Shown: positions 1 to 64,000 of the stretch, one piece after another
Numbering within the stretch: position 1 is the stretch's first letter
Layout: each line of letters opens with the position of its first letter
Assembly: GCA_041659365.1 (NCBI GenBank)
Contig: JBAZYH010000002.1
Location: forward strand, 16,065 to 80,064
Length of the DNA stretch: 64,000 bases
Reading direction: 5' to 3'
Origin: Minisyncoccota bacterium
Lineage (GTDB): Bacteria; Patescibacteriota; Minisyncoccia; Phycocordibacterales; GWA1-40-21
The notes under the pieces: model-generated
The model's input: the letters and a program-made list of their open reading frames with translations, nothing else
What the model was told of the DNA's origin: nothing
Database searches by the model: none
Program-made: the position numbers and the translations under genes

Positions 1-202
1 TTGCTGGTGTTATTTTTTCATACTGTATTAATAGATCAAAAAGAGGTTTTGTTTATAGTTATATGATTCATTTTGGTTTTTATGTCTTACTTAGTTCTGT
101 ATTTTGGCTTGGTGGATATAAATATATGTTATCTTTAATTTAATAATCCTAAACCAGAATATTAATTTTTTAGTAAATATTTTGGTCGGACAAGTAAGAA
201 AT

Positions 203-748
203 ATGTTATACACAAAAAAAGGGGATGATGGAAAGACAAATGTTTACGGTTGTGATCAAAAAATCTCAAAGAGTTCAGCAATAACTGAAGCTTTAGGGTC
301 TTTAGATGAAGCCAATTCGTTTTTGGGGGTATGTAAGGTAAAAACGAAGAATATTGAATATAGAATATTAAATATAGAAATTCATGAAATAATTCATAAA
401 ATTCAAAACAATCTTTTTACAATACAAGCACAGGTGGCTGGTGCAGATAAGAAAATCTTAGAAGATGATGTTTTATGGCTTGAAAAGATAATTTCAGAAA
501 TAGATAAAGAATTGCCAGAAATAAAATCCTTTTTAATATCTGGCGCAAATGATATTTCTGCAAACTTTGATTTTGCCCGTACCCTTGCACGTAGAGCGGA
601 GAGGAGGGTAGTGGCTGTAAGCGAAGAAAGTATCACAAAGGTAGATTCATTCACTCTTTCATATATGAATAGATTATCGAGTCTTTTGTACGCTTTGGCG
701 AGGTATTTTGCTACTGAGTCTGGTGTCGAAGAATCTCCAACTTATTAA
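203..748 (+). CDS. ATP:cob(I)alamin adenosyltransferase, PduO-type
   Basis: N-terminus MLYTKKGDDGKTNVYG...SFLG matches the PduO/MMAB motif (TxxGDxGxT). The internal Met at 203 is preferred over the 182 ORF start. Confidence 0.7.
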   Translation: MLYTKKGDDGKTNVYGCDQKISKSSAITEALGSLDEANSFLGVCKVKTKNIEYRILNIEIHEIIHKIQNNLFTIQAQVAGADKKILEDDVLWLEKIISEIDKELPEIKSFLISGANDISANFDFARTLARRAERRVVAVSEESITKVDSFTLSYMNRLSSLLYALARYFATESGVEESPTY

Positions 749-802
749 AAGTCCACAGTATTTTGTGTTTACATCAAGACACCGTTTTGATATCATTCTT
801 AT

Positions 803-1294
803 ATGAAAGAAATAGTTTGTGATATTTGTAAGAAGAAGTTTAAAAGAAAATTATCTCAAATTAATTACTCAATTAATCACTATTGTTCTAAAACGTGTCA
901 TTATGAAGCTAGAAGGTTGGGTATTTACACAAAATGTGCCAATTGTAATAATTTGGTTTATAAAAAACTAAAAGATGTTTTGTTATCAAAAAATAAAAAG
1001 TTTTTTTGTAGTAAAAAATGTAGTAATAAAGTTATTGGCCAAATGTATTCTAGAGAAAATCATCCAAATTGGAAGGATGGTGAATTCTCGTATAAAGAAT
1101 ATATGAACAAGCAAGATGTGGAGAAAAAATGTGTTTTGTGTAAAAAAGAGAATCCGTTGGTTTTGGTTGTTCATCATTTAGATAAAAATAGAAGAAATAA
1201 TGATCTAAAAAATTTAATTTGGCTTTGTTATAATTGTCATTTTTTGGTCCACCATTATAAAGAGGAGTCAGATAAAATGCTTAAATATGCCTAA
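803..1294 (+). CDS. HNH endonuclease with N-terminal CxxC zinc-ribbon repeats
   Basis: C-terminal HHLDKNRRNNDLKNLIWLCYNCH is an HNH motif. Upstream are repeated (Y/F)CSKxC...CxxC motifs. Confidence 0.6.
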   Translation: MKEIVCDICKKKFKRKLSQINYSINHYCSKTCHYEARRLGIYTKCANCNNLVYKKLKDVLLSKNKKFFCSKKCSNKVIGQMYSRENHPNWKDGEFSYKEYMNKQDVEKKCVLCKKENPLVLVVHHLDKNRRNNDLKNLIWLCYNCHFLVHHYKEESDKMLKYA

Positions 1295-1790
1295 AACAAA
1301 TTGTGTTATTTGTAATAATGAGTTTTATGCGAAACCTTCAAGTATTATAAGAGGTTGGGGAAGATATTGTTCATCAAAGTGCCAGTACAAGTCGTTTAAA
1401 ACGGGTATTATTAAAAAGTGCTTTATTTGTGATAAAAAAGTTTACTTAACACCAACCCGTTTGGTAAATTCAAAAAGTAAGAAATATTTTTGTAGTAAAT
1501 CCTGTCAGACTAAGTGGAGAAATACAGAGTTTGTTGGTTCTAAACACGCAAATTTTAAAGATGGGGGAAAGTCATATCAGAGTATTTTGAAAAGGAATGG
1601 TGTTTTACAAGCCTGTTATTCTTGTGGAGAAAAAGATGTTAGGGTATTAGTGACTCACCATGTTGATGAAAATCATGGAAATAACATTATTCAAAATTTA
1701 GTATGGCTTTGCCATAATTGTCACTCCATGATACATTATGATAGCTTACAAAAGCAGAAATTTCTTGTTAGATACAATAAGGGATTCTAG
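1287..1790 (+). CDS. HNH endonuclease paralog with CxxC zinc-ribbon repeats
   Basis: Same architecture as 803..1294 (HHVDENHGNNIIQNLVWLCHNCH), and it overlaps the stop of that gene. Tandem paralog. Confidence 0.6.
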   Translation: MPKTNCVICNNEFYAKPSSIIRGWGRYCSSKCQYKSFKTGIIKKCFICDKKVYLTPTRLVNSKSKKYFCSKSCQTKWRNTEFVGSKHANFKDGGKSYQSILKRNGVLQACYSCGEKDVRVLVTHHVDENHGNNIIQNLVWLCHNCHSMIHYDSLQKQKFLVRYNKGF

Positions 1791-1796
1791 TATAAT

Positions 1797-1870
1797 GGTG
1801 CCTATAGTTTAGTGGTAAAACTCGGGTTTGTGGAACCTGTGTCGAGAGTTCGATTCTCTCTAGGCACCCA
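1797..1870 (+). tRNA. tRNA-His (anticodon GUG), with encoded G-1
   Basis: Cloverleaf read by hand: acceptor GTGCCTA/TAGGCAC, anticodon loop TTGTGGA, T-arm GAGAG-TTCGATT-CTCTC. G-1 at 1797 pairs with discriminator C1868. Confidence 0.85.
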
Positions 1871-1996
1871 GCGTTTATTTTAGACAATATATCTTTATTT
1901 TACTTTAGTTTTTTAGTTCTAACCTAATTAGTTTTTGTTATAAAAATAACTAGTTTTTTGTAGTTACTGTAAATAATTTGTGCTATATTAACTTTA

Positions 1997-3142
1997 ATGA
2001 AAATAGCATTTATTCACAATGAAAAGAAAATTGGAACAGGCGCACATTATATAAACGATTTAATGAGTCAAAAGTTGACTAGTTCTAAGATTGATACAAA
2101 AAACTTTTATCCCAAAACTTCACTGATTGAAACACCTGTTCATCTAAGTGGAATAAAAAATATTTTATTTTTTTATTCTTTGTTAGAAAAAAGAAAGGAA
2201 ATATTAAAATATGATCTTATACAGGGAACTACTTATACATCTTTACCATTTCTCGCTTATTCTATCCCCGTAGTCGCTCATTTTGGTTCTACTACTAGAG
2301 GTTTTTTGGATTCTACACCCAGAGCTAGTCAGATGGAAAATGGTTGTCGTAAAATTTGGTATAAGCTTAAAAAAGACGGTGCTATATCTGAACTTAATAT
2401 AAAGACCAGAAAGCCGATGAGAGATATAGCTGATGTTGAAGAATATGTTGCTTCTAAGGCTAGTGCTGTAATTGCTACTTCTGAAAATGTTCGCAGGGAG
2501 TTGCTTTTGATGGGTACTAAAACTGAAAATGTTTATCTTATTCATAATGCAATTGAAGATTATTGGTTTGAAACGACAATAAACAAAGATTTACCAACAC
2601 CAAAGATTGTTTTTCTCGGTCGTTTAGGAAATGATTCTTTTACTTTAAAACTTAAAGGTTTAGATCGTTTAATCTATTTATGGCAAAAATTTCCAATGAT
2701 AGAAAAAGTTTGTTTGGCTATTACTACGAATAAAACTTTAATAGAATATTTAAAATCAAATATTTCAAAATTAACACTTGAAGTTAATATTAAAAAAGAT
2801 AATTTACCAGAAAAATTATTGTCGCTTCGTGGTAGTATACTTTTTATATCTTCTCGGTATGAGGGTTTTTCTCTTAGTTTGATTGAAGGTATGTCACAAG
2901 GTTTAATACCTATCGCATATTCGGTTGGGGTAGTGCCAGAAATCATACATAATGGTAAGAATGGTTTTATTGTCTCTTCTGTATCTGAAGCTGCAGAAAA
3001 GGTCAATGAAATTATGAATAATAAAAAACTTAGAGAAAGTATGTCAGACGAAGCAATAAAGACCTCCAAGCAGTTTTCAAGTGAAAAAATCACAAAAGAG
3101 TTGATTGCTTTGTATAAAAAGGTCATTACCGCTTCAAGTTAA
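1997..3142 (+). CDS. glycosyltransferase family 1 (GT4-like)
   Basis: C-terminal EGFSLSLIEGMSQGLIPIAYSVGVVPEIIHNGKNGFIV matches the GT-B EX7E motif region. Confidence 0.65.
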   Translation: MKIAFIHNEKKIGTGAHYINDLMSQKLTSSKIDTKNFYPKTSLIETPVHLSGIKNILFFYSLLEKRKEILKYDLIQGTTYTSLPFLAYSIPVVAHFGSTTRGFLDSTPRASQMENGCRKIWYKLKKDGAISELNIKTRKPMRDIADVEEYVASKASAVIATSENVRRELLLMGTKTENVYLIHNAIEDYWFETTINKDLPTPKIVFLGRLGNDSFTLKLKGLDRLIYLWQKFPMIEKVCLAITTNKTLIEYLKSNISKLTLEVNIKKDNLPEKLLSLRGSILFISSRYEGFSLSLIEGMSQGLIPIAYSVGVVPEIIHNGKNGFIVSSVSEAAEKVNEIMNNKKLRESMSDEAIKTSKQFSSEKITKELIALYKKVITASS

Positions 3143-3168
3143 TTGTAATTCTGATATAATTTTAATCA

Positions 3169-4086
3169 ATGAATCTTTTTATTATTATTTTAGGTATAAT
3201 TGGTTCCGTTTCCTTATTTTTGTATAGTGTTATTTCTTTTGGTAAAATCATTAAAAATACTGCTGGTCCCAAAATAAAAACCTTGTTGTCTTCTTTAACT
3301 TCTAACCCTTTTAAAGGTGTTATTTTTGGTACTGTATCTACTGCTATTCTTCAATCTAGTACCGCCACCTCTGTTTTGGTAGCTAGCTTAGCAGATGCTG
3401 GTTTGATTTCTTTTTATAATACCTTAGGAATAATATTTGGTGTAAATATAGGGACAACAATCACTTCTCAATTGATAGCTTTTAATGCAATGGCTATATC
3501 TCCTTTTATAATACTTCTTGGATTGATTATCTATTGGTGGGGAAATAGTTTTAAAAAATATGCTAGTTCGATTATATATTTTGGTTTATTGTTTTTTTCT
3601 ATTTATTTAATTTCAATTTTTGTTTCTTATATTGATCAAGAACTATTAGGATCATATCTTTCTATTACTTCTAATCCAATAATCGCTATTCTAGTTGGGG
3701 TAGTTGCTACCTTAATATTTCAATCTAGTAGTGTTGTGTCTGGTATTGTTTTAGTTCTCGCTGGTGTTGGTCATATCGATTTAGCTCAGTCTGTTGGTTT
3801 GATCTTAGGTGCCAATATAGGCACAACCTCTACAGTTATTATTGCTTCTCTCGCGATGGGTAAAGAAGCTAAAAAAGTTGCTCTATCACACTTTTTGTTC
3901 AATTTTCTAGGAGTGATTATTCTACTTCCTTTTATGGAGTATTTTTATAAAGTTGTTAAATGGTTAGATGGAGATATAGTTCATCAAGTAGCAAATATTC
4001 ATTTAATTTTTAATGTTGTTTGTGCTTTTATCTTTTTATTGGCAATAAAGCCATTTTCACTGTTGGTTAGTCGTTTAATTAAATAG
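3169..4086 (+). CDS. Na+/Pi-cotransporter family membrane protein (NptA-like)
   Basis: Polytopic membrane protein with duplicated GxNIGTT(I/S)T motifs (GVNIGTTITSQ and GANIGTTSTV). Confidence 0.6.
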   Translation: MNLFIIILGIIGSVSLFLYSVISFGKIIKNTAGPKIKTLLSSLTSNPFKGVIFGTVSTAILQSSTATSVLVASLADAGLISFYNTLGIIFGVNIGTTITSQLIAFNAMAISPFIILLGLIIYWWGNSFKKYASSIIYFGLLFFSIYLISIFVSYIDQELLGSYLSITSNPIIAILVGVVATLIFQSSSVVSGIVLVLAGVGHIDLAQSVGLILGANIGTTSTVIIASLAMGKEAKKVALSHFLFNFLGVIILLPFMEYFYKVVKWLDGDIVHQVANIHLIFNVVCAFIFLLAIKPFSLLVSRLIK

Positions 4087-4215
4087 TTAATTGTGTTTTA
4101 GGGGAGAATGCTGGTATATATATTGTTGCATCATTTTTTCTCTCGAAAATAGTTCTTACATCCTCGACCACGGCACCCAATTTTAAAAGCGGCTTATTGC
4201 CGTCTTTTTAAATTG

Positions 4216-4335
4216 GGTGCCTAAGCAAACAAACTGCTTTGTTTGCGTGAGAGAATCGAAAGATTTTTCCTTACCGAATATGATGAGGTGGAAAAATACC
4301 TGGCTATGTAATAGCCGATTCTCTCTAGGCACCCA
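4216..4335 (+). ncRNA. tRNA-like structured RNA, unit 1, mimicking the tRNA-His acceptor and T regions
   Basis: A 9-bp terminal stem GGGTGCCTA/TAGGCACCC closes the unit. The last 20 nt (4317-4336) are identical to the 3' end of tRNA-His at 1851-1870. Internal perfect stems: CAAACA/TGTTTG, GAGAGAATCG/CGATTCTCTC, GGCTA/TAGCC. Confidence 0.45.
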
Positions 4336-4371
4336 AGAAAGAAGAGTCTGCAGTAGCAGACTTTTTTCTTG

Positions 4372-4507
4372 GGTGGCTAAGTAAGTGCTAGTAAGCACTT
4401 ACGTTCGGGGGTTGAAGCCTCATTGAGCATATTTTATGAATGTTAATGAAATAAAATATCCAATAGGGATACTGTTCCTGTAAGGAAAAACTCCCCGATA
4501 GCCACCC
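4372..4507 (+). ncRNA. tRNA-like structured RNA, unit 2, tandem paralog of unit 1
   Basis: Same architecture as unit 1: 9-bp closing stem GGGTGGCTA/TAGCCACCC (a compensatory C:G to G:C swap relative to unit 1), AG, an 8-bp hairpin TAAGTGCT-AGTA-AGCACTTA, CGTT, and a long stem CGGGGG.../...CTCCCCG. Confidence 0.4.
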
Positions 4508-4578
4508 AATGTATTTTTTTAGATATTTAATCTTTAATTGTTGAGGACTTTTTAGTTCTACTTTGATATACTTTTAAA

Positions 4579-5410
4579 ATGGAAGAACAACCAAAACCAG
4601 AAGGAAAAATGGAAAAAACACCTATACCAGAGGTTCAGTTTGAGGTGTTGGGTATTAAAGATGAAATAGAGATGATATTTAGTTTTTGTATGCATAAAAA
4701 TCCAAGTTTAGATTTTAGTAAAGTTGTTTATAATGTACATCCAGAACTCAGAAAGATGGTTGATGGAATAACTGATGAAAAACAGTTTCATGAACAATGT
4801 GAAAAATACGTTTTAGATTATATTGATAAAAATAAAGAAGCACTAGAGAAATCTAAAAAACATTTTCAGAAAATTTGGAATCAGATTGGTGAAGACCTCT
4901 TAAAAAATCTTTTAGAAGATTTTGAGACTGATTTGCCCGAAGAAATAAAAGAAATTAAAGCAAATGTTTCTATTAACCCTATGTGTCCTAGATTTATAGA
5001 TAGATGGATGTTTAATTTATATTATAAATTTTCTGATAGTTCAATAGTAGGGGGTTTCTATTCATGAAATAATACATTTTGTATATTTTAAAAAGTGGTC
5101 AGAAGTTTTTCCCGACTCTGATCGTAAAAATTTTAATGGTATGAATTCTGAATGGATATTGAGCGAGATTTTGGTTCACACAATTATGAATAATAATAAG
5201 ATTATTCAAGGTATTGTGAAAAATGAAAAGTTTGAAGTCTATAAAAGATGGCAGTCTATTAGGGTTGATGGTAAAAAACTAGATGAATATTTTGATGGTT
5301 TTTATAAAGAACATGAAGAAGGAAAAATTTCTTTTGCTGATTTCTTGAGAAAATCTTGGGATGAATATCAAAAGAATAAAGATGTTATTGAAGGTAGTAT
5401 TAAGAAATAG
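4579..5410 (+). pseudogene. hypothetical protein interrupted by a +1 frameshift at a GGGGG run (5050-5054)
   Basis: ORF 4579..5067 (frame 1) continues without a stop in frame 2 from about 5052 (..GVSIHEIIHFVYFKKW..) into ORF 5141..5410. Confidence 0.4.
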
Positions 5411-5496
5411 TGTATTCAGAGGTAGGGTAAAATATCGGAATATAAATCGTTGTATCATTTCTCCCCTCAAAAACTTTTCTTACATTCTTATTTATA

Positions 5497-5545
5497 CAAC
5501 TAAAACAAAAAACAAACATCCGAGTGTTTGTTTTTTGTTTTAGTA
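5497..5545. terminator. rho-independent terminator, bidirectional
   Basis: aaaacaaaaaacaaaca-tccgag-tgtttgttttttgtttt: a long perfect stem with flanking T/A runs. Confidence 0.6.
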
Positions 5546-5568
5546 TTATTGTAATTAAATACACTGCT

Positions 5569-5719
5569 TTTACAATATTTTCTCTCCCTTAATAAGTCTT
5601 ATTAAAATCATTACTACCGCTATAATAAGGAGAATATGAATAAAACCGCCTAACGTATAAGATGTAACTAAACCTAAAACCCAAAGTATTATTAAAATGA
5701 TAGCAATTGTAGTTAACAT
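5569..5719 (-). CDS. small hydrophobic membrane peptide (about 50 aa)
   Basis: Minus-strand ORF MLTTIAIILIILWVLGLVTSYTLGGFIHILLIIAVVMILIRLIKGEKIL. It is not in the ORF track because it is under 60 aa, and it ends at the bidirectional terminator. Confidence 0.25.
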
Positions 5720-5851
5720 ATTTTTTTTGATTAAAATAACTAATAAATTTATAACACTGTAATACTAACAAATTAAGATTAATTTAAGATTAAAATGTAT
5801 TTTAACCTTCAATTAATCTTAATTTTATATTTTTATGTTAAAATAATAAGT

Positions 5852-6658
5852 ATGCAAGAAAATTTTTCGTCATTAATTATAGAGGTAAAAGATTTAGTTA
5901 AAAATTTTAAAAAAATTGAAGCTGTAAAAGGTATTACTTTCTCAGTGTTAAAAGGTGAGAGTTTTGCTTTTTTGGGCCCGAATGGCGCTGGTAAAACGAC
6001 TACTATCAGAATACTTACAACACTTCTTGATCCAACATCGGGGTCTGTTGTTTTAAATGGTTTTAACGTTCATGAAAAACCAAACGAAGCACGTCACTCT
6101 TTTGGTATTGTTTTTCAAGATCCAAGTTTGGATACGGAGCTTACTGCTTATGAAAATATGTATATACACGCCGTTTTGTACGGTCTTTCCAAGTCTGTCT
6201 ATTTAAAACGTATAGAAGATTTAATGAAGCTTGTTGATCTTTGGGAAAGAAGAGATGACTTGGTCAAGAATTTCTCTGGTGGAATGAAAAGAAGACTTGA
6301 AATAGCACGCGGCTTGCTTCATCATCCAAAAGTGCTTTTTTTAGACGAGCCAACTCTCGGTCTAGACCCACAGACAAGAAATCATATGTGGAATTATATT
6401 AAAGGGCTAAGAGAGAAAGAAGGTTTAACTGTTTTTTTTACTACACATTATATGGAAGAAGCAGACAAAAATGCCGATAGGATAGCTATAATAGATCATG
6501 GAGTTATCGTCGCTCAAGGAAAATCAGATGAGCTTAAATTGCAAACAAATACAAAGACACTTGAAGATGCTTTTCTCGTACTTACTGGTGATACGATTCG
6601 TGATTCTTCGGGTGGTGATGGATCTGAAATGATGAAAATGTGGCATGGAAAAAGATAA
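5852..6658 (+). CDS. ABC transporter ATP-binding protein (ABC-2 type)
   Basis: Walker A GPNGAGKTT, signature FSGGMKRRL, Walker B LFLDEPT. Start at the internal Met MQENF. Confidence 0.85.
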   Translation: MQENFSSLIIEVKDLVKNFKKIEAVKGITFSVLKGESFAFLGPNGAGKTTTIRILTTLLDPTSGSVVLNGFNVHEKPNEARHSFGIVFQDPSLDTELTAYENMYIHAVLYGLSKSVYLKRIEDLMKLVDLWERRDDLVKNFSGGMKRRLEIARGLLHHPKVLFLDEPTLGLDPQTRNHMWNYIKGLREKEGLTVFFTTHYMEEADKNADRIAIIDHGVIVAQGKSDELKLQTNTKTLEDAFLVLTGDTIRDSSGGDGSEMMKMWHGKR

Positions 6659-6670
6659 TCTATTAAAAAT

Positions 6671-7414
6671 ATGATAATTTACATTTTATGGTTAAGACAA
6701 ATTAAGAGATATATCCGTTCAAAATCTAGGATAATTGGTTCTTTGGGTCAACCTGTACTTTTTTTGGTTGCCTTAGGTTTTGGTTTTGGTCCTATTTATG
6801 CGAAAGCTGGGGGAGGTAATTATATTCAATTTTTAGCGCCAGGAATCATTGCTATGAGTATTCTTTTTTCTGCTATCTTTGCTGGTATTGAAGTCATTTG
6901 GGATAAACAATTCGGTTTCTTAAAGGAAACTCTTGTTGCGCCAGTTAGTCGAATAAAAATAATGATTGGTAGAACTCTTGGTGGAGCGACAGTGGCAACT
7001 ATTCAAGGGCTCATTGTTTTTATTATAACTTTATTTATTGGATTTAGACCAGTATCTTTTTTGGGTGTAATTATCTCTATTGTAGTCATGTTCCTTATTG
7101 CGATTCTTTTTACTGCTCTTGGTACAGCAATTGCTTCACGTCTTGAAGATATGCAGGGTTTTCAACTAATCATGAACTTTTTGGTGATGCCTTTATTTTT
7201 CTTATCGGGGGCTCTTTTTCCGATAACAGATTTACCAAAAACATTAAATGTTATTACAAGGATTGACCCATTATCTTACGGTGTCGATGCTCTCCATGGA
7301 GTTTTGTCTGGGGTGTCTAGTTTTGGAGTCGGACTTGATCTGGCTGTTTTGGTCGTTCTTGTAGTAATAATAACTGTTATCGGTGCATGGCAATTCTCAA
7401 AGATAGAAATTTAA
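6671..7414 (+). CDS. ABC-2 family transporter permease
   Basis: Six-TM permease immediately downstream of the ABC ATPase. Confidence 0.7.
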   Translation: MIIYILWLRQIKRYIRSKSRIIGSLGQPVLFLVALGFGFGPIYAKAGGGNYIQFLAPGIIAMSILFSAIFAGIEVIWDKQFGFLKETLVAPVSRIKIMIGRTLGGATVATIQGLIVFIITLFIGFRPVSFLGVIISIVVMFLIAILFTALGTAIASRLEDMQGFQLIMNFLVMPLFFLSGALFPITDLPKTLNVITRIDPLSYGVDALHGVLSGVSSFGVGLDLAVLVVLVVIITVIGAWQFSKIEI

Positions 7415-7680
7415 TTTATTTATAAGATATTAAATAATTTGACCAACAAAAAATCCATCTTGCGATGGATAATCTGTAGATCTAAAAGGGTACATTAATA
7501 TCTTACGAAACTAAACGAAACCGAATCTTACGAAACAATCTCTTCCCCTAATAAATCTATCTTAATTATGTACTAATCTGTAAAAATAGCAAGTAGAGTC
7601 ACATACTTCTTTAAAGCTATATTTTATAAGGTTTTATATTATTCTGAACAAATTTATTTTAATGTGCTAATATAATTTCT

Positions 7681-8595
7681 ATGTCAGGAATATTTTTTGA
7701 TGCATTATTAGATTCTTTAAAACTCGTTCCTTTTTTGCTTTTTATTTATATAGCTATAGAACTTATAGAATATAAATTTAGTGACAAAATAAGGAGTGGA
7801 GTAGAAAAGGCGGGAAAGAGCGGTCCATTTTTTGGATCATTAGCTGGAATATTTCCACAGTGTGGTTTTTCTGTTGTTACTACGGCTTTGTATTCCCAGA
7901 GACTTGTTACTATTGGGACACTTCTTGCTGTTTATCTTTCAACTTCAGATGAAGCTATACCTGTAATACTTTCTCATCCAGAAACCGCTGGTTTAATATT
8001 TCCTTTAATACTTACAAAAGTATTTATTGCGATCATTGCCGGATATTCTATAGATTTAATTTTTAGAAAAAGTAATCTCTCTACTTTGAAACATATCGAT
8101 GCTTATAGTCACGGAGAAGATGAAGAAGAACACCACCATGAAGTAGTAGTAGATGAGCATGCTTGTTGCGGACATAACCTTAGTCAATCATCAAAAACTT
8201 TTAGTATAAGAGAAATATTTTTTCACCCACTCAAGCATACAATAAAAATATTTATTTTTATTTTTATAATTACTCTTTTTATCAATTTTCTTTTTTTAAA
8301 AATCGGAGATGTTGTTATAGGTAATTTTTTAAATAGTTTTGTATTTTTACAGCCTTTTATAACCGGACTCATAGGATTGATACCAAATTGTGCATCTTCT
8401 GTGGCTCTTACAGAACTATATCTAAAGGGGGTTATAACTTACGGTTCACTTATCTCTGGTCTTTGTGCTAGTGGAGGACTTGGAATACTGATACTTTTCA
8501 GGGAAGAAAAGAATAAAAAGGAGGTATTTAAGATAATTAGTTTGCTTTTTGGTATAAGTGTTTTTGTTGGTTTAATTATCCAATATTTTATATAA
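7681..8595 (+). CDS. putative permease with a His/Cys-rich cytoplasmic loop (DUF318/ArsP-like)
   Basis: Polytopic membrane protein with two Cys-containing TM motifs (FPQCGFS, IPNCASS) and an HGEDEEEHHHEVVVDEHACCGH loop. Confidence 0.35.
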   Translation: MSGIFFDALLDSLKLVPFLLFIYIAIELIEYKFSDKIRSGVEKAGKSGPFFGSLAGIFPQCGFSVVTTALYSQRLVTIGTLLAVYLSTSDEAIPVILSHPETAGLIFPLILTKVFIAIIAGYSIDLIFRKSNLSTLKHIDAYSHGEDEEEHHHEVVVDEHACCGHNLSQSSKTFSIREIFFHPLKHTIKIFIFIFIITLFINFLFLKIGDVVIGNFLNSFVFLQPFITGLIGLIPNCASSVALTELYLKGVITYGSLISGLCASGGLGILILFREEKNKKEVFKIISLLFGISVFVGLIIQYFI

Positions 8596-8605
8596 TTTTA
8601 AAAAC

Positions 8606-9142
8606 ATGAAGAAAGTTAATTTAGAAATGAAACATTTTTGTGATGATTTTGGTAAGGTTAGAAAAGTTTTAAAAGATATTGGAGCTAAAAAAGAGGTTGT
8701 TAAAGAACAATTAGATTATTTTTTTAATCTACCGAATATAAAAAAAGAAAATAATCCAAGATTAAAATTGAGGATAGAAGACAGTAAGAAAGTAGAATTG
8801 ATCTACTACGAAAGACCAAATTTTAAAAAAGGTAAAGGGTCTACTTCAGATGTGTCATTGTTTCAGACTTTTGATAAACAAATATTGTCAGTTTTAGAAA
8901 GGTCTTTGGGTATAAAGGTTGTTGTAGAAAAAAAGAGAGAGGTATGGAGAAAAGACAATACAGTTTTTTATCTTGATGTTATAAAAGATATAGGAAATAT
9001 ATTTGAAGTAGAATTACAGAAAGACAATGGAATAATCTCTGAAAGGGATAAAAAACTATTTGAAGATTATCAGAAAAAACTGTTACCAGTTATAGGTAAG
9101 GTAGTTAACGGTTCGAATGTTGATTTAGTACTAAGGAAGTAA
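8606..9142 (+). CDS. CYTH-domain protein (class IV adenylyl cyclase / triphosphatase family)
   Basis: N-terminal NLEMKHF (like the EIERKF motif), QLDYFF, LKLRIED, and C-terminal VFYLDVIKDIGNIFEVEL match the CYTH motif series. Confidence 0.5.
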   Translation: MKKVNLEMKHFCDDFGKVRKVLKDIGAKKEVVKEQLDYFFNLPNIKKENNPRLKLRIEDSKKVELIYYERPNFKKGKGSTSDVSLFQTFDKQILSVLERSLGIKVVVEKKREVWRKDNTVFYLDVIKDIGNIFEVELQKDNGIISERDKKLFEDYQKKLLPVIGKVVNGSNVDLVLRK

Positions 9143-9167
9143 TTTATTTATTTGATATAATATAGGT

Positions 9168-9581
9168 ATGAAAATAATAAATGGTTTCAAGCAATTTATT
9201 CTTAGGGGTAATGTAGTTGACCTGGCAGTAGGTGTTGTAATAGGCGCGGCTTTTACTGGTTTTGTAAACGCTATCGTAAAAGATTTATTAACTCCTTTCA
9301 TTGGTGCGATTGCAAAAGTTCCAGATTTCTCTAGTTTGAAATTTACTATAAATGAAAGCCAGTTTCTTTATGGAGATTTTTTAAATGTTTTTATTTCTTT
9401 TGTGATTATTGCAGCAACTGTTTATTTTTGTGTCATATTACCAGTTAATACTTTAATAGCAAAAACAAAGAGAGAAGAAAAACAAGCCGAACCAACTACT
9501 AAAAAGTGTTCTGAGTGTTTAAGTGAGATTCCACTCGAGGCAAAGAGGTGTGCGTTCTGTGCAACGAGGATACAGGAATAA
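9168..9581 (+). CDS. mscL: large-conductance mechanosensitive channel MscL with a C-terminal Cys4 zinc ribbon
   Basis: N-terminal FKQFILRGNVVDLAVGVVIGAAF is the MscL signature. The C-terminus is CSECLSEIPLEAKRCAFC. Confidence 0.8.
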   Translation: MKIINGFKQFILRGNVVDLAVGVVIGAAFTGFVNAIVKDLLTPFIGAIAKVPDFSSLKFTINESQFLYGDFLNVFISFVIIAATVYFCVILPVNTLIAKTKREEKQAEPTTKKCSECLSEIPLEAKRCAFCATRIQE

Positions 9582-9622
9582 TAAATAGTAAAAAGTTTAA
9601 AGTTGAAAGTTTGTAAAGTAAT

Positions 9623-9672
9623 AAACAAAAGGGTGAATTTGCGAAGCAAATTCACCCTTTTGTTTATTTTTT
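9623..9672. terminator. rho-independent terminator after mscL
   Basis: aaacaaaagggtgaatttgc-gaag-caaattcacccttttgttt followed by a T-run. Confidence 0.6.
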
Positions 9673-9678
9673 TGTATT

Positions 9679-9714
9679 GTCATTACGAGCAAAGCGTAGT
9701 AATCCAGGTTAATT
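9679..9714. repeat. palindromic intergenic repeat, family 1 (GTCATTGCGAGG...CGCAATCCAGGTTA), variant copy
   Basis: gtcattacgagcaaagcgtagtaatccaggttaatt. The family recurs at least 14 times in intergenic spacers. Confidence 0.55.
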
Positions 9715-9731
9715 AATTTATGAGATATTTC

Positions 9732-9808
9732 TTTTCCCTAAAACATTTTTTACTAAAAAAGTTCGGGCTAGCCCGAGTGTACCCGTCGCCCTAGGGCGGA
9801 CAATCTAT
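9732..9808. repeat. triple-palindrome repeat, family 2 (CCCTAAAACATTTT..CGGGCTAGCCCG..TCGCCCTAGGGCGA)
   Basis: Three consecutive palindromes. An inverted copy lies at 13664..13738, so the two flank the 9.8-13.7 kb gene block. Confidence 0.6.
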
Positions 9809-10557
9809 TTTGTACTAGATTGTCTTTTCCAATTATCCATTATTACTGCAGTAGCGATGGCTACATTGAGCGATTCGGTTTCTCCAAAAGAGGGGATCGT
9901 AACTTTTTCTTTAATAATATCTTCTATTTCTTTACTTATACCTTTTGATTCATTTCCCATGACGAGTATTCCATTTTTAGGAAAATCTTTTTTGTGTACA
10001 TTTTCGCCGTTGAGGAATGCACCAAGTACAGGGAATTTTGTTCTTGATAAGAAATCTTTTAAGTCAGTATAGAAAATATTTACTCTAGTAAATGATCCCA
10101 TAGATGCAGAAATAACCTTTGGATTATAAAAGTCCGCAGTTTCTTTTGATGCGACAATTTTATTTACTCCATACCAGTCTGCAATACGGATTATTGTACC
10201 CAAGTTTCCTGGATCTTTTATTTCATCGAGTGCTATTACAATCTCATTATCTTTTGTATCAAATTCACTGTTTATCTTTTGTTTTGCGACCGCAAGCACT
10301 GAGTCATTTGTTTCGAAGGCACTAACCTTTTCTATTTCAAATTGACTTACTATTTCGTAGATTTTTGATTTATCTCTTATTTGTTCACCATATTTATCAA
10401 AGAATTCTGTGGTGGTAAGTAGTATTTCTATTTCAAAATCTGATTTTAATAGTTCTGATACACTTTTTGTTCCTTCAACTAGGAAAAGACCAAGTTCTGT
10501 GCGGTTTTTCTTTTCGTGTAGAGATTTTATGAGTTTTTGTTGGTTCTTTGTTAACAT
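9805..10557 (-). CDS. TrmH/SpoU-family RNA 2'-O-methyltransferase (RlmB-like)
   Basis: SpoU substrate-binding N-terminal domain plus GNLGTIIRIADWYGV and ILVMGNESKGIS motifs. Confidence 0.75.
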   Translation of the reverse strand: MLTKNQQKLIKSLHEKKNRTELGLFLVEGTKSVSELLKSDFEIEILLTTTEFFDKYGEQIRDKSKIYEIVSQFEIEKVSAFETNDSVLAVAKQKINSEFDTKDNEIVIALDEIKDPGNLGTIIRIADWYGVNKIVASKETADFYNPKVISASMGSFTRVNIFYTDLKDFLSRTKFPVLGAFLNGENVHKKDFPKNGILVMGNESKGISKEIEDIIKEKVTIPSFGETESLNVAIATAVIMDNWKRQSSTK

Positions 10558-10587
10558 GGGGAAATCATAACATATATTATTATTTTA

Positions 10588-10706
10588 ATTAACCTGGATT
10601 GCTACGAGTGATTACACTCTCGCAATGACGGAGGAGGAGGTTTTGCTTTGCAAAATCTCCTCCTCCGTCATTGCGAGGAAAGAAGTGACGTGGCAATCCA
10701 GGTTTA
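10588..10706. repeat. family 1 repeats: inverted pair flanking a GGAGGAGGAGG hairpin
   Basis: aacctggattgc...ctcgcaatgac (10588-10629), then the hairpin ggaggaggaggttttgc-tttg-caaaatctcctcctcc, then gtcattgcgagg...caatccaggttt (10667-10706). Confidence 0.6.
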
Positions 10707-10745
10707 GTTACTGGATTTTTGTAGAAATTAATATAATATCAAGTT

Positions 10746-11189
10746 ATGAAAATACTTTTTATTACAGTCGGAAAACAAAATGATTCTAGTTTATCAGAAG
10801 CCGTAACTGACTATACAAAACGCATAAATAATTATTTTAAAACTGAATGGAAGATAATTCCGTCATCGGATATTAAAAAGGAGAGCGAGAATATTTTGAA
10901 GGGTATAGAATCTGATGATTATTTGATAGTTCTAGATGAAAGGGGAAAAGAACTTAGTACAATTGAGCTAGCTGATTTTATAGAAAAAAGAATGATAGCT
11001 AGTGATAAGAGAATTGTCTTTGTAATAGGTGGAGCTTATGGGGTAGATGAAGAAGTTTTACAGAGGGCAAATTTTAAATGGTCTTTATCTAAACTTGTAT
11101 TTCCTCATCAAATTGTAAGACTTATTCTTTCTGAGACTATTTATAGGGCTATAACGGTTATTAAAAACGAGCCGTATCATCATCAGTAG
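10746..11189 (+). CDS. rlmH: 23S rRNA (pseudouridine1915-N3)-methyltransferase RlmH
   Basis: SPOUT family YbeA-like: length about 150 aa, VFVIGGAYGVDEEV motif. Confidence 0.75.
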   Translation: MKILFITVGKQNDSSLSEAVTDYTKRINNYFKTEWKIIPSSDIKKESENILKGIESDDYLIVLDERGKELSTIELADFIEKRMIASDKRIVFVIGGAYGVDEEVLQRANFKWSLSKLVFPHQIVRLILSETIYRAITVIKNEPYHHQ

Positions 11190-11271
11190 TAAAAAGTAAA
11201 AAGTTCATAAGGTTTGTAAAGTATAAGAAAATGCTATAATTATATTGTTAATAGAATAATCAAATAAAAAA

Positions 11272-11655
11272 ATGAAAGGATTTGTAAAAAATATTGAAAA
11301 AGAAACTTTGGAAAATAATAATTTTAGAAAAGTTCTTTATACCTCAACTTATGGGCAAGTTGTTGTTATGTCACTTTTGCCAAATGAAGATATTGATATG
11401 GAAGTACATGAAGACACAGATCAATTTTTCCGAGTTGATAGTGGAGAAGGTAAAGTAATAATTGATGGTGAAGAGTCAATAATATCAGATGGATTTGCTG
11501 TGGTTGTACCAGCAGGATCACAACACAATGTAGTAAATACTTCATCTGATAAATCTCTTAAGCTTTATACTATTTATATGCCACCACATCATAAGGATGG
11601 AGTAGTTCATGCGACAAAGGCTGAAGCGGAGGCTGATACAGAAGATCATTTATAA
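11272..11655 (+). CDS. cupin-domain protein
   Basis: Small beta-barrel protein with His motifs (HEDTD...H) typical of cupins. Confidence 0.5.
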   Translation: MKGFVKNIEKETLENNNFRKVLYTSTYGQVVVMSLLPNEDIDMEVHEDTDQFFRVDSGEGKVIIDGEESIISDGFAVVVPAGSQHNVVNTSSDKSLKLYTIYMPPHHKDGVVHATKAEAEADTEDHL

Positions 11656-11731
11656 AAAAACAAAAGAAAAGCGAAGCTCACCATGGTGAGCTTCGCTTTT
11701 CTTTTGTGTGTTTTTTGTGTAATCTTTCTTT

Positions 11732-12292
11732 ATGGATCAAAAATATATAGATATACTTAAAAATAATGGGGTAGGGGTTATTCCAACAGATACTATTTAT
11801 GGTATTGCATGTTCTGTTTTTAATAAAGACGCATTAGATAGAATTTTTGAAATAAAAGGAAGGGATGAGAATAAACCTCCAGTGGTAATAATAAGTGATA
11901 TTAAAGAATTAGATATTTTTGGAATTAAACTTATAGATAAAGTAAAAAAATTTATAGATAAATACTGGCCAGGGAAAGTTAGTATTATATTTCAGATTTC
12001 TGCAGAATATAGTTATTTAGATAAGGGGAGAGGATTGGCAATAAGACTTGTTAATGATCCTAAAATAAAAGTTTTTCTTGAGAAAACTGGGCCACTCGCT
12101 ACTTCAAGTGCAAATACTCAAGGTTTACTACCTGCAAAAAATATAGAAGAGGCTAAAAAATATTTTGGTGAAAAAGTAGATTTTTATTATGATATTGGTG
12201 AGTTAGTTTCTGAACCATCAACTTTAGTAAAAATAGATGGAGATAAGATTGAAGTGTTGAGGCAGGGAGTGGTGAAGACAGAAGAGTTTTAA
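11732..12292 (+). CDS. tsaC: L-threonylcarbamoyladenylate synthase (TsaC/YrdC family)
   Basis: YrdC-domain motifs IPTDTIYGIAC, ...KGRDENKP..., SSANTQG. Confidence 0.75.
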   Translation: MDQKYIDILKNNGVGVIPTDTIYGIACSVFNKDALDRIFEIKGRDENKPPVVIISDIKELDIFGIKLIDKVKKFIDKYWPGKVSIIFQISAEYSYLDKGRGLAIRLVNDPKIKVFLEKTGPLATSSANTQGLLPAKNIEEAKKYFGEKVDFYYDIGELVSEPSTLVKIDGDKIEVLRQGVVKTEEF

Positions 12293-12317
12293 GGTTATAG
12301 TTTCTAGGTTTAAGTAA

Positions 12318-12362
12318 ACACACAAGACGAATTTTGCTTCGCAAAATTCGTCTTGTGTGTTT
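12318..12362. terminator. bidirectional rho-independent terminator (tsaC / GNAT convergent pair)
   Basis: acacacaagacgaattttgc-ttcg-caaaattcgtcttgtgtgt: a perfect 20-bp stem. Confidence 0.6.
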
Positions 12363-12379
12363 AAGTATTTATTGAGTGT

Positions 12380-12420
12380 CTTTGCGAGGAAGTACTCTGA
12401 CGTCGCAATCCAGGTTAATT
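12380..12420. repeat. family 1 palindromic repeat copy
   Basis: ctttgcgaggaagtactctgacgtcgcaatccaggttaatt. Confidence 0.55.
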
Positions 12421-12903
12421 TTATTTAATCAAAGTCTTTTCTAGAGTGATATTTATTTCCTCAGCTCCACGTTTTTTATAGAACTCTATTGCTTCTATAT
12501 TTTTGGCAGAAGCGACGAAACGAATTGTTTGTATTTTTTTATCATTGCACCAAGATTCAAATTGTTGAATTAATTTGCTACCGATACCTTGTTTTCTAGA
12601 ATTTTCATCAATATACATATTTTCTGCTTCCGCTATTGAAGTTATTGTTCTGTAATCTTCATTTGTGATGATTGAACCTATAAAATAGCCAGCAACTTTT
12701 TCGTCCTTTTTTGCGATAAGAACTAAAGAATTGTCAGATTCTATTCTTGATTTAAAATAATTCTCACCTTCTTTTGTAAAAGGGTAGTCTGTGTTTATTG
12801 TTTGATCATATTCTTTGTTTTCTTTCAGACAAAGTTCGTAATTAAAATTTTGAATTGATTTTAGATCAGCCAGATTTGCTTTTCTTATTGTAATATTTTC
12901 CAT
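12421..12903 (-). CDS. GNAT family N-acetyltransferase
   Basis: Acetyl-CoA binding motif RKQGIGSKLI... Confidence 0.65.
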   Translation of the reverse strand: MENITIRKANLADLKSIQNFNYELCLKENKEYDQTINTDYPFTKEGENYFKSRIESDNSLVLIAKKDEKVAGYFIGSIITNEDYRTITSIAEAENMYIDENSRKQGIGSKLIQQFESWCNDKKIQTIRFVASAKNIEAIEFYKKRGAEEINITLEKTLIK

Positions 12904-12947
12904 AAAGTAATTATATCAAGAATTAACAATATGTTATAATTTCTCTT

Positions 12948-13661
12948 ATGAATAATAAAACAATTATTTTTACAGATGGATCTTCAAGGGGAAATCCTGG
13001 TCCTGGCGGATGGGGAGCTATCGTGGCTACATCTGACGGAAAAGTAAAAGAACTTGGTGGTGGAGAAAAACATACAACAAATAATAGAATGGAGCTTATG
13101 GGGGCAATTTCTGCTCTTTCTATTTTAGATAATAATGACAGTATAATTTTAAATACCGACTCTTCTTATGTAATAAATGGAATTACAAAATGGGTTTATG
13201 GTTGGCAGAAAAATGGATGGAAAAACTCTATGAAAGAAGATGTTGTAAATAGAGATTTGTGGGAAAAACTTATAGAAGTTTCAAAAGATAAAGATATTAA
13301 GTGGAATTATGTTGGTGGACATGTTGGAATACCTGGTAACGAAAGATGTGATGAAATAGCTACAATGTTTGCCGATGGTAAAAGGATAGAATTATTTCAT
13401 GGTAAAAAAACTGATTATGAAGTTGATCTGTTAAACACGGCGGGTGATGGAGAGAAGAAAAAAACAAAAAAGAAAAGTGGTGCTACTGCATATTCATATT
13501 TAAGTTTAGTAGAAGGTAAATTACAAAAACATAAAACTTGGCCAGAATGTGAAAAGAGGGTTAAAGGAGTAAAAGGAAATGTTAAATTTAAAAAATCGGT
13601 AAGTGAGGAGGATGAGAAGGAAATAATGAGGGAGTGGCTAAATCAATCTACCTCAAAGTAG
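12948..13661 (+). CDS. rnhA: ribonuclease HI with a Lys-rich C-terminal extension
   Basis: IFTDGSSRGNPGPGGWGAIV, NNRMEL, DSSYVINGITKWVYGWQKNGWK are RNase H catalytic motifs. Confidence 0.8.
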   Translation: MNNKTIIFTDGSSRGNPGPGGWGAIVATSDGKVKELGGGEKHTTNNRMELMGAISALSILDNNDSIILNTDSSYVINGITKWVYGWQKNGWKNSMKEDVVNRDLWEKLIEVSKDKDIKWNYVGGHVGIPGNERCDEIATMFADGKRIELFHGKKTDYEVDLLNTAGDGEKKKTKKKSGATAYSYLSLVEGKLQKHKTWPECEKRVKGVKGNVKFKKSVSEEDEKEIMREWLNQSTSK

Positions 13662-13663
13662 AT

Positions 13664-13738
13664 TGATCGCCCTAGGGCGATGGGTACACCCGGGCTAGCC
13701 CGAACATTTTTAGTAAAAAATGTTTTAGGGGGAATAAA
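13664..13738. repeat. family 2 triple-palindrome repeat, inverted copy of 9732..9808
   Basis: gatcgccctagggcgatgggtacacccgggctagcccgaacatttttagtaaaaaatgttttaggggg is the reverse complement of the 9.73 kb copy. Confidence 0.6.
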
Positions 13739-13815
13739 ATAATAGGTTATAGTTTTTAGGTGTTAGGTTTTAGAAAAACAGAAGCTCATCATGGTGAGTT
13801 TCTGTTTTGTTTTGT

Positions 13816-13987
13816 GTCATTGCGAGGTGAGTGTTGGGATGGGGACCCAACATGCAAGACTCATTGAGAGCTTTTGTAATCAAAAGGTCCAATGAGTGGA
13901 CAGTCTCTGTAAGAGAATCCGTCGCAATCCAGGTTAATTAATTAAAAAAACCTGGATTACTACGTCGGATTACCTTCTCGTAATGAC
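13816..13987. repeat. family 1 repeat cluster: one copy split by a 95-nt GC-richer insert, plus an inverted copy
   Basis: gtcattgcgagg (13816-13827) ... cgcaatccaggttaatt (13923-13939), then the inverted copy aacctggattactacg...ctcgtaatgac (13949-13987). Confidence 0.5.
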
Positions 13988-14026
13988 ACAACGCAAAAGA
14001 ATAAAATTTTTTTATGTTAAACTACT

Positions 14027-15544
14027 TTGGTGATAAAAGATTTTGAACTATTGATTTCTATTTTTGGATTTGTTTTGGCGATTTTTATTTCTTCTTTTTT
14101 AAAAATTGGTTTTTCTTTTTTCTTGTTTTTAATTTTAATTTCAATTGTATTTTTTATTTATCAAAAATTTATTTGTAATGATGAATTTGATAAAAAAAAT
14201 ATTTTAATAATATCACTTTTTATATTTTCTTTTGCACTAGGAATACTCAGATATGAAATAAAAGATTCTTATATATTAGATTCTAACTTAGAAAATAATT
14301 TAAATAAGAAACTTACAGTCGAAGGAATAATTTTTGATGAGCCTGTTGTGAAAGATGATGGGGCGACTTTAATAGTTGATTTTAAAAATATAATACTTGC
14401 GAGTTCAAGTGCAGCTGTCTCCGGAAGAGGAATTATAAAAACAGATACTTATCCAGAATTTAAATATGGTGACTTAGTAAAGGTTACAGGTAAACTTGAG
14501 AAGCCAGAAAATTATTCTTCTACAAGTTCAGAAAGATTCTTTGATTATGTTTCTTATCTTGGTAAAGATAATATTTTTTATAAAATAGATTTTGCAAAAG
14601 CAGAGTTTGTTTCTTCGGGCCATGGTAATTTTATAAAATCATTTTTATTTAAAATTAAAAATAGTTTTATTGGAAATATTAATCGTGTAATATCCGAACC
14701 ACAATCCTCACTTCTTTCTGGTATTTTGCTCGGATCAAGAAACTCGATAGATGAAAAAACTTCTGAAACATTTCGTATTGCGGGACTTTCACATTTGATT
14801 GCACTCTCCGGATATAATATAACTATAGTTTCAGAAGCTATTATGAAAATGTTTTCTTTTCTTCCGAGAAACTTTGGACTATCTGGTGGTGTACTTGGAG
14901 TGATACTTTTTGTCTTGATGTCCGGGTCTTCTTCTACAGCCGTTCGAGCAGGTATAATGTCGCTTGTTGTTATACTTGCAAATGTTACACGAAGAAAATA
15001 TCAGGTTACTAGAGCTTTAATATTTGCCGCACTTTTAATGATAATTATAAATCCAAAGATTCTTGTATTTGATATATCTTTTCAACTTTCCTTTTTGGCT
15101 ACTGTTGCCATTATTTATGTTTCACCGATTCTAAAAGAAAAATTTCACTTTGTTACAGAGAGGTTTAAATTGAGAGAAACTGTTTCATCTACTATATCTG
15201 CACAGATTTTAGTTCTTCCATTAATAATATATAAGATGGGTTTAGTTTCTATAGTTTCATTACCTGTAAACGTTTTAGTTTTAACTTTTATACCCACAAT
15301 AATGCTTCTTGGTTTTCTTACGGGGCTTTTTGGTTATGTATGGATTATTTTATCTATTCCGTTTGCTTGGGTAACTTGGTTTTTACTTAGTTATATTATA
15401 GAAGTTTCAGAATTTTTTGCTGGGCTACCTTTTTCACATACAGAAATTAATTTTTTCCCAGTGGTGTTTTTGGTCGTTTCATATGTGATTATTATTTTTT
15501 GGATTTTGTATGAACAAAATAAAATTAATAAAAAAGAAAAATAA
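14027..15544 (+). CDS. comEC: ComEC/Rec2 competence channel, N-terminal membrane (competence) domain only
   Basis: Polytopic membrane protein with the Competence-domain motif SGILLGSRNSIDEKTSETFRIAGLSHLIALSGYNIT. It lacks the MBL domain, which is encoded separately at 16006..16866. Confidence 0.75.
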   Translation: MVIKDFELLISIFGFVLAIFISSFLKIGFSFFLFLILISIVFFIYQKFICNDEFDKKNILIISLFIFSFALGILRYEIKDSYILDSNLENNLNKKLTVEGIIFDEPVVKDDGATLIVDFKNIILASSSAAVSGRGIIKTDTYPEFKYGDLVKVTGKLEKPENYSSTSSERFFDYVSYLGKDNIFYKIDFAKAEFVSSGHGNFIKSFLFKIKNSFIGNINRVISEPQSSLLSGILLGSRNSIDEKTSETFRIAGLSHLIALSGYNITIVSEAIMKMFSFLPRNFGLSGGVLGVILFVLMSGSSSTAVRAGIMSLVVILANVTRRKYQVTRALIFAALLMIIINPKILVFDISFQLSFLATVAIIYVSPILKEKFHFVTERFKLRETVSSTISAQILVLPLIIYKMGLVSIVSLPVNVLVLTFIPTIMLLGFLTGLFGYVWIILSIPFAWVTWFLLSYIIEVSEFFAGLPFSHTEINFFPVVFLVVSYVIIIFWILYEQNKINKKEK

Positions 15545-15559
15545 AATTAATTTATTTTT

Positions 15560-15593
15560 GTCATTGCGAGGTAATCCATCGCAATCCAGGTTA
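15560..15593. repeat. family 1 palindromic repeat (short form)
   Basis: gtcattgcgaggtaatccatcgcaatccaggtta. Confidence 0.55.
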
Positions 15594-15604
15594 TAATAAA
15601 ATTA

Positions 15605-15892
15605 ATGGAAAAAATACCTTGTGTATATATACTTGCAAACAAAAGAAACGGAACTACTTATATTGGTGTAACTAGTAATTTAAAAAGAAGGATTTTTGAA
15701 CATAAAAATAATTTAGTGGATGGTTTTACAAAAAGATATAAAATTCACAATCTAGTTTATTATGAGACAGGAGATTCTATGGAAGGTGCGATAGAAAGAG
15801 AGAAACAAATTAAAAATTATTCAAGAGAAAAGAAAATATTATTGATTGAAGAGAATAATTCAGAGTGGAAAGATTTATCTTCTGAATTGTAG
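15605..15892 (+). CDS. GIY-YIG family nuclease
   Basis: CVYILANKRNGTTYIGVTSNLKRRIFEH is the GIY-YIG motif. It is inserted between the two ComEC halves. Confidence 0.7.
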   Translation: MEKIPCVYILANKRNGTTYIGVTSNLKRRIFEHKNNLVDGFTKRYKIHNLVYYETGDSMEGAIEREKQIKNYSREKKILLIEENNSEWKDLSSEL

Positions 15893-15984
15893 AACCTAGA
15901 TTACTACGCTATCGCTCGTAATGACAATACAAATTAATTGCACGTCATTGCGAGGAAGTACTCTGACGTCGCAATCCAGGTTAT
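15893..15984. repeat. family 1 repeats, inverted pair
   Basis: aacctagattactacg...ctcgtaatgac then gtcattgcgaggaagtactctgacgtcgcaatccaggtta. Confidence 0.55.
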
Positions 15985-16005
15985 AATGAGATTAAATTTT
16001 CTAAT

Positions 16006-16866
16006 GTGATGAAACTAAATAAAAACATAAAATTATATTCCTTACTTTTTCTTATAATTATTAATATAATTATTTTTTATGCTGTATCTTTTGGTGACCA
16101 CAAAGGATTATTAAAAGTTACTTTTTTAGATGTTGGGCAAGGTGATTCTGTTTTTATAGAATCACCAGATGGAAATCAAATACTTATAGATAGTGGAGCA
16201 AACAAAAATATTTCAAATGTTTTATCTAGAGTAATGCCTTTTTATGATAGATCCATCGATGTACTAATTGCTACTCATCCAGATCAAGACCATATTGGTG
16301 GTTTTCCAGAGATTTTAAAAAGATATAAAGTTGGTAGATATTTTGATGATGGACTTGTAGGTGAGACAGCAACTTTCAAAGAAATCTCTTATAAACTTGT
16401 AGATGAAAAAATTAATGAGGAACGATTGATAAAAAATGAAATCCTAGATTTAGGAGATGGGGTATTTTTAAAAATATTTTATCCAAGTATAGAACTAGAA
16501 GGTAGTGATACAAATAAAAATTCTGTAGTAACGAAACTTATTTATGGTGATTCGAATATTTTACTTACTGGAGATATACCAACTGATGTAGAAAAATATT
16601 TAGCCATGACTGAGGGGAAAGAATTGAAAAGTGATATTTTGAAAGTTGCACACCATGGTTCTAGGAATTCTCTTTCAGAAGAATTCTTCTCCGCGGTTTC
16701 TCCTGAGTATTCAATAATTTCTGCTTCTAAAGATAATAGTTTTGGACATCCTCACAAAGAAATAATAGATGCTTTAAATAATATTGGTACAAATATTTTG
16801 AGGACTTATGAAATGGGGGATATAACTTTTGTTTCGGACGGGAATAAGTTTATATTAAAAAAATAA
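16006..16866 (+). CDS. ComEC C-terminal metallo-beta-lactamase domain protein
   Basis: N-terminal TM anchor, then LDVGQGDS...IDSG...THPDQDHIGG, the MBL HxHxDH motif typical of the ComEC nuclease domain. Confidence 0.7.
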   Translation: MMKLNKNIKLYSLLFLIIINIIIFYAVSFGDHKGLLKVTFLDVGQGDSVFIESPDGNQILIDSGANKNISNVLSRVMPFYDRSIDVLIATHPDQDHIGGFPEILKRYKVGRYFDDGLVGETATFKEISYKLVDEKINEERLIKNEILDLGDGVFLKIFYPSIELEGSDTNKNSVVTKLIYGDSNILLTGDIPTDVEKYLAMTEGKELKSDILKVAHHGSRNSLSEEFFSAVSPEYSIISASKDNSFGHPHKEIIDALNNIGTNILRTYEMGDITFVSDGNKFILKK

Positions 16867-16890
16867 CCCACTTTCGTGGATTATTTTTTT
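16861..16890. repeat. 30-nt terminator-like direct repeat (aataacccactttcgtggattattttttt), copy 1
   Basis: Hairpin aataacccac-tttc-gtggattatt plus a T-run. An identical copy lies at 17141..17170, so the two flank the gene 16889..17098. Confidence 0.5.
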
Positions 16891-17098
16891 AATCATTCCT
16901 CTTAAAACTTTTTGTTCTTTTGGGGGGATTTTTTATATTTGCATTATGTTCATTTATAGCATCTTTTAGTTCTAATTTTGCCCTTAAAAAAGGGTCATTC
17001 TCTGTCTTTGCTTCCATTATTTTTTCAGCACGTTCTTCTTTTGTTACCGGCTTTACTTCAGAAGGTCCACTTTCTTGTCCTATAAATATTCTTTCCAT
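16889..17098 (-). CDS. hypothetical small protein
   Basis: 69-aa ORF between two identical terminator-like repeats. No recognisable motif. Confidence 0.3.
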   Translation of the reverse strand: MERIFIGQESGPSEVKPVTKEERAEKIMEAKTENDPFLRAKLELKDAINEHNANIKNPPKRTKSFKRND

Positions 17099-17140
17099 AT
17101 GTAAATTGTATTCTTACTAGTATGATTGTCAAACTAAAAA

Positions 17141-17170
17141 AATAACCCACTTTCGTGGATTATTTTTTTT
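17141..17170. repeat. 30-nt terminator-like direct repeat, copy 2
   Basis: aataacccactttcgtggattatttttttt. Confidence 0.5.
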
Positions 17171-17209
17171 GTATTTCTTTTTACTTTACAAACTTTATGA
17201 ACTTTTAAC

Positions 17210-17455
17210 TTATTTAATGAGTCCCGCTTTCTTCAAAGTTACAAATGCACCGTTCTTTTGTATTGTCTTAAGTGCTCTTGTAGAAATCTTTAGGATAAAA
17301 GTCTTTTTTAATTCAGGAACGTAGATTCTCTTTTTCTGTAAGTTTATATGTTTTCTAACTTTTCCAGTAGGGTTATATTGAGTAGCACGAGTAGCGTTAC
17401 TGTAGCCACCACCCATTATTGAACCTCTTTTTGTTATTGGACAGATTTTTGCCAT
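17210..17455 (-). CDS. rpmB: 50S ribosomal protein L28
   Basis: MAKICPITKRGSIMGGGYSNATRATQYNP...FILKISTRALKTIQKNG is bL28-like. Confidence 0.7.
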   Translation of the reverse strand: MAKICPITKRGSIMGGGYSNATRATQYNPTGKVRKHINLQKKRIYVPELKKTFILKISTRALKTIQKNGAFVTLKKAGLIK

Positions 17456-17527
17456 TGGTTTATTTTTAAATTAAGTCTCAACATGCTATCATATAAAAGT
17501 TAGCTTTGCAAGATATATAATAAAAAA

Positions 17528-18142
17528 ATGGATTCAAACATAATTTTTCAAATAATCATTTTAATTTTCTCTGTCATAATACATGAAGTTTCTCATGGTG
17601 CTATGGCTTTGGCTTTTGGAGACAGGACCGCTCAATACGAGGGGAGGCTTACTTTAAATCCAATAAAACACATAGACATTTTCGGTTCTATTATATTGCC
17701 ATTTTTACTTTTTATTAGTCATGCTGGTTTTATGATCGGTTGGGCAAAACCAGTGCCTTACAACCCTTATAATCTTAGAAATCCTAAAATAGCTGAGCCT
17801 CTAGTCTCTTTTGCTGGGCCATTATCAAATATAATGGTGGCTGTAATATTCGGGTTAATAATTCGCTTTGTATTGGTATTAAACCCTAGTTTGGTTAGTT
17901 TAGTTACTGTTTTTAGCTATGTTGTCATAATAAACATTAGTTTGGCTATTTTTAACCTAGTCCCTATACCACCACTTGATGGTTCAAAGATACTTTTTTC
18001 AATGTTTCCAAATCGATTCGCCTTTTCTGAAGCTTGGGCAAAATATGGTATTTTTATAATAATTCTTTTACTTACGTTCATATCTAGTATTATTTCTCCT
18101 ATAATCTTTTGGTTGTTTAGGTTGATAACTGGGTTAAATTAA
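17528..18142 (+). CDS. site-2 protease family (M50) zinc metallopeptidase
   Basis: HEVSHGAMA (HExxH) in TM1, LTLNPIKHID, polytopic. COG1994-like. Confidence 0.65.
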   Translation: MDSNIIFQIIILIFSVIIHEVSHGAMALAFGDRTAQYEGRLTLNPIKHIDIFGSIILPFLLFISHAGFMIGWAKPVPYNPYNLRNPKIAEPLVSFAGPLSNIMVAVIFGLIIRFVLVLNPSLVSLVTVFSYVVIINISLAIFNLVPIPPLDGSKILFSMFPNRFAFSEAWAKYGIFIIILLLTFISSIISPIIFWLFRLITGLN

Positions 18143-18262
18143 GGATATTCTATTGTTTTGAGGTGTTTTTACTATTGACAAATAATATAAAAGGTGTATT
18201 ATTATATATAAGATAGTTCTTTTATAAATTACTTGTATATAAGTTCGAAAATAGCGAAAAAC

Positions 18263-18320
18263 AGTTAGTCATAGCCAAAAGCTCTTGAAATATCAAAGGT
18301 TTTTGGCTATGACTACTACG
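18263..18320. repeat. palindrome family 3 (TAGTCATAGCCAAAA-N20-TTTTGGCTATGACTA)
   Basis: cagttagtcatagccaaaagctcttgaaatatcaaaggtttttggctatgactactac. A second copy lies at 38068..38125, and both sit just upstream of GC-rich genes. Confidence 0.5.
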
Positions 18321-18353
18321 GTGGTAGTTGAATTTTAACTCGCTCACTTAAAA

Positions 18354-18998
18354 ATGAGCAAAACGAAAAAGGGTGACGTTATGCAAAACAAGACTTCATC
18401 TGTAGAACAGAAGTCTATGACAGAAGACCAAATCGAAGAGGTCGTTTCTGATTTAAGAGTGCTTCTCACGAAGCACTCAACCGAATTTACTTCGGAAGCG
18501 GTGCGACTCGCTCTTGAACAGTCTGGGTTTTTTGACAAGATGTTTCAGGCTTTTCGTCGGTGTGTCAAAACGGTCAGCGGTCTGATTATTTTTCACGTAG
18601 TAGTGGATCGTAAACAGGAACCAGTTGATGCCCTCAAGGCAACCGGTTGTGTTCTGAATTTCAATGACGCTGACGCAGAGATGATGCCGAAGGGTGATGG
18701 TGAAAAGACAGAAATTTTCTTCTTTAGGGTTGGGCGTAGTATCAATGATGACGAGTTGGATAAGGAATATAAACAGCATGGTTTTATACCAGCTGATCCA
18801 TATTCGTTGGCGAAGGTTGTTCAGGATAACAATACTTTTGCAAGCGAACACTCTATTGCCACTCACTGGAAGGATAAGAATGATAAGTGGTGTGTTGTCA
18901 GATTCAATAGTTGGGGTCACGAGCGTCGTGTGTATGTTGGCCGTAACTATGTTCGTTTTTGGTCTAAAAACTGGTGGTTTGCAGGTATTTGCAAGTAA
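18354..18998 (+). CDS. hypothetical protein on a GC-rich islet
   Basis: 214-aa ORF with strong coding periodicity. Local GC is far above the flanks. No recognisable domain. Confidence 0.5.
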   Translation: MSKTKKGDVMQNKTSSVEQKSMTEDQIEEVVSDLRVLLTKHSTEFTSEAVRLALEQSGFFDKMFQAFRRCVKTVSGLIIFHVVVDRKQEPVDALKATGCVLNFNDADAEMMPKGDGEKTEIFFFRVGRSINDDELDKEYKQHGFIPADPYSLAKVVQDNNTFASEHSIATHWKDKNDKWCVVRFNSWGHERRVYVGRNYVRFWSKNWWFAGICK

Positions 18999-19069
18999 TT
19001 AACTCGGACCTCGGTCCATACTCAATGCCCTTATTTAGCTTCGGCTAGGTGAGGGTGTTTTTCTTTTTA

Positions 19070-19105
19070 TAGGCACGGTTTGCGAAGCAAACCGTGCCTT
19101 TTCTT
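19070..19105. terminator. rho-independent terminator
   Basis: aggcacggtttgc-gaa-gcaaaccgtgcctttt. Confidence 0.6.
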
Positions 19106-19122
19106 TTGTATTTTTCTTTTTC

Positions 19123-19210
19123 GTCATTGCGAGGAAGTATTCTGACGTCGCAATCCATGATTCAATTAATTAACCTAGATTATTACGTCGGGTTACCTCC
19201 TCATAATGAC
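19123..19210. repeat. family 1 repeats, inverted pair
   Basis: gtcattgcgaggaagtattctgacgtcgcaatccatgatt, then the inverted aacctagattattacgtcgggttacctcctcataatgac. Confidence 0.55.
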
Positions 19211-19566
19211 GCAATACAATTTGCATTTTAGAACTTTTATGTTATTATCTCAACACATTATCTCGGTCGTGAGATATGTCGTTTTCAGGCAAAAGTGAGT
19301 AATCGATTTCAGTAGCTTTTAAAAAAGCATCTCAAACTGATCTCGGTGAAGAATTCACAATTGCCAAGTTAGAAAAATAAATTAGGCAAAAGATTATAAA
19401 TTTTATAACCTTGTTTATTTTTGTTTTTATTATTAGAAGTTTAAGGAGTGAAGGGATAATATTATTTTTTACCCCAGTGAAATATCTGCTAGACGCAGAT
19501 CAGAGCAGTAGCTCTATTTCACGGGGTGATGATTTTTATTGTCGCTTCGCTCTGTAAAAATCAATC

Positions 19567-19995
19567 ATGCCGACAATAAATCAGTTAATTAAACACAATA
19601 GAAAAACTGCTCCTAGAAAGCCAAAGTCAGTGGCTTTGATGAGAAGTTTTAACACATTGGAAAACAGACCAACAAAACTCTGTTCTCCATTTAAGAGAGG
19701 AGTTTGTATAAAGGTTACTACAAAGACACCTAAGAAACCTAACTCAGCTATCAGAAAGATCGCTAGGGTAAGACTTTCTAATGGTATGGAAGTTACAGCT
19801 TATATCCCAGGTATGGGACATAACTTACAAGAACACTCTGTTGTTCTTCTAAGAGGTGGAAGAGTTAAAGACGTAGGTCTTAGATATCAGGTTGTAAGAG
19901 GAGTTCTAGACGCAGGAGGAGTAGAAGGAAGAAGAAAGGGTCGTAGCCAATACGGTGCAAAGAAGCCAAAGGCAGGCGCTGTTAAAGCAAAGTAA
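19567..19995 (+). CDS. rpsL: 30S ribosomal protein S12
   Basis: [13 protein letters not shown]...PKKPNSA...RGGRVKDLPGVRY is classic uS12. Confidence 0.95.
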
Positions 19996-20088
19996 ATTTA
20001 AATAGATTAAGGATTCATGATTCAGGATTTAAGAATAAGAAATTATTTCATAAATCATGAATCTTAAATCATAAATCATCCTAAAATC

Positions 20089-20559
20089 ATGAGAAGAAAA
20101 ATTAAACCTAATAAACCGTTAAGATTAGACTACGAATATAAATCTGAAAAAGTTGCAAAACTTATAAATTATATTATGTATGACGGTAAGAAAAGCGTTG
20201 CAGAGAGAATAATCCACGATATGCTTGATATTATAAAAGAGAAGGGAAAGGTAAAAAATCCCATAGAAATACTCGAACTTGCTCTTTCTAATACAGCTCC
20301 AAACATGGAAATCAGATCAAGAAGAGTTGGGGGTGCAAACTACCAAGTTCCTGTAGAAGTTAGACCAACAAGAAGAGCTGCTCTTTCAATGAAATGGATT
20401 ATAGATGCAGCAAGATCAAAGAAAGGTGCTCCAATATCAGAAAAACTTGCTAATGAAATACTAGCAGCTTCAAAGAATGAAGGTGAAGCAGTAAAGAAGA
20501 GAGAAAATACTCATAAGATGGCTGAGGCTAACAAGGCCTTTGCTCACTTCGCCTGGTAG
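20089..20559 (+). CDS. rpsG: 30S ribosomal protein S7
   Basis: uS7 motifs: [12 protein letters not shown]..., [23 protein letters not shown]. Confidence 0.95.
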   Translation: [156 protein letters not shown]

Positions 20560-20749
20560 TATTTCATTATAATTTAACGACTTACTTCGTTGGTTGGTAA
20601 AATTTTTTCACGTGCAGTACATTTAAGTACAGCTTGCTCAAAAATTTTACCACCGCCTCGTAATTCATTTAAATTATAAAGAAATTCATTAGAGTGAAGT
20701 TGAAGAGTATAAACTATTTTAGAATTTATTAATTTAATTGTTATTATAA

Positions 20750-22912
20750 ATGAAAAGAGATTATCCATTAGAAAAAGTAAGAAATTTTGGAATTATTGCG
20801 CACATTGATGCGGGTAAAACTACAACTTCAGAAAGAATTCTCTACTACACTGGTAAAAACCATAAGATCGGTGAAGTTCACGAAGGTGAAACTACAACTG
20901 ACTGGATGGAACAAGAAAGAGAAAGAGGTATTACTATATGTTCAGCTGCTATTACTTGTTTTTGGACACCTACACATGTAGTTGATAAAAAAAATACAGA
21001 TCTTAAAATAAGATTCAATATTATTGATACCCCCGGCCACATCGACTTTACTGCAGAAGTTAAGCGTTCTCTCAGAGTGCTTGATGGAGCTGTTGTTGTA
21101 TTTGACGGAGTTGCTGGTGTTGAACCACAATCAGAAACAAACTGGAGATATGCTGATGAAGGAAAAGTTCCAAGACTTTGTCTTATAAACAAACTAGATA
21201 GAACTGGAGGAAGTTTTGAAAGATCATACCAATCAATTTTAGAAAGACTTACAAAAGCTGCTGTAAGAATGCAACTTCCTATTGGAGCTGAATCAGATTT
21301 CAACGGAATAATAAGTCTTATGGAAATGAGAGCTTACTATTTTGATGGTGAAATGGGAGATCATATAAGAGAAGAAGAAATTCCAGCAGATCTTTTGGAA
21401 GAAGCAAAGAAATATAGAATGGAGCTTGTAGAAAAAATTGCTGAGCAAGATGAGGTCCTTATGAATGATTATCTTGAAGGAAAAGAAATCGGAATTCCTG
21501 ACCTTAAGAAAGTTTTGAGAAAAGCAACAATTGATAATACAATTGTTCCTGTGTTTATAGGTTCTGCTTTGAAAAATAAAGGAATTCAATTAGTGCTTGA
21601 TGGTGTTGTTGACTATCTTCCATCTCCACTTGATATTCCTGCTGTAAAAGGTATAGATCCAAGAAATGGAGAAGAAGTTTTGAGACATGCTTCAGACGAA
21701 GAACCTTTTTGTGCTCTCGCTTTTAAACTTCAGAACGATCCATTCGTAGGTCAGCTTACATATTTTAGAGTTTATTCTGGTAGTATTTCTTCTGGTACAT
21801 ATATTTACAATTCTACAACTGGTGAAAAAGAAAGACTAGGAAGAATTGTTCGTATGCATGCAAATGATAGGGAAGATGTTGAAACAGTTTTTGCTGGAGA
21901 AATCGCAGCTGCTGTAGGTCTTAAAGGAGTAAAGACAAGTCACACACTTTGTGATGAAAGCAACCCAATACTTCTTGATCAAATCGTATTCCCAGAGCCA
22001 GTTATTACTTTGAGAGTTGAACCAAAGACAAAAGCAGACCAAGAGAAAATGGGATTTGCTTTGAAGAAACTTTCAGATGAAGATCCAACATTTAAAATAA
22101 AATCTGATCCAGAGACAGGCGAAACTGTTATGGCTGGTATGGGAGAGCTCCACCTTGAAATTCTCGTAGATAGAATGAAGAGAGAATTCGGAGTTGAGGC
22201 AAACGTTGGTAAACCACAGGTTGCTTATAAAGAAACTATTACTGGAGAAGCTGAAAAAGAAGAGAAATACATTAAGCAGTCTGGAGGTAAGGGTCAATAT
22301 GGTCACGTTCTTATTAAAATCAGACCTATGCAACCTCTTGAAGAGGGTGCAAAGATTCCTAAGAATGTTAGCAGATATGATGACTTTGAATTTATTAACT
22401 CTATTAAAGGAGGTGTTATTCCAAACGAATTTATTCCTGCGGTTGAAAAAGGAGTAAAGGAAAGTATGGAAAGAGGTATTCTTGCTGGTTATAAAGTTGT
22501 GAATGTTTCTTGTGAGCTTACATTCGGTTCTTACCATGATGTTGACTCATCAGAAATTGCTTACAAAGTTGCAGCTTCTATGGCTTTTCAAGATGCAGCA
22601 AAGAGAGCAAGACCTGTTATTCTTGAGCCTGTCATGAAGGTTGAGGTTGTTACACCAGAGAAGTTCATGGGAGACGTTTCTGGAAGTATTAACTCAAGAA
22701 GAGGTCAAATAATTGAAATGTTTGATAGAGGAATGAACAAAGTTATTAAAGCAAATGTTCCTCTTTCTGAAATGTTTGGTTATGTTACAACACTTAGATC
22801 ACTTTCTGAGGGAAGAGCTTCATCTACTATGGAATTTGGAAGCTACGAAGTTGTTCCACCAAATGTCGCTAAAGAGATTATTGAAGCACGTGGTACAGCT
22901 CCAGTGAAATAA
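20750..22912 (+). CDS. fusA: elongation factor G
   Basis: AHIDAGKTTTSERIL, DTPGHIDFT, and the full five-domain length of 720 aa. Confidence 0.95.
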   Translation: MKRDYPLEKVRNFGIIAHIDAGKTTTSERILYYTGKNHKIGEVHEGETTTDWMEQERERGITICSAAITCFWTPTHVVDKKNTDLKIRFNIIDTPGHIDFTAEVKRSLRVLDGAVVVFDGVAGVEPQSETNWRYADEGKVPRLCLINKLDRTGGSFERSYQSILERLTKAAVRMQLPIGAESDFNGIISLMEMRAYYFDGEMGDHIREEEIPADLLEEAKKYRMELVEKIAEQDEVLMNDYLEGKEIGIPDLKKVLRKATIDNTIVPVFIGSALKNKGIQLVLDGVVDYLPSPLDIPAVKGIDPRNGEEVLRHASDEEPFCALAFKLQNDPFVGQLTYFRVYSGSISSGTYIYNSTTGEKERLGRIVRMHANDREDVETVFAGEIAAAVGLKGVKTSHTLCDESNPILLDQIVFPEPVITLRVEPKTKADQEKMGFALKKLSDEDPTFKIKSDPETGETVMAGMGELHLEILVDRMKREFGVEANVGKPQVAYKETITGEAEKEEKYIKQSGGKGQYGHVLIKIRPMQPLEEGAKIPKNVSRYDDFEFINSIKGGVIPNEFIPAVEKGVKESMERGILAGYKVVNVSCELTFGSYHDVDSSEIAYKVAASMAFQDAAKRARPVILEPVMKVEVVTPEKFMGDVSGSINSRRGQIIEMFDRGMNKVIKANVPLSEMFGYVTTLRSLSEGRASSTMEFGSYEVVPPNVAKEIIEARGTAPVK

Positions 22913-22971
22913 AAAGAATATTGAATAGTGAATGTAGAATATAGGATAATAAAATACAAACACAAAAAAAG

Positions 22972-22998
22972 TACGCCCCAATGGGGCGCGCTTTTTTT
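22972..22998. terminator. rho-independent terminator after fusA
   Basis: cgcccc-aat-ggggcg followed by a T-run. Confidence 0.5.
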
Positions 22999-23071
22999 GT
23001 GTTTGTATTGCTTAATAAATATTGAGGGGTATAATTACTTGGTGTAATTTACAAGCTAATATTAATTAATA

Positions 23072-23881
23072 ATGAAAAAATATTTTCTAGGTTTGTTTTG
23101 TCTCCTTACATTTGCTTCAGTATTTTTTGTTGGAGTAAATAGTTCTTATGCATTAGTATCTGGGGCTAATACAAAATATGACTTTAATAAAGATGGTAAG
23201 ATTGACATAAGAGATGTTCAGGATATTTCTGAGGTCATTGATCAAAAAGACAACTCTGCTGACTTTGATCTAAATAGTGATAATAAGGTTGATATAAAAG
23301 ATTTGAAAATTCTCAGAGCTAAAGCAGGTGCCTCACAGTTCGATTTCAACAGAGACGGTAGAGTTGATATTAAAGATGTTCAGGATATTTCTGAGGCTAT
23401 TGATCAAAAAAACAACTATGCTTACTTTGATCTAAACAGTGATGGAAAAGTTGATATAAAAGATTTAAAAATTCTTAGGGCCAAAGCGGGTGTCTCACAG
23501 TTTGATTTCAACAGAGACGGTAAAGTTGATATTAAAGATGTTGATGATATTTCTGAGGCTATTGATCAAAAAAACAACTATGCTTACTTTGATCTAAACA
23601 GTGATGGAAAGGTTGATATAAAAGATTTAAAAATTCTTAGGGCCAAAGCGGGTGTCTCACAGTTTGATTTCAACAGAGACGGTAAGACTGATGTTGAAGA
23701 TGTTGATGATATTTCTGAGGCTATTGATCAAAAAAACAACTATGCTTACTTTGATCTAAACAGTGATGGAAAAGTTGATATAAAAGATTTGAAAATCTTA
23801 AAATCAAAAGTTAAGACCCTTGGTGTGAGTCAATCTTTAGTTTCAAAAATAATGGCTAGTGTTTTAGAAGCATTTAAATAG
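23072..23881 (+). CDS. secreted dockerin-like (Ca-binding) repeat protein
   Basis: Signal peptide followed by eight DxNxDGK(V/I)D(I)xD dockerin/EF-hand-like segments. The DNA is four near-identical tandem repeats of about 183 bp (about 23300-23810). Confidence 0.65.
   Translation: MKKYFLGLFCLLTFASVFFVGVNSSYALVSGANTKYDFNKDGKIDIRDVQDISEVIDQKDNSADFDLNSDNKVDIKDLKILRAKAGASQFDFNRDGRVDIKDVQDISEAIDQKNNYAYFDLNSDGKVDIKDLKILRAKAGVSQFDFNRDGKVDIKDVDDISEAIDQKNNYAYFDLNSDGKVDIKDLKILRAKAGVSQFDFNRDGKTDVEDVDDISEAIDQKNNYAYFDLNSDGKVDIKDLKILKSKVKTLGVSQSLVSKIMASVLEAFK
23300..23810. repeat. four tandem repeats of about 183 bp inside the dockerin-like gene
   Basis: Near-identical units, each encoding FD(F/L)N(R/S)DG(K/R)VDIKDV..ISEAIDQKNNYAYFDLNSDGKVDIKDLKILRAKAG. 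Confidence 0.6.
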
Positions 23882-24213
23882 ATGAAGTTATTGAGCTTTT
23901 AAAACTTTTAAAGTAAAGGAAAGATATAAAAATAGGGCTACCTTTGGTAGCCCTATTTTTATATTTGGAAATCAACTTTCTGATGTTGACCTTTTGTGCT
24001 TCTTTTGCTATTATTCGAGATACGCATTTTGTGCGCTTTTTAGTTTATTATTAATTTAAAAAAAAGACTAAAAAACACGAGTTGCAAGTCGTAATTTTAT
24101 AAGTTTCCCAGTTCGCCTGTAGGTGAATGATGGGAGTTAATCAAATTAGCTGGTTTTATGGGCAGAGAGAGCGTTCTCGCGCGTTCTGTTTATAGAATCA
24201 GCAAAAAATAAAT

Positions 24214-25416
24214 ATGGCAGAATTTTTAAGAGACAAACCACACGTAAACGTTGGTACAATTGGTCACATTGACCACGGGAAGACAACATTGACTGCAGCT
24301 ATTACTTATATACAGTCATTGAAAGGTTTAGCAAATCACATCGCTTACGATCAAGTTGCTAAGGCTTCTGAAAGTGCTGGTAGAAGAGATTCCACAAAAA
24401 TCATTACTATCGCAATTTCTCACGTTGAATATTCATCAGATGCAAGACACTATGCTCACGTTGACTGTCCTGGTCACGCTGACTATGTTAAGAACATGAT
24501 TACTGGTGCTGCCCAAATGGACGGTGCTATACTCGTTGTTTCTGCAGTTGATGGCCCTATGCCACAAACAAGAGAACACATACTTTTGGCAAAACAAGTT
24601 GGTGTGCCAAAGATAGTAGTATTCTTAAACAAAGTTGACCTAGTCGACGATGCAGATCTTTTGGATCTTGTCGAAGTTGAAGTTAGAGAACTTTTGACAA
24701 AATATGGTTTTGATGGAGACAATGCTCCTATTGTTAGGGGTTCTGCTACTGGTGCTCTTGCATGTAAGAGTCCAGATGAACCAGGTGCAAAATGTATTGC
24801 AGATCTTTTGACTGCTCTTGATACATACATTCCTATGCCAGAAAGAGATATCGATAAGCCTTTTCTTATGCCTATTGAAGATATCTTCTCAATTGAAGGT
24901 AGAGGAACTGTTGTTACTGGAAGAATTGAGAGAGGACAAATTAAAGTTGGTGAAGAAGTAGAAATCGTTGGTATTAGAGCAACTGCAAAAACTATCGTTA
25001 CTGGTATTGAAATGTTTAATAAACAACTTCAATCTGGTATGGCTGGTGATAATGCTGGTCTTCTTCTAAGAGGTACAAAGAAAGAGGATGTTACAAGAGG
25101 TCAAGTTTTAGCAAAAATTGGTTCAGTTACTCCTCACACAGACTTTGAAGCTGAAGTTTACGTTTTGAAGAAGGAAGAAGGTGGAAGACACACTCCATTC
25201 TTCTCAGGTTACAAACCACAATTCTATATGAGAACTACAGACGTTACAGGAGATGTTACTCTAGCAGAAGGTGTTGAAATGGTTATGCCAGGAGATACAG
25301 TTACTTTTAAAGTTAAACTTGTTGCCCCAGTTGCTATTGAAGACAAGATGAGATTTGCTATCAGAGAGGGGGGAAAAACAGTCGGTTCAGGAGTTATAAC
25401 AAAAGTTATAGCGTAA
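24214..25416 (+). CDS. tuf: elongation factor Tu (with an atypical switch-I segment)
   Basis: [31 protein letters not shown], and the C-terminal beta-barrel domains are all present. Switch I reads [20 protein letters not shown] instead of the canonical [13 protein letters not shown]. Confidence 0.95.
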
Positions 25417-25526
25417 GAAAATAACGAGCGTAGCGAATATCCCAGTACCACAACTTTACTGAAAGGTAAAGTTGGCTACGGGACAAGTATTTTCTACTTG
25501 TAATTCGTTCTGTTCATTAAAAATCA

Positions 25527-25901
25527 ATGGCAACAAAAACAACAAAAAAGAATACAGGCGCAAAAGCAACGAAATTATCTGAAAAAGGAGAAGCTTCTTC
25601 TATGTTGAGGATAAGAGTAAGAGCTTATGATAGTAAAATTCTTGATGCTTCAGTTAAACAAATTATTGAAACAGCCTCAAGATTTGATGTCAAGGTTGTT
25701 GGACCTGTTCCACTACCTACAGAAATCAAAAAGTACACTGTGAACAGAGCATCTTTCGTCTACAAAAATGCGCGAGAACAATTTGAGATGAGAATACACA
25801 GAAGGTTGATAGATATTATAAATCCATCAGCTAAAGTTGTAGAAGCTCTGACAAACATGAGTTTGCCATCAGGTGTGAATATTGATGTGAAAATGGTCTA
25901 A
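25527..25901 (+). CDS. rpsJ: 30S ribosomal protein S10 (possible start at 25602)
   Basis: MLRIRVRAYDSKILD...PLPTEIKKYTVNRASFVYKNAREQFEMRIHRRLIDI is uS10. The Lys/Thr-rich 25-aa N-terminal extension may not be translated. Confidence 0.9.
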   Translation: MATKTTKKNTGAKATKLSEKGEASSMLRIRVRAYDSKILDASVKQIIETASRFDVKVVGPVPLPTEIKKYTVNRASFVYKNAREQFEMRIHRRLIDIINPSAKVVEALTNMSLPSGVNIDVKMV

Positions 25902-25985
25902 AATATATTGGCGGATATGATCTTACAAACCGAGTTTCTTTAAGGAACTCGGTTTGTAAAATCCACTATCTATAATAAAAACTGT

Positions 25986-26591
25986 ATGAAATTTATACTC
26001 GGTACAAAACAGAATATGACCCAGATCTTTGATGAGAAGGGAAAGGTACATCCTGCTACTATTTTAGTAGCAGGACCTTTAACCGTGACTCAAATAAAAA
26101 ACAAAGAGACTGATGGTTACAATGCTGTTCAGGTTGGATTTGGAAGTAGAAATGATAAAAATATAAACAAACCTCTTAAGGGTCACTTAAATGGAACAAA
26201 TGCAAGATTTTTAAAAGAATTTTGTGTTGAAGACCTTTCAAGCTTTAAAGTTGGTGATAGCATAGACCTTTCTGGTTTTTCAGCAGGGGATGTTATTGAG
26301 GTATCTGCAATTTCAAAAGGAAAAGGATATCAGAGCGTTATTAAGAGGCATGGTTTCAAGGGTCAACCAAGAAGTCATGGACAGAAGCACTGTGAAAATG
26401 CACCAGGATCTATTGGAGGTGGACTAAGAAACAGAGTTCCAAAAGGTATGAGAATGGCTGGAAGAATGGGTGCAGACAGAATAACAGTTAAGAATTTGAA
26501 AGTTCTTGGTGTCGACAAGGATAATAATCAGCTCGTGATAAGCGGCGCAATACCTGGAAGAAGAGGTACCCTCGTCGAAGTTCGCGGTTAA
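25986..26591 (+). CDS. rplC: 50S ribosomal protein L3
   Basis: uL3 motifs: GTKQNMTQIFDEKGK.., FKGQPRSHGQK.. Confidence 0.9.
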   Translation: MKFILGTKQNMTQIFDEKGKVHPATILVAGPLTVTQIKNKETDGYNAVQVGFGSRNDKNINKPLKGHLNGTNARFLKEFCVEDLSSFKVGDSIDLSGFSAGDVIEVSAISKGKGYQSVIKRHGFKGQPRSHGQKHCENAPGSIGGGLRNRVPKGMRMAGRMGADRITVKNLKVLGVDKDNNQLVISGAIPGRRGTLVEVRG

Positions 26592-26608
26592 TTTTCTAAA
26601 ATACTATT

Positions 26609-27331
26609 ATGGAAAAGAAAACAAAAAAAATAGAAAAGAAAGCGAAAATTTCTGAAGTATCTCCTGCAAAAGTTTACAGTCAGGAAGGAAAAGAAGTTGG
26701 AGAAGTTAAATTACCTGGAAATGTATTTGGTCTTTCATGGAATGCTGACTTAGTGCAACAAGTTGTTGCATCGATGCTTTCTGCTTCAAGAGTTACTTAC
26801 GCTCACACAAAAGATAGATCACAGGTTAGTGGAGGAGGTAAAAAACCTTGGAAACAAAAAGGTTTAGGAAGAGCAAGACACGGTTCCTCAAGATCACCAA
26901 TCTGGGTTGGTGGAGGTGTTGCTCATGGTCCAAATACTTTAAAGAATTATGACAGAAAGATAAACAAAAAGATGAAGATAAAAGCTCTTTATACTATTCT
27001 TTCAAAAAAGTTTAAGGATGGAGAAGTTATCTTTATTGATAAGTTTGAAATTGCAAAACCAAAAACTACTGATGCTATTTCTATATTGAAATCATTGAGT
27101 AAAATTGATGCTTGTTCAAATATTTTTACTAAGAGAAAGAATAGTGCAATAATTGCTATTTCAGGTAAAAAATCTGCTTTTGAAAAGAGTTTTTCTAATA
27201 TTGGAAATGTTGAGGTTGATGAAGTTAGAAATATTAATCCTATAGATTTGTTAAATACAAAGTATATTGTGATTGAAAATCCAGAAGAGTCGATAAAATT
27301 TATTGAAAATAAGATGGCAAATGCCAAATAA
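26609..27331 (+). CDS. rplD: 50S ribosomal protein L4 (with a C-terminal extension)
   Basis: uL4 core (..HTKDRSQVSGGGKKPWKQKGLGRARHGS..) plus about 40 extra C-terminal residues. Confidence 0.85.
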   Translation: MEKKTKKIEKKAKISEVSPAKVYSQEGKEVGEVKLPGNVFGLSWNADLVQQVVASMLSASRVTYAHTKDRSQVSGGGKKPWKQKGLGRARHGSSRSPIWVGGGVAHGPNTLKNYDRKINKKMKIKALYTILSKKFKDGEVIFIDKFEIAKPKTTDAISILKSLSKIDACSNIFTKRKNSAIIAISGKKSAFEKSFSNIGNVEVDEVRNINPIDLLNTKYIVIENPEESIKFIENKMANAK

Positions 27332-27635
27332 TTTTATGAAAAACTCAATAGAAAAAAAGAATACTTTGTCAGTCATAAAGAATCCAAGAATAACAGAAAA
27401 ATCTGGTATTAAGGCTGAATCACAAAATATTTACACTTTTGAAGTGATAAAAGCAGCAACAAAGACAACTATTAAAGAAGCGATAAAAGATCTTTATAAA
27501 GTTACACCAGTTAAGATTAATATTGTTAATCTTCCTGCAAAGAATATTACCTCAAGAGGTAAGAGGGGGGTTAAACAGTCTGTAAAAAAGGCGGTCGTAT
27601 ATCTTAAAAAAGGAGATAAAATAGCATTTATATAA
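27303..27635 (+). CDS. rplW: 50S ribosomal protein L23 (start uncertain, 27303-27336)
   Basis: uL23: ..IKNPRITEKS.., TFEVIKAATKTTIKEAIKDLYKV.. Overlaps the rplD end. Confidence 0.8.
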   Translation: MKIRWQMPNNFMKNSIEKKNTLSVIKNPRITEKSGIKAESQNIYTFEVIKAATKTTIKEAIKDLYKVTPVKINIVNLPAKNITSRGKRGVKQSVKKAVVYLKKGDKIAFI

Positions 27636-27639
27636 TAAT

Positions 27640-28491
27640 ATGAAATTCTATAAACCAACATCAGCAGCAGTAAGAAACATGTCCACTGTTACATACAGGG
27701 GTGTTATTACAACAAATACGCCAGAAAAATCTCTTACAAAAGGATATAAGGCAAAAGGAGGAAGAAACAATAGGGGAAGAATTACAGCAAAACATCAAGG
27801 AGGTGGAAACAAAAAACTTTTTAGAGATGTAGACTTCGTTTATGCTAAAAAAGATATACCAGCAGTTATAAAGACTGTTGAATATGATCCATATAGAACA
27901 GGTTTTATCGGCTTAGCTTTTTATGCAGATGGTGATAAAAAATATGTTTTATTACCAAAAACTATGAAAGTAGGTGATAAGTTCTTGGTTTCTGAAGGAG
28001 CAGAACTTAAGGTTGGAAACAGAGTTCCTTTGAAAAAAATACCAGTTGGTACTTTTGTTTACAATGTTGAAGTAAAGATTGGAGGAGGTGCAAAACTTTG
28101 TAGATCAGCAGGTAACTTTGGACAAATAGTTGCAAATGATTCTGGATATGTTCACGTTAAACTTCCATCTACAGAAATTAGAAAAATTCCTGAAAATGCA
28201 TGGGCATGTATTGGAAATGTTTCAAATGATGAACAATGGCTTGTAAATATTGGTAAGGCAGGAAGATCAAGATGGCTTGGTATAAGACCAACTGTTAGAG
28301 CTTCTGCTATGAACCCAGTAGACCATCCATACGGTGGAGGTGAAGGAAGACAAGGTAGAGGTTTGAGATTTGCTAAGACAGCTACAGGTAGACACGTTGG
28401 AAAAGGACAAAAATCAAGAACTCCTAAGAAGTATTCAAATCATCTTATCGTCTCAAGAAGAAAGGTTGGAAAAGCGAAGAGTGGTAAATAG
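27640..28491 (+). CDS. rplB: 50S ribosomal protein L2
   Basis: uL2: ..GGGNKKLFR.., NPVDHPYGGGEGR. Confidence 0.95.
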   Translation: MKFYKPTSAAVRNMSTVTYRGVITTNTPEKSLTKGYKAKGGRNNRGRITAKHQGGGNKKLFRDVDFVYAKKDIPAVIKTVEYDPYRTGFIGLAFYADGDKKYVLLPKTMKVGDKFLVSEGAELKVGNRVPLKKIPVGTFVYNVEVKIGGGAKLCRSAGNFGQIVANDSGYVHVKLPSTEIRKIPENAWACIGNVSNDEQWLVNIGKAGRSRWLGIRPTVRASAMNPVDHPYGGGEGRQGRGLRFAKTATGRHVGKGQKSRTPKKYSNHLIVSRRKVGKAKSGK

Positions 28492-28503
28492 TAAAAAATA
28501 CTT

Positions 28504-28543
28504 AAACAAAACAAAAATCCCGAAAGGGATTTTTGTTTTGTTT
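28504..28543. terminator. rho-independent terminator ending the truncated S10 operon after rplB
   Basis: aaacaaaacaaaaatccc-gaaa-gggatttttgttttgttt. Confidence 0.65.
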
Positions 28544-28733
28544 AAGCTTTACTTTTTCTATAAATCTGCTATTATTAATAAGTAAAGGCCAAAGACAGCC
28601 AGTTATCCGAAAGGATTATAAATGATTTAAAATGATAGTTATATTGTTTTGGTCAAGCTAGCCGAGGTCAACTCTATTAGTTAGAGGCCTTTTATATAAG
28701 GTCGATTTTTTATTTTTAAAATTAAAATTATTC

Positions 28734-29228
28734 ATGCCAATTACAAAAGGTAAAAAGAAAGAGTTAGTTGAAAAAATAGTAGAAGCTATTAAAGGTTCAA
28801 AATCTGTCGTCTTTGTAAACTTCAGACATTTGATTGTTGCAGATGATATGGCTATGAGAAAAGCTCTTAGAAAAGAAGGTGTCGGATACTTAGTTGTAAG
28901 AAAGACACTTGCTAAGATTGCTTTTAAAGAAGCTGGTGTCGTAGGTGATATGCCTGAAATAGTAGGAGAGCTTGCGATGGTCTATGGTGATGATCTTACA
29001 GCTCCAGCAAGAGAATTGTATTCTTTCCAGAAAAAATATAAAGACAATGTAAAAATTGTTGGAGGTATATTTGAAGGGAAATACATGAGTTTAGAAGAAA
29101 TGGTAGCAATAGCTGCTATTCCTTCACAAAAGACTCTTTATGCTCAGTTCGTTAACCTTATTAATTCTCCAATTTCTAGATTCGCGATTGTGCTTAACCA
29201 GATCGCTCTAAAAAAAGAGACAGTCTAG
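28734..29228 (+). CDS. rplJ: 50S ribosomal protein L10
   Basis: uL10: KKELVEKIVEAIKGSKSVVFVNFRHLIVADDMAMRKALRKEGVGYLVVRKTLAKIAF. Confidence 0.9.
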   Translation: MPITKGKKKELVEKIVEAIKGSKSVVFVNFRHLIVADDMAMRKALRKEGVGYLVVRKTLAKIAFKEAGVVGDMPEIVGELAMVYGDDLTAPARELYSFQKKYKDNVKIVGGIFEGKYMSLEEMVAIAAIPSQKTLYAQFVNLINSPISRFAIVLNQIALKKETV

Positions 29229-29282
29229 AGTTATAGATTCTCGCCCCGTAGCTAACTTTTCCCTTTAGAAAAGTTATGGTAC

Positions 29283-29346
29283 TGGGGTCACCAATTCAAA
29301 GATTTGCAGTTGTTCTTAGTGAAATCGCTAAAACAAAGACAGTATA
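29283..29346 (+). other. diverged duplicate of the rplJ 3' coding end (encodes ..SPIQRFAVVLSEIAKTKTV*)
   Basis: Translation parallels the true L10 C-terminus SPISRFAIVLNQIALKKETV*, although nucleotide identity is only about 65%. It lies in the rplJ-rplL spacer. Confidence 0.4.
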
Positions 29347-29386
29347 GGTTGTTAGGAATTTATTAAAAATTAATCAAATAATTAAA

Positions 29387-29779
29387 ATGGAAGAAACAAA
29401 AGTAGTTATTCCTGCAGAATTTGAAAAAATTATTGCGGAAATAGAAAAAATGTCAGTTATAGATCTTCATGAGCTTGTAAAAACTCTTGAAGCAAGATTC
29501 GGAGTATCAGCAGCGGCTGTTGCTGTTGCTGGTCCCGCTGCTGCAGCAGCTTCAACAGAAGATGAAAAATCATCATTCAAGGTTGAACTTACAGAAGCTG
29601 GAACACAAAAGATTGCTGTTATTAAAGCAGTAAAAGAAGCTCTAGGTCTTGGTCTTAAGGAAGCAAAAGATCTTGTAGATGGAGTACCTTCAATTCTTAA
29701 GGAAGATATGAAGAAGGAAGAAGCTGAGGCTTTGAAGAAAGCTGTTGAGGTAGCAGGTGGTAAGGTTACACTTAAATAA
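29387..29779 (+). CDS. rplL: 50S ribosomal protein L7/L12
   Basis: bL12: Ala-rich hinge [16 protein letters not shown]-terminal [16 protein letters not shown]...KVTLK. Confidence 0.9.
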
Positions 29780-29837
29780 TACAAAATAAGTTATATATGT
29801 TCAAAAAGTTGAACTTGTTATAATTTTTTTGTAAAAA

Positions 29838-29880
29838 TACAATATAAGAGTGGTTCGCCTAAGGCGAACCCCTCTTTTAT
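29838..29880. terminator. rho-independent terminator after rplL
   Basis: aagagtggttcgcc-taag-gcgaacccctctttt. Confidence 0.6.
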
Positions 29881-29908
29881 TGTATTTTTAATTGTGTATA
29901 ATACTTGT

Positions 29909-30538
29909 ATGGATGTTTTAAGTATATTATTTGGAGGTGAAGCAAGAGTTAGAATGATGAGATTATTTCTGTTTAATCCAGAAGTAATTTTTGATATTGA
30001 TATGGTTTGTGATAAATCTAAGGTTGACATTAAGACAGTTAAGAAAGAATTTTCTATTTTAGAAAAAGCCGAATTAATAAAAGGAAAAGATTTTTCTAAA
30101 AATGTTCAGAAAAAAGTCAGAGGTAAAATGGAGGAAGTAAAAGTTAAGGCACATGGTTATTATTTAAATCAAGATTTTCCATACATGGTCTCTCTTAGGC
30201 AACTTCTTATAAGCACAAAGACTTTTGAAGGTAGTGAAATCTTAAAAAGGCTTTCTAAAGTTGGAAAGCTAAAGCTCGTTTTAGTTTCTGGTGTCTTTAC
30301 ACAAGATAATGACAGCAGGGTAGATATGCTTGTTGTTGGCAATAATTTAAATAAAACAACTTTAAGTAAAGTAGTAAAGACAATAGAAGCAGAACTCGGG
30401 AAGGAACTCGTTTATGCTTTTTTTGAAACTCCAGATTTTGAATACAGAATGGGTATGTATGATAAGTTAATAAGAGACATTATGGACTATCCTCATCAGC
30501 TTTTATTGAATAAGATAGCCAGTCATCTTTTGGTTTAG
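29909..30538 (+). CDS. hypothetical protein, possible N-terminal winged-HTH
   Basis: N-terminal EARVRMMRLFLFNP resembles an ArsR-type recognition helix. The rest is uncharacterised. Confidence 0.4.
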   Translation: MDVLSILFGGEARVRMMRLFLFNPEVIFDIDMVCDKSKVDIKTVKKEFSILEKAELIKGKDFSKNVQKKVRGKMEEVKVKAHGYYLNQDFPYMVSLRQLLISTKTFEGSEILKRLSKVGKLKLVLVSGVFTQDNDSRVDMLVVGNNLNKTTLSKVVKTIEAELGKELVYAFFETPDFEYRMGMYDKLIRDIMDYPHQLLLNKIASHLLV

Positions 30539-30617
30539 TTGAAATTATCCACAGTCATTTTTTTGGTTTGTTTTTAAATAATATTTAAAATGATATAATG
30601 GTAGGGTAAACAGGTCG

Positions 30618-31361
30618 TTGATGCTCTCGAAAGGGGCTCAGCTTTTATTAGGGTTATTAATTAATAAATTAAATAATATGATAGCTACATGGGGTGATGT
30701 CTTATCTGCTTCTTTTAAAAATATATGGTTAGGTGTTGCTGATTTTATTCCAACATTTTTAGCTGCTGTTGTTATTGCAATAGTAGGATGGATTGTTGGA
30801 GCAATATTTTTTAGACTTATATCACAATTGGTTAAACTTGCGAAAGTTGACAGTGCTCTTAGATCAGCAGGGGTAGAAAAGTTTGTTGAAAAAGCAGGCT
30901 TTAAACTTGATGCTGGTGTGTTTCTTGGTGCTTTAGTAAAATGGTTTTTCATAATCGTATTTCTAGTAGCATCTCTCGATGTATTAGGTTTAAAACAAGT
31001 TACAGCTTTTCTTAAAGATGTTGTTCTTGGATACCTACCACAAGTTATAGTAGCAGTTCTTATTGTTCTTGTTGCTGCAATTGTTGCAGAAGCAATGCAG
31101 AAGCTTGTTGTTGGTACAGCAAAGGCTGCAAACATGAAGTCAGCAAACTTTGCTGGTACAGTTACAAAGTGGTCAATATGGATTTTTGCAATACTTGCTG
31201 CAATAATGCAACTTGGTATCGCAGTTACATTTATTAATACACTTTTCACAGGTGTAATAATCGCAGTTTCACTTGCTCTTGGTTTAGCATTTGGTCTTGG
31301 TGGTCAAGATGCAGCAGCTAGATATATAGAGAAGATGAAAGGGGATATCTCAGATAGATAA
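30618..31361 (+). CDS. membrane protein with TM-helix repeats (MscS-N-terminal-like)
   Basis: Five to six hydrophobic helices with Gly/Ala-rich packing. C-terminal Lys/Arg. Confidence 0.45.
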   Translation: MMLSKGAQLLLGLLINKLNNMIATWGDVLSASFKNIWLGVADFIPTFLAAVVIAIVGWIVGAIFFRLISQLVKLAKVDSALRSAGVEKFVEKAGFKLDAGVFLGALVKWFFIIVFLVASLDVLGLKQVTAFLKDVVLGYLPQVIVAVLIVLVAAIVAEAMQKLVVGTAKAANMKSANFAGTVTKWSIWIFAILAAIMQLGIAVTFINTLFTGVIIAVSLALGLAFGLGGQDAAARYIEKMKGDISDR

Positions 31362-31704
31362 GCTTCATAAAATAAAAAAACCACCAGTAATCTAGGTGGT
31401 TTTTTTATTTTCTTAAAATGAAGCTTATCCCGTAATAATTTACAGATATTTTTATAATAAAGTTTAAAACAATATAGAAGTATTTTTTGAAAAGATAAAA
31501 CACGTTGGCGAATAGCCAATACCTCTTTTTACTAAGTGTTTTATATGTATAAAATAGGTAAAATTGTTACTGGGATTGTTAGAAGGTTCATAAGTTAAAA
31601 ATTAATAAAAGCCAATTTTACTTAGTAAAATTGGCTTTTATGTTGTATAAAATTATATTCAACATTCTTGGATTTTTCCTTGTTGACTTGTTTTAAAGTA
31701 GTAT

Positions 31705-31880
31705 AATTAAAGTAGGGTTATTAGAAAGTATTATCCGATTAATATTTTTTCAGGGAGACTAACTCTTGTTACACCTTGGTGTATCATCGAGGTCACCCAC
31801 CTAGATTTATCTAGGGTAATACTTATCCAGTAATCCTTATAGAACATCCGCCTTTCAAGGCGGATTTTCTATTTTGTAAA
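31705..31880 (+). ncRNA. candidate small RNA or leader with its own promoter and terminator
   Basis: TTGACT..TATAAT-like promoter at about 31680-31708. Structured segment with hairpins tacacc-tt-ggtgta and cctagat-tt-atctagg. Strong terminator atccgcctt-tc-aaggcggat plus a T-run at 31850-31880. No ORF. Confidence 0.3.
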
Positions 31881-32050
31881 GTTTCCGTGATTGGTTTTGA
31901 AATGATATAATTAATCCGTTAAAGTTTTTGCTGATGTGTTGAAAATGAGAAACAAATAGGTATACATTTTTTTAGATATATCTTGATAGCAAGTTTTGTG
32001 ACTATTTAACACCAACACATTTTTATCAGTAAAAATTTTCTCGGATAAAT

Positions 32051-32497
32051 ATGTTTAAACAGAAAATTTTCATTGCTTCTTTTGTGACTTTAATTATTGT
32101 AGCTAGTTTAAATTATTTTGGAGGTAAATTTTATTGGTACTGGACTTACAAATGGTTTGATATACCAATGCATATGCTTGGGGGATTATGGATCTCGCTT
32201 TTTTCTTTGTCCTTATATGCTTTTTTTTATAAAAAGCTTTCCATATTAAATTATCGTATGAACGTTTTAGGTATCGTTGCTTTTGCCGTCCTCTCTATAG
32301 GGGTATCGTGGGAACTATTTGAACTCTTAGGTGGAATAACATCTTTACATGATGGTACTAGCTATTGGATAGATACCATAAGCGATATTATGAATGATTC
32401 TATCGGCGGTTTGGTTGGTTACTTCTTCTTTATTAAGAATCGAAAATGTGAGAGTGTTTTGTCTTGTGAGACTGTTAATAATAATCAAATAAAATAA
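32051..32497 (+). CDS. small polytopic membrane protein (VanZ-like?)
   Basis: Four TM helices. DIPMHMLGG is weakly VanZ-like. Confidence 0.35.
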   Translation: MFKQKIFIASFVTLIIVASLNYFGGKFYWYWTYKWFDIPMHMLGGLWISLFSLSLYAFFYKKLSILNYRMNVLGIVAFAVLSIGVSWELFELLGGITSLHDGTSYWIDTISDIMNDSIGGLVGYFFFIKNRKCESVLSCETVNNNQIK

Positions 32498-32498
32498 T

Positions 32499-33872
32499 AT
32501 GAAACTTACTTTTTATGGAGGGACGGGTTCTGTTACTGGAGCAAACTTTTTACTTGAACATACAAGTAGGGAAGGTAAAAATATAAAGATACTTATAGAC
32601 TGTGGTCTTATGCAGGGTACAAAAATAGCAGATAGTTTCAATAGAGATCCTTTCCCATATAATCCAGAAGAAGTAGATTTTTTAATTGTTACCCATGCCC
32701 ACATAGATCATATTGGTAGAATCCCCAAGTTAGTCAAAGATGGTTTCAAGGGACGAATAATCAGTACTCCACCAACTAAGGATATTGCGGAGTATCTTCT
32801 TGAGGACACTTTAAAAATACTTGATAGTGAATCTAGAAAGAATGGTGTATTACCAATCTTTGAAAAGGAAGATGTTCTAAAAACTTTTACTTTATGGGAA
32901 ACATTAGAATATCATAAAGATTTTTCTATTTTTGATGATATAAGTATTTTTTTGAAAGACTCTGGACACATACTTGGTGCTTCTATTATAGAAATGAAGT
33001 ATGGTGATAAAAAAGTTGCTTTTACAGGAGATCTTGGTAATTCACCCTCCTTACTTTTGAGGGATACAGAGTTTATAGAAGGAGCTGATTATATAATAAT
33101 GGAGAGTGTTTATGGTGACAGAAATCATGAACCAAAAGAGAAAAGAAGACTACAACTCAAAGAGGCTATTTTAGATACAATAAAAAATAAAAAGATTTTG
33201 ATTATTCCAGCTTTCTCCCTTGAGAGAAGTCAGATGATTATTTATGAGATGAATGATTTATTTGAGAAAGAAGGTCTACAACAAATACCTGTTTTTCTTG
33301 ATTCACCGCTTGCTTCAAAAATTACCGGTATTTATAAAAAATACACATCTTATTTGAAGGATTCTGTTCAGGAAGAAATAAAGGCAGGGGACGATGTATT
33401 TTCTTTTCCTAGACTTAAATTTACTGTTTTGGCTGAAGAGTCTGAGAAGATTTCAATGATGCCGAATCCCAAAATAGTTATAGCAGGTTCAGGAATGTCT
33501 AATGGTGGTAGAATAATTCACCATGAAAAAGCACATGTCTCAGATAATAGGGCAACAATACTCCTTGTTGGGTATCAGGCTATTGGTACACTTGGAAGGC
33601 AACTTGAGGAGGGTGCAAAAACAGTAAGAATATATGGTGAAGAGATACCTGTAAAAGCCAAGATTTCAAAAATAAGTGGATATTCTTCACACAAAGATTC
33701 TGATAACTTAGTTTCTTTTATAGAAAAGGCTACTGAGACAAGTAATATTAAAAAAATATTTACTGTTATGGGTGAACCCAAAGCTTCTCTATTTCTTGTA
33801 CAAAGACTCAGGGATGAATTGGATGTTAAAGCAGAGTATCCAGAGTATGGGAGCTCAATTGAGTTGTCATAG
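32499..33872 (+). CDS. beta-CASP family MBL-fold ribonuclease (RNase J/CPSF-like)
   Basis: THAHIDHIGRIP (HxHxDH), beta-CASP motifs, and an RNA-specificity C-terminal domain. Confidence 0.8.
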   Translation: MKLTFYGGTGSVTGANFLLEHTSREGKNIKILIDCGLMQGTKIADSFNRDPFPYNPEEVDFLIVTHAHIDHIGRIPKLVKDGFKGRIISTPPTKDIAEYLLEDTLKILDSESRKNGVLPIFEKEDVLKTFTLWETLEYHKDFSIFDDISIFLKDSGHILGASIIEMKYGDKKVAFTGDLGNSPSLLLRDTEFIEGADYIIMESVYGDRNHEPKEKRRLQLKEAILDTIKNKKILIIPAFSLERSQMIIYEMNDLFEKEGLQQIPVFLDSPLASKITGIYKKYTSYLKDSVQEEIKAGDDVFSFPRLKFTVLAEESEKISMMPNPKIVIAGSGMSNGGRIIHHEKAHVSDNRATILLVGYQAIGTLGRQLEEGAKTVRIYGEEIPVKAKISKISGYSSHKDSDNLVSFIEKATETSNIKKIFTVMGEPKASLFLVQRLRDELDVKAEYPEYGSSIELS

Positions 33873-33965
33873 ATGTTATAGTTGTTTTATTTGTTGTAAA
33901 TGTAAATACAATAAACTAAAAAGGATTTTCACGAAGTGAAAATCCTTTTGTATTATTCCAGGTAT

Positions 33966-34185
33966 GTCATTGCGAGGTAATCCGTCGCAATCCAGGTTAA
34001 ATTTGTATTGTCATTCCCGCGTAAGCGGGAATCCAGGATTTGTATGGGTATTGTCTTTGTGAATGTGTAATCACCTGTGGCAATCCATGTTAATTAATTT
34101 AAAATAGATACAAACCTGGATTGCGACCACGTAAAAATGATTACATTCACGTGGCACAGCGTCGGATTACCTTCTCGCAATGACA
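33966..34185. repeat. hotspot of family 1 palindromic repeats (at least four copies or variants)
   Basis: gtcattgcgaggtaatccgtcgcaatccaggttaa; the variant gtcattcccgcgtaagcgggaatccagg; ggcaatccatgttaatt; and an inverted aacctggattgcg..ctcgcaatgac split by a hairpin. Confidence 0.6.
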
Positions 34186-34216
34186 AAAAATATAAATTAA
34201 TAAATAACAAATAATA

Positions 34217-34245
34217 AAAAAACCGCTTAGAGCGGTTTTTTTATT
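34217..34245. terminator. terminator of the infC-rpmI-rplT operon
   Basis: aaaaaaaccgc-ttag-agcggttttttt. Confidence 0.6.
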
Positions 34246-34588
34246 ATTTAGCTTTTTCTACGATTTTCTTGAAAACTTCTGGATTGTCATTTGCTAGTAT
34301 AGAAAGTATTTTTCTGTCGATTTCTATATTTTGTTTCTTTAGGCTACCCATGAATTTGCTGAATGTAGTGCCGTTATCTCTTAGGGAAGCGTTTATTCTT
34401 ACATTCCATAATCTTCTTGCATCTCCCTTTTTATCTCTTCTGTGAGCAAAAGCGCTTGCACCAGCATGCATTATTGCAGTGATTGCTTCAGCTTCCTTGC
34501 TCTTTCTGTTTAAACGATAACCTTTGGTCATCTTTAAAACATTTTTTCTTGTTTTATTTTTGGTTGTACCTCTTTTAACTCTTGTCAT
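34244..34588 (-). CDS. rplT: 50S ribosomal protein L20
   Basis: bL20: MTRVKRGTTKNKTRKNVLKMTKGYR... Confidence 0.9.
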   Translation of the reverse strand: MTRVKRGTTKNKTRKNVLKMTKGYRLNRKSKEAEAITAIMHAGASAFAHRRDKKGDARRLWNVRINASLRDNGTTFSKFMGSLKKQNIEIDRKILSILANDNPEVFKKIVEKAK

Positions 34589-34623
34589 TGTATTATTTTA
34601 CTTATTTATAAATTATTCTGTAT

Positions 34624-34812
34624 TTAAAACATTCCTGGAAGGAATCTTGCTTTTACTTTGTTACTAAAGTGGAATGCCATGGATCTCTTTTTGTTTTGCT
34701 TTTGACTACCGCTTTCTTTTGCATTGAAGTGGTTTTGACCAGCTTTTCTACCGATGATTTTACCGTTTTTGGTTACTTTCAATCTTTTTGTAAATGATTT
34801 ATTTGTTTTCAT
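34624..34812 (-). CDS. rpmI: 50S ribosomal protein L35
   Basis: bL35: MKTNKSFTKRLKVTKNGKII.. at 62 aa. Confidence 0.85.
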   Translation of the reverse strand: MKTNKSFTKRLKVTKNGKIIGRKAGQNHFNAKESGSQKQNKKRSMAFHFSNKVKARFLPGMF

Positions 34813-34828
34813 TTTATTAATAAATTAA

Positions 34829-35350
34829 TTATGCTTTTTTATTCAATCTCTCTATAACTGTGGTTAAACCTTTTGGACCCCTTTGTGGTGCTTCCGCAAT
34901 TTTATATTCCTCGGTTACTAGTTTAAACATTCTTTCTAATCTTTCTTGTAGAAAGTTGTTATTTAGATATTTTGCTCTACCAGTAAGGAAAAGGTTAAGT
35001 TTAACTCTATGACCTTCTTTTAACCACTCGGAAGCTTTCTTTGCTTTGAGTTCTAAATCGTGGTCATCTGTACCTATTTTGACTTGAATACTCTTTACTT
35101 CGATGTTTTGTATCTTCGATTTGGAGTCTTTCAATTTCTTCTTTTCAGTGTATTGAAATTTACCATAATCCATTATTTTTGCAACTGGTGGAATAGCGTT
35201 TGGTGATATTTCTATCAAATCCAAACCCATCTCTTGTGCTTTCTTCAAAGCGTCGCTTGTGGACATTACTCCCAAGTTTTGGCCATCATCTGTGATGACT
35301 CTAAGCTCGGCGACTCTTATTTGATGATTTATTCTTACTCTAATATTCAA
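34829..35350 (-). CDS. infC: translation initiation factor IF-3 (TTG start)
   Basis: IF3 N- and C-domains (..INHQIRVAELRVITDDGQNLGVMSTSDALKKAQEMGLDLIEISPNA..). The initiation codon at 35350-35348 is TTG. Confidence 0.9.
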   Translation of the reverse strand: MNIRVRINHQIRVAELRVITDDGQNLGVMSTSDALKKAQEMGLDLIEISPNAIPPVAKIMDYGKFQYTEKKKLKDSKSKIQNIEVKSIQVKIGTDDHDLELKAKKASEWLKEGHRVKLNLFLTGRAKYLNNNFLQERLERMFKLVTEEYKIAEAPQRGPKGLTTVIERLNKKA

Positions 35351-35380
35351 GGTGTTTAAATAATGATTTATGAGTCTTAT

Positions 35381-36007
35381 TTATAGCATATTTTCTTTTT
35401 TATGGCAACAAAAGATTGATGTCAATATGTAACATATTGAGCCAAGTAAGATACCACCTAAGACATCTGAAATCCAATGGACAGAAAGATAAACTCTACT
35501 TATTGCAACTAGTGGAAATATTATAGAAGTGCAGGTAATAAAAGTTATTTTAGAAAAATTATTCTTTATATGTGGTGATATTATAAAAATCGAAGAAAAG
35601 AAGAAAACCGTCGATATAGTGGCGTGACCGCTAGGGAAGCTATAACCAGTCTCTATTAGTATGTTGCTTATAGGGCGTGCTCTTTCTATGAGATTTTTGA
35701 GTAATTCTGGTAGTAATGTTCCTAGAGCGGTGACTATTGTAAAGAAATAAAAAGGATATTTTCTTCTTTTTGATATTATAAAGAATGCAAAAACTATAAA
35801 AATTAAGAGAGATTCATAAGTATTTCCTATTTTAGTGACTGAGAGCATTGTTTGGTCTAGAAGAGGAGAGTGGAGTGTACTCGAGAAAGTTTGTGCACTT
35901 TTATCAAAAGATAATAGTGGTTTGTAGTTTATTGTTACACTAAATATTAATAAGACAAAAAATATTAGACAGATAATTAAAATTAGTTTTTTATTTTTGA
36001 GAGACAT
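35381..36007 (-). CDS. PAP2-family lipid phosphatase
   Basis: YSFPSGHATISTVFF is the PAP2 motif, plus the KxxxxxxRP region. Six TM helices. Confidence 0.7.
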   Translation of the reverse strand: MSLKNKKLILIICLIFFVLLIFSVTINYKPLLSFDKSAQTFSSTLHSPLLDQTMLSVTKIGNTYESLLIFIVFAFFIISKRRKYPFYFFTIVTALGTLLPELLKNLIERARPISNILIETGYSFPSGHATISTVFFFSSIFIISPHIKNNFSKITFITCTSIIFPLVAISRVYLSVHWISDVLGGILLGSICYILTSIFCCHKKENML

Positions 36008-36080
36008 GGAGGTATTTTAACATAAATCTAATATAGATTATAAAGAAAAACCCACTAGAGCAGGTTTTTCTGTTGGTGGG

Positions 36081-36230
36081 TTAAGGATAATAGTTTCCAT
36101 GATGTATTGGTCCAACATGACGTTCACGTGGCTTTTTGGGTTGTAGCCGACCAAAGTTTTTTTTGCTTTCCAAAAAACTTTGTATTGCCTGAAGTATGCG
36201 TTTTTTCAGTGGAGACATTTTCTTTTCCAT
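36081..36230 (-). CDS. small basic protein (49 aa), paralog A
   Basis: MEKKMSPLKKRILQAIQSFLESKKNFGRLQPKKPRERHVG... with an aaaggag SD. Not in the ORF track because it is under 60 aa. Confidence 0.35.
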   Translation of the reverse strand: MEKKMSPLKKRILQAIQSFLESKKNFGRLQPKKPRERHVGPIHHGNYYP

Positions 36231-36333
36231 TTAAGAACTCCTTTCTGTAAAAATAGTATCAAAAGATATTAAAAATAGTATTAAAATAAAAAAACCCACC
36301 AACAAAAACGGTAGGTTTTTCTTACTTAGTGGG

Positions 36334-36483
36334 TTAATAAACATTCTTGTTACGTCTGTTAGTCACAGGACGTCTACGTGAAGATCTGGGAAAAGGTTCG
36401 TCAGGAAGCTTCTTGCTTTCCTGATAACTTTTTATTGCCGCCATTGTTTCTTTTCTTAATGGTGATAACTTCGGCTTTTTCAT
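36334..36483 (-). CDS. small basic protein (49 aa), paralog B
   Basis: MKKPKLSPLRKETMAAIKSYQESKKLPDEPFPRSSRRRPVTNRRNKNVY with an aaagga SD. Paralogous to 36081..36230, and followed by a similar ACCCACC terminator. Confidence 0.4.
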   Translation of the reverse strand: MKKPKLSPLRKETMAAIKSYQESKKLPDEPFPRSSRRRPVTNRRNKNVY

Positions 36484-36596
36484 TGCGGATTCCTTTCTGT
36501 AAAATACAATAGCACCTGAAGGGGTAGAAGACAAGAAAAAAAATACGGCGTGTCACAAAATTCGTGACACGTCGTTTATTTTTTATTGTTATCTTC

Positions 36597-38015
36597 TTAC
36601 TTCGTCAGTATTGCCGTCCCTGTTTTGTTTTTGTAGTAGGTATATGAAAGGTTGACTGTCCTGTTGAAACAATCTGCCGGAGGGATTTCGCCAGTAGACG
36701 GATCAACTGTGTCACTTGAAAAAACAAAAGTCATATTGATTGAGAGTTTTGTCTTGACCATGGGGTTTGTTAATCCATAGTTGGCTAAGGCTTCAGCAAA
36801 TACACATTTAGGATAGGTTATTGACCATTTCCCTAGTTTTGCTGAACCAGCCGCTCTCTCAGATATTTTAAAAACACTGCTGTTGTTTGTATTCAAAGAT
36901 GAGATATCTGTAACCCCATCGAGAAACACACGTGCCGAAGTGAACTTAATATCCTTTGGAACAAGTACCGATCCGGAGAAGCTGATATAGTCGCTGTTTG
37001 TCTTGGCGAAGTTCAGCTTAACGGAAGTACTTGTAAGTTCAAAGAACATCGATTCGGGACACCATGTTGGCCAACAAGAGAAGTAGGGGTTTGAAGACAC
37101 CCCGTTGACTACTTCTTGAATACCCAGAACTTCTCCGTTTTCGTTTATATCGGCAGAAAAGATCCGGTACATCACCTGATAAGTACCGTCGTAATACGAT
37201 CCGGTATACTCGTAAGTGGTGTACAAAATCTTTGTTCCTTCCGGGTTTACGAAAGCTTCTTTCGCGTCACCCAGCTGGCTGAGAAGTTTTGCTTCTTGAC
37301 CAGGAACTAGATAATACGCTCCGCTGTAACTCGAAACGACGAAGCGACTATCATAGCTCATTGAAAGCCGATTGGCAGATATATACAATGATTTATCGGC
37401 CGAATATGGAACTGGACTAGGCACAACACCGTGATTTTGAGGGGTTCGGATGTAGATATGAATACCGTTATATCCGTTGATTGCCGAATATCCGATATCC
37501 TTATTTTCCTTTGTTAAACCCCAACAAGCATATCCATCGGCTGATAGAGCAAGACCATAACCTGGCCCAACTCGTCCACTTGAAGAATAGCTTAGTCGAG
37601 AACTTCCAGTACGATTTGACTGATAGAATGTACCCGTGTGAAAGGCAGATACTATCGGCATTTCGTCATTGGAGGAACCATAAGGATCCCGCGTTGTTTG
37701 TTGTGTTGTGTATCCGCCCATCCATTTGCTATAGAATAACCTTTGGCCGTGAGACCCGCTTGTCTCCGTTTTGTCGTACCACAGGTATTTTCCATTTACG
37801 AACGGATGGCCAAAGTTGATCTTTTGGCTTGCCAGCTGAGTAGCTAACACAATTTTTGTACCGGGGTTGTAAGAGTCTGCTCTGTAGAGAGCATTCCCGT
37901 CAGTAAAGACGATCCAGTGATCTTCTGCTTTACCGATAGTGGCGATCATAACGAACGCACACACACATAGAGCAATGATAGCTTTGATAGCTTTCATTTT
38001 TTTGTCCTTGGGCAA
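36597..38015 (-). CDS. secreted hypothetical protein, Tyr/Ser/Gly-rich (beta-rich fold likely)
   Basis: Signal peptide MKAIKAIIALCVCAFVMIATIGKA. High GC. No catalytic motif recognised. Confidence 0.5.
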   Translation of the reverse strand: MPKDKKMKAIKAIIALCVCAFVMIATIGKAEDHWIVFTDGNALYRADSYNPGTKIVLATQLASQKINFGHPFVNGKYLWYDKTETSGSHGQRLFYSKWMGGYTTQQTTRDPYGSSNDEMPIVSAFHTGTFYQSNRTGSSRLSYSSSGRVGPGYGLALSADGYACWGLTKENKDIGYSAINGYNGIHIYIRTPQNHGVVPSPVPYSADKSLYISANRLSMSYDSRFVVSSYSGAYYLVPGQEAKLLSQLGDAKEAFVNPEGTKILYTTYEYTGSYYDGTYQVMYRIFSADINENGEVLGIQEVVNGVSSNPYFSCWPTWCPESMFFELTSTSVKLNFAKTNSDYISFSGSVLVPKDIKFTSARVFLDGVTDISSLNTNNSSVFKISERAAGSAKLGKWSITYPKCVFAEALANYGLTNPMVKTKLSINMTFVFSSDTVDPSTGEIPPADCFNRTVNLSYTYYKNKTGTAILTK

Positions 38016-38067
38016 ATGCCCCGTTTTGTTTTTTTTGACATCTAATCCGAAGACTAGAGCATGACAG

Positions 38068-38125
38068 AATAGTCATAGCCAAAATATATCAATATTTTTA
38101 ATATTTTTTGGCTATGACTATTACT
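38068..38125. repeat. palindrome family 3 (TAGTCATAGCCAAAA-N-TTTTGGCTATGACTA), copy 2
   Basis: cagaatagtcatagccaaaatatatcaatatttttaatattttttggctatgactattac, in the promoter region of gene 36597..38015. Confidence 0.5.
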
Positions 38126-38299
38126 TTAAAAGTAAGATTTAATTATAAAAGAACACTCCATATTATTGGGAGTACACTATTTATACTGTATGCTTGAAAA
38201 AATGGTTGTCAATGGTATTGAGTGGAGAGGTGTTTTTAAAAGTAAAGATAAAAGAAAAACCCACCAAAGAAAAATGGTGGGTTTTTCTTTGGTGGGTGA

Positions 38300-38695
38300 C
38301 TACCTGAGACGAATCCCAGATTCACGCACCGCGCGGGTGAGGGACTTCTCGATGAGGCGGGGGAGCTTCTTGAGAAGTTTGTCGAGATGCGTCACTGCTT
38401 CGTCAAAAATCAACTGGCATTGAGGGTTAAGTTTTTCTGGGTCTTCCTCAGAAAGATTATTGATTCTCACGAGACATTCCCATACCTTCTGAAGTTCTTT
38501 GATATCCTTTTCAGAACCAAAAGACTGACGAAGGAAACGGTGACTTCTTTTTACACACATGCGGGGTATGCTGAGGCGTCCCCTATAGTGTAAATGAGGT
38601 GGTTCGGACTTTTCGTCCAAAATCATCGTTTTTAAACTGCGAACCGAACTCATGACACGGTCACGATACTCGTCCGCCATTTTTTTGATATCCAT
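38300..38695 (-). CDS. hypothetical protein (GC-rich island)
   Basis: Start at MDIKKMADEY with an aaaggag SD 7 nt upstream. The longer ORF-track start is probably read-through. Confidence 0.45.
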   Translation of the reverse strand: MDIKKMADEYRDRVMSSVRSLKTMILDEKSEPPHLHYRGRLSIPRMCVKRSHRFLRQSFGSEKDIKELQKVWECLVRINNLSEEDPEKLNPQCQLIFDEAVTHLDKLLKKLPRLIEKSLTRAVRESGIRLR

Positions 38696-38815
38696 CTGTA
38701 AACTCCTTTCAAAAGAGTGTTTGTGATTTTTGTAGATAACTTTCTGTTTATATAGTAGCAAGGGATTTGGATGGTGTCAATGGGTGGGGGTGGTAAAAAA
38801 TTAGAAATTAAAAAT

Positions 38816-38850
38816 AGAAAAACCCCGTTCACATTTCGTTACTAGGGGCT
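38816..38850. repeat. 35-nt direct repeat gaaaaaccccgttcacatttcgttactagggg, copy 1
   Basis: Identical copy at 39393..39427. Each sits immediately 3' of a minus-strand gene, suggesting a terminator/att-like role. Confidence 0.45.
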
Positions 38851-38859
38851 TTGTGTTGT

Positions 38860-39261
38860 TCACGAGCAGAGAGCACGGATTGCTGCTTTTTCGAGATCAC
38901 TTCCATCGGCAGTATGGGCGTACATTCTACGTCGTTCTTCTTGTGTGGTAGCGTTATCCAGGATTACCAGCATTGCTATTCTCTCGACCTCACTTCCACT
39001 CGGAGCATTGTTGTATACTTTATATCGCTCTTCTTGGGAGGTGGCATTATCGAGTATTATCTTCAGTGCTTCCTCTCGAATTCCGCCTGTAACAGGACTA
39101 TCGTTATATACTGACCACCGCTTATTTTGGGTGGTTGCAGCTTCGAGACGCATTTTCAACGGAAGATCATCTCCCGTTATAATTCCAAAAGCCCTAGCAA
39201 TTTTTTTCGCAGGAATACCAATCTTTTTTGCTTTTTTGACGCAATCAGCATAAGTTTTCAC
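38860..39261 (-). CDS. hypothetical protein with three internal repeats of about 31 aa
   Basis: RWSVYNDSPVTGGIREEALKIILDNATSQEE / RYKVYNNAPSGSEVERIAMLVILDNATTQEE / RRRMYAHTADGSDLEKAAIRALCS. Confidence 0.5.
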   Translation of the reverse strand: MKTYADCVKKAKKIGIPAKKIARAFGIITGDDLPLKMRLEAATTQNKRWSVYNDSPVTGGIREEALKIILDNATSQEERYKVYNNAPSGSEVERIAMLVILDNATTQEERRRMYAHTADGSDLEKAAIRALCS

Positions 39262-39392
39262 TTTTCTTTTCCTTTCTTGAGAGAGAACTTGAACTACTTA
39301 ATATAATATCAAAGTAAAATAAGTGTGTCAATGGTGGAGTGTAATGGTTCAATAACTTGGACTCAAAATATAAGTAATATAAATAAATAGAA

Positions 39393-39427
39393 AAACCCCG
39401 TTCACATTTCGTTACTAGGGGTCTTAA
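39393..39427. repeat. 35-nt direct repeat, copy 2
   Basis: aaaaaccccgttcacatttcgttactagggg. Confidence 0.45.
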
Positions 39428-39441
39428 GTATTTCACCAGTT

Positions 39442-39621
39442 CTCACTTTCTTGAAGTTTTTTATTTTTCCGACAGAAACCTCAAGATGAGGAAGGTACCT
39501 CCGAAAAAAATCCCAGCGGTCAGTTGTTGTGTCGGAGTCAATGTGATTAACCCCATTTTTGCCAAAGATCCTGCTATTAGGGCTTGAAAAGCCATGCCCA
39601 AAACAAGATAACTACTCATTG
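39442..39621 (-). CDS. small membrane peptide (about 59 aa)
   Basis: MSSYLVLGMAFQALIAGSLAKMGLITLTPTQQLTAGIFFGGTFLILRFLSEK. Not in the ORF track. Confidence 0.25.
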
Positions 39622-39905
39622 TAAACTCCTTTTTAAGCGGTTAGTTATGATTGTGATTAATGGAAGATTTATCCATAAGCACTGTTCCAGTTAGTATACT
39701 AGCATATCTGTTATAAAAAGTCAAGAGTATATTGGGCGAGAATCGTGAGTACACTTTCGGTCAGGAATAAATTTTTGTTATTATAAAAAAGAGATGGGCG
39801 GAATCGGTCTCAAATCACTAAGTATTTTAGAATTATTAAATTCTAAAATACAAAGTGTTTGCGACCCCGACTCGCAAGATTTTTTGCTAAAAATCTTTGG
39901 CTCCG

Positions 39906-39954
39906 TCTTTCGATTCTCACATGAAAGTGCTACCCAGCACTTTCTCATCTCCAC
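39906..39954 (+). other. tRNA-3'-end-mimic element A (T-loop-like TTCGATTCTCAC + hairpin GAAAGTGCT-ACCC-AGCACTTTC + TCATCTCCACC)
   Basis: The hairpin is identical to that of element B (55904-55925). The terminal TCTCCACC is the inverted complement of the 3' end of the tRNA fragment at 39999..40026. A palindromic terminator lies between them. Confidence 0.4.
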
Positions 39955-39998
39955 CTAAAAAACAAAAAGCACCTCTTACGAGGTGCTAATGTTTTTAC

Positions 39999-40026
39999 AG
40001 GTGGAGATGGCGCGAATCGAACGCGC
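39999..40026 (-). other. orphan tRNA 3' fragment (T-arm GCGCG-TTCGATT-CGCGC + acceptor CATCTCC-A-CC), likely an att-site remnant
   Basis: A perfect T-arm and acceptor 3' strand are present on the minus strand. No matching 5' half (GGAGATG) was found in the adjacent sequence read. Confidence 0.45.
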
Positions 40027-40189
40027 GTGCAAATGATTGTTCCCAATGCTTCTACAAAGTATAGTTTGTTTAGTTTCGCCCGAAAGCGAATTTAAAATTA
40101 TAGACTATAAATAAACAAAACATCTATAATTCGATTCTCTAATTTTCTTTGTGTATCGAGAAGGTACACAATATATCCTGAAAATATAT

Positions 40190-40262
40190 CACCCTAAAAC
40201 ATTTTGTAAACAAAATGTTCGGGCGATCAATTTTTGTATTAACAAAAATTGATTTAGCCCCA
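40190..40262. repeat. 75-nt direct repeat (CCCTAAAACATTTT..GTTCGGGCGATCAATTTTTGTATTAAxAAAAATTGATTTAGCC), copy 1
   Basis: Shares its 5' module with family 2 and contains the palindrome atcaattttt..aaaaattgat. Second copy at 40468..40540. Confidence 0.5.
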
Positions 40263-40467
40263 ACAGCTTATCAGAAATAGGCTGCTAGTGTGTCGCTTAG
40301 GCTAAAGCGTAAGCGAAAGTAAGGTCCTTGGTACCAAAAAATGGTGACACAATGCCAGCTACTTTTGAAGAAATGCTATTTGCATTTGAAGTTCCTTGAT
40401 AGATTTAAGAGTTCACAAGGTTGCTCTACTTTGCGCAAGAGAGAACGGGACCAAATGTCTAGGCCGA

Positions 40468-40540
40468 TCATCCCCCTAAAACATTTTTTACTAAAAATGT
40501 TCGGGCGATCAATTTTTGTATTAATAAAAATTGATTTAGC
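40468..40540. repeat. 75-nt direct repeat, copy 2
   Basis: ccctaaaacattttttactaaaaatgttcgggcgatcaatttttgtattaataaaaattgatttagcc. Confidence 0.5.
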
Positions 40541-40542
40541 CA

Positions 40543-40818
40543 CTATTTTGAATCATACCTTATTTTGTTTATATATTCATCAAGAAATTTCTTTTTTTCT
40601 CTTGATCCCCATAAACTTTTTAAAAATCTTTCTCTATTAAAAGCATCTGCTTTGTTTTTGAAAGTTTCTTTATGCATAAGAACAAAAGGTATTCTTTTTG
40701 ATGTTGATTTAACATCTCCTTTATTATGTCTCTCTAATCTTTCTTCTATATTAGATGTACAACCAACATAAAGTTTTTTGTCTTTTTCGCTAAATAATAT
40801 ATAGACAAAATAAGGCAT
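40543..40818 (-). CDS. GIY-YIG family nuclease
   Basis: YFVYILFSEKDKKLYVGCTSNIEERLERHNKG is the GIY-YIG motif. Confidence 0.7.
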   Translation of the reverse strand: MPYFVYILFSEKDKKLYVGCTSNIEERLERHNKGDVKSTSKRIPFVLMHKETFKNKADAFNRERFLKSLWGSREKKKFLDEYINKIRYDSK

Positions 40819-40822
40819 GATT

Positions 40823-41269
40823 CTATTCGTTTTTCAATGTTCTTCTTATCTCTCGGTCAGATTCGCGTTTCTTGATAGATTCGCGTTTATCTTTATTCTT
40901 CTTACCTCGAGCTAAGCCAAGCTCTACTTTTAGCTTATGCCCCATATTATACACCGATAATGCTACTATTGTCAAACCATTTTGATTTTCTGTGCCGGCA
41001 AGCCTTTTAAGCTCCTTTTTGGTAAGCAAGAGTTTTCTATTTCTTCGTGGATCGTAATCTTGAGGTGTGTTTTTAGGTTGAAGGGGAGTAATACCAGCTC
41101 CTATAAGAAAGGCTTCATTTCCTCGAATTGTCGCATAAGCCCCATCAAGTGTTATTCGCCCAGCTTTTATTGCTTTAACTTCAAAACCGAGTAGCTCAAT
41201 ACCAGCCGTGATTTTTTCAAGGATTTCATAATTAAAATATGCTTTTCTGTTTTCTGCAAAATTTGCCAT
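40823..41269 (-). CDS. smpB: SsrA-binding protein SmpB
   Basis: NRKAYFNYEI..E.GIEL.G.EVKAIK.G...L..AYA.I..NEAFL......PL.P. matches the SmpB family, with a basic C-terminal tail. Confidence 0.85.
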   Translation of the reverse strand: MANFAENRKAYFNYEILEKITAGIELLGFEVKAIKAGRITLDGAYATIRGNEAFLIGAGITPLQPKNTPQDYDPRRNRKLLLTKKELKRLAGTENQNGLTIVALSVYNMGHKLKVELGLARGKKNKDKRESIKKRESDREIRRTLKNE

Positions 41270-41295
41270 AAGTTGTATTTGTATAGTAACAAAAT

Positions 41296-41345
41296 AATAG
41301 GGAATTGAGAAATAAAAAACCGCTCGCCTAGATGAACTAGGCGAG
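41296..41345. terminator. rho-independent terminator for the minus-strand gene 41365..41652
   Basis: On the minus strand: ccgctcgcctag-ttcat-ctaggcgagcgg followed by TTTTTT. Confidence 0.6.
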
Positions 41346-41364
41346 CGGGGTGGTGGAAGACGTT

Positions 41365-41652
41365 TTACTTTTTTTTCTTAGTGTCTGTCTTCCTCCGGAC
41401 TTCGATCGTGTGGTGTGTTGCCAGTGCGGCAATACCAGCAACTGCAGTAAGGAAGGGGGCGACGATCGCGGCTACTGTACCGATTGCTGCTCCCTTGATA
41501 AGGGGTAATTGCAGTTCGATTTTGCCACTCGGATTACTGATCACGAGTTCGTGGGCCCCTCCTTTTTCGATGATCTGTTTCGCTTTAGCTAACAAACGGT
41601 CAGCACTTACTTTGACCTGCTTTTCGATAATTTTGCGATTTAACTTCGCCAT
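41365..41652 (-). CDS. hypothetical small protein with a C-terminal hydrophobic segment
   Basis: 95 aa, high GC. C-terminal GAAIGTVAAIVAPFLTAVAGIAALA is hydrophobic, followed by a KKKK tail. Confidence 0.45.
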   Translation of the reverse strand: MAKLNRKIIEKQVKVSADRLLAKAKQIIEKGGAHELVISNPSGKIELQLPLIKGAAIGTVAAIVAPFLTAVAGIAALATHHTIEVRRKTDTKKKK

Positions 41653-41958
41653 TTTATCTCCTCCTTCTTTTTGTTTTGTTTCCTATCCAAAAAAAATATT
41701 AAACTATTAAATAATAAAAGTCAATAGTATTTTTTAGAACATTACTTAAGCTTTTAGAACAGCTTGACAAATATTTTAAAACATGTATTATGTTATGCAG
41801 ATTATTGTGTTCGTTGACGTTCACATTTAACCTATTAGTTTCAAATTTTAAACGAAAGGAGGCTTAACCGAAAGGATAAGTCACTAGTTTGGTGTTTGTC
41901 GATGTTTGTTGAAGGTATCAAAAACGTTTCAAGTTCAAATCTCAAAAGGAGAATCAGA

Positions 41959-43686
41959 ATGAAGAAGTTGTCCAAGTTGTTCGTGACCTTACTGGTTGGC
42001 GTTTTTGCCCTCCAGACACAGGCAGTGTCCTATGTGAAGTCGGCACCTCTCTCGGAGGTGGTCGGGACTCGGGTTGGTTTGGTTCAGGATGGTGCTGTGC
42101 AGGAACTGCCCATCATCACCTGGGGTGGCGATATCGCTACCATCGTTGCGAACGGTAATCAGGTCAACACGGCGGTCGGCAGCCTCTTCGACAAGGAGGG
42201 GTTGAAGTTTAAGATTGTCCGTGAGGACGTCTTTCCGAAACAGTTGGAAGGCTACATCAGTGGGAAGACCCCGTATTTGCGGGGAACCGTTGGTCAGATC
42301 AACATGGCCCTCGAGCTCCTGTCGAAGGATCCTCGAACCAAGCCGGTTGTTGTTTACACTCTCACCAGGTCAGTTGGAGGAGATTGCCTTGCTGTAAAAC
42401 AGGGGATCAATACGATCAAAGACTTGAAGGGAAAGACTATTGCAGTCAATGCATACAGCCCTCATGTGGAATTCCTCGGAACGGTGCTCGATAGTGCCGG
42501 GCTGATGATGACCGATGTGAAGATTGTGTGGACAAAAGATTTGACTGGTTCGAAGGAAACTCCGGGCCAAGCATTTCTCAGTGATCCGACTGTCGATGCG
42601 TGTTTTGCTATCTCACCTGATGCCAATGCTTTAACGAGCGGTGGCAAAGTGGGAGATGGATCCGAGGGCTCTGCAAAGGGTGCTCGAATTCTCTTTTCAA
42701 CAAAGACAGCAAGTAACGTGATTTATGACGTTTATGCTGTACGCGCCGATTATCTGGCCTCACACCCTGATAACGTTGCGAAGTTCGTCCATGCTTTGCT
42801 TATGGCAGAAGAGAATCTGTCCTTGCTCATGGGAAATTCGAGTACGCGAAAGGCGGAGTACGACAAAACACTGGCGGCGGCTGGAAAGATTATTCTCGAC
42901 AGTGAACAGGCGACAGGTGATATCATTGGTTTGTATGGTGATTGCGAATATGTTGGCTACGTGGGGAACATCAAGTTCCTTGCTACACCGACGGAAGTTC
43001 GTCGCCTCGAAACCTTGTCGTCTGAAATCCAGGAAGCGTTTATCGGTCTTGGGTTGTTGTCTGGTAAGGCGGAGCTTGCGAAAGCAGGTTTTGATTATGA
43101 AGCTCTGAAGAAGGGCTTGATCAAGACAGTTGCTGTGGTGGCTCCGAAATTCCAGGCGGCCGAAGTCGCGAAGGTTATTGATCAGAAGTCGAAACAGGGA
43201 GACAGTGGCTCCATTTTCAGCTTCGAAATCCTGTTCAGCCCAAATCAGAATACATTTAACTCTGAGTTGTATAAGGCAGATTTCGATCGTGCAATCGAAC
43301 TCGCAGCCACATACGGTGGAGCGATTCTCACAATCGAAGGACATGCTGATCCGATGCAATATATCGACAAGAAAGCGGCGAATGCACCCGAGCTGGTGCT
43401 TTCACGTCTTCGTCAGTCGGCAAAGAATCTTTCGTTGACGCGAGCAATCGCTCTACGCGAGAGTCTTCTCAATTATGGCAAACTGAAGATGGTCATTATG
43501 GACCCGTCGCAGTTTGCCGTAGTTGGTCACGGCTTTGAGAAACCGAAAACCGGCCTCAAGAATGGTGAGCCTGTTCGTCCGAAAGATCAGCAGGAGTGGG
43601 CATCGAACATGCGAGTCGTGTTCGAGTTAATTCCTGTTGGTGAAGTGGAGTCCCAGGTGTTTACGCCGGCAGGAGGTGGAAAATGA
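41959..43686 (+). CDS. secreted fusion protein: NMT1/SsuA-like periplasmic-binding domain + C-terminal OmpA-like domain
   Basis: Signal peptide MKKLSKLFVTLLVGVFALQTQA with an aaaggag SD. GKTIAVNAYSPHVEF.. is SBP-like. The C-terminal ILTIEGHADP...NLSLTRAIALRESL...VVGHGFEKP is an OmpA/MotB C-domain motif. Confidence 0.55.
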   Translation: MKKLSKLFVTLLVGVFALQTQAVSYVKSAPLSEVVGTRVGLVQDGAVQELPIITWGGDIATIVANGNQVNTAVGSLFDKEGLKFKIVREDVFPKQLEGYISGKTPYLRGTVGQINMALELLSKDPRTKPVVVYTLTRSVGGDCLAVKQGINTIKDLKGKTIAVNAYSPHVEFLGTVLDSAGLMMTDVKIVWTKDLTGSKETPGQAFLSDPTVDACFAISPDANALTSGGKVGDGSEGSAKGARILFSTKTASNVIYDVYAVRADYLASHPDNVAKFVHALLMAEENLSLLMGNSSTRKAEYDKTLAAAGKIILDSEQATGDIIGLYGDCEYVGYVGNIKFLATPTEVRRLETLSSEIQEAFIGLGLLSGKAELAKAGFDYEALKKGLIKTVAVVAPKFQAAEVAKVIDQKSKQGDSGSIFSFEILFSPNQNTFNSELYKADFDRAIELAATYGGAILTIEGHADPMQYIDKKAANAPELVLSRLRQSAKNLSLTRAIALRESLLNYGKLKMVIMDPSQFAVVGHGFEKPKTGLKNGEPVRPKDQQEWASNMRVVFELIPVGEVESQVFTPAGGGK

Positions 43687-44426
43687 AGAAAAGTTTTCCG
43701 CTTGTCTGTTGCTTCGTCGCCATGTGCCTTGTTTCGGCCTGTGGTGATGGGGGTAATGTGTCCAGTCAACAGACTGGGCAGGCTGGTGTTTCTCTATCGG
43801 TTAAGTCCGCTGTGAAATACACATGGCTCGATCAGAGTGCTTCGAAGAGCAGTGCCTTGGATGAGAACCTTCTTCGGAAGAATATCTACCTGGTGCTTGA
43901 CTGCTCAAGCAGTATGGCCGAGTCATGCGGTGGTGGGAAGACGAAGATTAATGCAGCCAAGGAGGCGATCAATCGTTTCGTCAGTCTGATTCCGGAGGAT
44001 ACGAACCTCGGATTCCTTACGTTCGAGTTTTCGGATGTTCAGGAAAAAATCCCATTGGGAATAGGAAACCGTAAGGAGTTGATCACAGCGGTCAACCGCC
44101 CAGCGGCAAATGGTTCCACGCCACTAAGTAAGGCAGTGGAAATGGGTTATGAGAAACTCCGTGAGCAAGCCTTAAAACAGCTTGGTTATGGCGAATACCA
44201 CCTTGTGGTTATGACCGACGGTGAAGCAAATCCTGGTTGTGACCCTGGGAAAATCGTCGACAAAATCCTGAAAACATCACCGGTGGTGATTCATGCCATT
44301 GGGATTAATATTGGGAGCGGACACAGTCTCAATCAGCCTGGAAGAACGATCTATAAGGATGCACAAAATCCGAAAGATCTGGAAGATGGGTTGGCGGAGA
44401 TTGCTGCCGAGTCGGAGAAATTCTAG
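43683..44426 (+). CDS. vWA-domain lipoprotein
   Basis: Lipobox LVSAC. MIDAS motif: DCSSSM...GSTPL...VMTDGEAN. ATGA overlap with the upstream gene. Confidence 0.7.
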   Translation: MKKSFPLVCCFVAMCLVSACGDGGNVSSQQTGQAGVSLSVKSAVKYTWLDQSASKSSALDENLLRKNIYLVLDCSSSMAESCGGGKTKINAAKEAINRFVSLIPEDTNLGFLTFEFSDVQEKIPLGIGNRKELITAVNRPAANGSTPLSKAVEMGYEKLREQALKQLGYGEYHLVVMTDGEANPGCDPGKIVDKILKTSPVVIHAIGINIGSGHSLNQPGRTIYKDAQNPKDLEDGLAEIAAESEKF

Positions 44427-44451
44427 TCGGTTAAATGTGAACAAATAGTGC

Positions 44452-44490
44452 GAGCCCCCTCCAGTATATCTGGTAGGGGGCTTTCTTTTT
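44452..44490. terminator. rho-independent terminator
   Basis: gagccccctccag-tatat-ctggtagggggctttcttttt. Confidence 0.55.
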
Positions 44491-44574
44491 GTCTGCTATT
44501 GACAAAATAGTTATTTCATGTATATTTAGGGTTGTTGTTATTTGATATCAAAACGAAAAGCAAGGAGAAAAAGG

Positions 44575-46149
44575 ATGAAAAAAGGTACGGTATTACCGGT
44601 ACTGTTTATGATTATTGTTTTGGTGGGAGTGTTTTCTTACAAAGGGATTCTTCCTCACTTGAAAAACAAGCAACAGAAACAGACGAGTGATTCGAAAGAT
44701 CTCAAGGGGGAAATCTCTTTGGCGATCGATAACTGGATCGGGTATTTTCCCGTCAGTTCTTCTCGGATGAAGAAGTATCTGAGAAGTGAAGGATATGGCC
44801 TTAAGGTTACAGATGACGGCGCGGACTATGCGAGTCGTATGAAAAATCTTAAGGACAGGAAGTACGACTTTGTCGTGGCTACTGTTGATTCGGATATTTT
44901 GAATTCTGCGCCACTCGATTTTCCGGGCACCATTATGATGGTAATCGATGAATCAAAAGGTGCAGACGCTATGGTGGCATACACCAATGTTGTCTCAAGT
45001 CTCGATTCATTTAAGGAGAATCTTCAAGTGAAGATTGGATTCACTGCTGGTTCTCCGAGTCACCATTTGGTGAAGATTGTTGCCTCGCACTTTAGTGTGC
45101 CAGGTTTGAAGAAGTTGGATGGCGCTCATAAGGTTGAGACGAAAGACTCAGACGAAGCATTCAAATTATTCCGTGAAAAAAAAGTTCAGGTTGCTGTGCT
45201 TTGGGAACCGAACGTTTCAAGGGCACTCAAGCTACCTGGTGTAGGGAAGATCATTGGGTCTGAAAGTATCAGTCGAGGTATCGTCGATGTGCTCATGGTT
45301 AACCGTGAGTTTGCATTGAAGTATCCTGAAAAAGTGAACCTTTTCCTTCGGACGTATTTTCGGGTGTTGAAGTTTTATGCTGATAACCCGGAAGATTTGA
45401 AGAAGGACATTCACTCTGAGCTCAAGATTCCTGTGGATTCAATCCCACAAATGCTTGACGGTGTACGTTGGGTAAATCTAACGGAAAACTGTCAGGAATG
45501 GTTCGGAGTAGGTGGTCCTGGTCAGACGTCTGAACAGGGACTGGTGGATACGATCGAGTCTACGGTTTCAATTCTTATTGAGAGTGGTGATTTTAAAGAA
45601 AACCCTCTCCCAGATAAAGATCCTTATCGTATTATTAACAGTAGTTTTGTTTCCTCAATCTACAAGGACGGTGTCAAAACCGGTTTTGCAAGTTTGGAGA
45701 CAGGGGCTACTGGTGCGGTTGTGGGTATTGGTTTGGACCGTCCTTTCAAACAGTTGACGGACGCGCAGTGGGATAGGCTTCGGTCAGTAGGTAGTATCCG
45801 CGTTGACCCGATTATGTTTCAAAGTGGTCTTGCTGACTTGACGATTTCGGAGAAGGAGAAGCTTGATTTGGCGGTAAGCCGTCTCAAGCATTATCCAACA
45901 TTCCGGATTAAGGTTAGTGGGCATACTTCGTCTTCGGGTGATCCTGAGGCGAACGTAGAATTGTCACAAGCAAGGGCTGACTCTGTCGCTCGGTATCTCA
46001 TGATTACTTACAGTGTTGATCAAAATCGCATTAGGTCTGTTGGGTTTGGTGGCAGTAGGCCACTTTCAAAATTGCCTGATGAATCAGATCGCGCTTACGG
46101 GTATCGTCTGCCGAGGGTTGAGCTTTGCCTTTTTGCTGAGACGTTTTGA
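44575..46149 (+). CDS. membrane-anchored fusion protein: SsuA/NMT1-like binding domain + C-terminal OmpA-like domain
   Basis: N-terminal TM anchor. The C-terminal RIKVSGHTSSSGDPEANVELSQARADSVARYL...VGFGGSRPL is an OmpA C-domain. Same architecture as 41959..43686. Confidence 0.55.
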   Translation: MKKGTVLPVLFMIIVLVGVFSYKGILPHLKNKQQKQTSDSKDLKGEISLAIDNWIGYFPVSSSRMKKYLRSEGYGLKVTDDGADYASRMKNLKDRKYDFVVATVDSDILNSAPLDFPGTIMMVIDESKGADAMVAYTNVVSSLDSFKENLQVKIGFTAGSPSHHLVKIVASHFSVPGLKKLDGAHKVETKDSDEAFKLFREKKVQVAVLWEPNVSRALKLPGVGKIIGSESISRGIVDVLMVNREFALKYPEKVNLFLRTYFRVLKFYADNPEDLKKDIHSELKIPVDSIPQMLDGVRWVNLTENCQEWFGVGGPGQTSEQGLVDTIESTVSILIESGDFKENPLPDKDPYRIINSSFVSSIYKDGVKTGFASLETGATGAVVGIGLDRPFKQLTDAQWDRLRSVGSIRVDPIMFQSGLADLTISEKEKLDLAVSRLKHYPTFRIKVSGHTSSSGDPEANVELSQARADSVARYLMITYSVDQNRIRSVGFGGSRPLSKLPDESDRAYGYRLPRVELCLFAETF

Positions 46150-46172
46150 TTAATAGTGGTGGTTGTGTGCTG

Positions 46173-46207
46173 TGGCCCGTTTCCTTTCGAGGAAACGGGC
46201 CACTTTT
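46173..46207. terminator. rho-independent terminator
   Basis: tggcccgtttcc-tttcga-ggaaacgggcca followed by a T-run. Confidence 0.55.
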
Positions 46208-46391
46208 ACTTTAGCGAAAGTATGTCGCGCAATCGTCCATTGAAGTGCGACGAAAACTAATAGACAGTATCCTTATTATGAGTTGTATTTAATAGTTTAT
46301 GTCACCCTTGACAAAAACTTTAAATATGATATCAATCATGCAGAAGTATCTTTGTAAAAACGTTGAATAAACAGAAAAAGGAGAACAGATA

Positions 46392-48041
46392 ATGGAAACA
46401 GAAATAAATGGGAGATCTTTTCCCGTTTTGCTTTGTTGTACTGTGCTGCGAATGATTTTTCGTAAGCCAGAAATTGACCCAAGCTTTTTCACCTCGGTGG
46501 CAAACTTGGTTAAGGTAAGGACTGACAGTAAGTTTTATGATGTGTCACCTAAGACTGTTGGATCTATACTGGGTGTTAATGAAAAGGATGGTCCTGGATG
46601 GACAGTTGTTTCTTTTCTGCTTGACGGTGGAAAAGAATACAAGGGCCGTTTTCGTACAGGTGGGGAAATCTCACTCGATAATGGCGCTTGTGACCTAGAG
46701 CCGGCTGAACAAGAACAAAGGTGTTATGCCTTGATCAACTTGGCTGGTCAGCTTGTCGAAGTCTTCGTGCCTTTCCTAGGTGTTGAACCTGGAGATACTC
46801 TCAAGCTCGAAAAAAGTACCATGAAAGTGGTAGCGTTTGAAAAAACGACTCCGTCTGGTGGTATTGCTTTTGTCTCACGTATCATCAGTGATACTGTGGC
46901 AGAAGTTGATTATACCGGTGGACGCAGAACAGTTTTCATAGGTAAATTTGCGGGCAAACTAGAGACAAATGGACGGGTCGTTCTTGATCAAAGTGGAAGT
47001 GTAATTATTGAAAACTTTGGTCTTGATGATGATTCATTCAAGCTCGATGGTGCGACACATGTTTCTTGGAATGACATCAAGGGTCAAGAAGAGGCGATTG
47101 GAGATCTTAAAATGTCTATTGAGCTTCCCCAAAGGAAGCCTGAACATTACAAGTATCTTGGTTTGAAACCTTCTGCCGGTTTTCTCTTGTATGGTCCTCC
47201 TGGGTGTAGTAAGACAATGCTTGCTAAAGCAGTCTATACCTCGGTTATGGAAACCTGCAAAGAGAAAGGGATTGAAAATCCTTCGGGAGGTTTCCTTCTT
47301 GTCAGTGGTCCGGAAATTCTCGACAAGTTTGTCGGAGTTCCGGAAGCACTCATTCGTCATCTTTTTGCCAAAGCCCTAATCTTCTACAAGAGGACAGGGT
47401 TTAAGGCGACGATTGTGATTGATGAGTGTGAAGCAATTCTCGCAAAGAGAGATTCGGGTATCAGCAGTGATGTGCTTCGGACGATTGTCCCTGCCTTCAT
47501 CGCACAAATGCAGGGAGTGAGGGAGTCGGGAGCGATTGTTCTTCTGCTGACCAACAAACCAGAAGTCTTGGATAGTGCAGCAATCCGTGATGGGCGTATT
47601 AACGATTGGATTGAAGTAAAGCGTCCGACGAAGGAAGTTGTCCGAGCAATCTTTCTGAATAACATGAAAGCTGTGCCGATTTCTGAGACCACAAGTCTTG
47701 AGAGATTGGCAGATCTTTGTGCAGAGAAGTTGTTCTCTCCGGAGTTGGTTATCTTTGATATCGTAAGGGCTGGTGGCGAGTCGGTAAAGTTTACCCTGGC
47801 AAACATTGTCAGTGGTGCAATGATACCAGCAATCGTCGAAGCAGCTCAGAAGTTCGCACTCAAGAGGGAACTTCAAAAGTATGAACCTTCTGAAGGTATC
47901 AGAGAGGAAGATGTTATCTTTGCTGTTCAACAAAAGTTTAAAAGGAGTTTCGCTTCTGATCACGAGGAAGCTTTGAGGGATTTTGCAAAAAACTTCAAGG
48001 ATGTCGTCGGGATTCAGAAGCTCAAACAAGCGCAGGTGTAA
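46392..48041 (+). CDS. AAA+ ATPase (classic clade) with an uncharacterised 250-aa N-terminal domain
   Basis: Walker A FLLYGPPGCSKTMLAKAV, Walker B TIVIDECEAI, and a second region of homology LDSAAIRDGRIND. WNDIKGQEEAIGDL resembles the FtsH/CDC48 linker. Confidence 0.8.
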   Translation: METEINGRSFPVLLCCTVLRMIFRKPEIDPSFFTSVANLVKVRTDSKFYDVSPKTVGSILGVNEKDGPGWTVVSFLLDGGKEYKGRFRTGGEISLDNGACDLEPAEQEQRCYALINLAGQLVEVFVPFLGVEPGDTLKLEKSTMKVVAFEKTTPSGGIAFVSRIISDTVAEVDYTGGRRTVFIGKFAGKLETNGRVVLDQSGSVIIENFGLDDDSFKLDGATHVSWNDIKGQEEAIGDLKMSIELPQRKPEHYKYLGLKPSAGFLLYGPPGCSKTMLAKAVYTSVMETCKEKGIENPSGGFLLVSGPEILDKFVGVPEALIRHLFAKALIFYKRTGFKATIVIDECEAILAKRDSGISSDVLRTIVPAFIAQMQGVRESGAIVLLLTNKPEVLDSAAIRDGRINDWIEVKRPTKEVVRAIFLNNMKAVPISETTSLERLADLCAEKLFSPELVIFDIVRAGGESVKFTLANIVSGAMIPAIVEAAQKFALKRELQKYEPSEGIREEDVIFAVQQKFKRSFASDHEEALRDFAKNFKDVVGIQKLKQAQV

Positions 48042-48248
48042 GATATCTGTGCTCTGAAATAAGTCGCATCCGTTCCGAAAGGGCGGGTGCGATTTTCTTT
48101 TATTTTCCTTTTTTACTTATAGACATTTTTTAATATTAATTATCTAATTTATGCTCTTGACAAAATCTTTAATTCGTGTATAGTACTATACAGATGAAGT
48201 CCTTTGAAAACTTCATGTAAAAACTAAGGAAAAAAGAGAAAGGGATTT

Positions 48249-49094
48249 TTGATGAGTATCACCAAAGAGAAAGGTCAGAAAACGCTGGTTAACAGCGAAG
48301 AGGCCGCCTCAAAGGTTGCTCTGTCTGAAACAATTCAGCACCCCATGACAATATGGCCCCCAGCTTTTGGGATAGCTGCAGGTATTGGACTTACCGTTTT
48401 AGGAATGGTGTCTATGCCTGTGGCGATTACTATTGGTTCGGTCTGTGTCCTGGGTGGAGCGACGAATTGGGCTGTCAGATTTTTTGGTGGAAAGGATGCG
48501 TATATTCAAAAATACTACGCGAAACTTCACGAACAATTTGAGAGACTCAAAGAAGAAAAAGTCGTATCACTGGAAAAAGATCTCAAGAGTTTGAAATGTA
48601 GCCAAGGACGTGAGCAAGTCTCAGAGTTTGAGGCGAAGTTTGGAAATCTCGTTGATGTCTTAAAAATGGTTTTGTCCGAAGGCGAGCTAGCTTTTGGGCG
48701 TTACCTCGGTGCTGCAGAAACTGTTTACACGAGTGGAATAGAAACTCTCGTCCGAGTCGTCACAATCCTCACTAGTATCGAAGAGATCGATCGTGTGGAT
48801 TTGGAAGAAAGGATTACTGGACTTAAGTCCATCAAAGAAAAAAGTGGGTCTGAAACCCGCCACATGAATACTTTGCTTGAAAGAGCGAAGCTTTATGATG
48901 ATGGAATGAAAGAGGTTGAAGAACTTCTCGTTTCTAACGAGGAAGCTTTAACTACTCTCGATAAAACAGCCGGTGCTATTGGAAGGATAAAAGTTTGTGG
49001 TACATCAGATGATCTGAGTATGGCTATGGCTGATTTGTTAAGTCTAATAGGTAGGATCACACAGCGTGCCAATGTTGGCACGCTTGAATTGTAA
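48249..49094 (+). CDS. XpaC-like membrane protein (2 TM + coiled coil)
   Basis: Two N-terminal TM helices followed by a long coiled-coil region. Architecture and TelA adjacency mirror the B. subtilis xpaC-yaaN pair. Confidence 0.35.
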   Translation: MMSITKEKGQKTLVNSEEAASKVALSETIQHPMTIWPPAFGIAAGIGLTVLGMVSMPVAITIGSVCVLGGATNWAVRFFGGKDAYIQKYYAKLHEQFERLKEEKVVSLEKDLKSLKCSQGREQVSEFEAKFGNLVDVLKMVLSEGELAFGRYLGAAETVYTSGIETLVRVVTILTSIEEIDRVDLEERITGLKSIKEKSGSETRHMNTLLERAKLYDDGMKEVEELLVSNEEALTTLDKTAGAIGRIKVCGTSDDLSMAMADLLSLIGRITQRANVGTLEL

Positions 49095-49130
49095 ACAAAA
49101 AAACTCATTCTCAAGAAAGGGAAAAAGAGT

Positions 49131-50345
49131 ATGTCTCAACAGGTACAAGAACAAGTGAAACCGCTTCAGGTTCCTCAAGACGATCAGATCAGAAGTGATC
49201 TTGGTTTCGGTGAGGAGGTTCAGCAGACGTTGTCTGTTGATCCGGTAGTTTCGAAAACTGCCGATGATTGGTTGGAGAAAATCCTGTCCCGCGATTTGTC
49301 GAGCCCTGCGATGCAGGAGGAGATTCGTGGTGCAGTGGAAGGTGCGGGTGAAAAAGTCCAGCAGACAATGGCTCGTAAGAGTGGTTTGCTGAAGGGACAG
49401 ATTCGCACGCTCGCTTCCCAGGCTGAGGGTAATCCGGTGGCGAAGTCGCTGATTGACCTCAAGGTTCAGGTTGATAAAATCAACCCGAATAATTTCAAGT
49501 TACTCGCGCCCGGAGGTTTTGGGCGTGCATTTACTTGGATTCCCGGAGTTGGTACCACGATGAACAAGTACTTCACTCAGTGGCAAAGTGCGGGTAGCGT
49601 GATTGATTCGATCGTCATGCAGATCCGTGAAGGCTCGGGTGGGTTACAGCGTGATATCGGAATTCTTCGGAACGATCAGGTCGACATGCGCACGGAGATT
49701 CTCCGTCTGCAAAAGGTCATTCAGATCCTGATGTTGGTCAATGAAAAACTGACGATCAAAGTCGATGCGATGGAGATCGGGAGTGATCAACGGCGGTTCC
49801 TGGAGGAAGAAATTCTTTTCAGTTTGCGCCAGAGGATCGGTGACCTCCAGGAAAGCCTGGCGGTCAACCAGCAGGGTGTCATGGCCTACGAGTTTGTTAT
49901 TCGGACGAACCGTGAGCTCATTCGTGGCGCCAAGCGCTGTGAGAACATTACCGTTCGTGCACTTGAAGTTGCTACTGTCTTGGCTATGGCCTTGGCAAAT
50001 CAACGGATGGTGTTGCGTTCGATTCAGGCCGTCGACGAGACTACCTCGCAACTCATGTTGCAGAATGCAGCTCAGCTCAAGACTCAAGGGACGCAGATTT
50101 TTAAACAGTCTGCTAGTCAGTCGATCAGCATGGATACCTTGAAGAAGGTTTATGCCGACCTCGATTCGGCCTTCGAAGAGATGGCTACATTCAAGCAGAA
50201 AGCTTTGCCCGAAATGGCACAGCGTATGGCTGCGATGAGTGAGATGGCGAAAGGGGCTGAGAAGAAAATCAAGCGCATGGAAGATGGCAATACCGCAAGG
50301 CCGAGTATCGAGTTTGATCTCGAGCCGACCGATGCAGCTGCCTAA
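49131..50345 (+). CDS. TelA-like (toxic anion resistance family) protein
   Basis: About 400 aa, coiled-coil rich, typical TelA/YaaN size and composition. Assigned by recollection of the family; confidence is moderate. Confidence 0.45.
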   Translation: MSQQVQEQVKPLQVPQDDQIRSDLGFGEEVQQTLSVDPVVSKTADDWLEKILSRDLSSPAMQEEIRGAVEGAGEKVQQTMARKSGLLKGQIRTLASQAEGNPVAKSLIDLKVQVDKINPNNFKLLAPGGFGRAFTWIPGVGTTMNKYFTQWQSAGSVIDSIVMQIREGSGGLQRDIGILRNDQVDMRTEILRLQKVIQILMLVNEKLTIKVDAMEIGSDQRRFLEEEILFSLRQRIGDLQESLAVNQQGVMAYEFVIRTNRELIRGAKRCENITVRALEVATVLAMALANQRMVLRSIQAVDETTSQLMLQNAAQLKTQGTQIFKQSASQSISMDTLKKVYADLDSAFEEMATFKQKALPEMAQRMAAMSEMAKGAEKKIKRMEDGNTARPSIEFDLEPTDAAA

Positions 50346-50434
50346 TCCGGCGTTCAAGATTCATGAACTCCCCAGGGGCACAGTGCCCTTGGGGAGATTA
50401 TCACCAAAAAGAAACAAGAAAGAGAGAGCGTTCA

Positions 50435-51499
50435 ATGAAGAAGATCGTGTTTATGTTTTTGGCCGCGTTGGCCATTTGTTTGCCGATGCAGTCGTTTGGC
50501 GCCGAGAAATCGGTGTTGGACAAAGTCTATCGTTACGTCTGGTCTCACTACGTTTTGTGGGAGCCCTGGCAGTATATCGCGGACTCCGGCATCATGAAGA
50601 AGTGGGCCGACAAGTACGGCGTGAAAGTCGAGATCGTTTTGATCAATGACTACGTCCAGTCCATCAACCAGTACACCGCAGGCGAGGTGGTTGGTTGTGC
50701 AATGACGGAAATGGACGCACTTAACATGCCCGCAGCAGGCGGCGTCAAGTCGGACATTCTGGTTGTTGGCGATTATTCAAACGGCAATGACGGCATCGTG
50801 CTGATGAATGGCAAAAGCCTGAAGGATTTAATCGGACGAAACAGTTTGATTGTCCAAGGCTCGGTGTCATCTTACTTACAATCCAGAGGGGTCAAACTCA
50901 TTGGACATAAGGACAGCGAAGTCGTCGAAGTCAACACTTCGGATGCTAACATCGGTGCTGCGTTTGCAAGCTCTGGTTCAAAAGGAGCCTGCGTGACGTG
51001 GAATCCGATCTTGATGCAGGTGCGAAATCTACCGAACGCCACGATGGTGTTCGATTCCTCCAAGATACCTGGTGAAATCCAGGATCTCATGGTTGTACGT
51101 AGCGACGCACCGGATAATGTCAAGAAGGCACTCGTCGGTGCGTGGTATGAAGCAATGACGATCATGTTTGGTCAGGGTAAGCAAACGGATGAGGCAATCG
51201 AAATCATGGCAAAGTCTGCCGGTGGTACTGTTGCGGAGTTCAAGGCACAGCTCAGGACCACATATGTTTACAACAAACCGGCGGATGGAGTTAAGTTCGT
51301 CGAAGATCCGGAAGTCAAGCGGATCATCAAAGAGGTGGCGGAGTTCAGTTTTGATCACGGACTCATGGGACAAAATGTTAGGGCGGCAACCGATGTCGGG
51401 GTTCAGTTCCCGGATGGTACTGTCTATGGCAATCCCAAGAACGTCAAACTCCTTTACCGGAGTGATTACATGAAGCAGGCAGCGGCCGGCGGACTCTGA
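50435..51499 (+). CDS. ABC transporter substrate-binding protein, NitT/TauT (SsuA/NMT1) family
   Basis: Signal peptide MKKIVFMFLAALAICLPMQSFGA, SBP fold. Upstream of the matching permease and ATPase. Confidence 0.65.
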   Translation: MKKIVFMFLAALAICLPMQSFGAEKSVLDKVYRYVWSHYVLWEPWQYIADSGIMKKWADKYGVKVEIVLINDYVQSINQYTAGEVVGCAMTEMDALNMPAAGGVKSDILVVGDYSNGNDGIVLMNGKSLKDLIGRNSLIVQGSVSSYLQSRGVKLIGHKDSEVVEVNTSDANIGAAFASSGSKGACVTWNPILMQVRNLPNATMVFDSSKIPGEIQDLMVVRSDAPDNVKKALVGAWYEAMTIMFGQGKQTDEAIEIMAKSAGGTVAEFKAQLRTTYVYNKPADGVKFVEDPEVKRIIKEVAEFSFDHGLMGQNVRAATDVGVQFPDGTVYGNPKNVKLLYRSDYMKQAAAGGL

Positions 51500-51756
51500 G
51501 AAGAGTCTCGCTGACTGATGCAAAACAACAAACCTCTTCGGAGTCCTTAGGGATTCTGGAGAGGTTTTTTCATGTTCAAAATATGTTAAAAACACATAAA
51601 TACATGAATATATTTTGTAATACTTTTAAGACTCTTTACATATTGACATTTCTATTATTTCATGTATACTTGATAATAGGAAATTGTTAAGGGCAGGGTC
51701 TTCGATCCTGTTTTTTGAAAACTTTGTAACAAACAAAAAAAGAGAAGGAATTCAGA

Positions 51757-52602
51757 ATGAAGAAAATCAATTGCAGGATACCCATTTTTTGGGGTATCCA
51801 TGCGAGTCCTGGAGAGTTTTGGGGGAGGATCTTTGGTCTTATCCCGATCGTACTCTTGCTTGTGACGTATTTTCACTTTTCTCATGATCGTCACGAGACT
51901 AACCCCGACGACAAACTTATGCCGTCGATTAGTCAGATGTATCATGAGGTGGTGAATTATGTCACTGTGCCGGATAAACGTTCTGGCAAGGTTCTGTTTA
52001 TTGAGGACACAAAGGCAAGTCTGACAAGGCTTGGTCTCGGTGTTTCCATTTCGGCGGTGTTTGGTTATGTGCTCGGAATTCTTATGGGGTTATACCCTGG
52101 ATTTCGGTCACTATTTAACACCATTATCACAACACTCTCAAACATTAACCCACTTATGATGCTTGTAATCATCCTCGTGGCACTTGGAATAGGAGAACTA
52201 TCAAAAATCTTTCTCATTGTCTTTGGGATCGGGATACCGCTTACTCGAAGTATTGAGGAGGCAGTTGAAAAGATTCCACAAGAACTGATTGTCAAACAAG
52301 AAACACTCGGGGCATCACAGCTCGGTATAATCTACCGGTTGATAATGCCTCAGATGCTTCCGCGTTTGATTGATCTTGTTCGGATGTCTTTGGGTGCAGC
52401 GTGGATCTTCGTGATTGCTGCAGAAGCGATTGCTTCAACTTCGGGTTTAGGATATCGAGTGTTTCTCCAGCAGAGATACATGAATATGTCCCTGATCATA
52501 CCGATTGTTATCTTCATAACCATAGTTGCTTTTAGTAGCGACTGGATATTAAAGGCAGTACTGAAGTTGCGTCGGTTCAAATGGTATTCGCCTGGTAACT
52601 AA
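51757..52602 (+). CDS. ABC transporter permease, NitT/TauT (SsuC/TauC) family
   Basis: Six TM helices with an EAA-like loop (..EAIASTSGLGYRV..). Confidence 0.8.
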   Translation: MKKINCRIPIFWGIHASPGEFWGRIFGLIPIVLLLVTYFHFSHDRHETNPDDKLMPSISQMYHEVVNYVTVPDKRSGKVLFIEDTKASLTRLGLGVSISAVFGYVLGILMGLYPGFRSLFNTIITTLSNINPLMMLVIILVALGIGELSKIFLIVFGIGIPLTRSIEEAVEKIPQELIVKQETLGASQLGIIYRLIMPQMLPRLIDLVRMSLGAAWIFVIAAEAIASTSGLGYRVFLQQRYMNMSLIIPIVIFITIVAFSSDWILKAVLKLRRFKWYSPGN

Positions 52603-52610
52603 GGAGTTTA

Positions 52611-53549
52611 ATGATGAATGGAAAACTAGAACCTAATGGGAAGGCTATCTGTATCGATAGTGCTTATCATGGCTACGGACCAAAGGTTGTTCTTGGAAAT
52701 GTCGATCTGCAGGTTAAGAGCGGAGAGTTTCTCTGCCTTGTTGGACCTTCAGGTTGCGGAAAGTCGACCTTGCTTCGTCTGATTACCGGACAAGAACGGA
52801 TTCAGAAAGCCAGACGTTTTGACGTCTTGGGACAGAAAGTTGGATTGCCGGATTATCGTCGGGGTGTGGTATTTCAGAATTATAGTTTGGTACCACACCT
52901 TACTGTGCTCGAGAATGTTTTGCTTGGTCTCAAATATCAGGCAAGCTTCCGTAATCTCATTTCTCCGAAGTGGAGGAGTGAGGCGAAGAAGAAAGTCCTC
53001 GAGTATCTTGAGAAAGTACGTTTGTCTGATGCGGCGGACCGGTATCCGAATGAGTTGTCTGGTGGAATGCGTCAGAGGGTATCGATTGCCCAAACGCTGA
53101 TCACTATCGACCTTTTTGGAATGCCGAAGATTCTCTGTATGGATGAGCCGTACGGTGCACTTGACCCGGCGACACGGGAAGAGATGCAGATTTTCATTCT
53201 GGAGCTATGGGAGAAGTATGGTATTACGGTGGTGTTTGTGACTCATGATATCGAGGAGGCAGTCTTTCTCGGTACACGAGTTATTATTTTGTCACAGTAC
53301 TGGAGGTCAGACTTGCCTTTGGAAAAGCAGGCAGGATCACGTATTGTTCATGACATACCTTTGCCGAGGCATGCTCTGTCCACTAAGGTTAAACTTACGA
53401 CAGAGTTTGCGATGACGGTCGCCGAAATAAGGGAAACTGGGTTCAGTGGTACCAAACGTCGGCACGTCAACGAGTTCAATCTCAATCATCCCGATTCGTT
53501 TCAAACTCTTGAAATGGGTGAGAATATGGAGGTTAAGAAAATCGCCTAA
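52611..53549 (+). CDS. ABC transporter ATP-binding protein, NitT/TauT (SsuB/TauB) family
   Basis: GPSGCGKSTLLRLI, LSGGMRQRVSIAQTL, LCMDEPYGALD, and the H-loop VTHD. Confidence 0.85.
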   Translation: MMNGKLEPNGKAICIDSAYHGYGPKVVLGNVDLQVKSGEFLCLVGPSGCGKSTLLRLITGQERIQKARRFDVLGQKVGLPDYRRGVVFQNYSLVPHLTVLENVLLGLKYQASFRNLISPKWRSEAKKKVLEYLEKVRLSDAADRYPNELSGGMRQRVSIAQTLITIDLFGMPKILCMDEPYGALDPATREEMQIFILELWEKYGITVVFVTHDIEEAVFLGTRVIILSQYWRSDLPLEKQAGSRIVHDIPLPRHALSTKVKLTTEFAMTVAEIRETGFSGTKRRHVNEFNLNHPDSFQTLEMGENMEVKKIA

Positions 53550-53581
53550 TTCCTTCGGATGGAACTGTTTGTTGCGAGTAC

Positions 53582-53619
53582 GTCCCCCACTTTAGCGAAA
53601 GCTAAGGTGGGGGATTTTT
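53582..53619. terminator. rho-independent terminator at the right edge of the GC-rich island
   Basis: gtcccccactttagc-gaaa-gctaaggtgggggattttt. Confidence 0.6.
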
Positions 53620-53661
53620 AATATTTATAAAATTATCAATTGGTGCTATATTAGACACATT

Positions 53662-55626
53662 ATGGATATGTTAAAAAATAAACAAAATTTAAATAAAAAA
53701 CCTACAAACGGTAATAAGAAAATACCTGGTTTTGGTGGTGGGCCGATGTCTGTGTTTAGTAAGATATTGAATGCAATTTTAATTATTTTAATAATTTCTA
53801 CTTTGTGGTCAATGATTTTTACAGGTGGTGAGAAAAAAGAACAGATTTCTCTTTCGCAGCTTTCTCAAGATATAACTCTCGGTATTGTAGATAAAGTAGA
53901 GGTAATGGGGGACGATCTTTCCATTACTTATTTTTCTACAAGCACAGAAGCGAGCACAACTCCGCTTATAAAGGAATCAAAGAAAGAGGAGGGGGTTGCT
54001 CTTACTCAAACTTTATCAAATTATCAGGTTCCTCAAGATAAGCTTGCGAAAGTAAATATAGAAATTTTGAGTGATACAGGTTTTAAATATTGGTTTATGA
54101 GCCTTGCACCATTTCTTATACCACTTATTTTTATAGGTATATTTATTTGGATACTCACAAAACAAATGAAAGGTGCTGGGGTTCAAGCTCTTTCTTTCGG
54201 TCAATCAAAAGCTAGAATTATTTTACCAAGTGATAAGAAACAAAGAGTAACTTTTGCAGATGTTGCAGGAGCTAAAGAAGCAAAAGAAGAACTTTCTGAA
54301 GTTGTAGATTTTTTGAAAAATCCTAAAAAATTCTTAGACATAGGAGCGAAGATTCCAAAAGGGCTTCTTCTTATGGGTGCTCCTGGTACAGGAAAAACAT
54401 TACTCGCAAGAGCTGTTGCCGGAGAAGCAGGTGTTGCATTCTTTTCAATCTCTGGTTCAGAGTTTGTTGAGATGTTTGTGGGAGTAGGAGCTTCTCGTGT
54501 CCGTGACCTTTTCCAAATGGCAAAGAGAGCTGCTCCGGCTATTATATTTATAGATGAAATAGATGCAGTGGGCAGAGTAAGAGGTTCAGGAATGGGTGGG
54601 GGAAACGATGAGAGAGAACAAACCTTAAACCAGATACTTGTAGAGATGGATGGTTTCGAACAGAATGAAAAAGTTATAGTTATGGCAGCTACAAACAGAC
54701 CTGATGTTCTAGACTCTGCATTACTTAGACCAGGAAGATTTGATAGAAGAGTTGTTATAGATTTACCAGATAGAAATGATAGAGAGGCAATTTTAAAAGT
54801 TCATTCAAAATCTAAACCTTTTGCTGAGGATGTAAATTTGAGAACTATTGCAGAGAGAACCCCAGGTTTCTCTGGTGCTGACCTTTATTCACTTATGAAT
54901 GAGGCAGCTATACTTGCAGCTCGTGAGACAAGACAAAAAGTTTCTCAGTTTGATCTTATTCGTTCAATAGAAAAAGTTATGATGGGTCCTGAGAGAAAAA
55001 GTCATTTACTTTCTGTAAAAGAAAAAGAGATTACAGCTTATCACGAAGCAGGCCATGCGCTTGTGTCTTCTATACTTCCGTATGCAGATCCAGTACATAA
55101 GATTTCTATTATTTCTCGTGGAAGAGCTGCGGGTTATACTTTACATTTGCCCTTTGAGGATAGAAAAATGCAATCGAAGAAAGAGTTCTTAGATGATATA
55201 GCTATGGCTCTTGGAGGATATGTTGTTGAGAAAATGATTTTTAAAGATCTTACTACTGGTCCTTCAAATGATCTTCAGGTTTCAACTGCACTTGCAAGAG
55301 ATATGGTTACAAAATATGGAATGTCAGAAAAGATGGGACCTGTTGCTCTTGAAGGAGAGGGTGGAAGAGCTTTGTTTGGAAAAGGAGTTGGGGACAAAGA
55401 ATATTCAGATAAAATAAATGCACAGATTGATGAAGAAGTTTCAGAAATTATGAATAGTAATATGAGACGCGCAGAGAAAATAATTACTGAACATAAAGGC
55501 GCACTTGATGCGATAGCAAAGAGACTTATAGAAACAGAAACTATTGAAAGGGAAGAGTTTGAAAAGATACTTGTAGCGAATGGAATAATGCCAAAGAAGA
55601 AGGAGGATATAGAGCACCAGGGATAA
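53662..55626 (+). CDS. ftsH: ATP-dependent zinc metalloprotease FtsH
   Basis: [26 protein letters not shown], two N-terminal TM helices. Confidence 0.9.
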
Positions 55627-55812
55627 TAAAATAAAAGAAATTAATTAAAAAACGAGGTGAGACCTTAAATCTTCAAAAAGGTGTCTCCTCGTTTTTTAGT
55701 AGTTATCAAATTTTTTCTTCCTTGGGTCCCACCCCAAGCTCTAAAAAATAAAATTTCAAACTTTGGGGCCCATCCCAAAGTTTGAAATACGACGACAGGA
55801 CCATGAGTACAT

Positions 55813-55938
55813 TTCTCGAAGCTTACAGCTTCAGTACCCCGATTGGAGATTTTGTTTCGTTAATACTCACAAAATCTGCTCAATCGGGCTTCGAGTCCTA
55901 CACGAAAGTGCTACCCAGCACTTTCTCACGCGCACCAT
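55813..55938 (+). other. tRNA-3'-end-mimic element B, convergent with tRNA-Ile
   Basis: ..cttacagcttcagta-[cccgattg..caatcggg stem]-cttcgagtcctacacg-[gaaagtgct-accc-agcactttc]-tcacgcgcacca. The last 9 nt equal the tRNA-Ile 3' end, and the element shares the palindromic terminator 55929-55987 with that tRNA. Confidence 0.45.
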
Positions 55939-55987
55939 AATAAAAAATCCCGAGGACTGTCCTCGGGATTTTTTATTATGGTGCGCG
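55929..55987. terminator. bidirectional palindromic terminator shared by tRNA-Ile and element B
   Basis: cgcgcaccataataaaaaatcccgagg-actgt-cctcgggattttttattatggtgcgcg: a perfect 27-bp inverted repeat. Confidence 0.6.
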
Positions 55988-56054
55988 TGGTAGGACTCGA
56001 ACCTACGGCCAGTCGTGTATAAGACGACCGCTCTACCAACTGAGCTACACGCGC
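55979..56054 (-). tRNA. tRNA-Ile with a UAU anticodon
   Basis: Reverse complement GCGCGTG-TA-GCTC-AGTTGGTA-GAGC-G-GTCGT-CTTATAC-ACGAC-TGGCC-GTAGG-TTCGAGT-CCTAC-CACGCGC-A-CCA. Perfect cloverleaf, anticodon TAT, CCA encoded. Confidence 0.8.
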
Positions 56055-56110
56055 ATACTTTCTAGATATTATCGTAAAAAATGTTTTTTAGCAATATTTT
56101 GTATGTAATT

Positions 56111-56138
56111 GTCATTCCTGCTTTCGCAGGAATGGCAC
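56111..56138. repeat. family 1 variant palindrome (gtcattcctgctttcgcaggaatggcac)
   Basis: Same variant form as at 34014-34046. Confidence 0.45.
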
Positions 56139-56203
56139 AGTATATCCTTGCAAAAATTTCAGGGGGGGGTAAAATTAAGGTATTAATAATTTAATTATAA
56201 AAT

Positions 56204-56539
56204 ATGTTAGAAAAAATTCTTGGTTTGGGTGGTGAAAAGGAGGTAACGGATTTTACAAAAATCGGAGACAATCCAGCTGTTGTGGAGAAAGTAGAGCAAG
56301 GAGAACCAACAATTGAGTCAGAAATAGACAAAACAGAGGATGATAAATTTTTTTATAAACAAGGTAGAGAGGTGGTTGAGAACTTAATAAAATTTCGTAT
56401 TAGAAAAATAATGAAAAAAGGCAAATTTGCTGATGCTGAAGCATACGCTAGATCGATTGGAGTAGAATTTTCTACAGATCTTTCTGGTAATATAGAAAAA
56501 ATTGAAATTCCGGAATCAGTTTTTGAGACAATGTTATAA
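56204..56539 (+). CDS. hypothetical acidic protein
   Basis: 111-aa ORF with a gggggg SD-like run upstream. No motif recognised. Confidence 0.4.
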   Translation: MLEKILGLGGEKEVTDFTKIGDNPAVVEKVEQGEPTIESEIDKTEDDKFFYKQGREVVENLIKFRIRKIMKKGKFADAEAYARSIGVEFSTDLSGNIEKIEIPESVFETML

Positions 56540-56632
56540 AAAATTAACTTTGATTTTGGAAGGTCAGACCTAGGAGTAAAAGTAGTTTGTTAATCAACCG
56601 CTATTTAGTGGTTGATTTTGTATTATTTTTTA

Positions 56633-58792
56633 TCACTCAAAATGTATCTCACACTTCTTTCTGTTACATAGTTTGTCTACTATAAGAGGGAATTTAGAAA
56701 GTGTTTCATCTTGTTCTAATAAATATCCAGCTTCAGCACGAGCTGCTTCTACCATTTTTAAATTTTTAATTGCTTCCATTCCTATATCAGAGATACCCCA
56801 TTGTTTACCTTCAGAGAGTCCACCTGCGCCCCTTAGTTTAAGGTCGTATTCTGCAAGTTCAAAACCATTTTTAGCCTGTGTAAGTGCGCGAAGTCTATCT
56901 ATAGTTTTTTCTGATTTTGTTTCTGCAAATACATAACAATACGCTTGGTGATTACTTCTTACTACACGTCCACGAAGTTGGTGAAGTTGAGCAAGACCAA
57001 ATCTTTCTGCTCCCTCAATAATAATCAAAGTTGCATTAGGAACATTTACCCCAACTTCAACCACGGAGGTGGCGACTAGGATGCGGATTTTTCCAGAGGA
57101 AAAATCCGCCATGACAGCTTCTTTTTCTTTAGGAGTCATTTTACTATGAAGTATGTCTATTTCATATTCTGAAAAGACTTTTTCTTTTATTCTTTTGGCC
57201 TCTTCTTTTACAGATTTTGCTTGAACAGAAGCTTCTTTATTTGGATCTGGCTCATCTATTCTAGGACAAATAATATAAAGTTGTCTTCCTTCTTTCATTT
57301 GTTCACGAATTTTTTCATAAATACTTTCTCTTTTTCCAGGTAAAACTATTTCGGTGATAATTGGTTTTCTTCCAGTTGGCATTTGATCAAGAAGTGTTAG
57401 GTCAAGATCTCCATATATTGTAAGTGCAAGTGTTCTTGGTATTGGCGTTGCCGTCATCGAAAGTAAGTGCGGAGATATTTTTTCTTTTCTAACAAGCTTC
57501 TGTCTTTGTGCCATTCCGAACCTATGCTGTTCGTCGATTACGACGAATGCCAAATGTTTAAATTTAACAGTTTTTTGTATAAGAGAATGTGTACCGATAA
57601 GTATTGGAATCTCTCCATTTTCTACCCATTTTAAAAGTTGCGTTCGAGAAATATCTGTCCATCCAGAAGGATTAACTTTTGAGGGAAATTTCTTACATCC
57701 AGAGCCTGTTATCAAACCAACATTTATTCCTAAGTAGGTAAAATATTTTATAAAAGATTCAAAATGTTGTTTTGCAAGTATTTCTGTGGGTGCCATATAA
57801 GCCACTTGTAATGTGCCGAAATCTTGCCCGCCTGGACGTGTAGTAACTACACCAAATGCGGCTGCGGCGGCGACCGCTGTCTTACCTGACCCTACATCTC
57901 CCTCTAGTAAGCGAGACATCGGGTGGCCTCTAGTGAAGTCCTGGAAGATCTCTCTGATGGCCTTTGTTTGGCCCTCTGTGGCCGTAAATGGAAACCTTTT
58001 TACGAAGCCGTCTATCTTATCTTGCTCTGTTTTAATAGTGAAGGCGGGTTCTTTTTGCCATTCAATACGTGTTTTTATTCTTTCAATTTGAATGAAGAAA
58101 ACTTCTTCAAAAGCAAAACGTTTTCTAGCCATTAAGGCGTGGTCTTGTTTTTGTGGTTCATGTATCCAAATCAAAGCAGATTTTAGAGGTGGTAAGTTAT
58201 ATGTAGTTAAAATATATTCAGGTATAGTATTTAATATCGAGTCTAAAATTCCAGAGGCGAATATTTTTTTAATAGAATGATAAAACCAGTTTGAAGTGAT
58301 CCCTTTACTTTCAGGATAGATTGGATAGAGAGAATGGACTTCTCCTCCTTCTCCAAACAAAGAATCACCAACACCTATTGGAAGTTTAGCCACTGTTTCG
58401 ATTTTCGGGTTACTCATATATAGTTCTCCTTTTCTATCTGAAACTTTTCCATCAACACGTACAAACATTCCTTCAGAAATCATTTTGGCTATATATGGTT
58501 GGTGGAACCATACAGCTTTTATTTTTCCAGATTCATCTTCTATCCAAGCTTCGGACATTGGTATTTTACTTTTGAAACCCTTACTTGTTTTTAGGCCAGA
58601 AATTTTTCCAAAGATTACTGCTTTATCTCCTCCAATTAAGTTACCAATATTTTTCTTTTGTGAGGTATCTCCATAACGGACAGGGAAGTGAAAAAGTAAA
58701 TCTTCTACGGTTTTAAGACCAAGTTTTTTTAGAGCTATTTTTTGTGGTTCAATTAGACGGAATTCTTTTTCAATAAGTGAATCAAGATTCAT
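56633..58792 (-). CDS. recG: ATP-dependent DNA helicase RecG
   Basis: N-terminal wedge domain, GDVGSGKT, DEQHRFG, and helicase motifs through QLHQLRGRVVR. Confidence 0.9.
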   Translation of the reverse strand: MNLDSLIEKEFRLIEPQKIALKKLGLKTVEDLLFHFPVRYGDTSQKKNIGNLIGGDKAVIFGKISGLKTSKGFKSKIPMSEAWIEDESGKIKAVWFHQPYIAKMISEGMFVRVDGKVSDRKGELYMSNPKIETVAKLPIGVGDSLFGEGGEVHSLYPIYPESKGITSNWFYHSIKKIFASGILDSILNTIPEYILTTYNLPPLKSALIWIHEPQKQDHALMARKRFAFEEVFFIQIERIKTRIEWQKEPAFTIKTEQDKIDGFVKRFPFTATEGQTKAIREIFQDFTRGHPMSRLLEGDVGSGKTAVAAAAAFGVVTTRPGGQDFGTLQVAYMAPTEILAKQHFESFIKYFTYLGINVGLITGSGCKKFPSKVNPSGWTDISRTQLLKWVENGEIPILIGTHSLIQKTVKFKHLAFVVIDEQHRFGMAQRQKLVRKEKISPHLLSMTATPIPRTLALTIYGDLDLTLLDQMPTGRKPIITEIVLPGKRESIYEKIREQMKEGRQLYIICPRIDEPDPNKEASVQAKSVKEEAKRIKEKVFSEYEIDILHSKMTPKEKEAVMADFSSGKIRILVATSVVEVGVNVPNATLIIIEGAERFGLAQLHQLRGRVVRSNHQAYCYVFAETKSEKTIDRLRALTQAKNGFELAEYDLKLRGAGGLSEGKQWGISDIGMEAIKNLKMVEAARAEAGYLLEQDETLSKFPLIVDKLCNRKKCEIHFE

Positions 58793-58869
58793 AATGACAT
58801 TCTAGCAGAAAAATATGGATAATAGAAAAGGCGGGTCGTGAAGCGAACCGCCTTTGTAGAGGAAGGCTG

Positions 58870-59139
58870 TCACCAGATTCCTTCTCTCTTATAGTGTTCA
58901 TTAAGAACCCGTTCATGACCATCGGCAAGAAGAGCAATCCTCTCGTCTAATTGTTCTTTCAAGTCCCCAATGAGTGAATCTTCTTGAACCCTGAGTCTAA
59001 CCCCATCAATTTTCAAGATAATAAAACTGAAACCAGGGAAAAGCTTACTTGTTAAAGTGATCGACTTTTTAAGGGTTTCAATCATTTTTGAAAAGATAGT
59101 CATATCTTGAAAACGACTTTCAGCGGTGAGTCTATCCAT
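58870..59139 (-). CDS. hypothetical small protein
   Basis: 89-aa ORF followed by the terminator aaaggcggttcgcttcacgacccgcctttt (58830-58865). Confidence 0.35.
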   Translation of the reverse strand: MDRLTAESRFQDMTIFSKMIETLKKSITLTSKLFPGFSFIILKIDGVRLRVQEDSLIGDLKEQLDERIALLADGHERVLNEHYKREGIW

Positions 59140-59270
59140 ACAGTCTCCTTTTTGTAGTTGTTGACGTCTATTTTAATTTTATATATTAAAGAGATTTTGT
59201 CAATGAAGTGTAAAAAAAATAAAAAGTATTATAATAATATAAGTATTAGTAATTTAATTTTAAAATTAAG

Positions 59271-59753
59271 ATGATTATATTAACAACAACAGAAATTATT
59301 ATCCGTCTTGCGGTAGCTGTTGGCTTAGGAGCATTGCTCGGACTTGAGAGAACTTTGGCAGGGAAGACTGCTGGTCTTCGTACTTATGCTATGGTTTCTT
59401 TAGGTTCCGGTCTTTTCGTCATTATTTCTCAAATGGTTGCATTAAACTCGGGTGATATATCGTCTTTTGATCCACTTAGAATGGCGGCTCAAGTTATTGC
59501 CGGTATAGGTTTTATTGGTGCCGGTCTCGTAATTTTTCAAGATCATAAAATCACAGGACTTACTACAGCAGCAGGACTTTGGGTAGCTGCAGGTGTGGGT
59601 ATGGCTTCAGGTTTTGGTTTTTATGGAGTTGCTATAATTGCTACTATTTTTGTAATGCTTGTTTTCACTGTTATGTGGTTTATAGAGAATATGTTAAAGA
59701 GATTTTCTTATAAGAGTGAGAAGGATGAGGATGGGCATGTTAAGAGATATTAA
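59271..59753 (+). CDS. MgtC/SapB family membrane protein
   Basis: RLAVAVGLGALLGLERTLAGKTAGLRTYAMVSLGSGLF is the MgtC signature. Confidence 0.75.
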   Translation: MIILTTTEIIIRLAVAVGLGALLGLERTLAGKTAGLRTYAMVSLGSGLFVIISQMVALNSGDISSFDPLRMAAQVIAGIGFIGAGLVIFQDHKITGLTTAAGLWVAAGVGMASGFGFYGVAIIATIFVMLVFTVMWFIENMLKRFSYKSEKDEDGHVKRY

Positions 59754-59779
59754 GTTTAAGTAAATTATTTGACGGATAA

Positions 59780-59830
59780 AAGAAAACGCTGTTCCGAGAT
59801 TTTAACTCGGGACAGCGTTGCTTTTAAATG
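59780..59830. terminator. bidirectional rho-independent terminator
   Basis: aacgctgttccgag-attttaac-tcgggacagcgtt. Confidence 0.6.
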
Positions 59831-60162
59831 GCCATGGATTGTATCGGTGTAATAACGAGAGTGTCCCGACAGATCTGTAAAAACATTAACTTTGTCTTAT
59901 TGACACCCGGTGCGCTTTCAACGGTGCCACGAATATCGGGGTGTTGTAATTTGAGGTGCTCTTCCCAGTGTTTTTCCAGAATAATGAGCACTTCATCTTC
60001 TCTATCCCTATTGGTGGCATGAAGCATCACGTTGGCAACATCGAAGGAAAGCAATGGTCCGAAGTTGTTCAATACGTTAACAGCACGGTTAAGGTATCGT
60101 TCGGGCATTTCCTTTAAGATTTTACGGAATCGTTCCTCACCAATAACTTTTGGTTGATCCAT
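59824..60162 (-). CDS. hypothetical protein on a GC-rich islet (true start at 60162, 112 aa)
   Basis: MDQPKVIGEERFRKILKEM.. preceded by aaggaggt 8 nt upstream. The longer ORF-track start is read-through. Confidence 0.5.
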   Translation of the reverse strand: MDQPKVIGEERFRKILKEMPERYLNRAVNVLNNFGPLLSFDVANVMLHATNRDREDEVLIILEKHWEEHLKLQHPDIRGTVESAPGVNKTKLMFLQICRDTLVITPIQSMAI

Positions 60163-60417
60163 TTTTGATGACCTCCTTTTTTGTCTAATCTGATAAAATG
60201 TTAACACGGTTAGTTTTATAAGTAAAATGAAGATGAGGGAGGTGATTTGATAAAAAACAATGTACGTATTTAAAAATAGTCTACCCAGACTATTTTTGAA
60301 TACCGAACGAGGGGGAAATTCAGTTAAGGTTTTTTCTTCGTTGAGACTCAGAAAAAAATGATCTCTTTTATTAACATAAAAACAGGTTCCCAAACTGTTT
60401 TTATGTTAATAAAAGAG

Positions 60418-60436
60418 GAGACGGCGAGGTTCGGCT
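60418..60436 (-). repeat. partial direct copy of the tRNA-Ser 3' end (ggagacggcgaggttcgg)
   Basis: Matches the plus-strand image of the tRNA-Ser T-arm/acceptor region (60686-60705). A second partial copy lies at 60516-60535. Confidence 0.4.
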
Positions 60437-60515
60437 ATTACATAGCCAAGATTTAACCATCTAGCTATATTTAAAAACAGGTTCCCAAACTGTTTTAATA
60501 TAAATAAATAAAATG

Positions 60516-60650
60516 ACGGCGAGAGTTTCGAAACTTACAGTTTCAGTACCCCCCATTGGCTCACTTATTCGTGATTACACTCTAAGTTCGGTTCAATGGG
60601 GCTTCGAATCTCGCACGCAAGCAAATACTTTTGCTTGCTCGTCTCCGCAT
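60516..60650 (+). other. tRNA-3'-end-mimic element C, convergent with tRNA-Ser
   Basis: gacggcgagagtttcgaaac-ttacagtttcagta-[ccccattg..caatgggg]-cttcgaatctcgcacg-[caagcaaa-tact-tttgcttg]-ctcgtctccgcat. Homologous to element B, with compensatory changes in both stems. Confidence 0.45.
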
Positions 60651-60685
60651 AAAAAAATCACACTGTTTCAGTGGATTTTTAAATG

Positions 60686-60772
60686 CGGAGACGGCGAGAT
60701 TCGAACTCGCGAGGGCTTTTAAACCCTGCCTCTTTAGCAAAGAGGTACATTAGACCACTCTGACACGTCTCC
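60686..60772 (-). tRNA. tRNA-Ser (anticodon GCU)
   Basis: Reverse complement GGAGACG..CCTCT-TTGCTAA-AGAGG..long variable arm..GCGAG-TTCGAAT-CTCGC-CGTCTCC-G. CCA is not encoded. Confidence 0.85.
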
Positions 60773-60976
60773 TTAAAACAAATTTTATACTAAAAAAATC
60801 AATTTAGCCAACTAAAATAGGTTAACATATTTTATTGTATAATTCTAGTTTTTTAAGATAACACGTAATGGTTCAATAGCTTGGATACAAAATATTAGTA
60901 ATTTTTAAGTTGTTTGTTATTTTTAAAAACTATATAATATATTCAAGATTAATCTGATATATAATATTTTAAAGAA

Positions 60977-61495
60977 ATGAAAAAAAAGATTGTTTGGTTA
61001 TTTTTTATTATTGCATTTATTTTAATAGGAGTTTTTTATTATAAGGAAAATAAAGAGGATAAGATAACAATAGCAAAGAAAGAAAATCAGGTTGAGAAAA
61101 TTAGTAACTTAGATGATTCTAAATCTATTGAGATTGCTAAATCTTATATTTTAAAGAAACCTCAATTGTATTTAAACAGAGAAGAATTTGTTAATTGGGA
61201 AAGTAGTAAATTAGGAATAGATTTTGTAAAAGTAAGTCCTGAGTGGGTAGTATCCCAAAAGCTAACATCAGAATATAATGCACCTAATACTTATCCTTCA
61301 CCTTATGATTATTTGAATGATAAAATTATAGTAAGTTGGTTTTTTATTCCTGGGTGTGAGGAAAATATAAACAGTACCGATCAACCAAACTGGTTTAATA
61401 AAGATGGTGTTCGTTGTTTAGGTGGTTATGATTTAAGAGTGATAATTAACTCTGATGGAACTGTTAGTTTGGTTGAACTAAATGCTATTGATTAA
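60977..61495 (+). CDS. hypothetical membrane-anchored or secreted protein
   Basis: N-terminal TM/signal anchor MKKKIVWLFFIIAFILIGVFYY. Confidence 0.45.
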   Translation: MKKKIVWLFFIIAFILIGVFYYKENKEDKITIAKKENQVEKISNLDDSKSIEIAKSYILKKPQLYLNREEFVNWESSKLGIDFVKVSPEWVVSQKLTSEYNAPNTYPSPYDYLNDKIIVSWFFIPGCEENINSTDQPNWFNKDGVRCLGGYDLRVIINSDGTVSLVELNAID

Positions 61496-61563
61496 TAACA
61501 AAATAGAGTCATTTTAATAAAAAAAGGATTTTGTGAAGCAAAATCCTTTTTTTATTTTTTAAT

Positions 61564-62238
61564 TTAATGTCCCAATGCAAACCCAATAACTTTTTTGACT
61601 CCAGCATCTTTTAATGTTTTTGAGATTTCAGACATCGTTGCACCGGTAGTTATCACATCATCCACTATTATGATGTTTCTACCTTTTATTGTGTTTCCAT
61701 TTACACTGAAACAACCGTTTAAATTTTTTAACCTTTTTGTCCTATTTTTCAGTTTAGATTGATGTAGTGTGTCTTTGGTTTTAAAGACTGAGTTAAATGA
61801 GAATTCAAAAAAATTATCTACATCTATCTTTTGTATTTCTTTGACCATGAGTTCACATTGATTAAAACCCCTTTCTTTTAAATTATTTTTACTTATAGGT
61901 ACTGGTATTAACAGGGGATTATTAAAGTTTGAAAAACTTATTTCATCTGAAATTTCATTTAGTATAAATTCATAAAGTAAGTTTGAGAATCTCTGTGTGA
62001 TTTTTTTATTAGAACAGTATTTTATTTCCCAAATTGCTTTTCTACATATTTTATTTTTATATTGGAATAAAGCCTTAAAATTTTTATCAGAGGTATCGTT
62101 TGCTTGAGGAATCTCTTTGAAAATATCCTCCTCAGACATATTTTCTATAAAAACAGCTAGTTCTTCTTTGGGTAATATGAGTGAAAATAGACTTTCAAAT
62201 AATTTTAATATTTTATTGTACATATTTATTTTTAGCAT
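61564..62238 (-). CDS. comF: ComF family protein (phosphoribosyltransferase domain)
   Basis: C-terminal GRNIIIVDDVITTGATMSEI is the PRTase motif. Confidence 0.75.
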   Translation of the reverse strand: MLKINMYNKILKLFESLFSLILPKEELAVFIENMSEEDIFKEIPQANDTSDKNFKALFQYKNKICRKAIWEIKYCSNKKITQRFSNLLYEFILNEISDEISFSNFNNPLLIPVPISKNNLKERGFNQCELMVKEIQKIDVDNFFEFSFNSVFKTKDTLHQSKLKNRTKRLKNLNGCFSVNGNTIKGRNIIIVDDVITTGATMSEISKTLKDAGVKKVIGFALGH

Positions 62239-62381
62239 TATTTATGTGCATGTATTTGTATTGTTGATAAAATATGTTTTGAACTTTTATTATAAAATAT
62301 GCTACAATAGTAACATAGAAAAAGTGTGTGGTGCTTTTGGGATTGATCATACTTTTAATATTATAAAAATATTGATTAACA

Positions 62382-63500
62382 ATGAATAACCCTTTCTCAA
62401 ATTTATTTAATTCTTTATTTCCTACAAAAGATACAAGTGTACTTGGTATAGATATAGGTTCATCTTGTATTAAAATCATCCAATTAAAAAAGAAGGGTGG
62501 TAGAGCAGTACTTGAAACCTATGGTGAGATTTCCACTGGTCAATACAATAATACGGATGTTGGTAGAGCGACCGTCCTTACTGCGGATAAAGTATCTGGG
62601 GCTATAAAAGATTTATTAAAAGAATCAAATGCTACTACTATAAAAAGTGGTATGTCTATTCCTGTAAGTTCAAGTCTTATATCATTTATTAAGATGCCTA
62701 CCTTAGATGAGAGAAAACTTGTTGAAATGGTTCCTATTGAAGCAAGAAAATATATCCCCGTTCCAATATCTGAGGTGACTCTAGATTGGTGGCCAATCCC
62801 TAAAGATGAAAGCACTTTTTCAGAATTTCAAAATGGTCAAAAAGTAGAAGAAGAAAAGAGTACAGAAGTATTGCTCGTTGTTATTCATAACGATGCTTTA
62901 AGTAAAAATAAAGAAATACAAAAAATTACTGGTTTAGATACGACATTTTCAGAGATTGAAATTTTTAGTAATATACGCTCTGTTTTAGAACCAAGTACTA
63001 GCCCACAAATGATAGTAGATTTCGGTGCTAGTAGTACAAAAGTTTTTATTGTTGAGAGAGGTGTGTTAAGAGTCTCTCATACTATTAGTAAGGGATCACA
63101 GGATATTACTTTATCTATATCAAAATCCATGGGTATTTCTTTTGAAGAAGCTGAGAAAATAAAGAGAGAAAATGGTATTGTCGGGCAAGCTGGGGATAAC
63201 AATGTCTCTGAAGTATCTTTTGTTACTATAGATTACATATTAGCTGAGATTTCCCGTATGACAATGAGTTATTATAAAAAAACTGGTAAAAAAATAAGCA
63301 AAATTGTCCTTGCTGGTGGGGGAGTAATGCTCAAAGGGTTCAAAGAAAAAGCACAGGAAGCTCTTGAGATTCAAGTTGAAGTTGCTGATCCTTTTTCAAA
63401 ATTAGAATATCCTGCATTTTTGACAGAAGTTTTAAAGACTGCTGGTCCAGAATTTTCAGTTGCTGTTGGTCTAGCTATTAGAAAACTTCAAGAAATGTAG
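62382..63500 (+). CDS. pilM: type IV pilus assembly ATPase-like protein PilM
   Basis: VLGIDIGSSCIKIIQL..., an actin-like fold with the second phosphate motif DFGASSTKVFIV. Confidence 0.8.
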   Translation: MNNPFSNLFNSLFPTKDTSVLGIDIGSSCIKIIQLKKKGGRAVLETYGEISTGQYNNTDVGRATVLTADKVSGAIKDLLKESNATTIKSGMSIPVSSSLISFIKMPTLDERKLVEMVPIEARKYIPVPISEVTLDWWPIPKDESTFSEFQNGQKVEEEKSTEVLLVVIHNDALSKNKEIQKITGLDTTFSEIEIFSNIRSVLEPSTSPQMIVDFGASSTKVFIVERGVLRVSHTISKGSQDITLSISKSMGISFEEAEKIKRENGIVGQAGDNNVSEVSFVTIDYILAEISRMTMSYYKKTGKKISKIVLAGGGVMLKGFKEKAQEALEIQVEVADPFSKLEYPAFLTEVLKTAGPEFSVAVGLAIRKLQEM

Positions 63501-63742
63501 TATCGATACCTTAAACAAGAATTTTTTTAAGTTATAATTTATTATTAGGTAATCCACAGTTTTGTTTGTTGGTTTTGTTTTGTTGTTTGATGTATAATAT
63601 TAAGTAGTAAATTGTTGTCCCGTCTGCTTTTGCAGATATGTTGCAGATTCCATAAAATAAATACTAGGTTGCTTTGGGATAATTCAAAATAGTATTATAA
63701 TAACTAATGAAATATTAATCGTTTTTTAATTTTATAACTTGG

Positions 63743-64000
63743 ATGGAAACAAAATTTCAAACATCTTTTATACCCAAGAAACCTATAACGCAAGAAAGTA
63801 ATACAACAACAGGTGTTGGTTTGTTTCTTCTTATATCTATAGTTATTTTTCTTATATCATCTGGTATAGCGGGTTGGGTTTATTTAGAGAAAAATAGATT
63901 AATAGGTAATATTAACGAACAGAAAAATATTATAAATAAAAATAAAGACAGTTTGAATAAAGATTCTGTCTCTATAGAAAATTTTGTTCAATTAAATACA
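63743..64000 (+). CDS. PilN-like pilus assembly protein (partial, runs off the window end)
   Basis: METKFQTSFIPKKP...LFLLISIVIFLISSGIAGWVYL: a single TM anchor followed by a coiled-coil start. Not in the ORF track because there is no stop within the window. Confidence 0.4.
   Translation, partial: METKFQTSFIPKKPITQESNTTTGVGLFLLISIVIFLISSGIAGWVYLEKNRLIGNINEQKNIINKNKDSLNKDSVSIENFVQLNT

Follow-up and report, generated by a model that had tools for sequence, protein, structure and literature searches.

A family of structured modules carrying copies of gene 3′ ends next to tRNA and tmRNA genes in Paceibacterota and related CPR bacteria

Two stem-closed units and the tRNA-His gene

The window (the whole stretch of 64,000 nucleotides of Minisyncoccota DNA analysed here) carries two stem-closed units, Unit 1 (4213-4336) and Unit 2 (4369-4509), downstream of a tRNA-His gene. 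The features of this region are the following.

1798-1869, plus strand: tRNA-His (GTG), found with ARAGORN, Rfam (tRNA, 65 bits) and an identity check; its G-1 is at 1797
4125-4180, minus strand: remnant, left by a deletion, of a minus-oriented composite module, with a full-length version at L081 4520-4768
4172-4221, no strand assigned: long hairpin made of a GGCACCCAA arm, a terminator-like core (4189-4203) and a TTGGGTGCC arm, which rivals the closing stem of Unit 1 (inverted repeat I1, terminator-like site, MFE)
4213-4336, plus strand: Unit 1, a type A module (13 type A homologues, alifold, R1 model)
4215-4223 / 4326-4334: closing stem of Unit 1, GGGTGCCTA / TAGGCACCC, whose first strand is the 5′ arm
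4225-4246: hp9, the 9-bp hairpin of Unit 1
4249-4258 / 4316-4325: T-like helix of Unit 1, a perfect 10-bp stem, GAGAGAATCG/CGATTCTCTC
4263-4270 / 4290-4297: P3 of Unit 1
4302-4316: P4 of Unit 1, GGCTA-TGTAA-TAGCC
4316-4335: direct copy of the tRNA-His 3′ end in Unit 1
4326-4379, no strand assigned: long hairpin in which the direct copy of Unit 1 pairs with the 5′ arm of Unit 2 (inverted repeat I2, terminator scan, MFE)
4369-4509, plus strand: Unit 2, a type B module (alifold, R1 model, similarity to the module beside tRNA-Ile)
4371-4379 / 4499-4507: closing stem of Unit 2, GGGTGGCTA / TAGCCACCC
4381-4402: hp9 of Unit 2
4406-4411 / 4493-4497: T-like pairing of Unit 2, CGGGGG / CCCCG
about 4429-4459: inner hairpin of Unit 2
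4469-4487: ATACTG and the TTCC-TGTAA-GGAA hairpin of Unit 2

All the sequence features listed in the first-pass annotation of this locus are present, with coordinates off by one base. The closing stem of Unit 1 reproduces the 8-bp acceptor helix of tRNA-His, including the G-1:C73 pair, and is followed by a T-stem-like continuation. The 20 nucleotides at 4316-4335, CGATTCTCTCTAGGCACCCA, are identical to the last 20 nucleotides of the tRNA (1851-1870), without mismatch, and the 9-bp hairpins of both units are perfect. The description of the elements as structured, tandem, derived from tRNA-His and able to adopt alternative conformations is supported. A C:G to G:C swap between the two closing stems is also real, but it had been taken as the hallmark of selection on RNA structure, for which it is insufficient by itself, because the two arm pairs could simply be copies of different tRNA-His alleles.

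Each unit closes when it is folded by itself (−54.5 and −57.7 kcal/mol). In the region as a whole, the favoured fold consists of the two overlapping long hairpins (−146.6 kcal/mol, vs −139.8 with both units closed and −144.0 with only Unit 2 closed). The region is far more stable than its shuffled versions on both strands (z = −10.3 on the plus strand, −12.6 on the minus strand). In the hairpin at 4326-4379, the terminator scan identifies the core (4345-4362) and the T run as terminator-like, while a scan of both strands for promoters from about 3900 to 4800 gave no convincing candidate.

A 2.3-kb segment with glycosyltransferase and Na/Pi-symporter genes now separates tRNA-His from the pair of units. 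The remnant at 4125-4180, which on the plus strand ends with CGACCACGGCACCCAA and whose GGCACCCAA is one arm of the hairpin at 4172-4221, is also found after the Na/Pi-symporter gene in L088. A 5′ copy of tRNA-His was looked for upstream of HNH genes and was not found.

The units do not correspond to a catalogued RNA. Searched against Rfam 15 at gathering and permissive thresholds, they match no family; the best match in the region is SNORA31 (26 bits, E = 0.014). Neither ARAGORN nor Rfam (RF00005) detects a tRNA at 4173-4510: the units lack an anticodon arm, their T-loop sequence is engaged in pairing, and a cloverleaf with D, anticodon and T arms is not formed. In Rfam, 11 module-containing loci gave only tRNA and tmRNA matches. 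Intron-bearing tRNA genes were considered and rejected: the group I introns of Patescibacteria tRNA genes sit at position 35/36 (PMC13011429), a site unrelated to the layout of the modules. Literature searches by topic and by hp9 sequence returned no description of such modules, and as far as Rfam and the literature show, the family is apparently undescribed.

A module family in the 3′ flank of tRNA, tmRNA and protein genes

Units 1 (type A) and 2 (type B) are tandem copies from a family of non-coding, stem-closed modules of 110-180 nt. Other members are present in the window.

39733-39966, minus strand (tRNA-sense orientation): module just downstream of the tmRNA, with type D motifs (R1 match at 39905-39966)
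39999-40475, minus strand: genuine tmRNA (Rfam RF00023, 84 bits, E = 4.3e-31, full model length), which aligns to the L003 tmRNA
55797-55947, minus strand: type B module just downstream of tRNA-Ile (55979-56054, minus strand), with an R1 match and a shared inner domain
60417-60660, minus strand: type B module and partial type A module downstream of tRNA-Ser (60685-60772, minus strand), with an R1 match and shared inner domains

R1, a 62-nt model of the hp9 end, has exactly five matches in the window (E ≤ 6e-11; the next best is at E = 0.34), with one or two at each of its four tRNA/tmRNA genes. They include 4203-4264 on the minus strand for Unit 1 (E = 5.8e-11) and 4362-4420 on the minus strand for Unit 2 (E = 2.7e-11). 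Modules at different genes of the window have inner domains in common: Unit 2 matches the tRNA-Ile-adjacent module at 83% over 53 nt, and the module that flanks the tmRNA has the same hp9 as the tRNA-Ile module, with a 25-nt identity to 55904-55928. The T-stem CTCAC of this tmRNA module is that of the L003 tmRNA allele, and not that of the window's own tmRNA. The tRNA-Ile module and the tRNA's 3′ end are part of a 63-nt near-perfect palindrome.

A metagenome scan with the 18-nt hp9 hairpin matched at least 120 contigs. Among 127 hp9 matches, 58 lie at most 120 nt downstream of a tRNA or tmRNA gene on the same strand, and about 18 tRNA specificities are represented; counted by strand, 65 matches are downstream in the same orientation as the gene, vs 5 on the opposite strand. 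The same type of module follows the stop codons of rpsI and topA in metagenome contigs. When 100 metagenome loci were searched with R1 as a covariance model, most of what came back was the hp9 variant with which the loci had been fetched; R1 is therefore too narrow for an unbiased collection. In the SmpB loci of relatives, direct copies of the last 14 nt of tRNAs occur almost only 100-180 nt downstream of the gene (15 of 140 genes, vs 0 in the upstream control). In Paceibacterota and related CPR bacteria, the modules colonise the DNA right after the 3′ end of tRNA and tmRNA genes, and now and then that after protein genes. The direct copies found downstream lie 43-256 nt after the gene in 17 of 18 cases, with 100-260 nt between the repeats; the tRNA-His copy of the window, at 2.4 kb, is the only distant one.

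Among relatives, modules occur only at some of the genes (18 of the 144 in unbiased loci). For example, the spacer between tRNA-Met and tRNA-Asp measures 49 nt in L368 and contains a type A module in L401. In the comparison of empty and filled sites, L401 versus L368 and L310 was the only usable case, and the flanks there are not alignable; a BLAST search with the flanks that follow the modules returned no clean orthologous pair of empty and filled sites with alignable flanks, the output being swamped by tandem modules. The 3′ flank of the tmRNA gene holds different module types in different relatives, and L390 contains a tandem array of at least five identical 136-nt units. Mismatched "fossil" arms also occur: at tRNA-Ile and tRNA-Ser, L001 and L008 still have an arm of tmRNA type, and the L003 allele in the window's tmRNA module is a further case. 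Mirror-image modules with copies of 5′ ends are found upstream of tRNAs. L057 contains a classic 43-nt tRNA fragment, from the anticodon loop to the 3′ end.

Origin of the arms and covariation of the helices

In the sense of the host gene, the gene 3′ end is followed by a terminator-like hairpin, then by an inverted copy, a core and a direct copy. The inverted copy corresponds to the final ~20 nt of the gene in reverse complement; about 9 nt into it, it is interrupted by hp9, a conserved 9-bp hairpin whose loop is usually CTGC. The core is one of several structured types, and the direct copy of the gene 3′ end is uninterrupted. At tRNAs, the left edge of the direct repeat is always inside the T-loop, at T54, C56 or R57 (16 modules); the repeat is 17-24 nt long or more, and reaches about 70 nt at topA.

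The genes in which the acceptor stem contains a G·U pair indicate how the arms arise: in 13 of 14 such informative genes, the proximal arm has the sequence complementary to the gene's 3′ strand and so restores a Watson-Crick pair. As a consequence, the modules of tmRNA and tRNA-Ala carry A3-U70 instead of the identity pair G3·U70. The tRNA-His gene is uninformative in this respect, its G-1:C73 pair being already of the Watson-Crick type. Where the two copies differ, the arm is closer to the proximal gene end than to the distal copy in 21 of 26 modules. The arms at rpsI and topA are taken from coding sequence. Since both arms are copies of the tRNA 3′ end, the closed module resembles an acceptor/T-arm minihelix.

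The internal helices covary in homologues, as expected from the first-pass annotation: in the alifold analysis, compensatory changes are seen at 24 of 30 pairs for type A (11 of the 13 homologues) and at 24 of 42 pairs for type B (six modules). The TGTAA hairpin is carried by 34 modules. The strong covariation of the internal helices also fits selection on RNA structure, as does L348, where the distal copy has drifted away from the functional gene end and the arm is still complementary to that copy; both observations count against a reading of the modules as selfish DNA.

The strand on which the structure matters was sought in the wobble pairs. The ratio of G·T to A·C is 11:8 in the closing helices and 2:2 in hp9, so that no significant excess of G·U over A·C on one strand is detected in these elements. 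In the alifold helices, G·U vs A·C leans towards the gene sense (13:6 and 11:7), which is not significant and comes from a method biased to G·U. A G·T pair recurs in P3 of type B, and only the gene-sense strand tolerates it. A strand call based on raw MFE, which favoured the gene sense in 22 of 26 modules, disappears once composition is controlled (fold z-scores of −5.65 and −5.60 for the two strands).

Altogether, selection for tRNA identity is not supported, the G3·U70 pair being lost in the modules of tmRNA and tRNA-Ala. The resemblance to tRNA is best explained by copying, rather than by selection for a tRNA function, because it is not specific to tRNA-His, G3·U70 is lost and no strand bias of G·U over A·C is detected.

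Nature of the modules and comparison with known systems

The best explanation, to which we would give about an even chance, is that the modules form a selfish family of MITE-like insertions whose arms come from the host gene and whose tRNA mimicry is a by-product. Such a module would act at the level of DNA, probably via single-strand hairpin intermediates, and any transcription of it would be passive, the module being read as part of its host gene's trailer. The mimicry of tRNA would follow from the way the arms are made, and not from a selected tRNA function. As for the enzyme that would mobilise the modules, the small GIY-YIG and HNH genes lying directly upstream of tRNA genes are no more than candidates; in the window they encode a GIY-YIG protein of roughly 90 aa (40543-40818) and HNH proteins (803-1790). 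Among the module neighbours examined, neither a transposase nor an integrase was found, and these neighbours contain no recombinase domains. To our knowledge, no transposition chemistry copies the target twice, once directly and once inverted and split by a hairpin.

The modules could instead be functional cis-acting RNAs, which we regard as unlikely, if worth serious attention. They would be structured 3′ trailers or 3′ UTRs co-transcribed with the upstream tRNA, tmRNA or mRNA, in which the antisense arm pairs either with the gene 3′ end or with the distal copy, and this two-state switch would control 3′-end maturation, stability or termination. Since the orientation is strictly that of the gene, the modules must be co-transcribed with it at least in cases such as rpsI and topA, in which gene and module are not separated by a terminator. 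The small difference in energy between the two conformations of the tandem units, the covarying helices, the strand-restricted G·T pair in P3 of type B and the fact that the arm tracks the functional gene end are also consistent with a role in cis. On the other side are the non-significant G·U excess, the patchy presence of the modules, the interchangeable core types, the arrays of identical units, and the A-run/hairpin/T-run terminator that precedes the module in most tRNA cases.

It is doubtful that the modules are scars of site-specific integration, in which the direct copies would be tRNA 3′ ends displaced (attR) by elements whose integrase targets the T-loop, and the 110-180 nt that separate the copies would be what is left of the ends of elements since deleted. 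The direct repeat does begin in the T-loop and extend at least as far as the 3′ end, like att sites of the T-loop class, copies accumulate in tandem, and displaced copies have foreign or older alleles, as in integrase scars. The attB site of mycobacteriophage Ms6 lies in the T-loop of tRNA-Ala (PMC1762012), and tRNA gene fragments left behind by integration are documented (PMC9897764). The 43-nt fragment of L057 and the glycosyltransferase and Na/Pi genes between tRNA-His and the degenerate GGCACCCAA copy agree with this origin. However, the 2.3 kb between the tRNA-His copies carries housekeeping-type genes, and, unlike integrase scars, the modules are non-coding, uniformly small (with 17 of 18 copies close to the gene) and devoid of a nearby integrase; they have an extra, hairpin-split inverted arm and a conserved, covarying interior, neither of which is predicted by att sites, as well as mirror versions on the 5′ side of tRNAs and copies after protein genes. 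A scan of IMG/VR viral contigs with three exact module motifs gave only unrelated coding sequences, in about the number expected by chance, and no phage attP form was seen.

We consider equally improbable a base-pairing-guided insertion, in which two complementary arms flanking a protein-binding hp9 would direct single-stranded DNA or RNA to the 3′ end of a gene, the arms being rewritten for each target; the nuclease could be one of the small GIY-YIG or HNH proteins encoded next to tRNA genes, on their upstream side. If true, this would be a new programmable way to target tRNA genes in CPR bacteria.

The first-pass annotation had proposed a tRNA-His mimic or decoy. That the units are free-standing sRNAs acting as decoys or substrates of RNase P, HisRS, the CCA-adding enzyme or the guanylyltransferase is very hard to maintain. 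The closed form of Unit 1 does reproduce the tRNA-His acceptor helix with its continuation, and both units fold closed when taken alone, but the same architecture is found at tmRNA, tRNA-Ile, tRNA-Ser and every other kind of tRNA encountered, and at the rpsI and topA mRNAs. Identity elements are lost where this can be tested, the preceding terminator leaves a unit no room for a promoter, and the MFE in context favours the open form.

That the element is the tmRNA of this genome, or a piece of a two-piece tmRNA, as had been tentatively suggested from its acceptor-like and T-like helices without an anticodon arm and from the presence of smpB in the window (indeed at 40823-41269), can be discarded: the full-length tmRNA is at 39999-40475 on the minus strand, about 350 nt from smpB, the segment 4050-4620 has no match to the tmRNA model up to E = 10, ARAGORN reports neither a tmRNA nor a resume codon or tag frame at the element, and the latter, whose acceptor-like helix is of the tRNA-His type, lacks both a G3·U70 pair and a tag reading frame.

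Several known systems share part of these characteristics. REP/BIME sequences, the Correia elements of Neisseria and the Rickettsia palindromic elements are short, multi-copy, non-coding and stem-closed, and are found at gene 3′ ends; their presence is polymorphic, they form tandem or mosaic combinations and they are co-transcribed with their neighbours. The modules have in common with MITEs and such palindromic repeats that they are short, non-coding and multi-copy, with inverted termini and presence/absence polymorphism. They differ from MITEs in that their arms are copied from the adjacent host gene instead of being specific to the element, no transposase was found, and the direct repeat exceeds a short target-site duplication.

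The t-elements of plant mitochondria, mascRNA and the tRNA-like domain of tmRNA consist of coaxial acceptor and T-arm-like helices without an anticodon arm, next to genes. The modules look like t-elements and mascRNA in having such a helix, without an anticodon arm, beside genes. In contrast to them, the module helix results from complement copying, G·U identity pairs are lost, there is no T-loop (its sequence is paired), and at rpsI and topA the tRNA-like helix gives way to helices derived from coding sequence.

Integron attC sites, the ends of IS200/IS605 and PATEs are single-strand hairpin recombination sites, in which the structure is conserved and the sequence of the stems is variable. 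The analogy with attC and IS200/IS605 ends is functional only: the modules have subterminal hairpins with conserved loops (hp9 and the TGTAA hairpin) near both ends, whereas no IntI or TnpA partner and no defined cleavage motif has been identified, and the arms derive from the target. We know of no described transposition or integration chemistry whose product is a pair of target-complementary arms split by a conserved hairpin.

For the original finding, these results remove the readings as tmRNA and as a tRNA-His decoy. If they are confirmed, the majority of tRNA and tmRNA genes across much of the CPR radiation would have as neighbours uncatalogued structured repeats that copy the ends of their host genes. 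The tRNA-like fragments and hairpins of these repeats would then confuse the prediction of tRNAs, terminators and non-coding RNAs in Patescibacteria MAGs. The modules would point to a new mechanism of mobility or, alternatively, to tRNA-trailer RNAs of a new kind. In very small genomes, they would single out tRNA 3′ ends as hotspots for insertions, inversions and the exchange of cassettes.

Units 1 and 2 and related modules in the window

Units 1 (4213-4336, + strand) and 2 (4369-4509, + strand), two tandem stem-closed elements resembling tRNA-His, have the sequence features reported in the first-pass annotation, whose coordinates were off by one base:

4215-4223 / 4326-4334, +: closing stem of Unit 1, GGGTGCCTA / TAGGCACCC
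4316-4335, +: 3'-terminal 20 nt of Unit 1, identical to tRNA-His 1851-1870
Unit 1, +: inner stem GAGAGAATCG/CGATTCTCTC, 10 bp, perfect
4225-4246, +: hairpin hp9 of Unit 1, 9 bp, perfect
4371-4379 / 4499-4507, +: closing stem of Unit 2, GGGTGGCTA / TAGCCACCC, layout as in Unit 1
4381-4402, +: hp9 of Unit 2, 9 bp

The 361-nt region is much more stable than shuffled sequences on both strands (fold z = -10.3 on the + strand and -12.6 on the - strand). The alternative hairpins said to overlap the closing stems are real (4172-4221 and 4326-4379) and belong to the minimum-energy fold (-146.6 kcal/mol, compared to -139.8 kcal/mol when both units are forced closed). Each closing stem consists of an inverted copy of a gene's 3' end (the arm) paired with a direct copy that closes the unit (the distal copy), and in the alternative hairpins the same arm reaches across the terminator to pair with the copy before it.

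The proposal that the units are the tmRNA is refuted: Rfam places a full-length tmRNA near smpB (39999-40475, - strand, 84 bits, E = 4e-31). The scan of 4050-4620 against Rfam 15 matched no family (the top match is a spurious snoRNA, E = 0.014), and the only ARAGORN calls in the whole window are tRNA-His, tRNA-Ile and tRNA-Ser. The tmRNA gene, which is missed by ARAGORN and called by Rfam, has a 65-nt insertion (window 40188-40259) relative to the tmRNA of locus L003; this insertion is a repeat also present directly upstream of the tmRNA (40470-40541) and at 9736 (9736-9768).

A window-wide repeat search returned related stretches of 58 nt at 39909, 55890 and 60603, adjoining the tmRNA, tRNA-Ile and tRNA-Ser genes with one terminator hairpin between. 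Each stretch comprises the neighbour's T-loop and T-stem 3' strand, ACG, a 9-bp hairpin, CT and the neighbour's acceptor 3' strand, and Units 1 and 2, when reverse-complemented, align with all three. R1, a 62-nt covariance model of the hp9 end, has exactly five matches over the 64 kb (E <= 6e-11; next best E = 0.34), namely the two units and the three stretches. The key lead is that a module adjoins every tRNA and tmRNA gene of the window. Unit 2 (4422-4474) is 83% identical over 53 nt to the tRNA-Ile module, with compensatory changes, the GGCTATGTAATAGCC hairpin of Unit 1 recurs at the tRNA-Ser locus, and one 25-mer is identical between the tmRNA and tRNA-Ile modules. In the reading direction of the gene next to it (for Units 1 and 2, the + strand), a module is laid out as follows:

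1: gene 3' end
2: terminator (A-run / hairpin / T-run)
3: acceptor 3' strand and discriminator, reverse-complemented
4: A, hp9, GT
5: T-stem 3' strand with part of the T-loop, reverse-complemented
6: structured core
7: direct gene copy from the T-loop to the 3' end, uninterrupted

The window also contains a second, unrelated repeat family of about 10 copies in both orientations (9695-19214 and 33966-34188; motifs such as GTCATTGCGAGG...CGTCGCAATCCAGGTTAATTAATT), and three tandem copies of a ~300-nt repeat (23172-23795, 162-nt spacing, 87-88% identical), probably within a coding region. The region 38100-39500 has solely overlapping low-confidence ORFs on both strands, and a 55-nt direct repeat (38812-38866 / 39385-39439) lies just before the tmRNA-adjacent module.

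Distribution in relatives and metagenomes

SmpB-anchored loci identify the organism as a member of Candidatus Paceibacterota (Patescibacteria/CPR). In several relatives R1 detects modules, mainly directly after the tmRNA. The last 14 nt of the gene are recopied within 700 nt downstream for 15 of 140 tRNA/tmRNA genes (80 loci and the window), compared to 0 in the upstream control, and across whole loci nearly all such copies lie 100-180 nt downstream. The left edge of the direct repeat is always within the T-loop, and its right end is sometimes past the terminator. A copy of the 5' end is found upstream of 11 of 144 genes (reversed controls 0/144); the tRNA-Asn gene of L090 has both an upstream module closed by its 5'-end copy and a downstream module closed by its 3'-end copy.

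A metagenome scan with an 18-nt hp9 variant, AAGCAAACTGCTTTGCTT, matched at least 120 contigs. Among the 127 matches listed, 58 share the strand of a tRNA or tmRNA and lie at most 120 nt downstream of it, a further 7 on that strand lie 121-400 nt downstream, 12 more on that strand lie upstream, and 8 are on the opposite strand; for 12 the closest tRNA is more than 400 nt away, and for 30 no tRNA was found in the locus, many such loci being short. The tRNAs among the matches listed represent about 18 specificities, in addition to tmRNA. The canonical layout is repeated throughout the metagenome loci (tRNA-Ser in L304 is a clear example), with several core types, of which these are three:

Type A: Unit 1-like, 13 members
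Type B: Unit 2-like, TGTAA hairpin, 34 members
Type D: motifs GAGnnGGGGTCG and GTGACC, common

Modules also follow protein genes. A type D module begins a few nucleotides past the stop codon of rpsI (ribosomal protein S9) in L323 (4900-5080) and L318, and in L348 (5600-5900) another of type D begins 12 nt past the stop codon of topA; its distal copy, located after the module, duplicates in diverged form the final ~70 nt of the coding sequence, and the arm is complementary to this diverged copy. For the family as a whole, the tRNA mimicry is therefore incidental.

Origin of the arms and structure of the modules

An acceptor G·U pair means that complementing the 3' strand does not yield the 5' strand, which allows two origins of the arm to be distinguished. 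In 13 of the 14 tRNA/tmRNA genes with such a pair, the arm corresponds to the 3' strand's complement, which excludes diverged tRNA 5' halves. The modules of tmRNA and tRNA-Ala therefore carry A3-U70 in place of the G3·U70 identity pair, and selection of the arms for tRNA identity is rejected on this ground. In modules whose distal copy differs from the proximal gene end, the arm is nearer the proximal end in 21 of 26 (1 opposite, 4 ties). Judged by their sequences, the arms are complement copies of the 3' end of the adjacent gene. We know of no chemistry by which both a direct copy of a target and a hairpin-split complement of it would be written.

The helices covary across homologous loci. 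In 11 type A modules, RNAalifold predicts hp9, a T-like helix and the core helices P3 and P4, and 24 of the 30 pairs show compensatory double changes; for 6 type B modules the figure is 24 of 42. The 22 distinct hp9 variants contain 193 Watson-Crick pairs, 2 G·T and 2 A·C, their stem sequences varying while pairing is kept, and the loop is mostly CTGC. The modules are therefore genuinely structured. The raw minimum free energy is lower on the gene-sense strand, which is G-rich, in 22 of 26 modules, while composition-controlled z-scores are equal between strands (-5.65 vs -5.60, p = 0.65). The ratio of G·T to A·C is 11:8 in closing helices, and 13:6 and 11:7 in the alifold helices, alifold itself being biased to G·U. 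None of these measures (composition-controlled z; G·T vs A·C in closing helices, hp9 and alifold helices) gives a significant RNA-strand signal.

Local history and interpretation

Several observations may point to mobility or turnover of the modules. Between tRNA-Met and tRNA-Asp, L368 has a spacer of 49 nt and L310 one of about 100 nt, but L401 has a type A module there. The core type flanking the tmRNA differs between relatives, and in L390 (~4160-4725) at least five identical type D units of 136 nt stand in tandem, each carrying hp9 and a short flank copy. Modules at tRNA-Ile and tRNA-Ser in L001 and L008 retain a tmRNA-type arm, GAGATGAG, and the window's tmRNA module has the T-stem allele of the L003 tmRNA, which differs from that of the window's own tmRNA. 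The end of Unit 2 resembles sequence upstream of the glycosyltransferase gene in a 95%-related strain.

Units 1 and 2 sit 2.3 kb from tRNA-His, with glycosyltransferase and Na/Pi-symporter genes between. The sequence 4125-4180, ending CGACCACGGCACCCAA, is what a deletion has left of a composite module in minus orientation, which is full-length in L081, upstream of the same gene pair; in L088 the remnant is downstream of the symporter gene, as in the window. Relative to the GGCACCCA copies, the two-gene segment has evidently shifted, which is consistent with recombination at these repeats. Just past Unit 2, two ORFs (4579-5067 and 5141-5410) resemble one gene split by a stop or frameshift.

No integrase or transposase was seen near modules in the neighbourhoods examined, and IMG/VR scans for module motifs found none. 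Genes of ~90 aa GIY-YIG proteins lie directly upstream of, and co-oriented with, tRNA/tmRNA genes (L025, L059, L383, L035, L300, L333, L010, L401 and L317; in the window, 40543-40818, - strand). A tblastn search gave 20 matches (19 in relatives and the window's own), 13 of them within 200 nt of a tRNA/tmRNA gene and 12 of these 13 upstream; the 13 include the window gene, 68 nt upstream of the tmRNA. A 17-nt tRNA-Ile 5' fragment lies upstream of the GIY-YIG gene of L035, and two HNH-type ORFs (803-1790, + strand) finish 7 nt upstream of tRNA-His. These genes may be homing-endonuclease-like cassettes using tRNA promoters, and are candidate mobilisers of the modules. In L057 (7262-7442), a 43-nt fragment (anticodon loop to 3' end) lies at +45 after tRNA-Ile, a classic integrase-type scar, and a type C module comes next; both kinds of tRNA-end duplication thus occur in these genomes.

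The modules matched no Rfam family, and no paper describing them was found in the literature searched, including with the hp9 sequence itself; we class them with palindromic repeats or with insertion scars at tRNA genes. The best-supported reading, with about an even chance, is that they form a MITE-like family of structured insertions, whose arms would be made from the host gene's 3' end and for which the tRNA-His likeness of Units 1 and 2 would arise as a by-product. The main rival, a functional RNA that would act in cis as a trailer or UTR and whose arm would have two states, is possible with a clearly lower probability; the strict gene-sense orientation, the covarying helices and the lack of a terminator after rpsI and topA speak for it. 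Integrase att scars are improbable: they account for direct repeats beginning in the T-loop (PMC1762012, PMC9897764), but leave unexplained why the modules are uniformly small, why the inverted arm is split and the core conserved, and why mirror modules occur on the 5' side and copies at protein genes. A dedicated tRNA-His decoy, as first suggested, is disfavoured by the modules at other tRNAs, tmRNA and protein genes. Beyond the MITE-like reading, there is a modest chance that the family is a base-pairing-guided insertion element, i.e., something categorically new.

Follow-up and report, generated by a model that had tools for sequence, protein, structure and literature searches.

A predicted secreted protein of four dockerin modules, encoded by a putative lineage-specific cassette between fusA and tuf of a Paceibacteria bacterium

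Introduction

Few protein–protein "plugs" can be recognised on the surfaces of CPR bacteria. Dockerin domains belong to these few, and a dockerin protein proved essential in the one Tn-seq study carried out on a CPR member in culture (PMC10633639). In the 64-kb stretch of bacterial DNA analysed here (hereafter, the window), a gene for a dockerin-like repeat protein lies on the same strand as, and directly between, the genes of two translation factors, EF-G and EF-Tu. This raises the question of whether the encoded protein is truly a dockerin protein, whether its gene belongs to the str operon that surrounds it, and what a protein of this kind could do for the organism. A preliminary description, made from the sequence, had offered an answer to each of these, and its claims are taken up below along with the results that bear on them.

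Results

Host and Gene Context

Relatives of the window's fusA were found in Patescibacteria/Paceibacteria MAGs. Its EF-G was 74–76% identical to Patescibacteria EF-G, and its EF-Tu was 94% identical to P0016. On these sequence comparisons the host is a Paceibacteria (CPR) bacterium, which bears out the CPR-type organism suggested earlier. The 810-bp gene that had been described between fusA and tuf was confirmed as a single open reading frame (Table 1), with a composition (GC 31.6%, GC3 23.3%) similar to that of the adjoining genes. Exact-sequence look-up in sequence records found no identical copies of the dockerin protein, EF-Tu, or EF-G, and the look-up of RpsL led only to short contigs of ~90% DNA identity that end within fusA.

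Table 1. Coordinates of the features discussed, as positions within the 64-kb window.
Feature	Position	Strand	Basis or remark
fusA (EF-G), upstream neighbour of the dockerin gene	20750..22912	+	720-aa ORF
Segment without alignable counterpart in L165	22914..23977	.	blastn break-points
Terminator-like hairpin after fusA	22957..23005	+	A-tract, GC stem, T-tract; terminator reading on both strands
Promoter-like element of the dockerin gene	23008..23035	+	read from sequence; −10 search
Tetra-dockerin gene	23072..23881	+	single 810-bp ORF, 269 aa
Predicted Sec signal peptide, residues 1–27, MKKYFLGLFCLLTFASVFFVGVNSSYA	23072..23152	+	N-terminal hydrophobic window
Dockerin module 1, residues 37–90	23180..23341	+	N replaces G at position 6 of second loop
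Dockerin module 2, residues 91–144	23342..23503	+	repeat register and single-module AlphaFold2 model
Dockerin module 3, residues 145–198	23504..23665	+	repeat register
Dockerin module 4, residues 199–252	23666..23827	+	first loop and last helix diverged from units 2/3
C-terminal 17-residue tail, SQSLVSKIMASVLEAFK	23828..23878	+	helix 254–268 in low-confidence model
Terminator-like hairpin after the dockerin gene	23922..23966	+	hairpin and T-run, dG −28.9 kcal/mol, z −6.95
tuf promoter-like element TTGACC-17-TATTAT	23986..24014	+	10/12 consensus matches, with TG
tuf 5' leader, ~200 nt	24020..24213	+	helices 24023–24035, 24105–24136, 24149–24202
tuf (EF-Tu), downstream neighbour of the dockerin gene	24214..25416	+	ORF

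The gene had been presented as an insertion into an otherwise universal operon. In this lineage, the fusA–tuf junction is instead a variable slot, either empty or occupied by unrelated genes, many of them for envelope proteins. Across Patescibacteria, the gap ranged from ~90 bp (92 bp) to >6 kb. Out of 32 loci examined, 17 had an export-like N-terminus on the first same-strand ORF after fusA, and one recurrent type of protein there combined a signal peptide with PG_binding_1, in many cases with an Ig-like domain behind it. Of the four informative close relatives, the two closest (L165 and L171) had no orthologous insertion, their gaps of 342 bp (EF-Tu 94%) and 346 bp (EF-Tu 89%), respectively, being empty, while L168 carried an Exo_endo_phos gene and L170 the gene of a 975-aa envelope protein. 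The dockerin gene was absent from this junction in all four, as well as in 80 GTDB loci; absence from the closest relatives is an outcome that the preliminary description had itself listed as refuting its account. Three short contigs of close relatives stop just upstream of tuf. In blastn, positions 3302–6655 of L165 matched window positions 19550–22913 and positions 6751–8207 matched 23978–25420, with 95 bp (one terminator hairpin) in L165 in place of the intervening window segment; relative to L165, the gained material proper covers approximately 23010–23977. These comparisons indicate that the dockerin gene is a lineage-specific cassette in a variable slot. In Paceibacteria, this slot would already separate one transcription unit from the next.

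Routes by which the gene could have arrived were also considered. No integrase, transposase, or phage protein families were found near the dockerin gene, and the insertion boundaries shared only one weak 18-nt direct repeat (83% identical), which may be due to chance. Cargo of a mobile element was rejected on these grounds and on the host-like composition of the gene. A phage origin was likewise rejected, as matches to PHROGs were weak and mostly to families of unknown function.

Transcription Signals Around the Gene

The terminator of its own that had been placed after the gene, at 23925–23960, was found again as a strong hairpin followed by a T-run, with 19-nt arms that are 100% complementary. 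The equally strong hairpin on the fusA side had been overlooked. The terminator scan listed it on both strands, and its predicted dG is −32.1 kcal/mol (z −9.07), with none of 200 shuffles folding as well. L165 and L168 likewise have a hairpin at this site, where the stem sequence differs and the flanks (AAATACAAA...TTTGTATT) are conserved. With hairpins on both sides, the dockerin gene would be insulated from its neighbours.

Between the fusA-side hairpin and the start codon, TTGCTT (23008–23013) and a perfect TATAAT (23030–23035) are separated by a 16-nt spacer, the latter lying 36 nt upstream of the ATG. We infer that these form the promoter of the dockerin gene. The −35 element is weak, matching at 3 of 6 positions, which is why the promoter is absent from the list of the consensus scan; a second, weaker −10 candidate (TAATAT) is located at 23056–23061. 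No Shine-Dalgarno sequence was found upstream of the dockerin ORF. Such sequences preceded 8 of the 58 window genes, none of these eight in native low-GC sequence.

Downstream, the promoter-like element of tuf was conserved in L165, L167, L170, and L171. The tuf leader that follows is apparently conserved among relatives and structured: 38 pairs were identified, 93.6% of cells were paired, and compensatory changes were present at 11 pairs compared to 4.4 ± 1.4 in shuffles. An Rfam scan of the leader and of the dockerin-gene flanks yielded nothing credible, with no family at gathering score. Membership in the str operon implies co-transcription with no intervening terminator, and the sequence predicts otherwise. 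With terminators on both sides, a TATAAT of its own, and a separate tuf promoter and leader, the earlier proposal that expression is coupled to the translation-factor operon was not upheld; the dockerin gene is predicted to be transcribed separately from fusA and tuf.

Protein Architecture

The predicted protein begins with a signal peptide and ends in a short C-terminal tail; between the two, four type-I dockerin modules stand back to back, separated by linkers of ~3 residues. The modules account for 216 of the 269 residues; each is 54 aa long with two Ca2+ loops, and all eight loops are intact. The N-terminus reads MKK, an 18-residue hydrophobic core, and SYA, and is the sole hydrophobic segment of the protein (Kyte-Doolittle 2.5, used as a heuristic only). 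The cleavage site was placed by eye. The protein looks secreted, in agreement with the signal peptide assigned previously. A single-sequence AlphaFold2 model of the full length was of low confidence (pLDDT 36); it places a helix at residues 3–22 and another in the tail, which is possibly amphipathic. The tail bears a loose likeness to that of P0002 alone and was not found as a motif common to relatives. The mature protein is acidic (18% Asp, pI 4.66). Profile searches of the 269 aa gave no domain for catalysis, cargo, or anchoring, and an NCBIfam search returned nothing meaningful; the profiles above threshold were of dockerin and EF-hand types, plus FG-GAP_3 on two short stretches.

Dockerin Identity

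The Pfam dockerin profile (PF00404, Dockerin_1) matched the protein in four stretches with a score of 70.2 bits (cut-off 22.9), the best stretch spanning profile positions 2–53 of 57. As in that family, each module is built from two duplicated ~22-residue segments, in which a helix follows a 12-residue Ca loop. All eight loops fit the pattern DxNxD(G/N)xxDxxD, with D1, N3, D5, D9, and D12 kept throughout, and D6, D10, G11, D17, D35, and D46 were invariant in an alignment of 25 modules. Loop positions 10–11, which are Ser-Thr in the dockerins of C. thermocellum, are Ile-Lys in the window modules.

EF-hand profiles of Pfam do match the protein as well (EF-hand_5, 52.6 bits), and a generic EF-hand protein was considered as an alternative. 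A profile built from the modules matched the solved dockerins of CelS, CelD, Xyn10B (1ohz), Cel5A (2vn5), and NagH (2ozn) over 49–52 of 54 positions (E 2e-11 to 1e-7), whereas its match to EF-hand proteins was confined to one loop. The best PDB dockerin match of the single sequence was the C. perfringens NagH dockerin (E 0.002), which also figured among the Foldseek matches of the model described next (TM 0.69). An AlphaFold2 model of residues 86–146 (module 2), built from the alignment of 25 modules, had a pLDDT of 91.3 and a pTM of 0.77. The top 11 Foldseek matches of this model in the PDB were all dockerins (TM 0.58–0.72), while EF-hand structures matched poorly (TM ≤0.31, rmsd ~10 Å). The predicted fold is that of a dockerin, in which two loop-helix motifs pack with a short middle helix, and is distinct from an EF-hand pair. 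A generic EF-hand protein was rejected accordingly, and both the dockerin assignment of the preliminary description and its count of eight Ca-binding segments held. We are highly confident of the dockerin identity and the genomic status of the gene taken together.

DNA Repeats and Selection

Tandem repetition at the DNA level follows the modules. TRF reported a repeat (23191–23800; score 967, 3.8 copies) with a period of 162 bp, which corresponds to 54 aa, or one whole dockerin module, and the protein register resolves it into four units that coincide with the modules in Table 1. Four tandem DNA units had been noted before, with a period of ~183 bp that now has to be replaced by 162 bp. They had also been called almost identical. 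This applies to units 2 and 3 (97.5% DNA identity, 4 differences in 162 nt) and not to the others, as units 1 and 2 are 82.7% identical and unit 4 matches units 2/3 in its centre only (identical stretches of 76 and 83 nt when offset by 162 and 324), its ends being different. The units cluster by protein: units 2 and 3 are 96% identical in the window protein and 94% identical in P0226, a homologous protein, compared to 42–56% between the two proteins. These identities support the recent expansion or recombination that had been proposed, with the inner repeats probably homogenised or duplicated recently. Unequal crossing-over or gene conversion would keep the inner repeats alike, and module number could thereby change. 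The codon differences between units 1 and 2 comprised 14 synonymous and 10 non-synonymous changes, which points to purifying selection.

Homologues and Search for a Partner

A word-indexed homologue search with the dockerin protein produced 15 weak matches, none above 31% identity. An exhaustive search placed the closest relative of the array at 50% identity; this was P0226, whose homologous four-module array aligns with query residues 28–248, is preceded by a signal anchor and PG_binding_1, and is encoded by a gene adjoining dinB. A metagenome scan recovered single-module relatives only, none of which adjoined fusA or tuf, and a search with the module profile recovered short proteins only, one of them labelled Patescibacteria. 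Among the best 150 representatives, 47 do not exceed 500 aa and have three or more modules that cover at least 45% of their length. Dockerin_1 was present in 88 of the 92 relatives of at most 640 aa, other domains in very few, and a cohesin domain in one. With an N-terminal signal or anchor followed by at least three tandem modules that take up most of its length, the tetra-dockerin protein is, by sequence comparison, an additional member of a common, uncharacterised class of poly-dockerin proteins lacking other domains. In the window itself, which covers 64 kb of the genome, no cohesin domain was identified in 20 secreted, membrane, or unknown proteins, and no PDB relatives were found for two orphan secreted proteins.

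Discussion

As a whole, the locus is best explained, with a probability of about 0.5, as a lineage-specific cassette encoding an exported multivalent dockerin adaptor. With a −10 element and a terminator to itself, the cassette would be self-contained, placed downstream of the fusA terminator and upstream of the tuf promoter. Once exported, the modules would fold around Ca2+, and the four of them would make the protein a multivalent protein–protein connector. Such a connector could engage its partner, a cohesin-type or other beta-sandwich protein, in several copies at once, either on the cell's own envelope or on the surface of a host, and would cross-link or decorate that surface. We regard this mechanism as tentative, with its chances close to even at best. 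The absence of cohesin from the 20 window proteins and its presence in only 1 of 92 related proteins speak against an adaptor. The protein also lacks a recognisable anchor and may for this reason diffuse away. A more ambitious reading is distinctly unlikely: in Paceibacteria, fusA–tuf would be a display slot, made up of a strong terminator and, after it, the promoter and structured leader of tuf, where self-contained genes for surface or host interaction are repeatedly swapped in. The dockerin protein would then be a soluble multivalent linker that bridges cohesin-like receptors of symbiont and host, its valency tuned by gain and loss of 162-bp units.

The same scarcity of cohesins would suit an extracellular Ca2+-binding or structural protein that works independently of cohesin, which we consider rather unlikely. 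Direct contact of its acidic and basic helices with the cell wall, with an S-layer, with glycans, or with the host surface is one conceivable role, and buffering or storage of Ca2+ at the envelope is another. The Asp-rich, low-pI mature protein with its eight Ca sites is in keeping with this, as is the fact that related arrays are fused to wall anchors (PG_binding_1) rather than enzymes; Wang et al. (2023) also put forward host glycans as a speculative target for an essential Saccharibacterium envelope protein with a dockerin domain (PMC10633639). However, in both profile and fold the modules agree along their full length with dockerins that genuinely bind cohesin, our literature search gave no non-cohesin ligand of a type-I dockerin, and the absence of cohesins concerns 64 kb only.

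Embedding in the str operon, whereby a cohesin-bound attachment protein would follow the expression of the translation factors, draws on the shared strand and the position between fusA and tuf, and some read-through of an intrinsic terminator is always possible. We find it very unlikely given the strong hairpins with T-runs on both sides, the gene's own TATAAT, a tuf promoter and leader that are conserved even where the slot is empty, and the absence of the gene from all relatives examined. That absence, together with the lack of a close homologue on record, could also be expected of a neutral or decaying passenger without function, or of an assembly artefact, since tandem repeats are prone to mis-assembly and the three short contigs of close relatives end just upstream of tuf. 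Yet the ORF and all eight Ca loops are intact, synonymous differences between units exceed non-synonymous ones, the composition is like that of host genes, and the flanks are colinear with relatives up to the break-points. The units also differ enough (83–97%) to be assembled, and P0226 carries a homologous four-module array, all of which makes a passenger or artefact highly improbable.

Should this prove to be yet another uncharacterised repeat protein that binds Ca, little would change. As a 27-kDa protein of four dockerin plugs alone, it would be a simple bait for finding the socket on symbiont or host. The greater use may lie in where the gene sits: universal genes flank the fusA–tuf junction, which makes it easy to find in any MAG, and a slot both variable and findable could be a quick place to seek strain-specific surface genes.

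Comparison with Known Dockerin Systems

The window modules share with the type I cellulosomal dockerins (Xyn10B 1OHZ and CelS of C. thermocellum, Cel5A 2VN5 of C. cellulolyticum) the same duplicated 22-residue DxNxDGxxDxxD loop-helix segment, a full-length profile match, and a predicted-fold TM of 0.6–0.7 with an rmsd of 1.8–3.4 Å. Cellulosomal enzymes, however, carry one C-terminal dockerin that plugs into a cohesin scaffoldin, whereas the window protein has four in tandem and no enzyme; the canonical layout of a single dockerin on catalytic or carbohydrate-binding cargo does not apply to it. Scaffoldin (cohesin) and glycoside hydrolase genes were not found in the 64-kb window, and a cellulosome system was rejected for these reasons. 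The dockerin of C. perfringens NagH (2JNK/2OZN) is an example of one used outside plant-cell-wall degradation. NagH bears a single dockerin on a large toxin/enzyme with the cohesin partner NagJ, whereas profile searches gave no cargo domain in the window protein and no cohesin among the 20 window proteins searched.

Among ultra-small bacteria, giant proteins of Omnitrophota contain many dockerin repeats, and attachment to the surface of host or prey has been proposed for them (bioRxiv 10.1101/2023.11.21.568195). These are membrane-anchored proteins of >30,000 aa with many further domains, including TSP3, discoidin, and enzyme domains (10.1101/2023.11.21.568195), compared to 269 aa of dockerins only in the window protein. 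In the cultivated CPR epibiont Southlakia epibionticum, a Saccharibacterium, the dockerin-domain envelope protein SEML1_0315 is essential in Tn-seq (PMC10633639); it is likened to the window protein here by domain name, and S. epibionticum belongs to a different CPR class. The metagenomic poly-dockerin proteins were, unlike the window gene, never seen in a fusA–tuf context, and they have anchors that the window protein lacks, either the PG_binding_1 wall anchor (P0226, P0230, and P0233) or a membrane anchor. In other respects they are alike: P0226, P0225, P0228–P0232, and P0349 all have, as the window protein does, an N-terminal signal or anchor followed by 4–7 tandem modules with a period of ~54 aa, and the inner units of P0226 are homogenised in the same manner.

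Identity of the Dockerin Protein

The only open reading frame of at least 50 aa overlapping 23072-23881 was a plus-strand frame of 269 aa, with GC (31.6%) and GC3 (23.3%) like those of adjoining genes. Beyond its neighbours fusA and tuf, rpsL and rpsG lay upstream and rpsJ, rplC, rplD, rplW and rplB downstream. Pfam Dockerin_1 was the best match (70.2 bits; gathering score 22.9), in four stretches each spanning about the whole model; EF-hand Pfam profiles matched too, at the loops. A profile was built from an alignment (A1) of 22 dockerin modules cut from the first homologues plus the window's four. Along 49-52 of its own 54 positions it aligned with solved dockerins (E 2e-11 to 1e-7), including CelS, CelD, Xyn10B (1OHZ), Cel5A (2VN5) and NagH (2OZN), whereas its matches to EF-hand proteins were confined to a single loop. 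The single-sequence AlphaFold2 model of the whole protein had low confidence (pLDDT 36), and one module modelled with A1 reached pLDDT 91.3 and pTM 0.77. When this module was compared with the PDB using Foldseek, the top 11 matches were all dockerins (TM 0.58-0.72, rmsd 1.8-3.4 Å for most), and EF-hand proteins scored at most 0.31. Foldseek E-values were weak because the domain is tiny; the two groups are set apart by their TM scores. Calcium ligands were kept in all eight loops, and searches of Pfam, NCBIfam and PHROGs found no other domain. By full-length profile matches and predicted fold, the product is a real dockerin protein, as the preliminary description had proposed together with its eight calcium-binding segments.

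The N-terminus (MKK, 18 hydrophobic residues and SYA) is the sole hydrophobic segment and, by heuristic, looks like a Sec signal peptide, in line with the one claimed previously. The predicted mature protein has ~242 aa, 27 kDa, a pI of 4.66 and 18% Asp. Its 17-residue C-terminal tail, SQSLVSKIMASVLEAFK, showed a loose likeness only to the tail (...SYLASVGEAFSNFF...) of P0002, a protein of 359 aa in which the short junction G.NQYDFN likewise connects two tandem dockerins; among relatives the tail is not a general motif.

Tandem Repeats and the Poly-Dockerin Class

Tandem Repeats Finder reported a sole array with a period of 162 bp (3.8 copies, 92% matches, score 967), which replaces the ~183-bp unit described earlier. 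The accompanying description of four almost identical units held for units 2 and 3 (4 of 162 nt differ; 97.5% identity) and failed for unit 1 (82.7% DNA identity to unit 2) and unit 4, whose centre is identical (exact runs of 76 and 83 nt) and whose ends have both diverged. Codon differences between units 1 and 2 were 14 synonymous and 10 non-synonymous, which points to purifying selection on a genuine coding sequence. Compared with P0226, the best array-wide homologue, units clustered by protein (96% between units 2 and 3 of the window protein, 94% between those of P0226, 42-56% between proteins), with a faint positional signal in the end units. Judged from these identities, the array looks as tandem arrays under concerted evolution usually do.

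A word-indexed homologue search gave 15 matches, all weak, and a metagenome scan returned mostly single-module proteins. Exhaustive phmmer against 1.84 billion representatives gave 1045 matches at E<=0.001, 92 at 1e-10 and eight at 1e-30. P0226 (595 aa, contig GC 33%) was 50% identical over query residues 28-248 and carried its four-dockerin array at the C-terminus, besides a signal anchor, PG_binding_1 and an unknown domain; five others (P0225, P0228, P0229, P0231, P0232) were made up of 5-7 tandem dockerins behind an N-terminal anchor and nothing more. Among the best 150 representatives, 47 had at most 500 aa and at least three modules over at least 45% of their length. Dockerin_1 occurred in 88 of 92 relatives of up to 640 aa, with extra domains rare (GH5 in two, PG_binding_1 in two, cohesin in one). 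These counts indicate that small, dockerin-only, multi-module proteins are a populous class; by its predicted architecture the window protein is a member of this common yet unstudied group. No paper treating small poly-dockerin proteins as a class was found in the literature searched.

Transcription Signals and the tuf Leader

Hairpins on both sides, a TATAAT of its own and a promoter-like element before tuf make fusA, the dockerin gene and tuf look like three separate transcription units. The strong downstream hairpin agrees with the terminator noted earlier. The suggested coupling of expression to the str operon runs against these predicted signals, by which the dockerin gene is not a functional part of that operon.

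Coordinates of features in the window and at the tuf junction of close relatives
Feature	Position	Strand	Remarks
Apparently split ComEC: two parts and the 95-aa ORF between them	14027-15544, 15605-15892, 16006-16866		
fusA	20750-22912	+	upstream neighbour
Hairpin 3' of fusA	22957-23005		A-tract and T-tract; dG -32.1 kcal/mol, z -9.07
18-nt repeat, copy 1	22995-23012		TTTTGTGTTTGTATTGCT
TATAAT (perfect)	23030-23035	+	36 nt before dockerin ATG; weak -35 TTGCTT
Dockerin gene	23072-23881	+	
Four 54-aa units	23180-23341, 23342-23503, 23504-23665, 23666-23827	+	protein register
Tandem array	23191-23800		
C-terminal tail	23828-23878	+	
Hairpin 3' of dockerin ORF	23922-23966		dG -28.9 kcal/mol, z -6.95
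tuf promoter-like element	23986-24014	+	TTGACC-17-TATTAT
18-nt repeat, copy 2	23992-24009		TTTTGTGCTTCTTTTGCT
tuf 5' leader, ~200 nt	24020-24213	+	helices 24023-24035, 24105-24136, 24149-24202
tuf	24214-25416	+	downstream neighbour
472-aa protein	36597-38015	-	
tmRNA	39999-40475	-	
smpB	40823-41269	-	
GC-rich island	~41900-53600		
tuf leader, L165	6795-7000		EF-Tu 94%; gap 342 bp, no gene; same gene order over 15 kb
tuf leader, L167	81-274		
tuf leader, L168	6800-7000		EF-Tu 90%; gap holds 273-aa Exo_endo_phos gene
tuf leader, L169	1-166		
tuf leader, L170	6806-7000		EF-Tu 90%; gap holds 975-aa envelope protein, no Pfam match
tuf leader, L171	6775-7000		EF-Tu 89%; gap 346 bp, no gene

Relatives whose EF-Tu is at least 89% identical share a strongly conserved tuf leader. 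Its fold has three helices with 38 pairs (93.6% of cells paired), and compensatory changes occurred in 11 pairs; shuffles gave 4.4 ± 1.4 and slid controls 1-5. An Rfam scan by E-value gave nothing credible and no family at gathering score, and none of the leader motifs turned up in relatives at greater distance. We regard it as a candidate for a new leader RNA that acts in cis to regulate tuf in a Paceibacteria clade.

The fusA-tuf Junction in Relatives

EF-G was 74-76% identical to that of Patescibacteria MAGs labelled Kaiserbacteria, Adlerbacteria, Paceibacterota or Minisyncoccia, consistent with the CPR-type organism assumed from the outset; EF-Tu relatives were closer (up to 94%). No dockerin gene was found near fusA in 80 GTDB loci by tblastn. 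In the same locus set, non-CPR bacteria with tuf after fusA had gaps of 37-203 bp, and Patescibacteria gaps of 92 bp to >6 kb. An export-like N-terminus was present in 17 of 32 ORFs (one per locus) that directly follow fusA on its own strand and have at least 100 aa. In the relatives tested, these ORFs encoded PG_binding_1 behind a signal peptide, with Ig-like, PKD, TIG or cupredoxin domains often coming next, and at other loci pilin-like proteins. In Patescibacteria the first gene of the gap is often one for an exported protein of the envelope. Directly upstream of tuf, nine more distant Patescibacteria loci (L029, L030, L039, L040, L043, L054, L057, L059, L062) had a small conserved ORF of ~90-140 aa starting M..QLK..I.L.KKTGDR.I.F. 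(e.g., MSKQLKQVINLAKKTGDRIIVFD).

The insertion was also absent from the closest informative relatives (L165, L168, L170, L171); none of the relatives examined carried the dockerin gene. Blastn break-points against L165 fell at 22913 and 23978, where L165 has 95 bp (one terminator hairpin) in place of 1064 bp. Three independent short contigs (L166, L167, L169; EF-Tu 93-94%) all stop at 98-274 bp from the start of tuf and are therefore uninformative; their ends fit, and prove nothing about, repeats or strain variation breaking assemblies there. The fusA terminator position, tuf promoter and tuf leader were conserved across close relatives. By these predicted signals the junction was already a transcription-unit boundary, which accounts for its tolerance of insertions. 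Around the cassette, neither an integrase or transposase nor a clear target duplication was found. An imperfect 18-nt direct repeat (83% identical, 997 bp apart) flanks the cassette, with its copies reaching into the two promoter-like regions; such a match may arise by chance where DNA is AT-rich, or it may be left over from the recombination by which the cassette came to this site. The dockerin gene itself is a less reusable observation than the variable slot or the conserved leader RNA of tuf.

Other Features of the Window

The GC-rich island (43-51% GC vs. ~31% elsewhere) encodes NMT1/OmpA, VWA lipoprotein, OmpA, AAA ATPase, TelA and ABC-type proteins. It adjoins smpB and the tmRNA gene and is probably horizontally acquired; 36000-40000 is also GC-elevated (39-41%). 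There, adjoining the tmRNA gene, lies a 472-aa protein whose N-terminus resembles a signal peptide and for which no Pfam family or PDB sequence relative was found. In the low-GC part (1-41500 and 55700-64000), 26 of 51 genes had a -10-like hexamer (at least 5/6 matches to TATAAT) whose end lies 4-13 nt ahead of the start codon; in 10 of them a TG stands upstream of the hexamer. No gene in native low-GC sequence had a Shine-Dalgarno motif; the window's eight carriers were all on the island or in the 36-40 kb stretch of raised GC. These counts suggest that leaderless or near-leaderless mRNAs are widespread in this organism. ComEC appears split, with Competence and DUF4131 on one ORF and the metallo-beta-lactamase part on another, as in L165 and L171 (the comparison covers these two parts). 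The N-terminus of the 95-aa ORF between them reads, by eye, like a GIY-YIG nuclease motif.

Putative Role

The likeliest role, to which we give a probability of roughly 0.4-0.5, is that the secreted tetra-dockerin protein would act as a calcium-dependent, multivalent connector at the cell envelope. A cohesin partner, as implied by the preliminary description, was sought and found in none of the 20 secreted, membrane or unknown proteins of the 64-kb window, and two orphan secreted proteins had no credible PDB relatives (one no match, the other a single match at E 0.8). The main rival is a calcium-binding or surface role independent of cohesin. Rincon et al. 2010 (PMC2930009) pointed to a possible part of some dockerins in structuring the cell surface. 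In a Saccharibacterium, the essential gene set includes one for a dockerin-domain envelope protein, SEML1_0315, with host glycans as its speculated target (Wang et al. 2023, PMC10633639). The 'Dockerin-type giant proteins' of Omnitrophota, with many dockerin repeats, have been proposed to attach to host or prey (West-Roberts et al., bioRxiv 10.1101/2023.11.21.568195).

Follow-up and report, generated by a model that had tools for sequence, protein, structure and literature searches.

The closest relatives of the ten-gene module described here lie in other Paceibacterota. A GC-rich member of this group (L082) has the cluster with an unchanged gene order, and a low-GC member (L092) carries it at a different site, where it is again GC-rich. 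The module was also found in Verrucomicrobia, and pSEA1, the one examined of six matching Vibrio plasmids, carries an eight-gene version; full-length homologues of the protein encoded at 41959–43686 likewise occur on Vibrio plasmids. Among the products, a secreted binding protein matches NCBIfam TIGR03427 with 411.8 bits (cutoff 333.9), and the AAA+ ATPase resembles VCP/Cdc48 and Mpa. We analysed a stretch of 64,000 nt (the window), which is best explained as part of a low-GC Paceibacterota ("Taylorbacteria"-like) genome. Here the module forms the right one of two probably horizontally acquired, GC-richer blocks, which lie one on each side of the native genes for tmRNA (ssrA) and SmpB (Table 1). 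The first-pass annotation had seen no CPR-like signature in this DNA; for the right block this is contradicted by clusters of identical gene order in several Paceibacterota. As the module is found in further Patescibacteria as well as in Verrucomicrobia and on Vibrio plasmids, we regard the genomic island as real but fairly ordinary.

Results

Composition and layout of the locus

Host ORFs (n = 50) showed a GC3 of 0.22 ± 0.04 with a maximum of 0.30, and the highly expressed genes for S12, L20 and IF3 reached just 0.27–0.30. The GC3 of the island ORFs was 0.35–0.61 (z = 3.3 to 9.8 against the 50 host ORFs). The tetranucleotide correlation of the right block with the host was r = 0.31–0.48, whereas host segments correlated among themselves at 0.66–0.83. 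GC and codon usage shifted sharply near 36.05 kb and 53.6 kb, and these transitions, already noted at first pass, were confirmed. The island DNA is thus foreign in composition relative to the host. It is indeed GC-rich, but the earlier figure of about 50% was too high: the mean GC was 45.8% in the right block and 40.2% in the left, and 50–51% was reached in some 1-kb windows only. The segment between the blocks (39.7–41.3 kb) had 34% GC and, as had been reported, carries smpB and a GIY-YIG ORF, both with Pfam matches.

The ancestral order would be infC ... ssrA(−) smpB(−) ftsH(+). In 13 relatives smpB and ftsH were direct, divergently oriented neighbours, the tmRNA gene lying just downstream of smpB in most, and the ten-gene cluster was found at this site in none of the 13. 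Since relatives keep ssrA, smpB and ftsH tightly adjacent, we read the locus as two separate blocks around a native ssrA-smpB pair. A single island split by a host-like segment, as first proposed, was rejected: low-GC ssrA-smpB is the ancestral locus, with foreign DNA on either side. Comparison with these genomes places the insertion site of the right block in the short divergent smpB/ftsH spacer. The tmRNA neighbourhood is supported as a variable locus in this clade; the infC-ssrA interval was 3.1 to 6.7 kb long among five relatives, and homology to the close relative L084 ended exactly at the tmRNA 3' end. The explanation that we consider probable is that two independently acquired stretches flank native ssrA-smpB, the ten-gene module on the right and orphan cassettes on the left.

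Table 1 Features of the window and the evidence for each.
Feature	Position	Strand	Evidence and remarks
GC3-outlier gene (0.43)	18354–18998	+	Single gene, orphan, 214 aa
Left GC-richer block, 40% GC	36040–39700	−	GC and GC3
Small basic ORF, 49 aa	36081–36230	−	Paralogue of 36334–36483; gene call in Logan contig L096
Small basic ORF, 49 aa from internal ATG	36334–36483	−	Paralogue of 36081–36230
Secreted Tyr/Ser-rich protein, 466 aa from ATG	36597–37997	−	Orphan gene
Hypothetical protein, 131 aa	38300–38695	−	GC3 0.49
Protein with about 36-aa internal repeats, 133 aa	38860–39261	−	GC3 0.35
Hydrophobic peptide ORF, 52 aa	39461–39619	−	
Inverted, interrupted partial copy of ssrA 3' end (TTCGATTC ... 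CATCTCCACC)	39909–39955	+	Alignment; inverted repeat I3
Bidirectional terminator hairpin, directly 3' of ssrA	39968–39987	.	Terminator scan
Native ssrA (tmRNA), 477 nt	39999–40475	−	Rfam RF00023 84 bits (gathering score 47), full length 1–374
Two-hairpin repeat, copy 1	40188–40259	−	~65-nt insertion within tmRNA, 3' of tag reading frame
Two-hairpin repeat, copy 2	40470–40541	−	Between tmRNA 5' end and GIY-YIG ORF, abutting both
GIY-YIG nuclease ORF, 91 aa	40543–40818	−	Pfam PF01541 54 bits; PHROG homing-endonuclease match
Native smpB	40823–41269	−	Pfam 165 bits; 97% aa identity to L084; adjoins ftsH in many relatives
Right GC-richer block, ten-gene envelope and ABC-importer module	41300–53620	+	Between smpB and ftsH
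DUF4342 small membrane protein	41365–41652	−	Pfam 60.7 bits; own terminator 41348–41320
Secreted NMT1/SsuA-like solute-binding domain with C-terminal OmpA-like peptidoglycan-binding domain	41959–43686	+	Promoter 41764–41791
VWA-domain lipoprotein	43683–44426	+	Lipobox LVSAC and MIDAS D-x-S-x-S, both read from sequence
Membrane-anchored solute-binding-like and OmpA-like domains	44575–46149	+	Promoter 44499–44526, terminator 46172–46203
Classical-clade AAA+ ATPase	46392–48041	+	Walker A GPPGCSKT, pore loop KFVG; terminator 48061–48095
280-aa protein, two TM helices and helical bundle, unnamed family	48252–49094	+	Promoter 48157–48184
TelA-family protein	49131–50345	+	Pfam PF05816 176.8 bits
Secreted solute-binding protein, TIGR03427 (putative urea ABC transporter binding protein)	50435–51499	+	Terminator 51530–51567
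ABC permease, TauC/NtrB type	51757–52602	+	Promoter 51643–51670
ABC ATPase	52611–53549	+	Followed by right-border terminator 53582–53615
Native ftsH, right flank of insertion	53662–55626	+	GC3 0.22
GC3-outlier gene (0.39)	59824–60393	−	Single gene; about 290 nt downstream of tRNA-Ser(GCT) 3' end
tRNA-Ser(GCT)	60685–60772		

Gene content of the two blocks

The domain content of the right block was established from family matches and motifs. Judged by domain homology alone, the module would encode a binding-protein-dependent NitT/TauT-family ABC importer whose binding protein is of the TIGR03427, urea or short-chain-amide type. The OmpA-like domains would tether two paralogous binding-protein domains to peptidoglycan, and the module also encodes the MIDAS-containing VWA lipoprotein. 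Upkeep or regulation of the assembly would fall to a membrane-associated TelA protein, to the helical two-TM protein that partners it and to an AAA+ unfoldase that threads its substrates. The family of the two-TM protein had 921 representatives at E <= 0.001; its model was all-helical (pLDDT 71), and a PDB fold search with this model gave no match. In L082, L084 and L092, all of them CPR versions, a DUF4342 gene likewise adjoins the cluster. The spacers of the right block are AT-rich (GC 0.27–0.38), like host intergenic DNA. Near-consensus promoters of the sigma-70 type and intrinsic terminators were predicted in them, and these would give the block some four or five transcription units. The strong right-border terminator described at first pass was recovered by our scan.

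The six genes of the left block are monocistronic, lie on the minus strand and are individually equipped with promoter-like and terminator-like sites. Its two 49-aa paralogues share the N-terminal motif K-x-SPL-x-K...AI-x-S-x-x-ESKK (read from the translations), and two kinds of module are duplicated, namely the terminator module D5 (36285–36320 and 38250–38285) and a 55-nt downstream module, D3 (38812–38866 and 39385–39439). None of the left-block proteins scanned matched Pfam, PADLOC or PHROGs, the four short ORFs being scanned against PHROGs only, and the largest protein had one distant homologue only among 5.8 billion proteins. From its sequence, the block is apparently a set of strain-specific orphan gene cassettes directly downstream of the ssrA 3' end.

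Origin and age of the right block

The cluster proteins of the window were nearer to CPR than to non-CPR versions, and the AAA tree placed them among CPR sequences. Their best match outside the sub-clade had 48–70% protein identity; as no high-identity donor was found, we infer the direction and source of transfer, and the most likely donor would be a GC-richer member of the Patescibacteria. The GC3 of host relatives was 0.24–0.59, so GC-rich donors exist nearby. The module would have been inserted in an ancestor shared by the window, L084, L085 and L087, which form a small sub-clade, and then inherited vertically with partial amelioration. The cluster GC3 is now 0.4–0.6, between that of GC-rich carriers (0.55–0.77) and that of the host (0.22). 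At four-fold sites, the window and L084 diverged by 0.33 in smpB and by 0.24–0.29 in the three left cluster genes, and the FtsH N-terminus shared 75% identity with that of L085 and no more than 58% with its counterparts in relatives that lack the island. Sequence comparisons show shared ancestry of the cluster within the sub-clade.

The swapped AAA cassette is the exception to this vertical inheritance. Right at the OmpA/AAA spacer, identity to L084 fell from 0.88 to 0.70, and the three AAA alleles were just 65–69% identical to one another, the cassette being hypervariable between close relatives. These alignments show a mosaic block, in which single cassettes, clearly the AAA+ gene, would later have been replaced via recombination at the AT-rich spacers.

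We consider it unlikely that the cluster is instead an old, vertically inherited Paceibacteria set that was relocated beside smpB and kept its GC by selection or a gene-specific process. Such a cluster would agree with an AAA family dominated by CPR sequences and with residence since before the split of the window and L085, but 13 relatives lack it between smpB and ftsH. Its GC3 lies 4–10 standard deviations above that of host genes, highly expressed ones included, and its oligonucleotide signature is unlike that of the host. On the side of a native cluster, polarised third-position changes gave no clear GC-to-AT excess (70 GC-to-AT versus 62 AT-to-GC, with an outgroup, L085, near saturation). 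The per-gene GC3 pattern, too, was common to the window and L085 (r = 0.91) and to the independently located L092 copy (r = 0.98); the latter correlation is not predicted by neutral amelioration alone and counts against the acquisition that we favour. On the other hand, in GC-rich carriers the cluster composition simply equals that of the genome, as in L082, where the cluster and flank GC3 are the same. This suggests that composition tracks the resident genome and that the cluster is not itself biased in GC. L091 and L093, two genomes from outside the CPR, likewise carry a cluster that matches its flanks in composition.

Mode of entry and the tmRNA region

No integrase or transposase family was matched among the island ORFs submitted to Pfam, no integrase or recombinase was found among those scanned against Pfam, PHROGs or PADLOC, and no att duplication was found. 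For these reasons, we suggest that the blocks would have entered by recombination of imported DNA rather than via a self-integrating element.

The first-pass annotation had proposed stepwise entry of one integrative island at a tRNA-type att site, with an orphan tRNA 3' fragment (39999–40026) and 75-nt direct repeats (40190 and 40468) as its remnants; we regard this as quite improbable. The fragment belongs to a complete tmRNA gene, of which it forms the 3' end. An ARAGORN scan missed this gene, which was 92–98% identical to the L084 tmRNA and whose tag peptide, ANSISSKVAGIVSPFFGTKDLTFAYALA*, is encoded at 40383–40297 (translated). The left block does abut the ssrA 3' end, where L084 homology stops, and an inverted partial copy of that end lies 44 nt away, in a strongly structured 165-nt stretch (39791–39955; fold z-score −7.9). 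In the relatives L004 and L008, the final 10 nt of their own tmRNA recur as direct copies 145–166 nt downstream, but a direct copy of the tmRNA 3' end was looked for elsewhere in the window and none was found. Moreover, smpB separates the 12-kb right block from ssrA. The repeats exist (72 nt, 92% identical), but they lie in ssrA and just 5' of it and flank neither block, and were rejected as att sites.

We describe the repeats as two copies of a small two-hairpin element, one inserted within ssrA and the other just upstream of it. Copy 1 folds into two hairpins (z = −7.2) and was found in none of eight relatives' tmRNAs (L084 and seven others). The neighbouring GIY-YIG ORF has a GC3 of 0.14, is bracketed by 28-nt inverted repeats (I2; 40550–40577 and 40796–40823) and is absent from L084 in the alignment.

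Integrity of the assembly

GC transitions are classic chimera breakpoints, and the Logan unitigs stop at 38841, 41228 and 54330, yet an artificial join, by assembly or binning, between a low-GC CPR contig and the DNA of some GC-rich organism is highly improbable, being largely refuted, apart from the 39.6–40.0 kb junction, by unitigs that run across the other transitions, by the same junctions in other samples' assemblies, diverged to 72–88% nucleotide identity, and by the host-like spacers with their near-consensus promoters. Unitig L001 equals window 41228–54330 and L096 equals 35164–38841, across the 36.05 kb border, both at 100% identity, so that the 36.05, 41.3 and 53.6 kb junctions are reproduced independently; for the junction of the left block with ssrA at 39.6–40.0 kb, no independent assembly support was found. 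In L084, which comes from another ENA sample, smpB (97% aa identity) is followed after a 93-nt spacer by DUF4342 and the cluster, and in L085, which comes from a JGI sample, a spacer of 108 nt separates the cluster from low-GC ftsH (GC3 0.18); both show the GC contrast at the junctions as in the window. Composition and independent junction support agree with the earlier view that the island DNA is foreign and yet genuinely part of the genome.

Two GC-rich single-gene islets had also been pointed out elsewhere in the window. The ORFs at 18354–18998 and 59824–60393 had no family match, and both islets are real but modest, with GC3 values of 0.43 and 0.39, respectively.

Composition and contiguity of the two blocks

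The abrupt compositional change described in the first-pass annotation was observed both in the sliding GC profile and in the per-ORF statistics. The mean GC content was 45.8% in the right block and 40.2% in the left block, and that of host segments was 29-36%; the earlier figure of about 50% was thus overstated. Every ORF between 36.6 and 39.3 kb and between 41.4 and 53.5 kb had a GC3 value of 0.35-0.61 (z = 3.3-9.8), compared with 0.22 ± 0.04 and a maximum of 0.30 for 50 host ORFs. Tetranucleotide usage, normalised for base composition, correlated between the right block and the host with r = 0.31-0.48 and between host segments with r = 0.66-0.83. Expression-linked codon bias was excluded as the source of the high GC3, because the highly expressed host genes for S12, L20, and IF3 had values of 0.27-0.30. 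Base composition and codon usage deviated from those of the host, as in an acquired genomic island. The features of the region are summarized below.

Features of the two blocks and their surroundings (window positions)
Feature	Position	Strand	Assignment or remark
Left block	36040-39700		Orphan genes
49-aa basic ORFs (paralogous)	36081-36230; 36334-36483		
Terminator-like module, pair 1	36285-36320; 38250-38285		Duplicated
Terminator-like module, pair 2	38812-38866; 39385-39439		Duplicated
Structured stretch	39791-39955	+	165 nt, z = -7.9
ssrA (tmRNA)	39999-40475	-	RF00023
72-nt repeat, copy 1	40188-40259		Within tmRNA, 3' of tag frame
72-nt repeat, copy 2	40470-40541		Abuts tmRNA 5' end and GIY-YIG ORF
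GIY-YIG ORF	40543-40818		Bracketed by 28-nt inverted repeats
smpB	40823-41269	-	
Right block	41.3-53.6 kb		Ten-gene cluster
DUF4342 gene		-	Pfam/NCBIfam
Secreted binding protein-OmpA fusion			NMT1/SsuA-like domain, OmpA-like peptidoglycan-binding domain (Pfam/NCBIfam)
VWA lipoprotein			Pfam/NCBIfam
Membrane-anchored protein			Binding-protein-like domain, OmpA-like domain (Pfam/NCBIfam)
AAA+ ATPase			Classical clade, PF00004; top PDB matches are D2 modules of VCP-like and Cdc48 proteins
280-aa helical protein			Two TM helices; unnamed family, 921 representatives at E <= 0.001
TelA			PF05816, 176.8 bits (cutoff 30), model positions 14-332 of 332
Binding protein, 354-378 aa			TIGR03427, 411.8 bits (cutoff 333.9)
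Permease			TauC/NtrB type, PF00528, 69 bits
ABC ATPase			NtrCD type, PF00005, 96 bits
ftsH	53662-55626	+	
tRNA-Ile (anticodon TAT)	55979-56054		
GC-rich islet	59824-60393		
tRNA-Ser(GCT)	60685-60772		

The possibility of a chimeric contig was assessed with independent sequences. Two single-run Logan unitigs, L001 (window 41228-54330) and L096 (window 35164-38841), were both 100% identical to the window and together spanned three of the four compositional transitions. In L084, a carrier of the cluster from the same sub-clade and a different ENA sample, SmpB was 97% identical and the arrangement of smpB, spacer, DUF4342 gene, and cluster was as in the window. In L085, another carrier of the sub-clade (JGI sample), the cluster was followed by a low-GC ftsH. 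The GC contrast of the window recurred in both. The unitigs and the shared junctions argued against a chimera; the 39.7 kb junction (39.6-40.0 kb) lacked such independent support, since exact-protein look-ups with SmpB, P0121, and the GIY-YIG protein gave no match.

The ssrA-smpB-ftsH locus

When GTDB species representatives were scanned with FtsH, the host was identified as a "Taylorbacteria"-like member of Paceibacteria. In 13 relatives, smpB (minus strand) and ftsH (plus strand) were immediate divergent neighbours with no cluster between them, and in most of these the tmRNA gene lay directly downstream of smpB. Hence, the ancestral order was ssrA, smpB, ftsH, and the GC-rich DNA sits on either side of a native ssrA-smpB pair. 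What had been described as a host-like segment splitting one island is this native locus. The cluster occupies the smpB/ftsH site in L084 and L085, and the same locus is therefore filled in some relatives and empty in others. We concluded that the acquired island is genuine and of a known kind; the claim of acquired DNA held, and the structural model proposed with it failed on several points. Nearly all relatives (L002-L025) likewise have the tRNA-Ile gene after ftsH, at varying distance and on varying strand.

The supposed orphan tRNA 3' fragment turned out to be the 3' end of a complete tmRNA, which Rfam detected with 84 bits (gathering score 47) over model positions 1-374 of 374. Its tag peptide, ANSISSKVAGIVSPFFGTKDLTFAYALA*, has a hydrophobic degron end and is similar to the tags of the relatives. 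The acceptor stem read from the sequence (GGGGAUG/CAUCUCC) is of the alanine type with a G3:U70 pair, and the adjacent smpB lies 348 nt upstream. ARAGORN called no tmRNA in the window, probably due to an insertion of about 65 nt in the gene. The case calls for caution in annotation: a complete tmRNA with a 65-nt insert was missed by ARAGORN and taken for an orphan tRNA fragment, and the native ssrA-smpB pair was mistaken for an insert inside an island.

The insertion is the first copy of the 72-nt repeat; it forms two hairpins and was absent in eight relatives. The 72-nt element folds as two hairpins, the copies differing by a compensatory change, and no further copy was found elsewhere in the window or among the 86 loci searched. 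Each copy is directly followed by a native GGG(G/T)GAT motif, and these positions suggest a small putative mobile element with site preference. The GIY-YIG ORF was missing in L084. The repeats had been interpreted as att remnants; since the two copies are confined to ssrA and its immediate 5' flank and have no counterpart in the relatives, this was rejected. The repeat is a local element of small size, mobile or duplicated, and does not mark the border of an island.

Genes and predicted functions of the right block

The right-block genes were assigned using Pfam and NCBIfam. A binding protein, a BPD_transp_1 permease, and an ABC ATPase occur together, and these are predicted to form an importer of the NitT/TauT family. 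TIGR03427 owes the urea in its name to the gene neighbourhoods in which other family members occur. The right block shares its binding-protein family with the urea-carboxylase-associated transporters of TIGR03427, combined with TauC/NtrB- and NtrCD-type permease and ATPase, but it adds two binding-protein paralogues fused to OmpA-like domains, and no urea carboxylase or allophanate hydrolase gene was found near the importer genes.

Pairs of the TelA/XpaC type, such as xpaC-yaaN of B. subtilis, are associated with envelope stress in Firmicutes. As in these pairs, a small helical protein with two TM helices is encoded immediately upstream of TelA in the window; unlike them, the pair sits within a larger module of transporter, OmpA, and VWA genes. 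The 280-aa protein itself did not match XpaC (PF10112) significantly, and within its family the best E-value to XpaC was 0.046, for one distant member; a Foldseek search of PDB with its predicted structure (pLDDT 71) returned generic helical bundles, none at E < 0.1. The AAA+ ATPase was not an equivalog of the Pup-proteasome ATPase Mpa/ARC (TIGR03689, 209 bits against a cutoff of 504.75). A MoxR-VWA system of the Bat/NorQD type was likewise rejected, as the ATPase belongs to the classical FtsH/Cdc48/PAN clade and no MoxR family was among the Pfam and NCBIfam matches. PADLOC, PHROGs, and viral contigs provided no link of either block to a defence system or phage; PADLOC matches of right-block genes were generic and at domain level (the OmpA domain matched ZorB/MotB, and the AAA domain TRIP13/IetA).

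Four near-consensus promoters of the sigma-70 type (TTGACA-16-TATnnT) and four strong terminators were predicted in the right block and would split it into transcription units. The spacers are AT-rich (0.27-0.38 GC). The coding sequence remains compositionally distinct, and the intergenic spacers carry the predicted promoters.

The cluster in other genomes

The cluster was identified, with its gene order kept, in several kinds of genome. In L082, a Paceibacterota locus of about 50% GC, its GC3 equals that of the flanks; in L092, a low-GC Paceibacterota locus, it lies at a different site and is GC-rich relative to the flanks. The non-CPR loci L091 and L093 (the latter labelled Verrucomicrobiae) have a cluster matching its flanks and an extra 2OG-Fe oxygenase gene (L091 7473-8372, L093 7508-8410). 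An eight-gene version is present on the Vibrio megaplasmid pSEA1 (NZ_LC081338, HXI41_RS00995-RS01030), which shares the ABC ATPase, SBP-OmpA fusion, VWA protein, SBP/OmpA protein, helical hypothetical protein, TelA, "putative urea ABC transporter" SBP, and permease with the window at 24-47% amino-acid identity. It differs in lacking the AAA+ ATPase and DUF4342 and in having the ABC ATPase at the front. The fused SBP-OmpA protein alone was matched over its full length on five further Vibrio plasmids. A metagenome scan with TelA yielded only four loci. As side observations, L084 carries an extra 146-aa lipoprotein gene in the cluster (4896-5336), and L091 a DUF433/DUF5615 gene pair (15248-15810), probably a toxin-antitoxin pair.

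The cluster proteins of the window were consistently nearer to CPR versions than to non-CPR ones. In a rough neighbour-joining tree of the AAA family, calculated without support values, the window proteins fell among CPR sequences and the non-CPR clade was nested in CPR diversity. The earlier statement that the island genes have no CPR-like signature was therefore incorrect.

A conserved set of eight to ten genes thus emerges, comprising peptidoglycan-tethered binding proteins, a VWA lipoprotein, a TelA pair, a NitT/TauT importer, and an optional AAA+ unfoldase. Since the module occurs in Patescibacteria, Verrucomicrobia-like genomes, and Vibrio plasmids, it could be tested in cultivable Vibrio. 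A limited literature search on the module and the Vibrio plasmid found no paper describing the module and no functional study; the papers found on pSEA1 concern the role of the plasmid in antibiotic-resistance transfer. Hundreds of genomic islands have been reported in Patescibacteria, with most transfers between Patescibacteria and with GIY-YIG proteins among the transferred genes (mSystems 2025, PMC12455944). The present island likewise consists of acquired DNA whose composition departs from that of its streamlined CPR host, and it is here resolved as a single case for insertion site, age, mosaic structure, and gene content. The ten-gene module is not described in that survey, and TelA and tmRNA are not mentioned there.

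History of the right block

Divergence at four-fold sites between the window and L084 was similar for smpB (0.33) and the first three cluster genes (0.24-0.29). The N-terminus of FtsH was 75% identical to that of L085, compared with 58% for the best island-less relative. The right block therefore entered the smpB/ftsH spacer in the ancestor of the sub-clade and was co-inherited from then on. A streamlined low-GC CPR genome can accordingly retain a 12-kb acquired module for a long term, as it is common to the sub-clade.

Not all of the block appears to share this history. In the comparison of window 46130-48160 with L084 9917-11789, the AT-rich OmpA/AAA spacer was the exact point at which identity fell, from about 0.88 to about 0.70. 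The AAA+ alleles of the window, L084, and L085 were only 65-69% identical, forming a hypervariable cassette, and the neighbouring genes were 90-93% identical to those of L084. The position of the drop and the divergence of the alleles show that the AAA+ cassette was replaced.

The GC3 of the right block (0.4-0.6) lies between those of the host (0.22) and the GC-rich carriers (0.55-0.77), as would be expected after partial amelioration. The GC3 of host relatives ranged from 0.24 to 0.59, so that GC-richer donors exist inside the same clade. When ongoing amelioration was examined with polarised substitutions, the outcome varied with the GC content of the outgroup, which was saturated. Per-gene GC3 of nine cluster genes (window 41.9-53.5 kb, L092 5655-17033) correlated with r = 0.98 between these two independently located copies, compared with r = 0.36-0.49 between the window and the GC-rich versions. 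Within the cluster, GC3 always peaked at TelA and the binding protein.

A more far-reaching reading, to which we give rather little credence, is that the ten-gene block is a functionally uncharacterised envelope module moving between phyla, and that its GC-rich state and GC3 profile are kept by recurrent cassette-wise recombination. Alleles would be drawn from a shared pool of GC-richer Patescibacteria, with the swapped AAA+ unfoldase cassette as the visible example. If recombination of this kind were true, the locus would offer a view of ongoing gene flow among co-occurring CPR bacteria, not of a one-off ancient transfer.

The left block and the att-site question

Six orphan genes, all monocistronic, make up the left block; modules duplicated downstream of them give these genes the look of cassettes with common regulatory ends. 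No family, phage, or defence match was obtained for it with Pfam, PADLOC, PHROGs, or viral contigs, and homologues of its 472-aa protein were limited to itself and one 37% match on a 2.7-kb contig, which gives no indication of where the protein came from. The two 49-aa basic ORFs also lie in this block.

The block adjoins the 3' flank of ssrA, and homology to L084 ends exactly at the tmRNA 3' end. In five relatives the infC-ssrA interval ranged from 3.1 to 6.7 kb, with ORF size and number varying as well; the locus downstream of ssrA fits a hot spot. Classical tRNA/tmRNA islands carry an integrase and att repeats. In its position just past the ssrA 3' end, at a locus that varies among relatives, the left block may be compared with them; the 12-kb right block is found between smpB and ftsH, away from the tmRNA end. 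Searches of the window with 22-nt and 13-nt patterns of the tmRNA 3' end (<=3 and <=2 mismatches, respectively) recovered only the gene itself, and no integrase or recombinase was found among the block ORFs scanned with Pfam, PADLOC, and PHROGs. Integration at a tRNA-type att site, as the first-pass annotation had it, was therefore not borne out. An inverted, interrupted copy of the tmRNA 3' end is located 44 nt from the gene.

The structured stretch between the left block and ssrA is convergent with ssrA and absent from L084. Its ends resemble the tmRNA acceptor (5' GAGAUGG; 3' UUCGAUUC followed by CAUCUCCACC, especially in 39909-39955), an extended -10-like TGTTATTAT precedes it, and ssrA uses the same bidirectional terminator. 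The stretch may be what remains of a tmRNA 3' end, or it may encode a small tRNA-like RNA.

Some minor observations concern other sites of this type. In two relatives, L004 and L008, the final 10 nt of the tmRNA recur as a direct copy 145 and 166 nt downstream, respectively, and these copies may be att-like remnants. A lone GC3 outlier ORF (0.53 against 0.26) was found in L025, a low-GC relative, at 7844-8458, about 600 nt from the tmRNA 3' end. Finally, tRNA-Ser(GCT) of the window is followed, about 290 nt beyond its 3' end, by the second GC-rich islet, a placement that parallels that of the left block downstream of ssrA.
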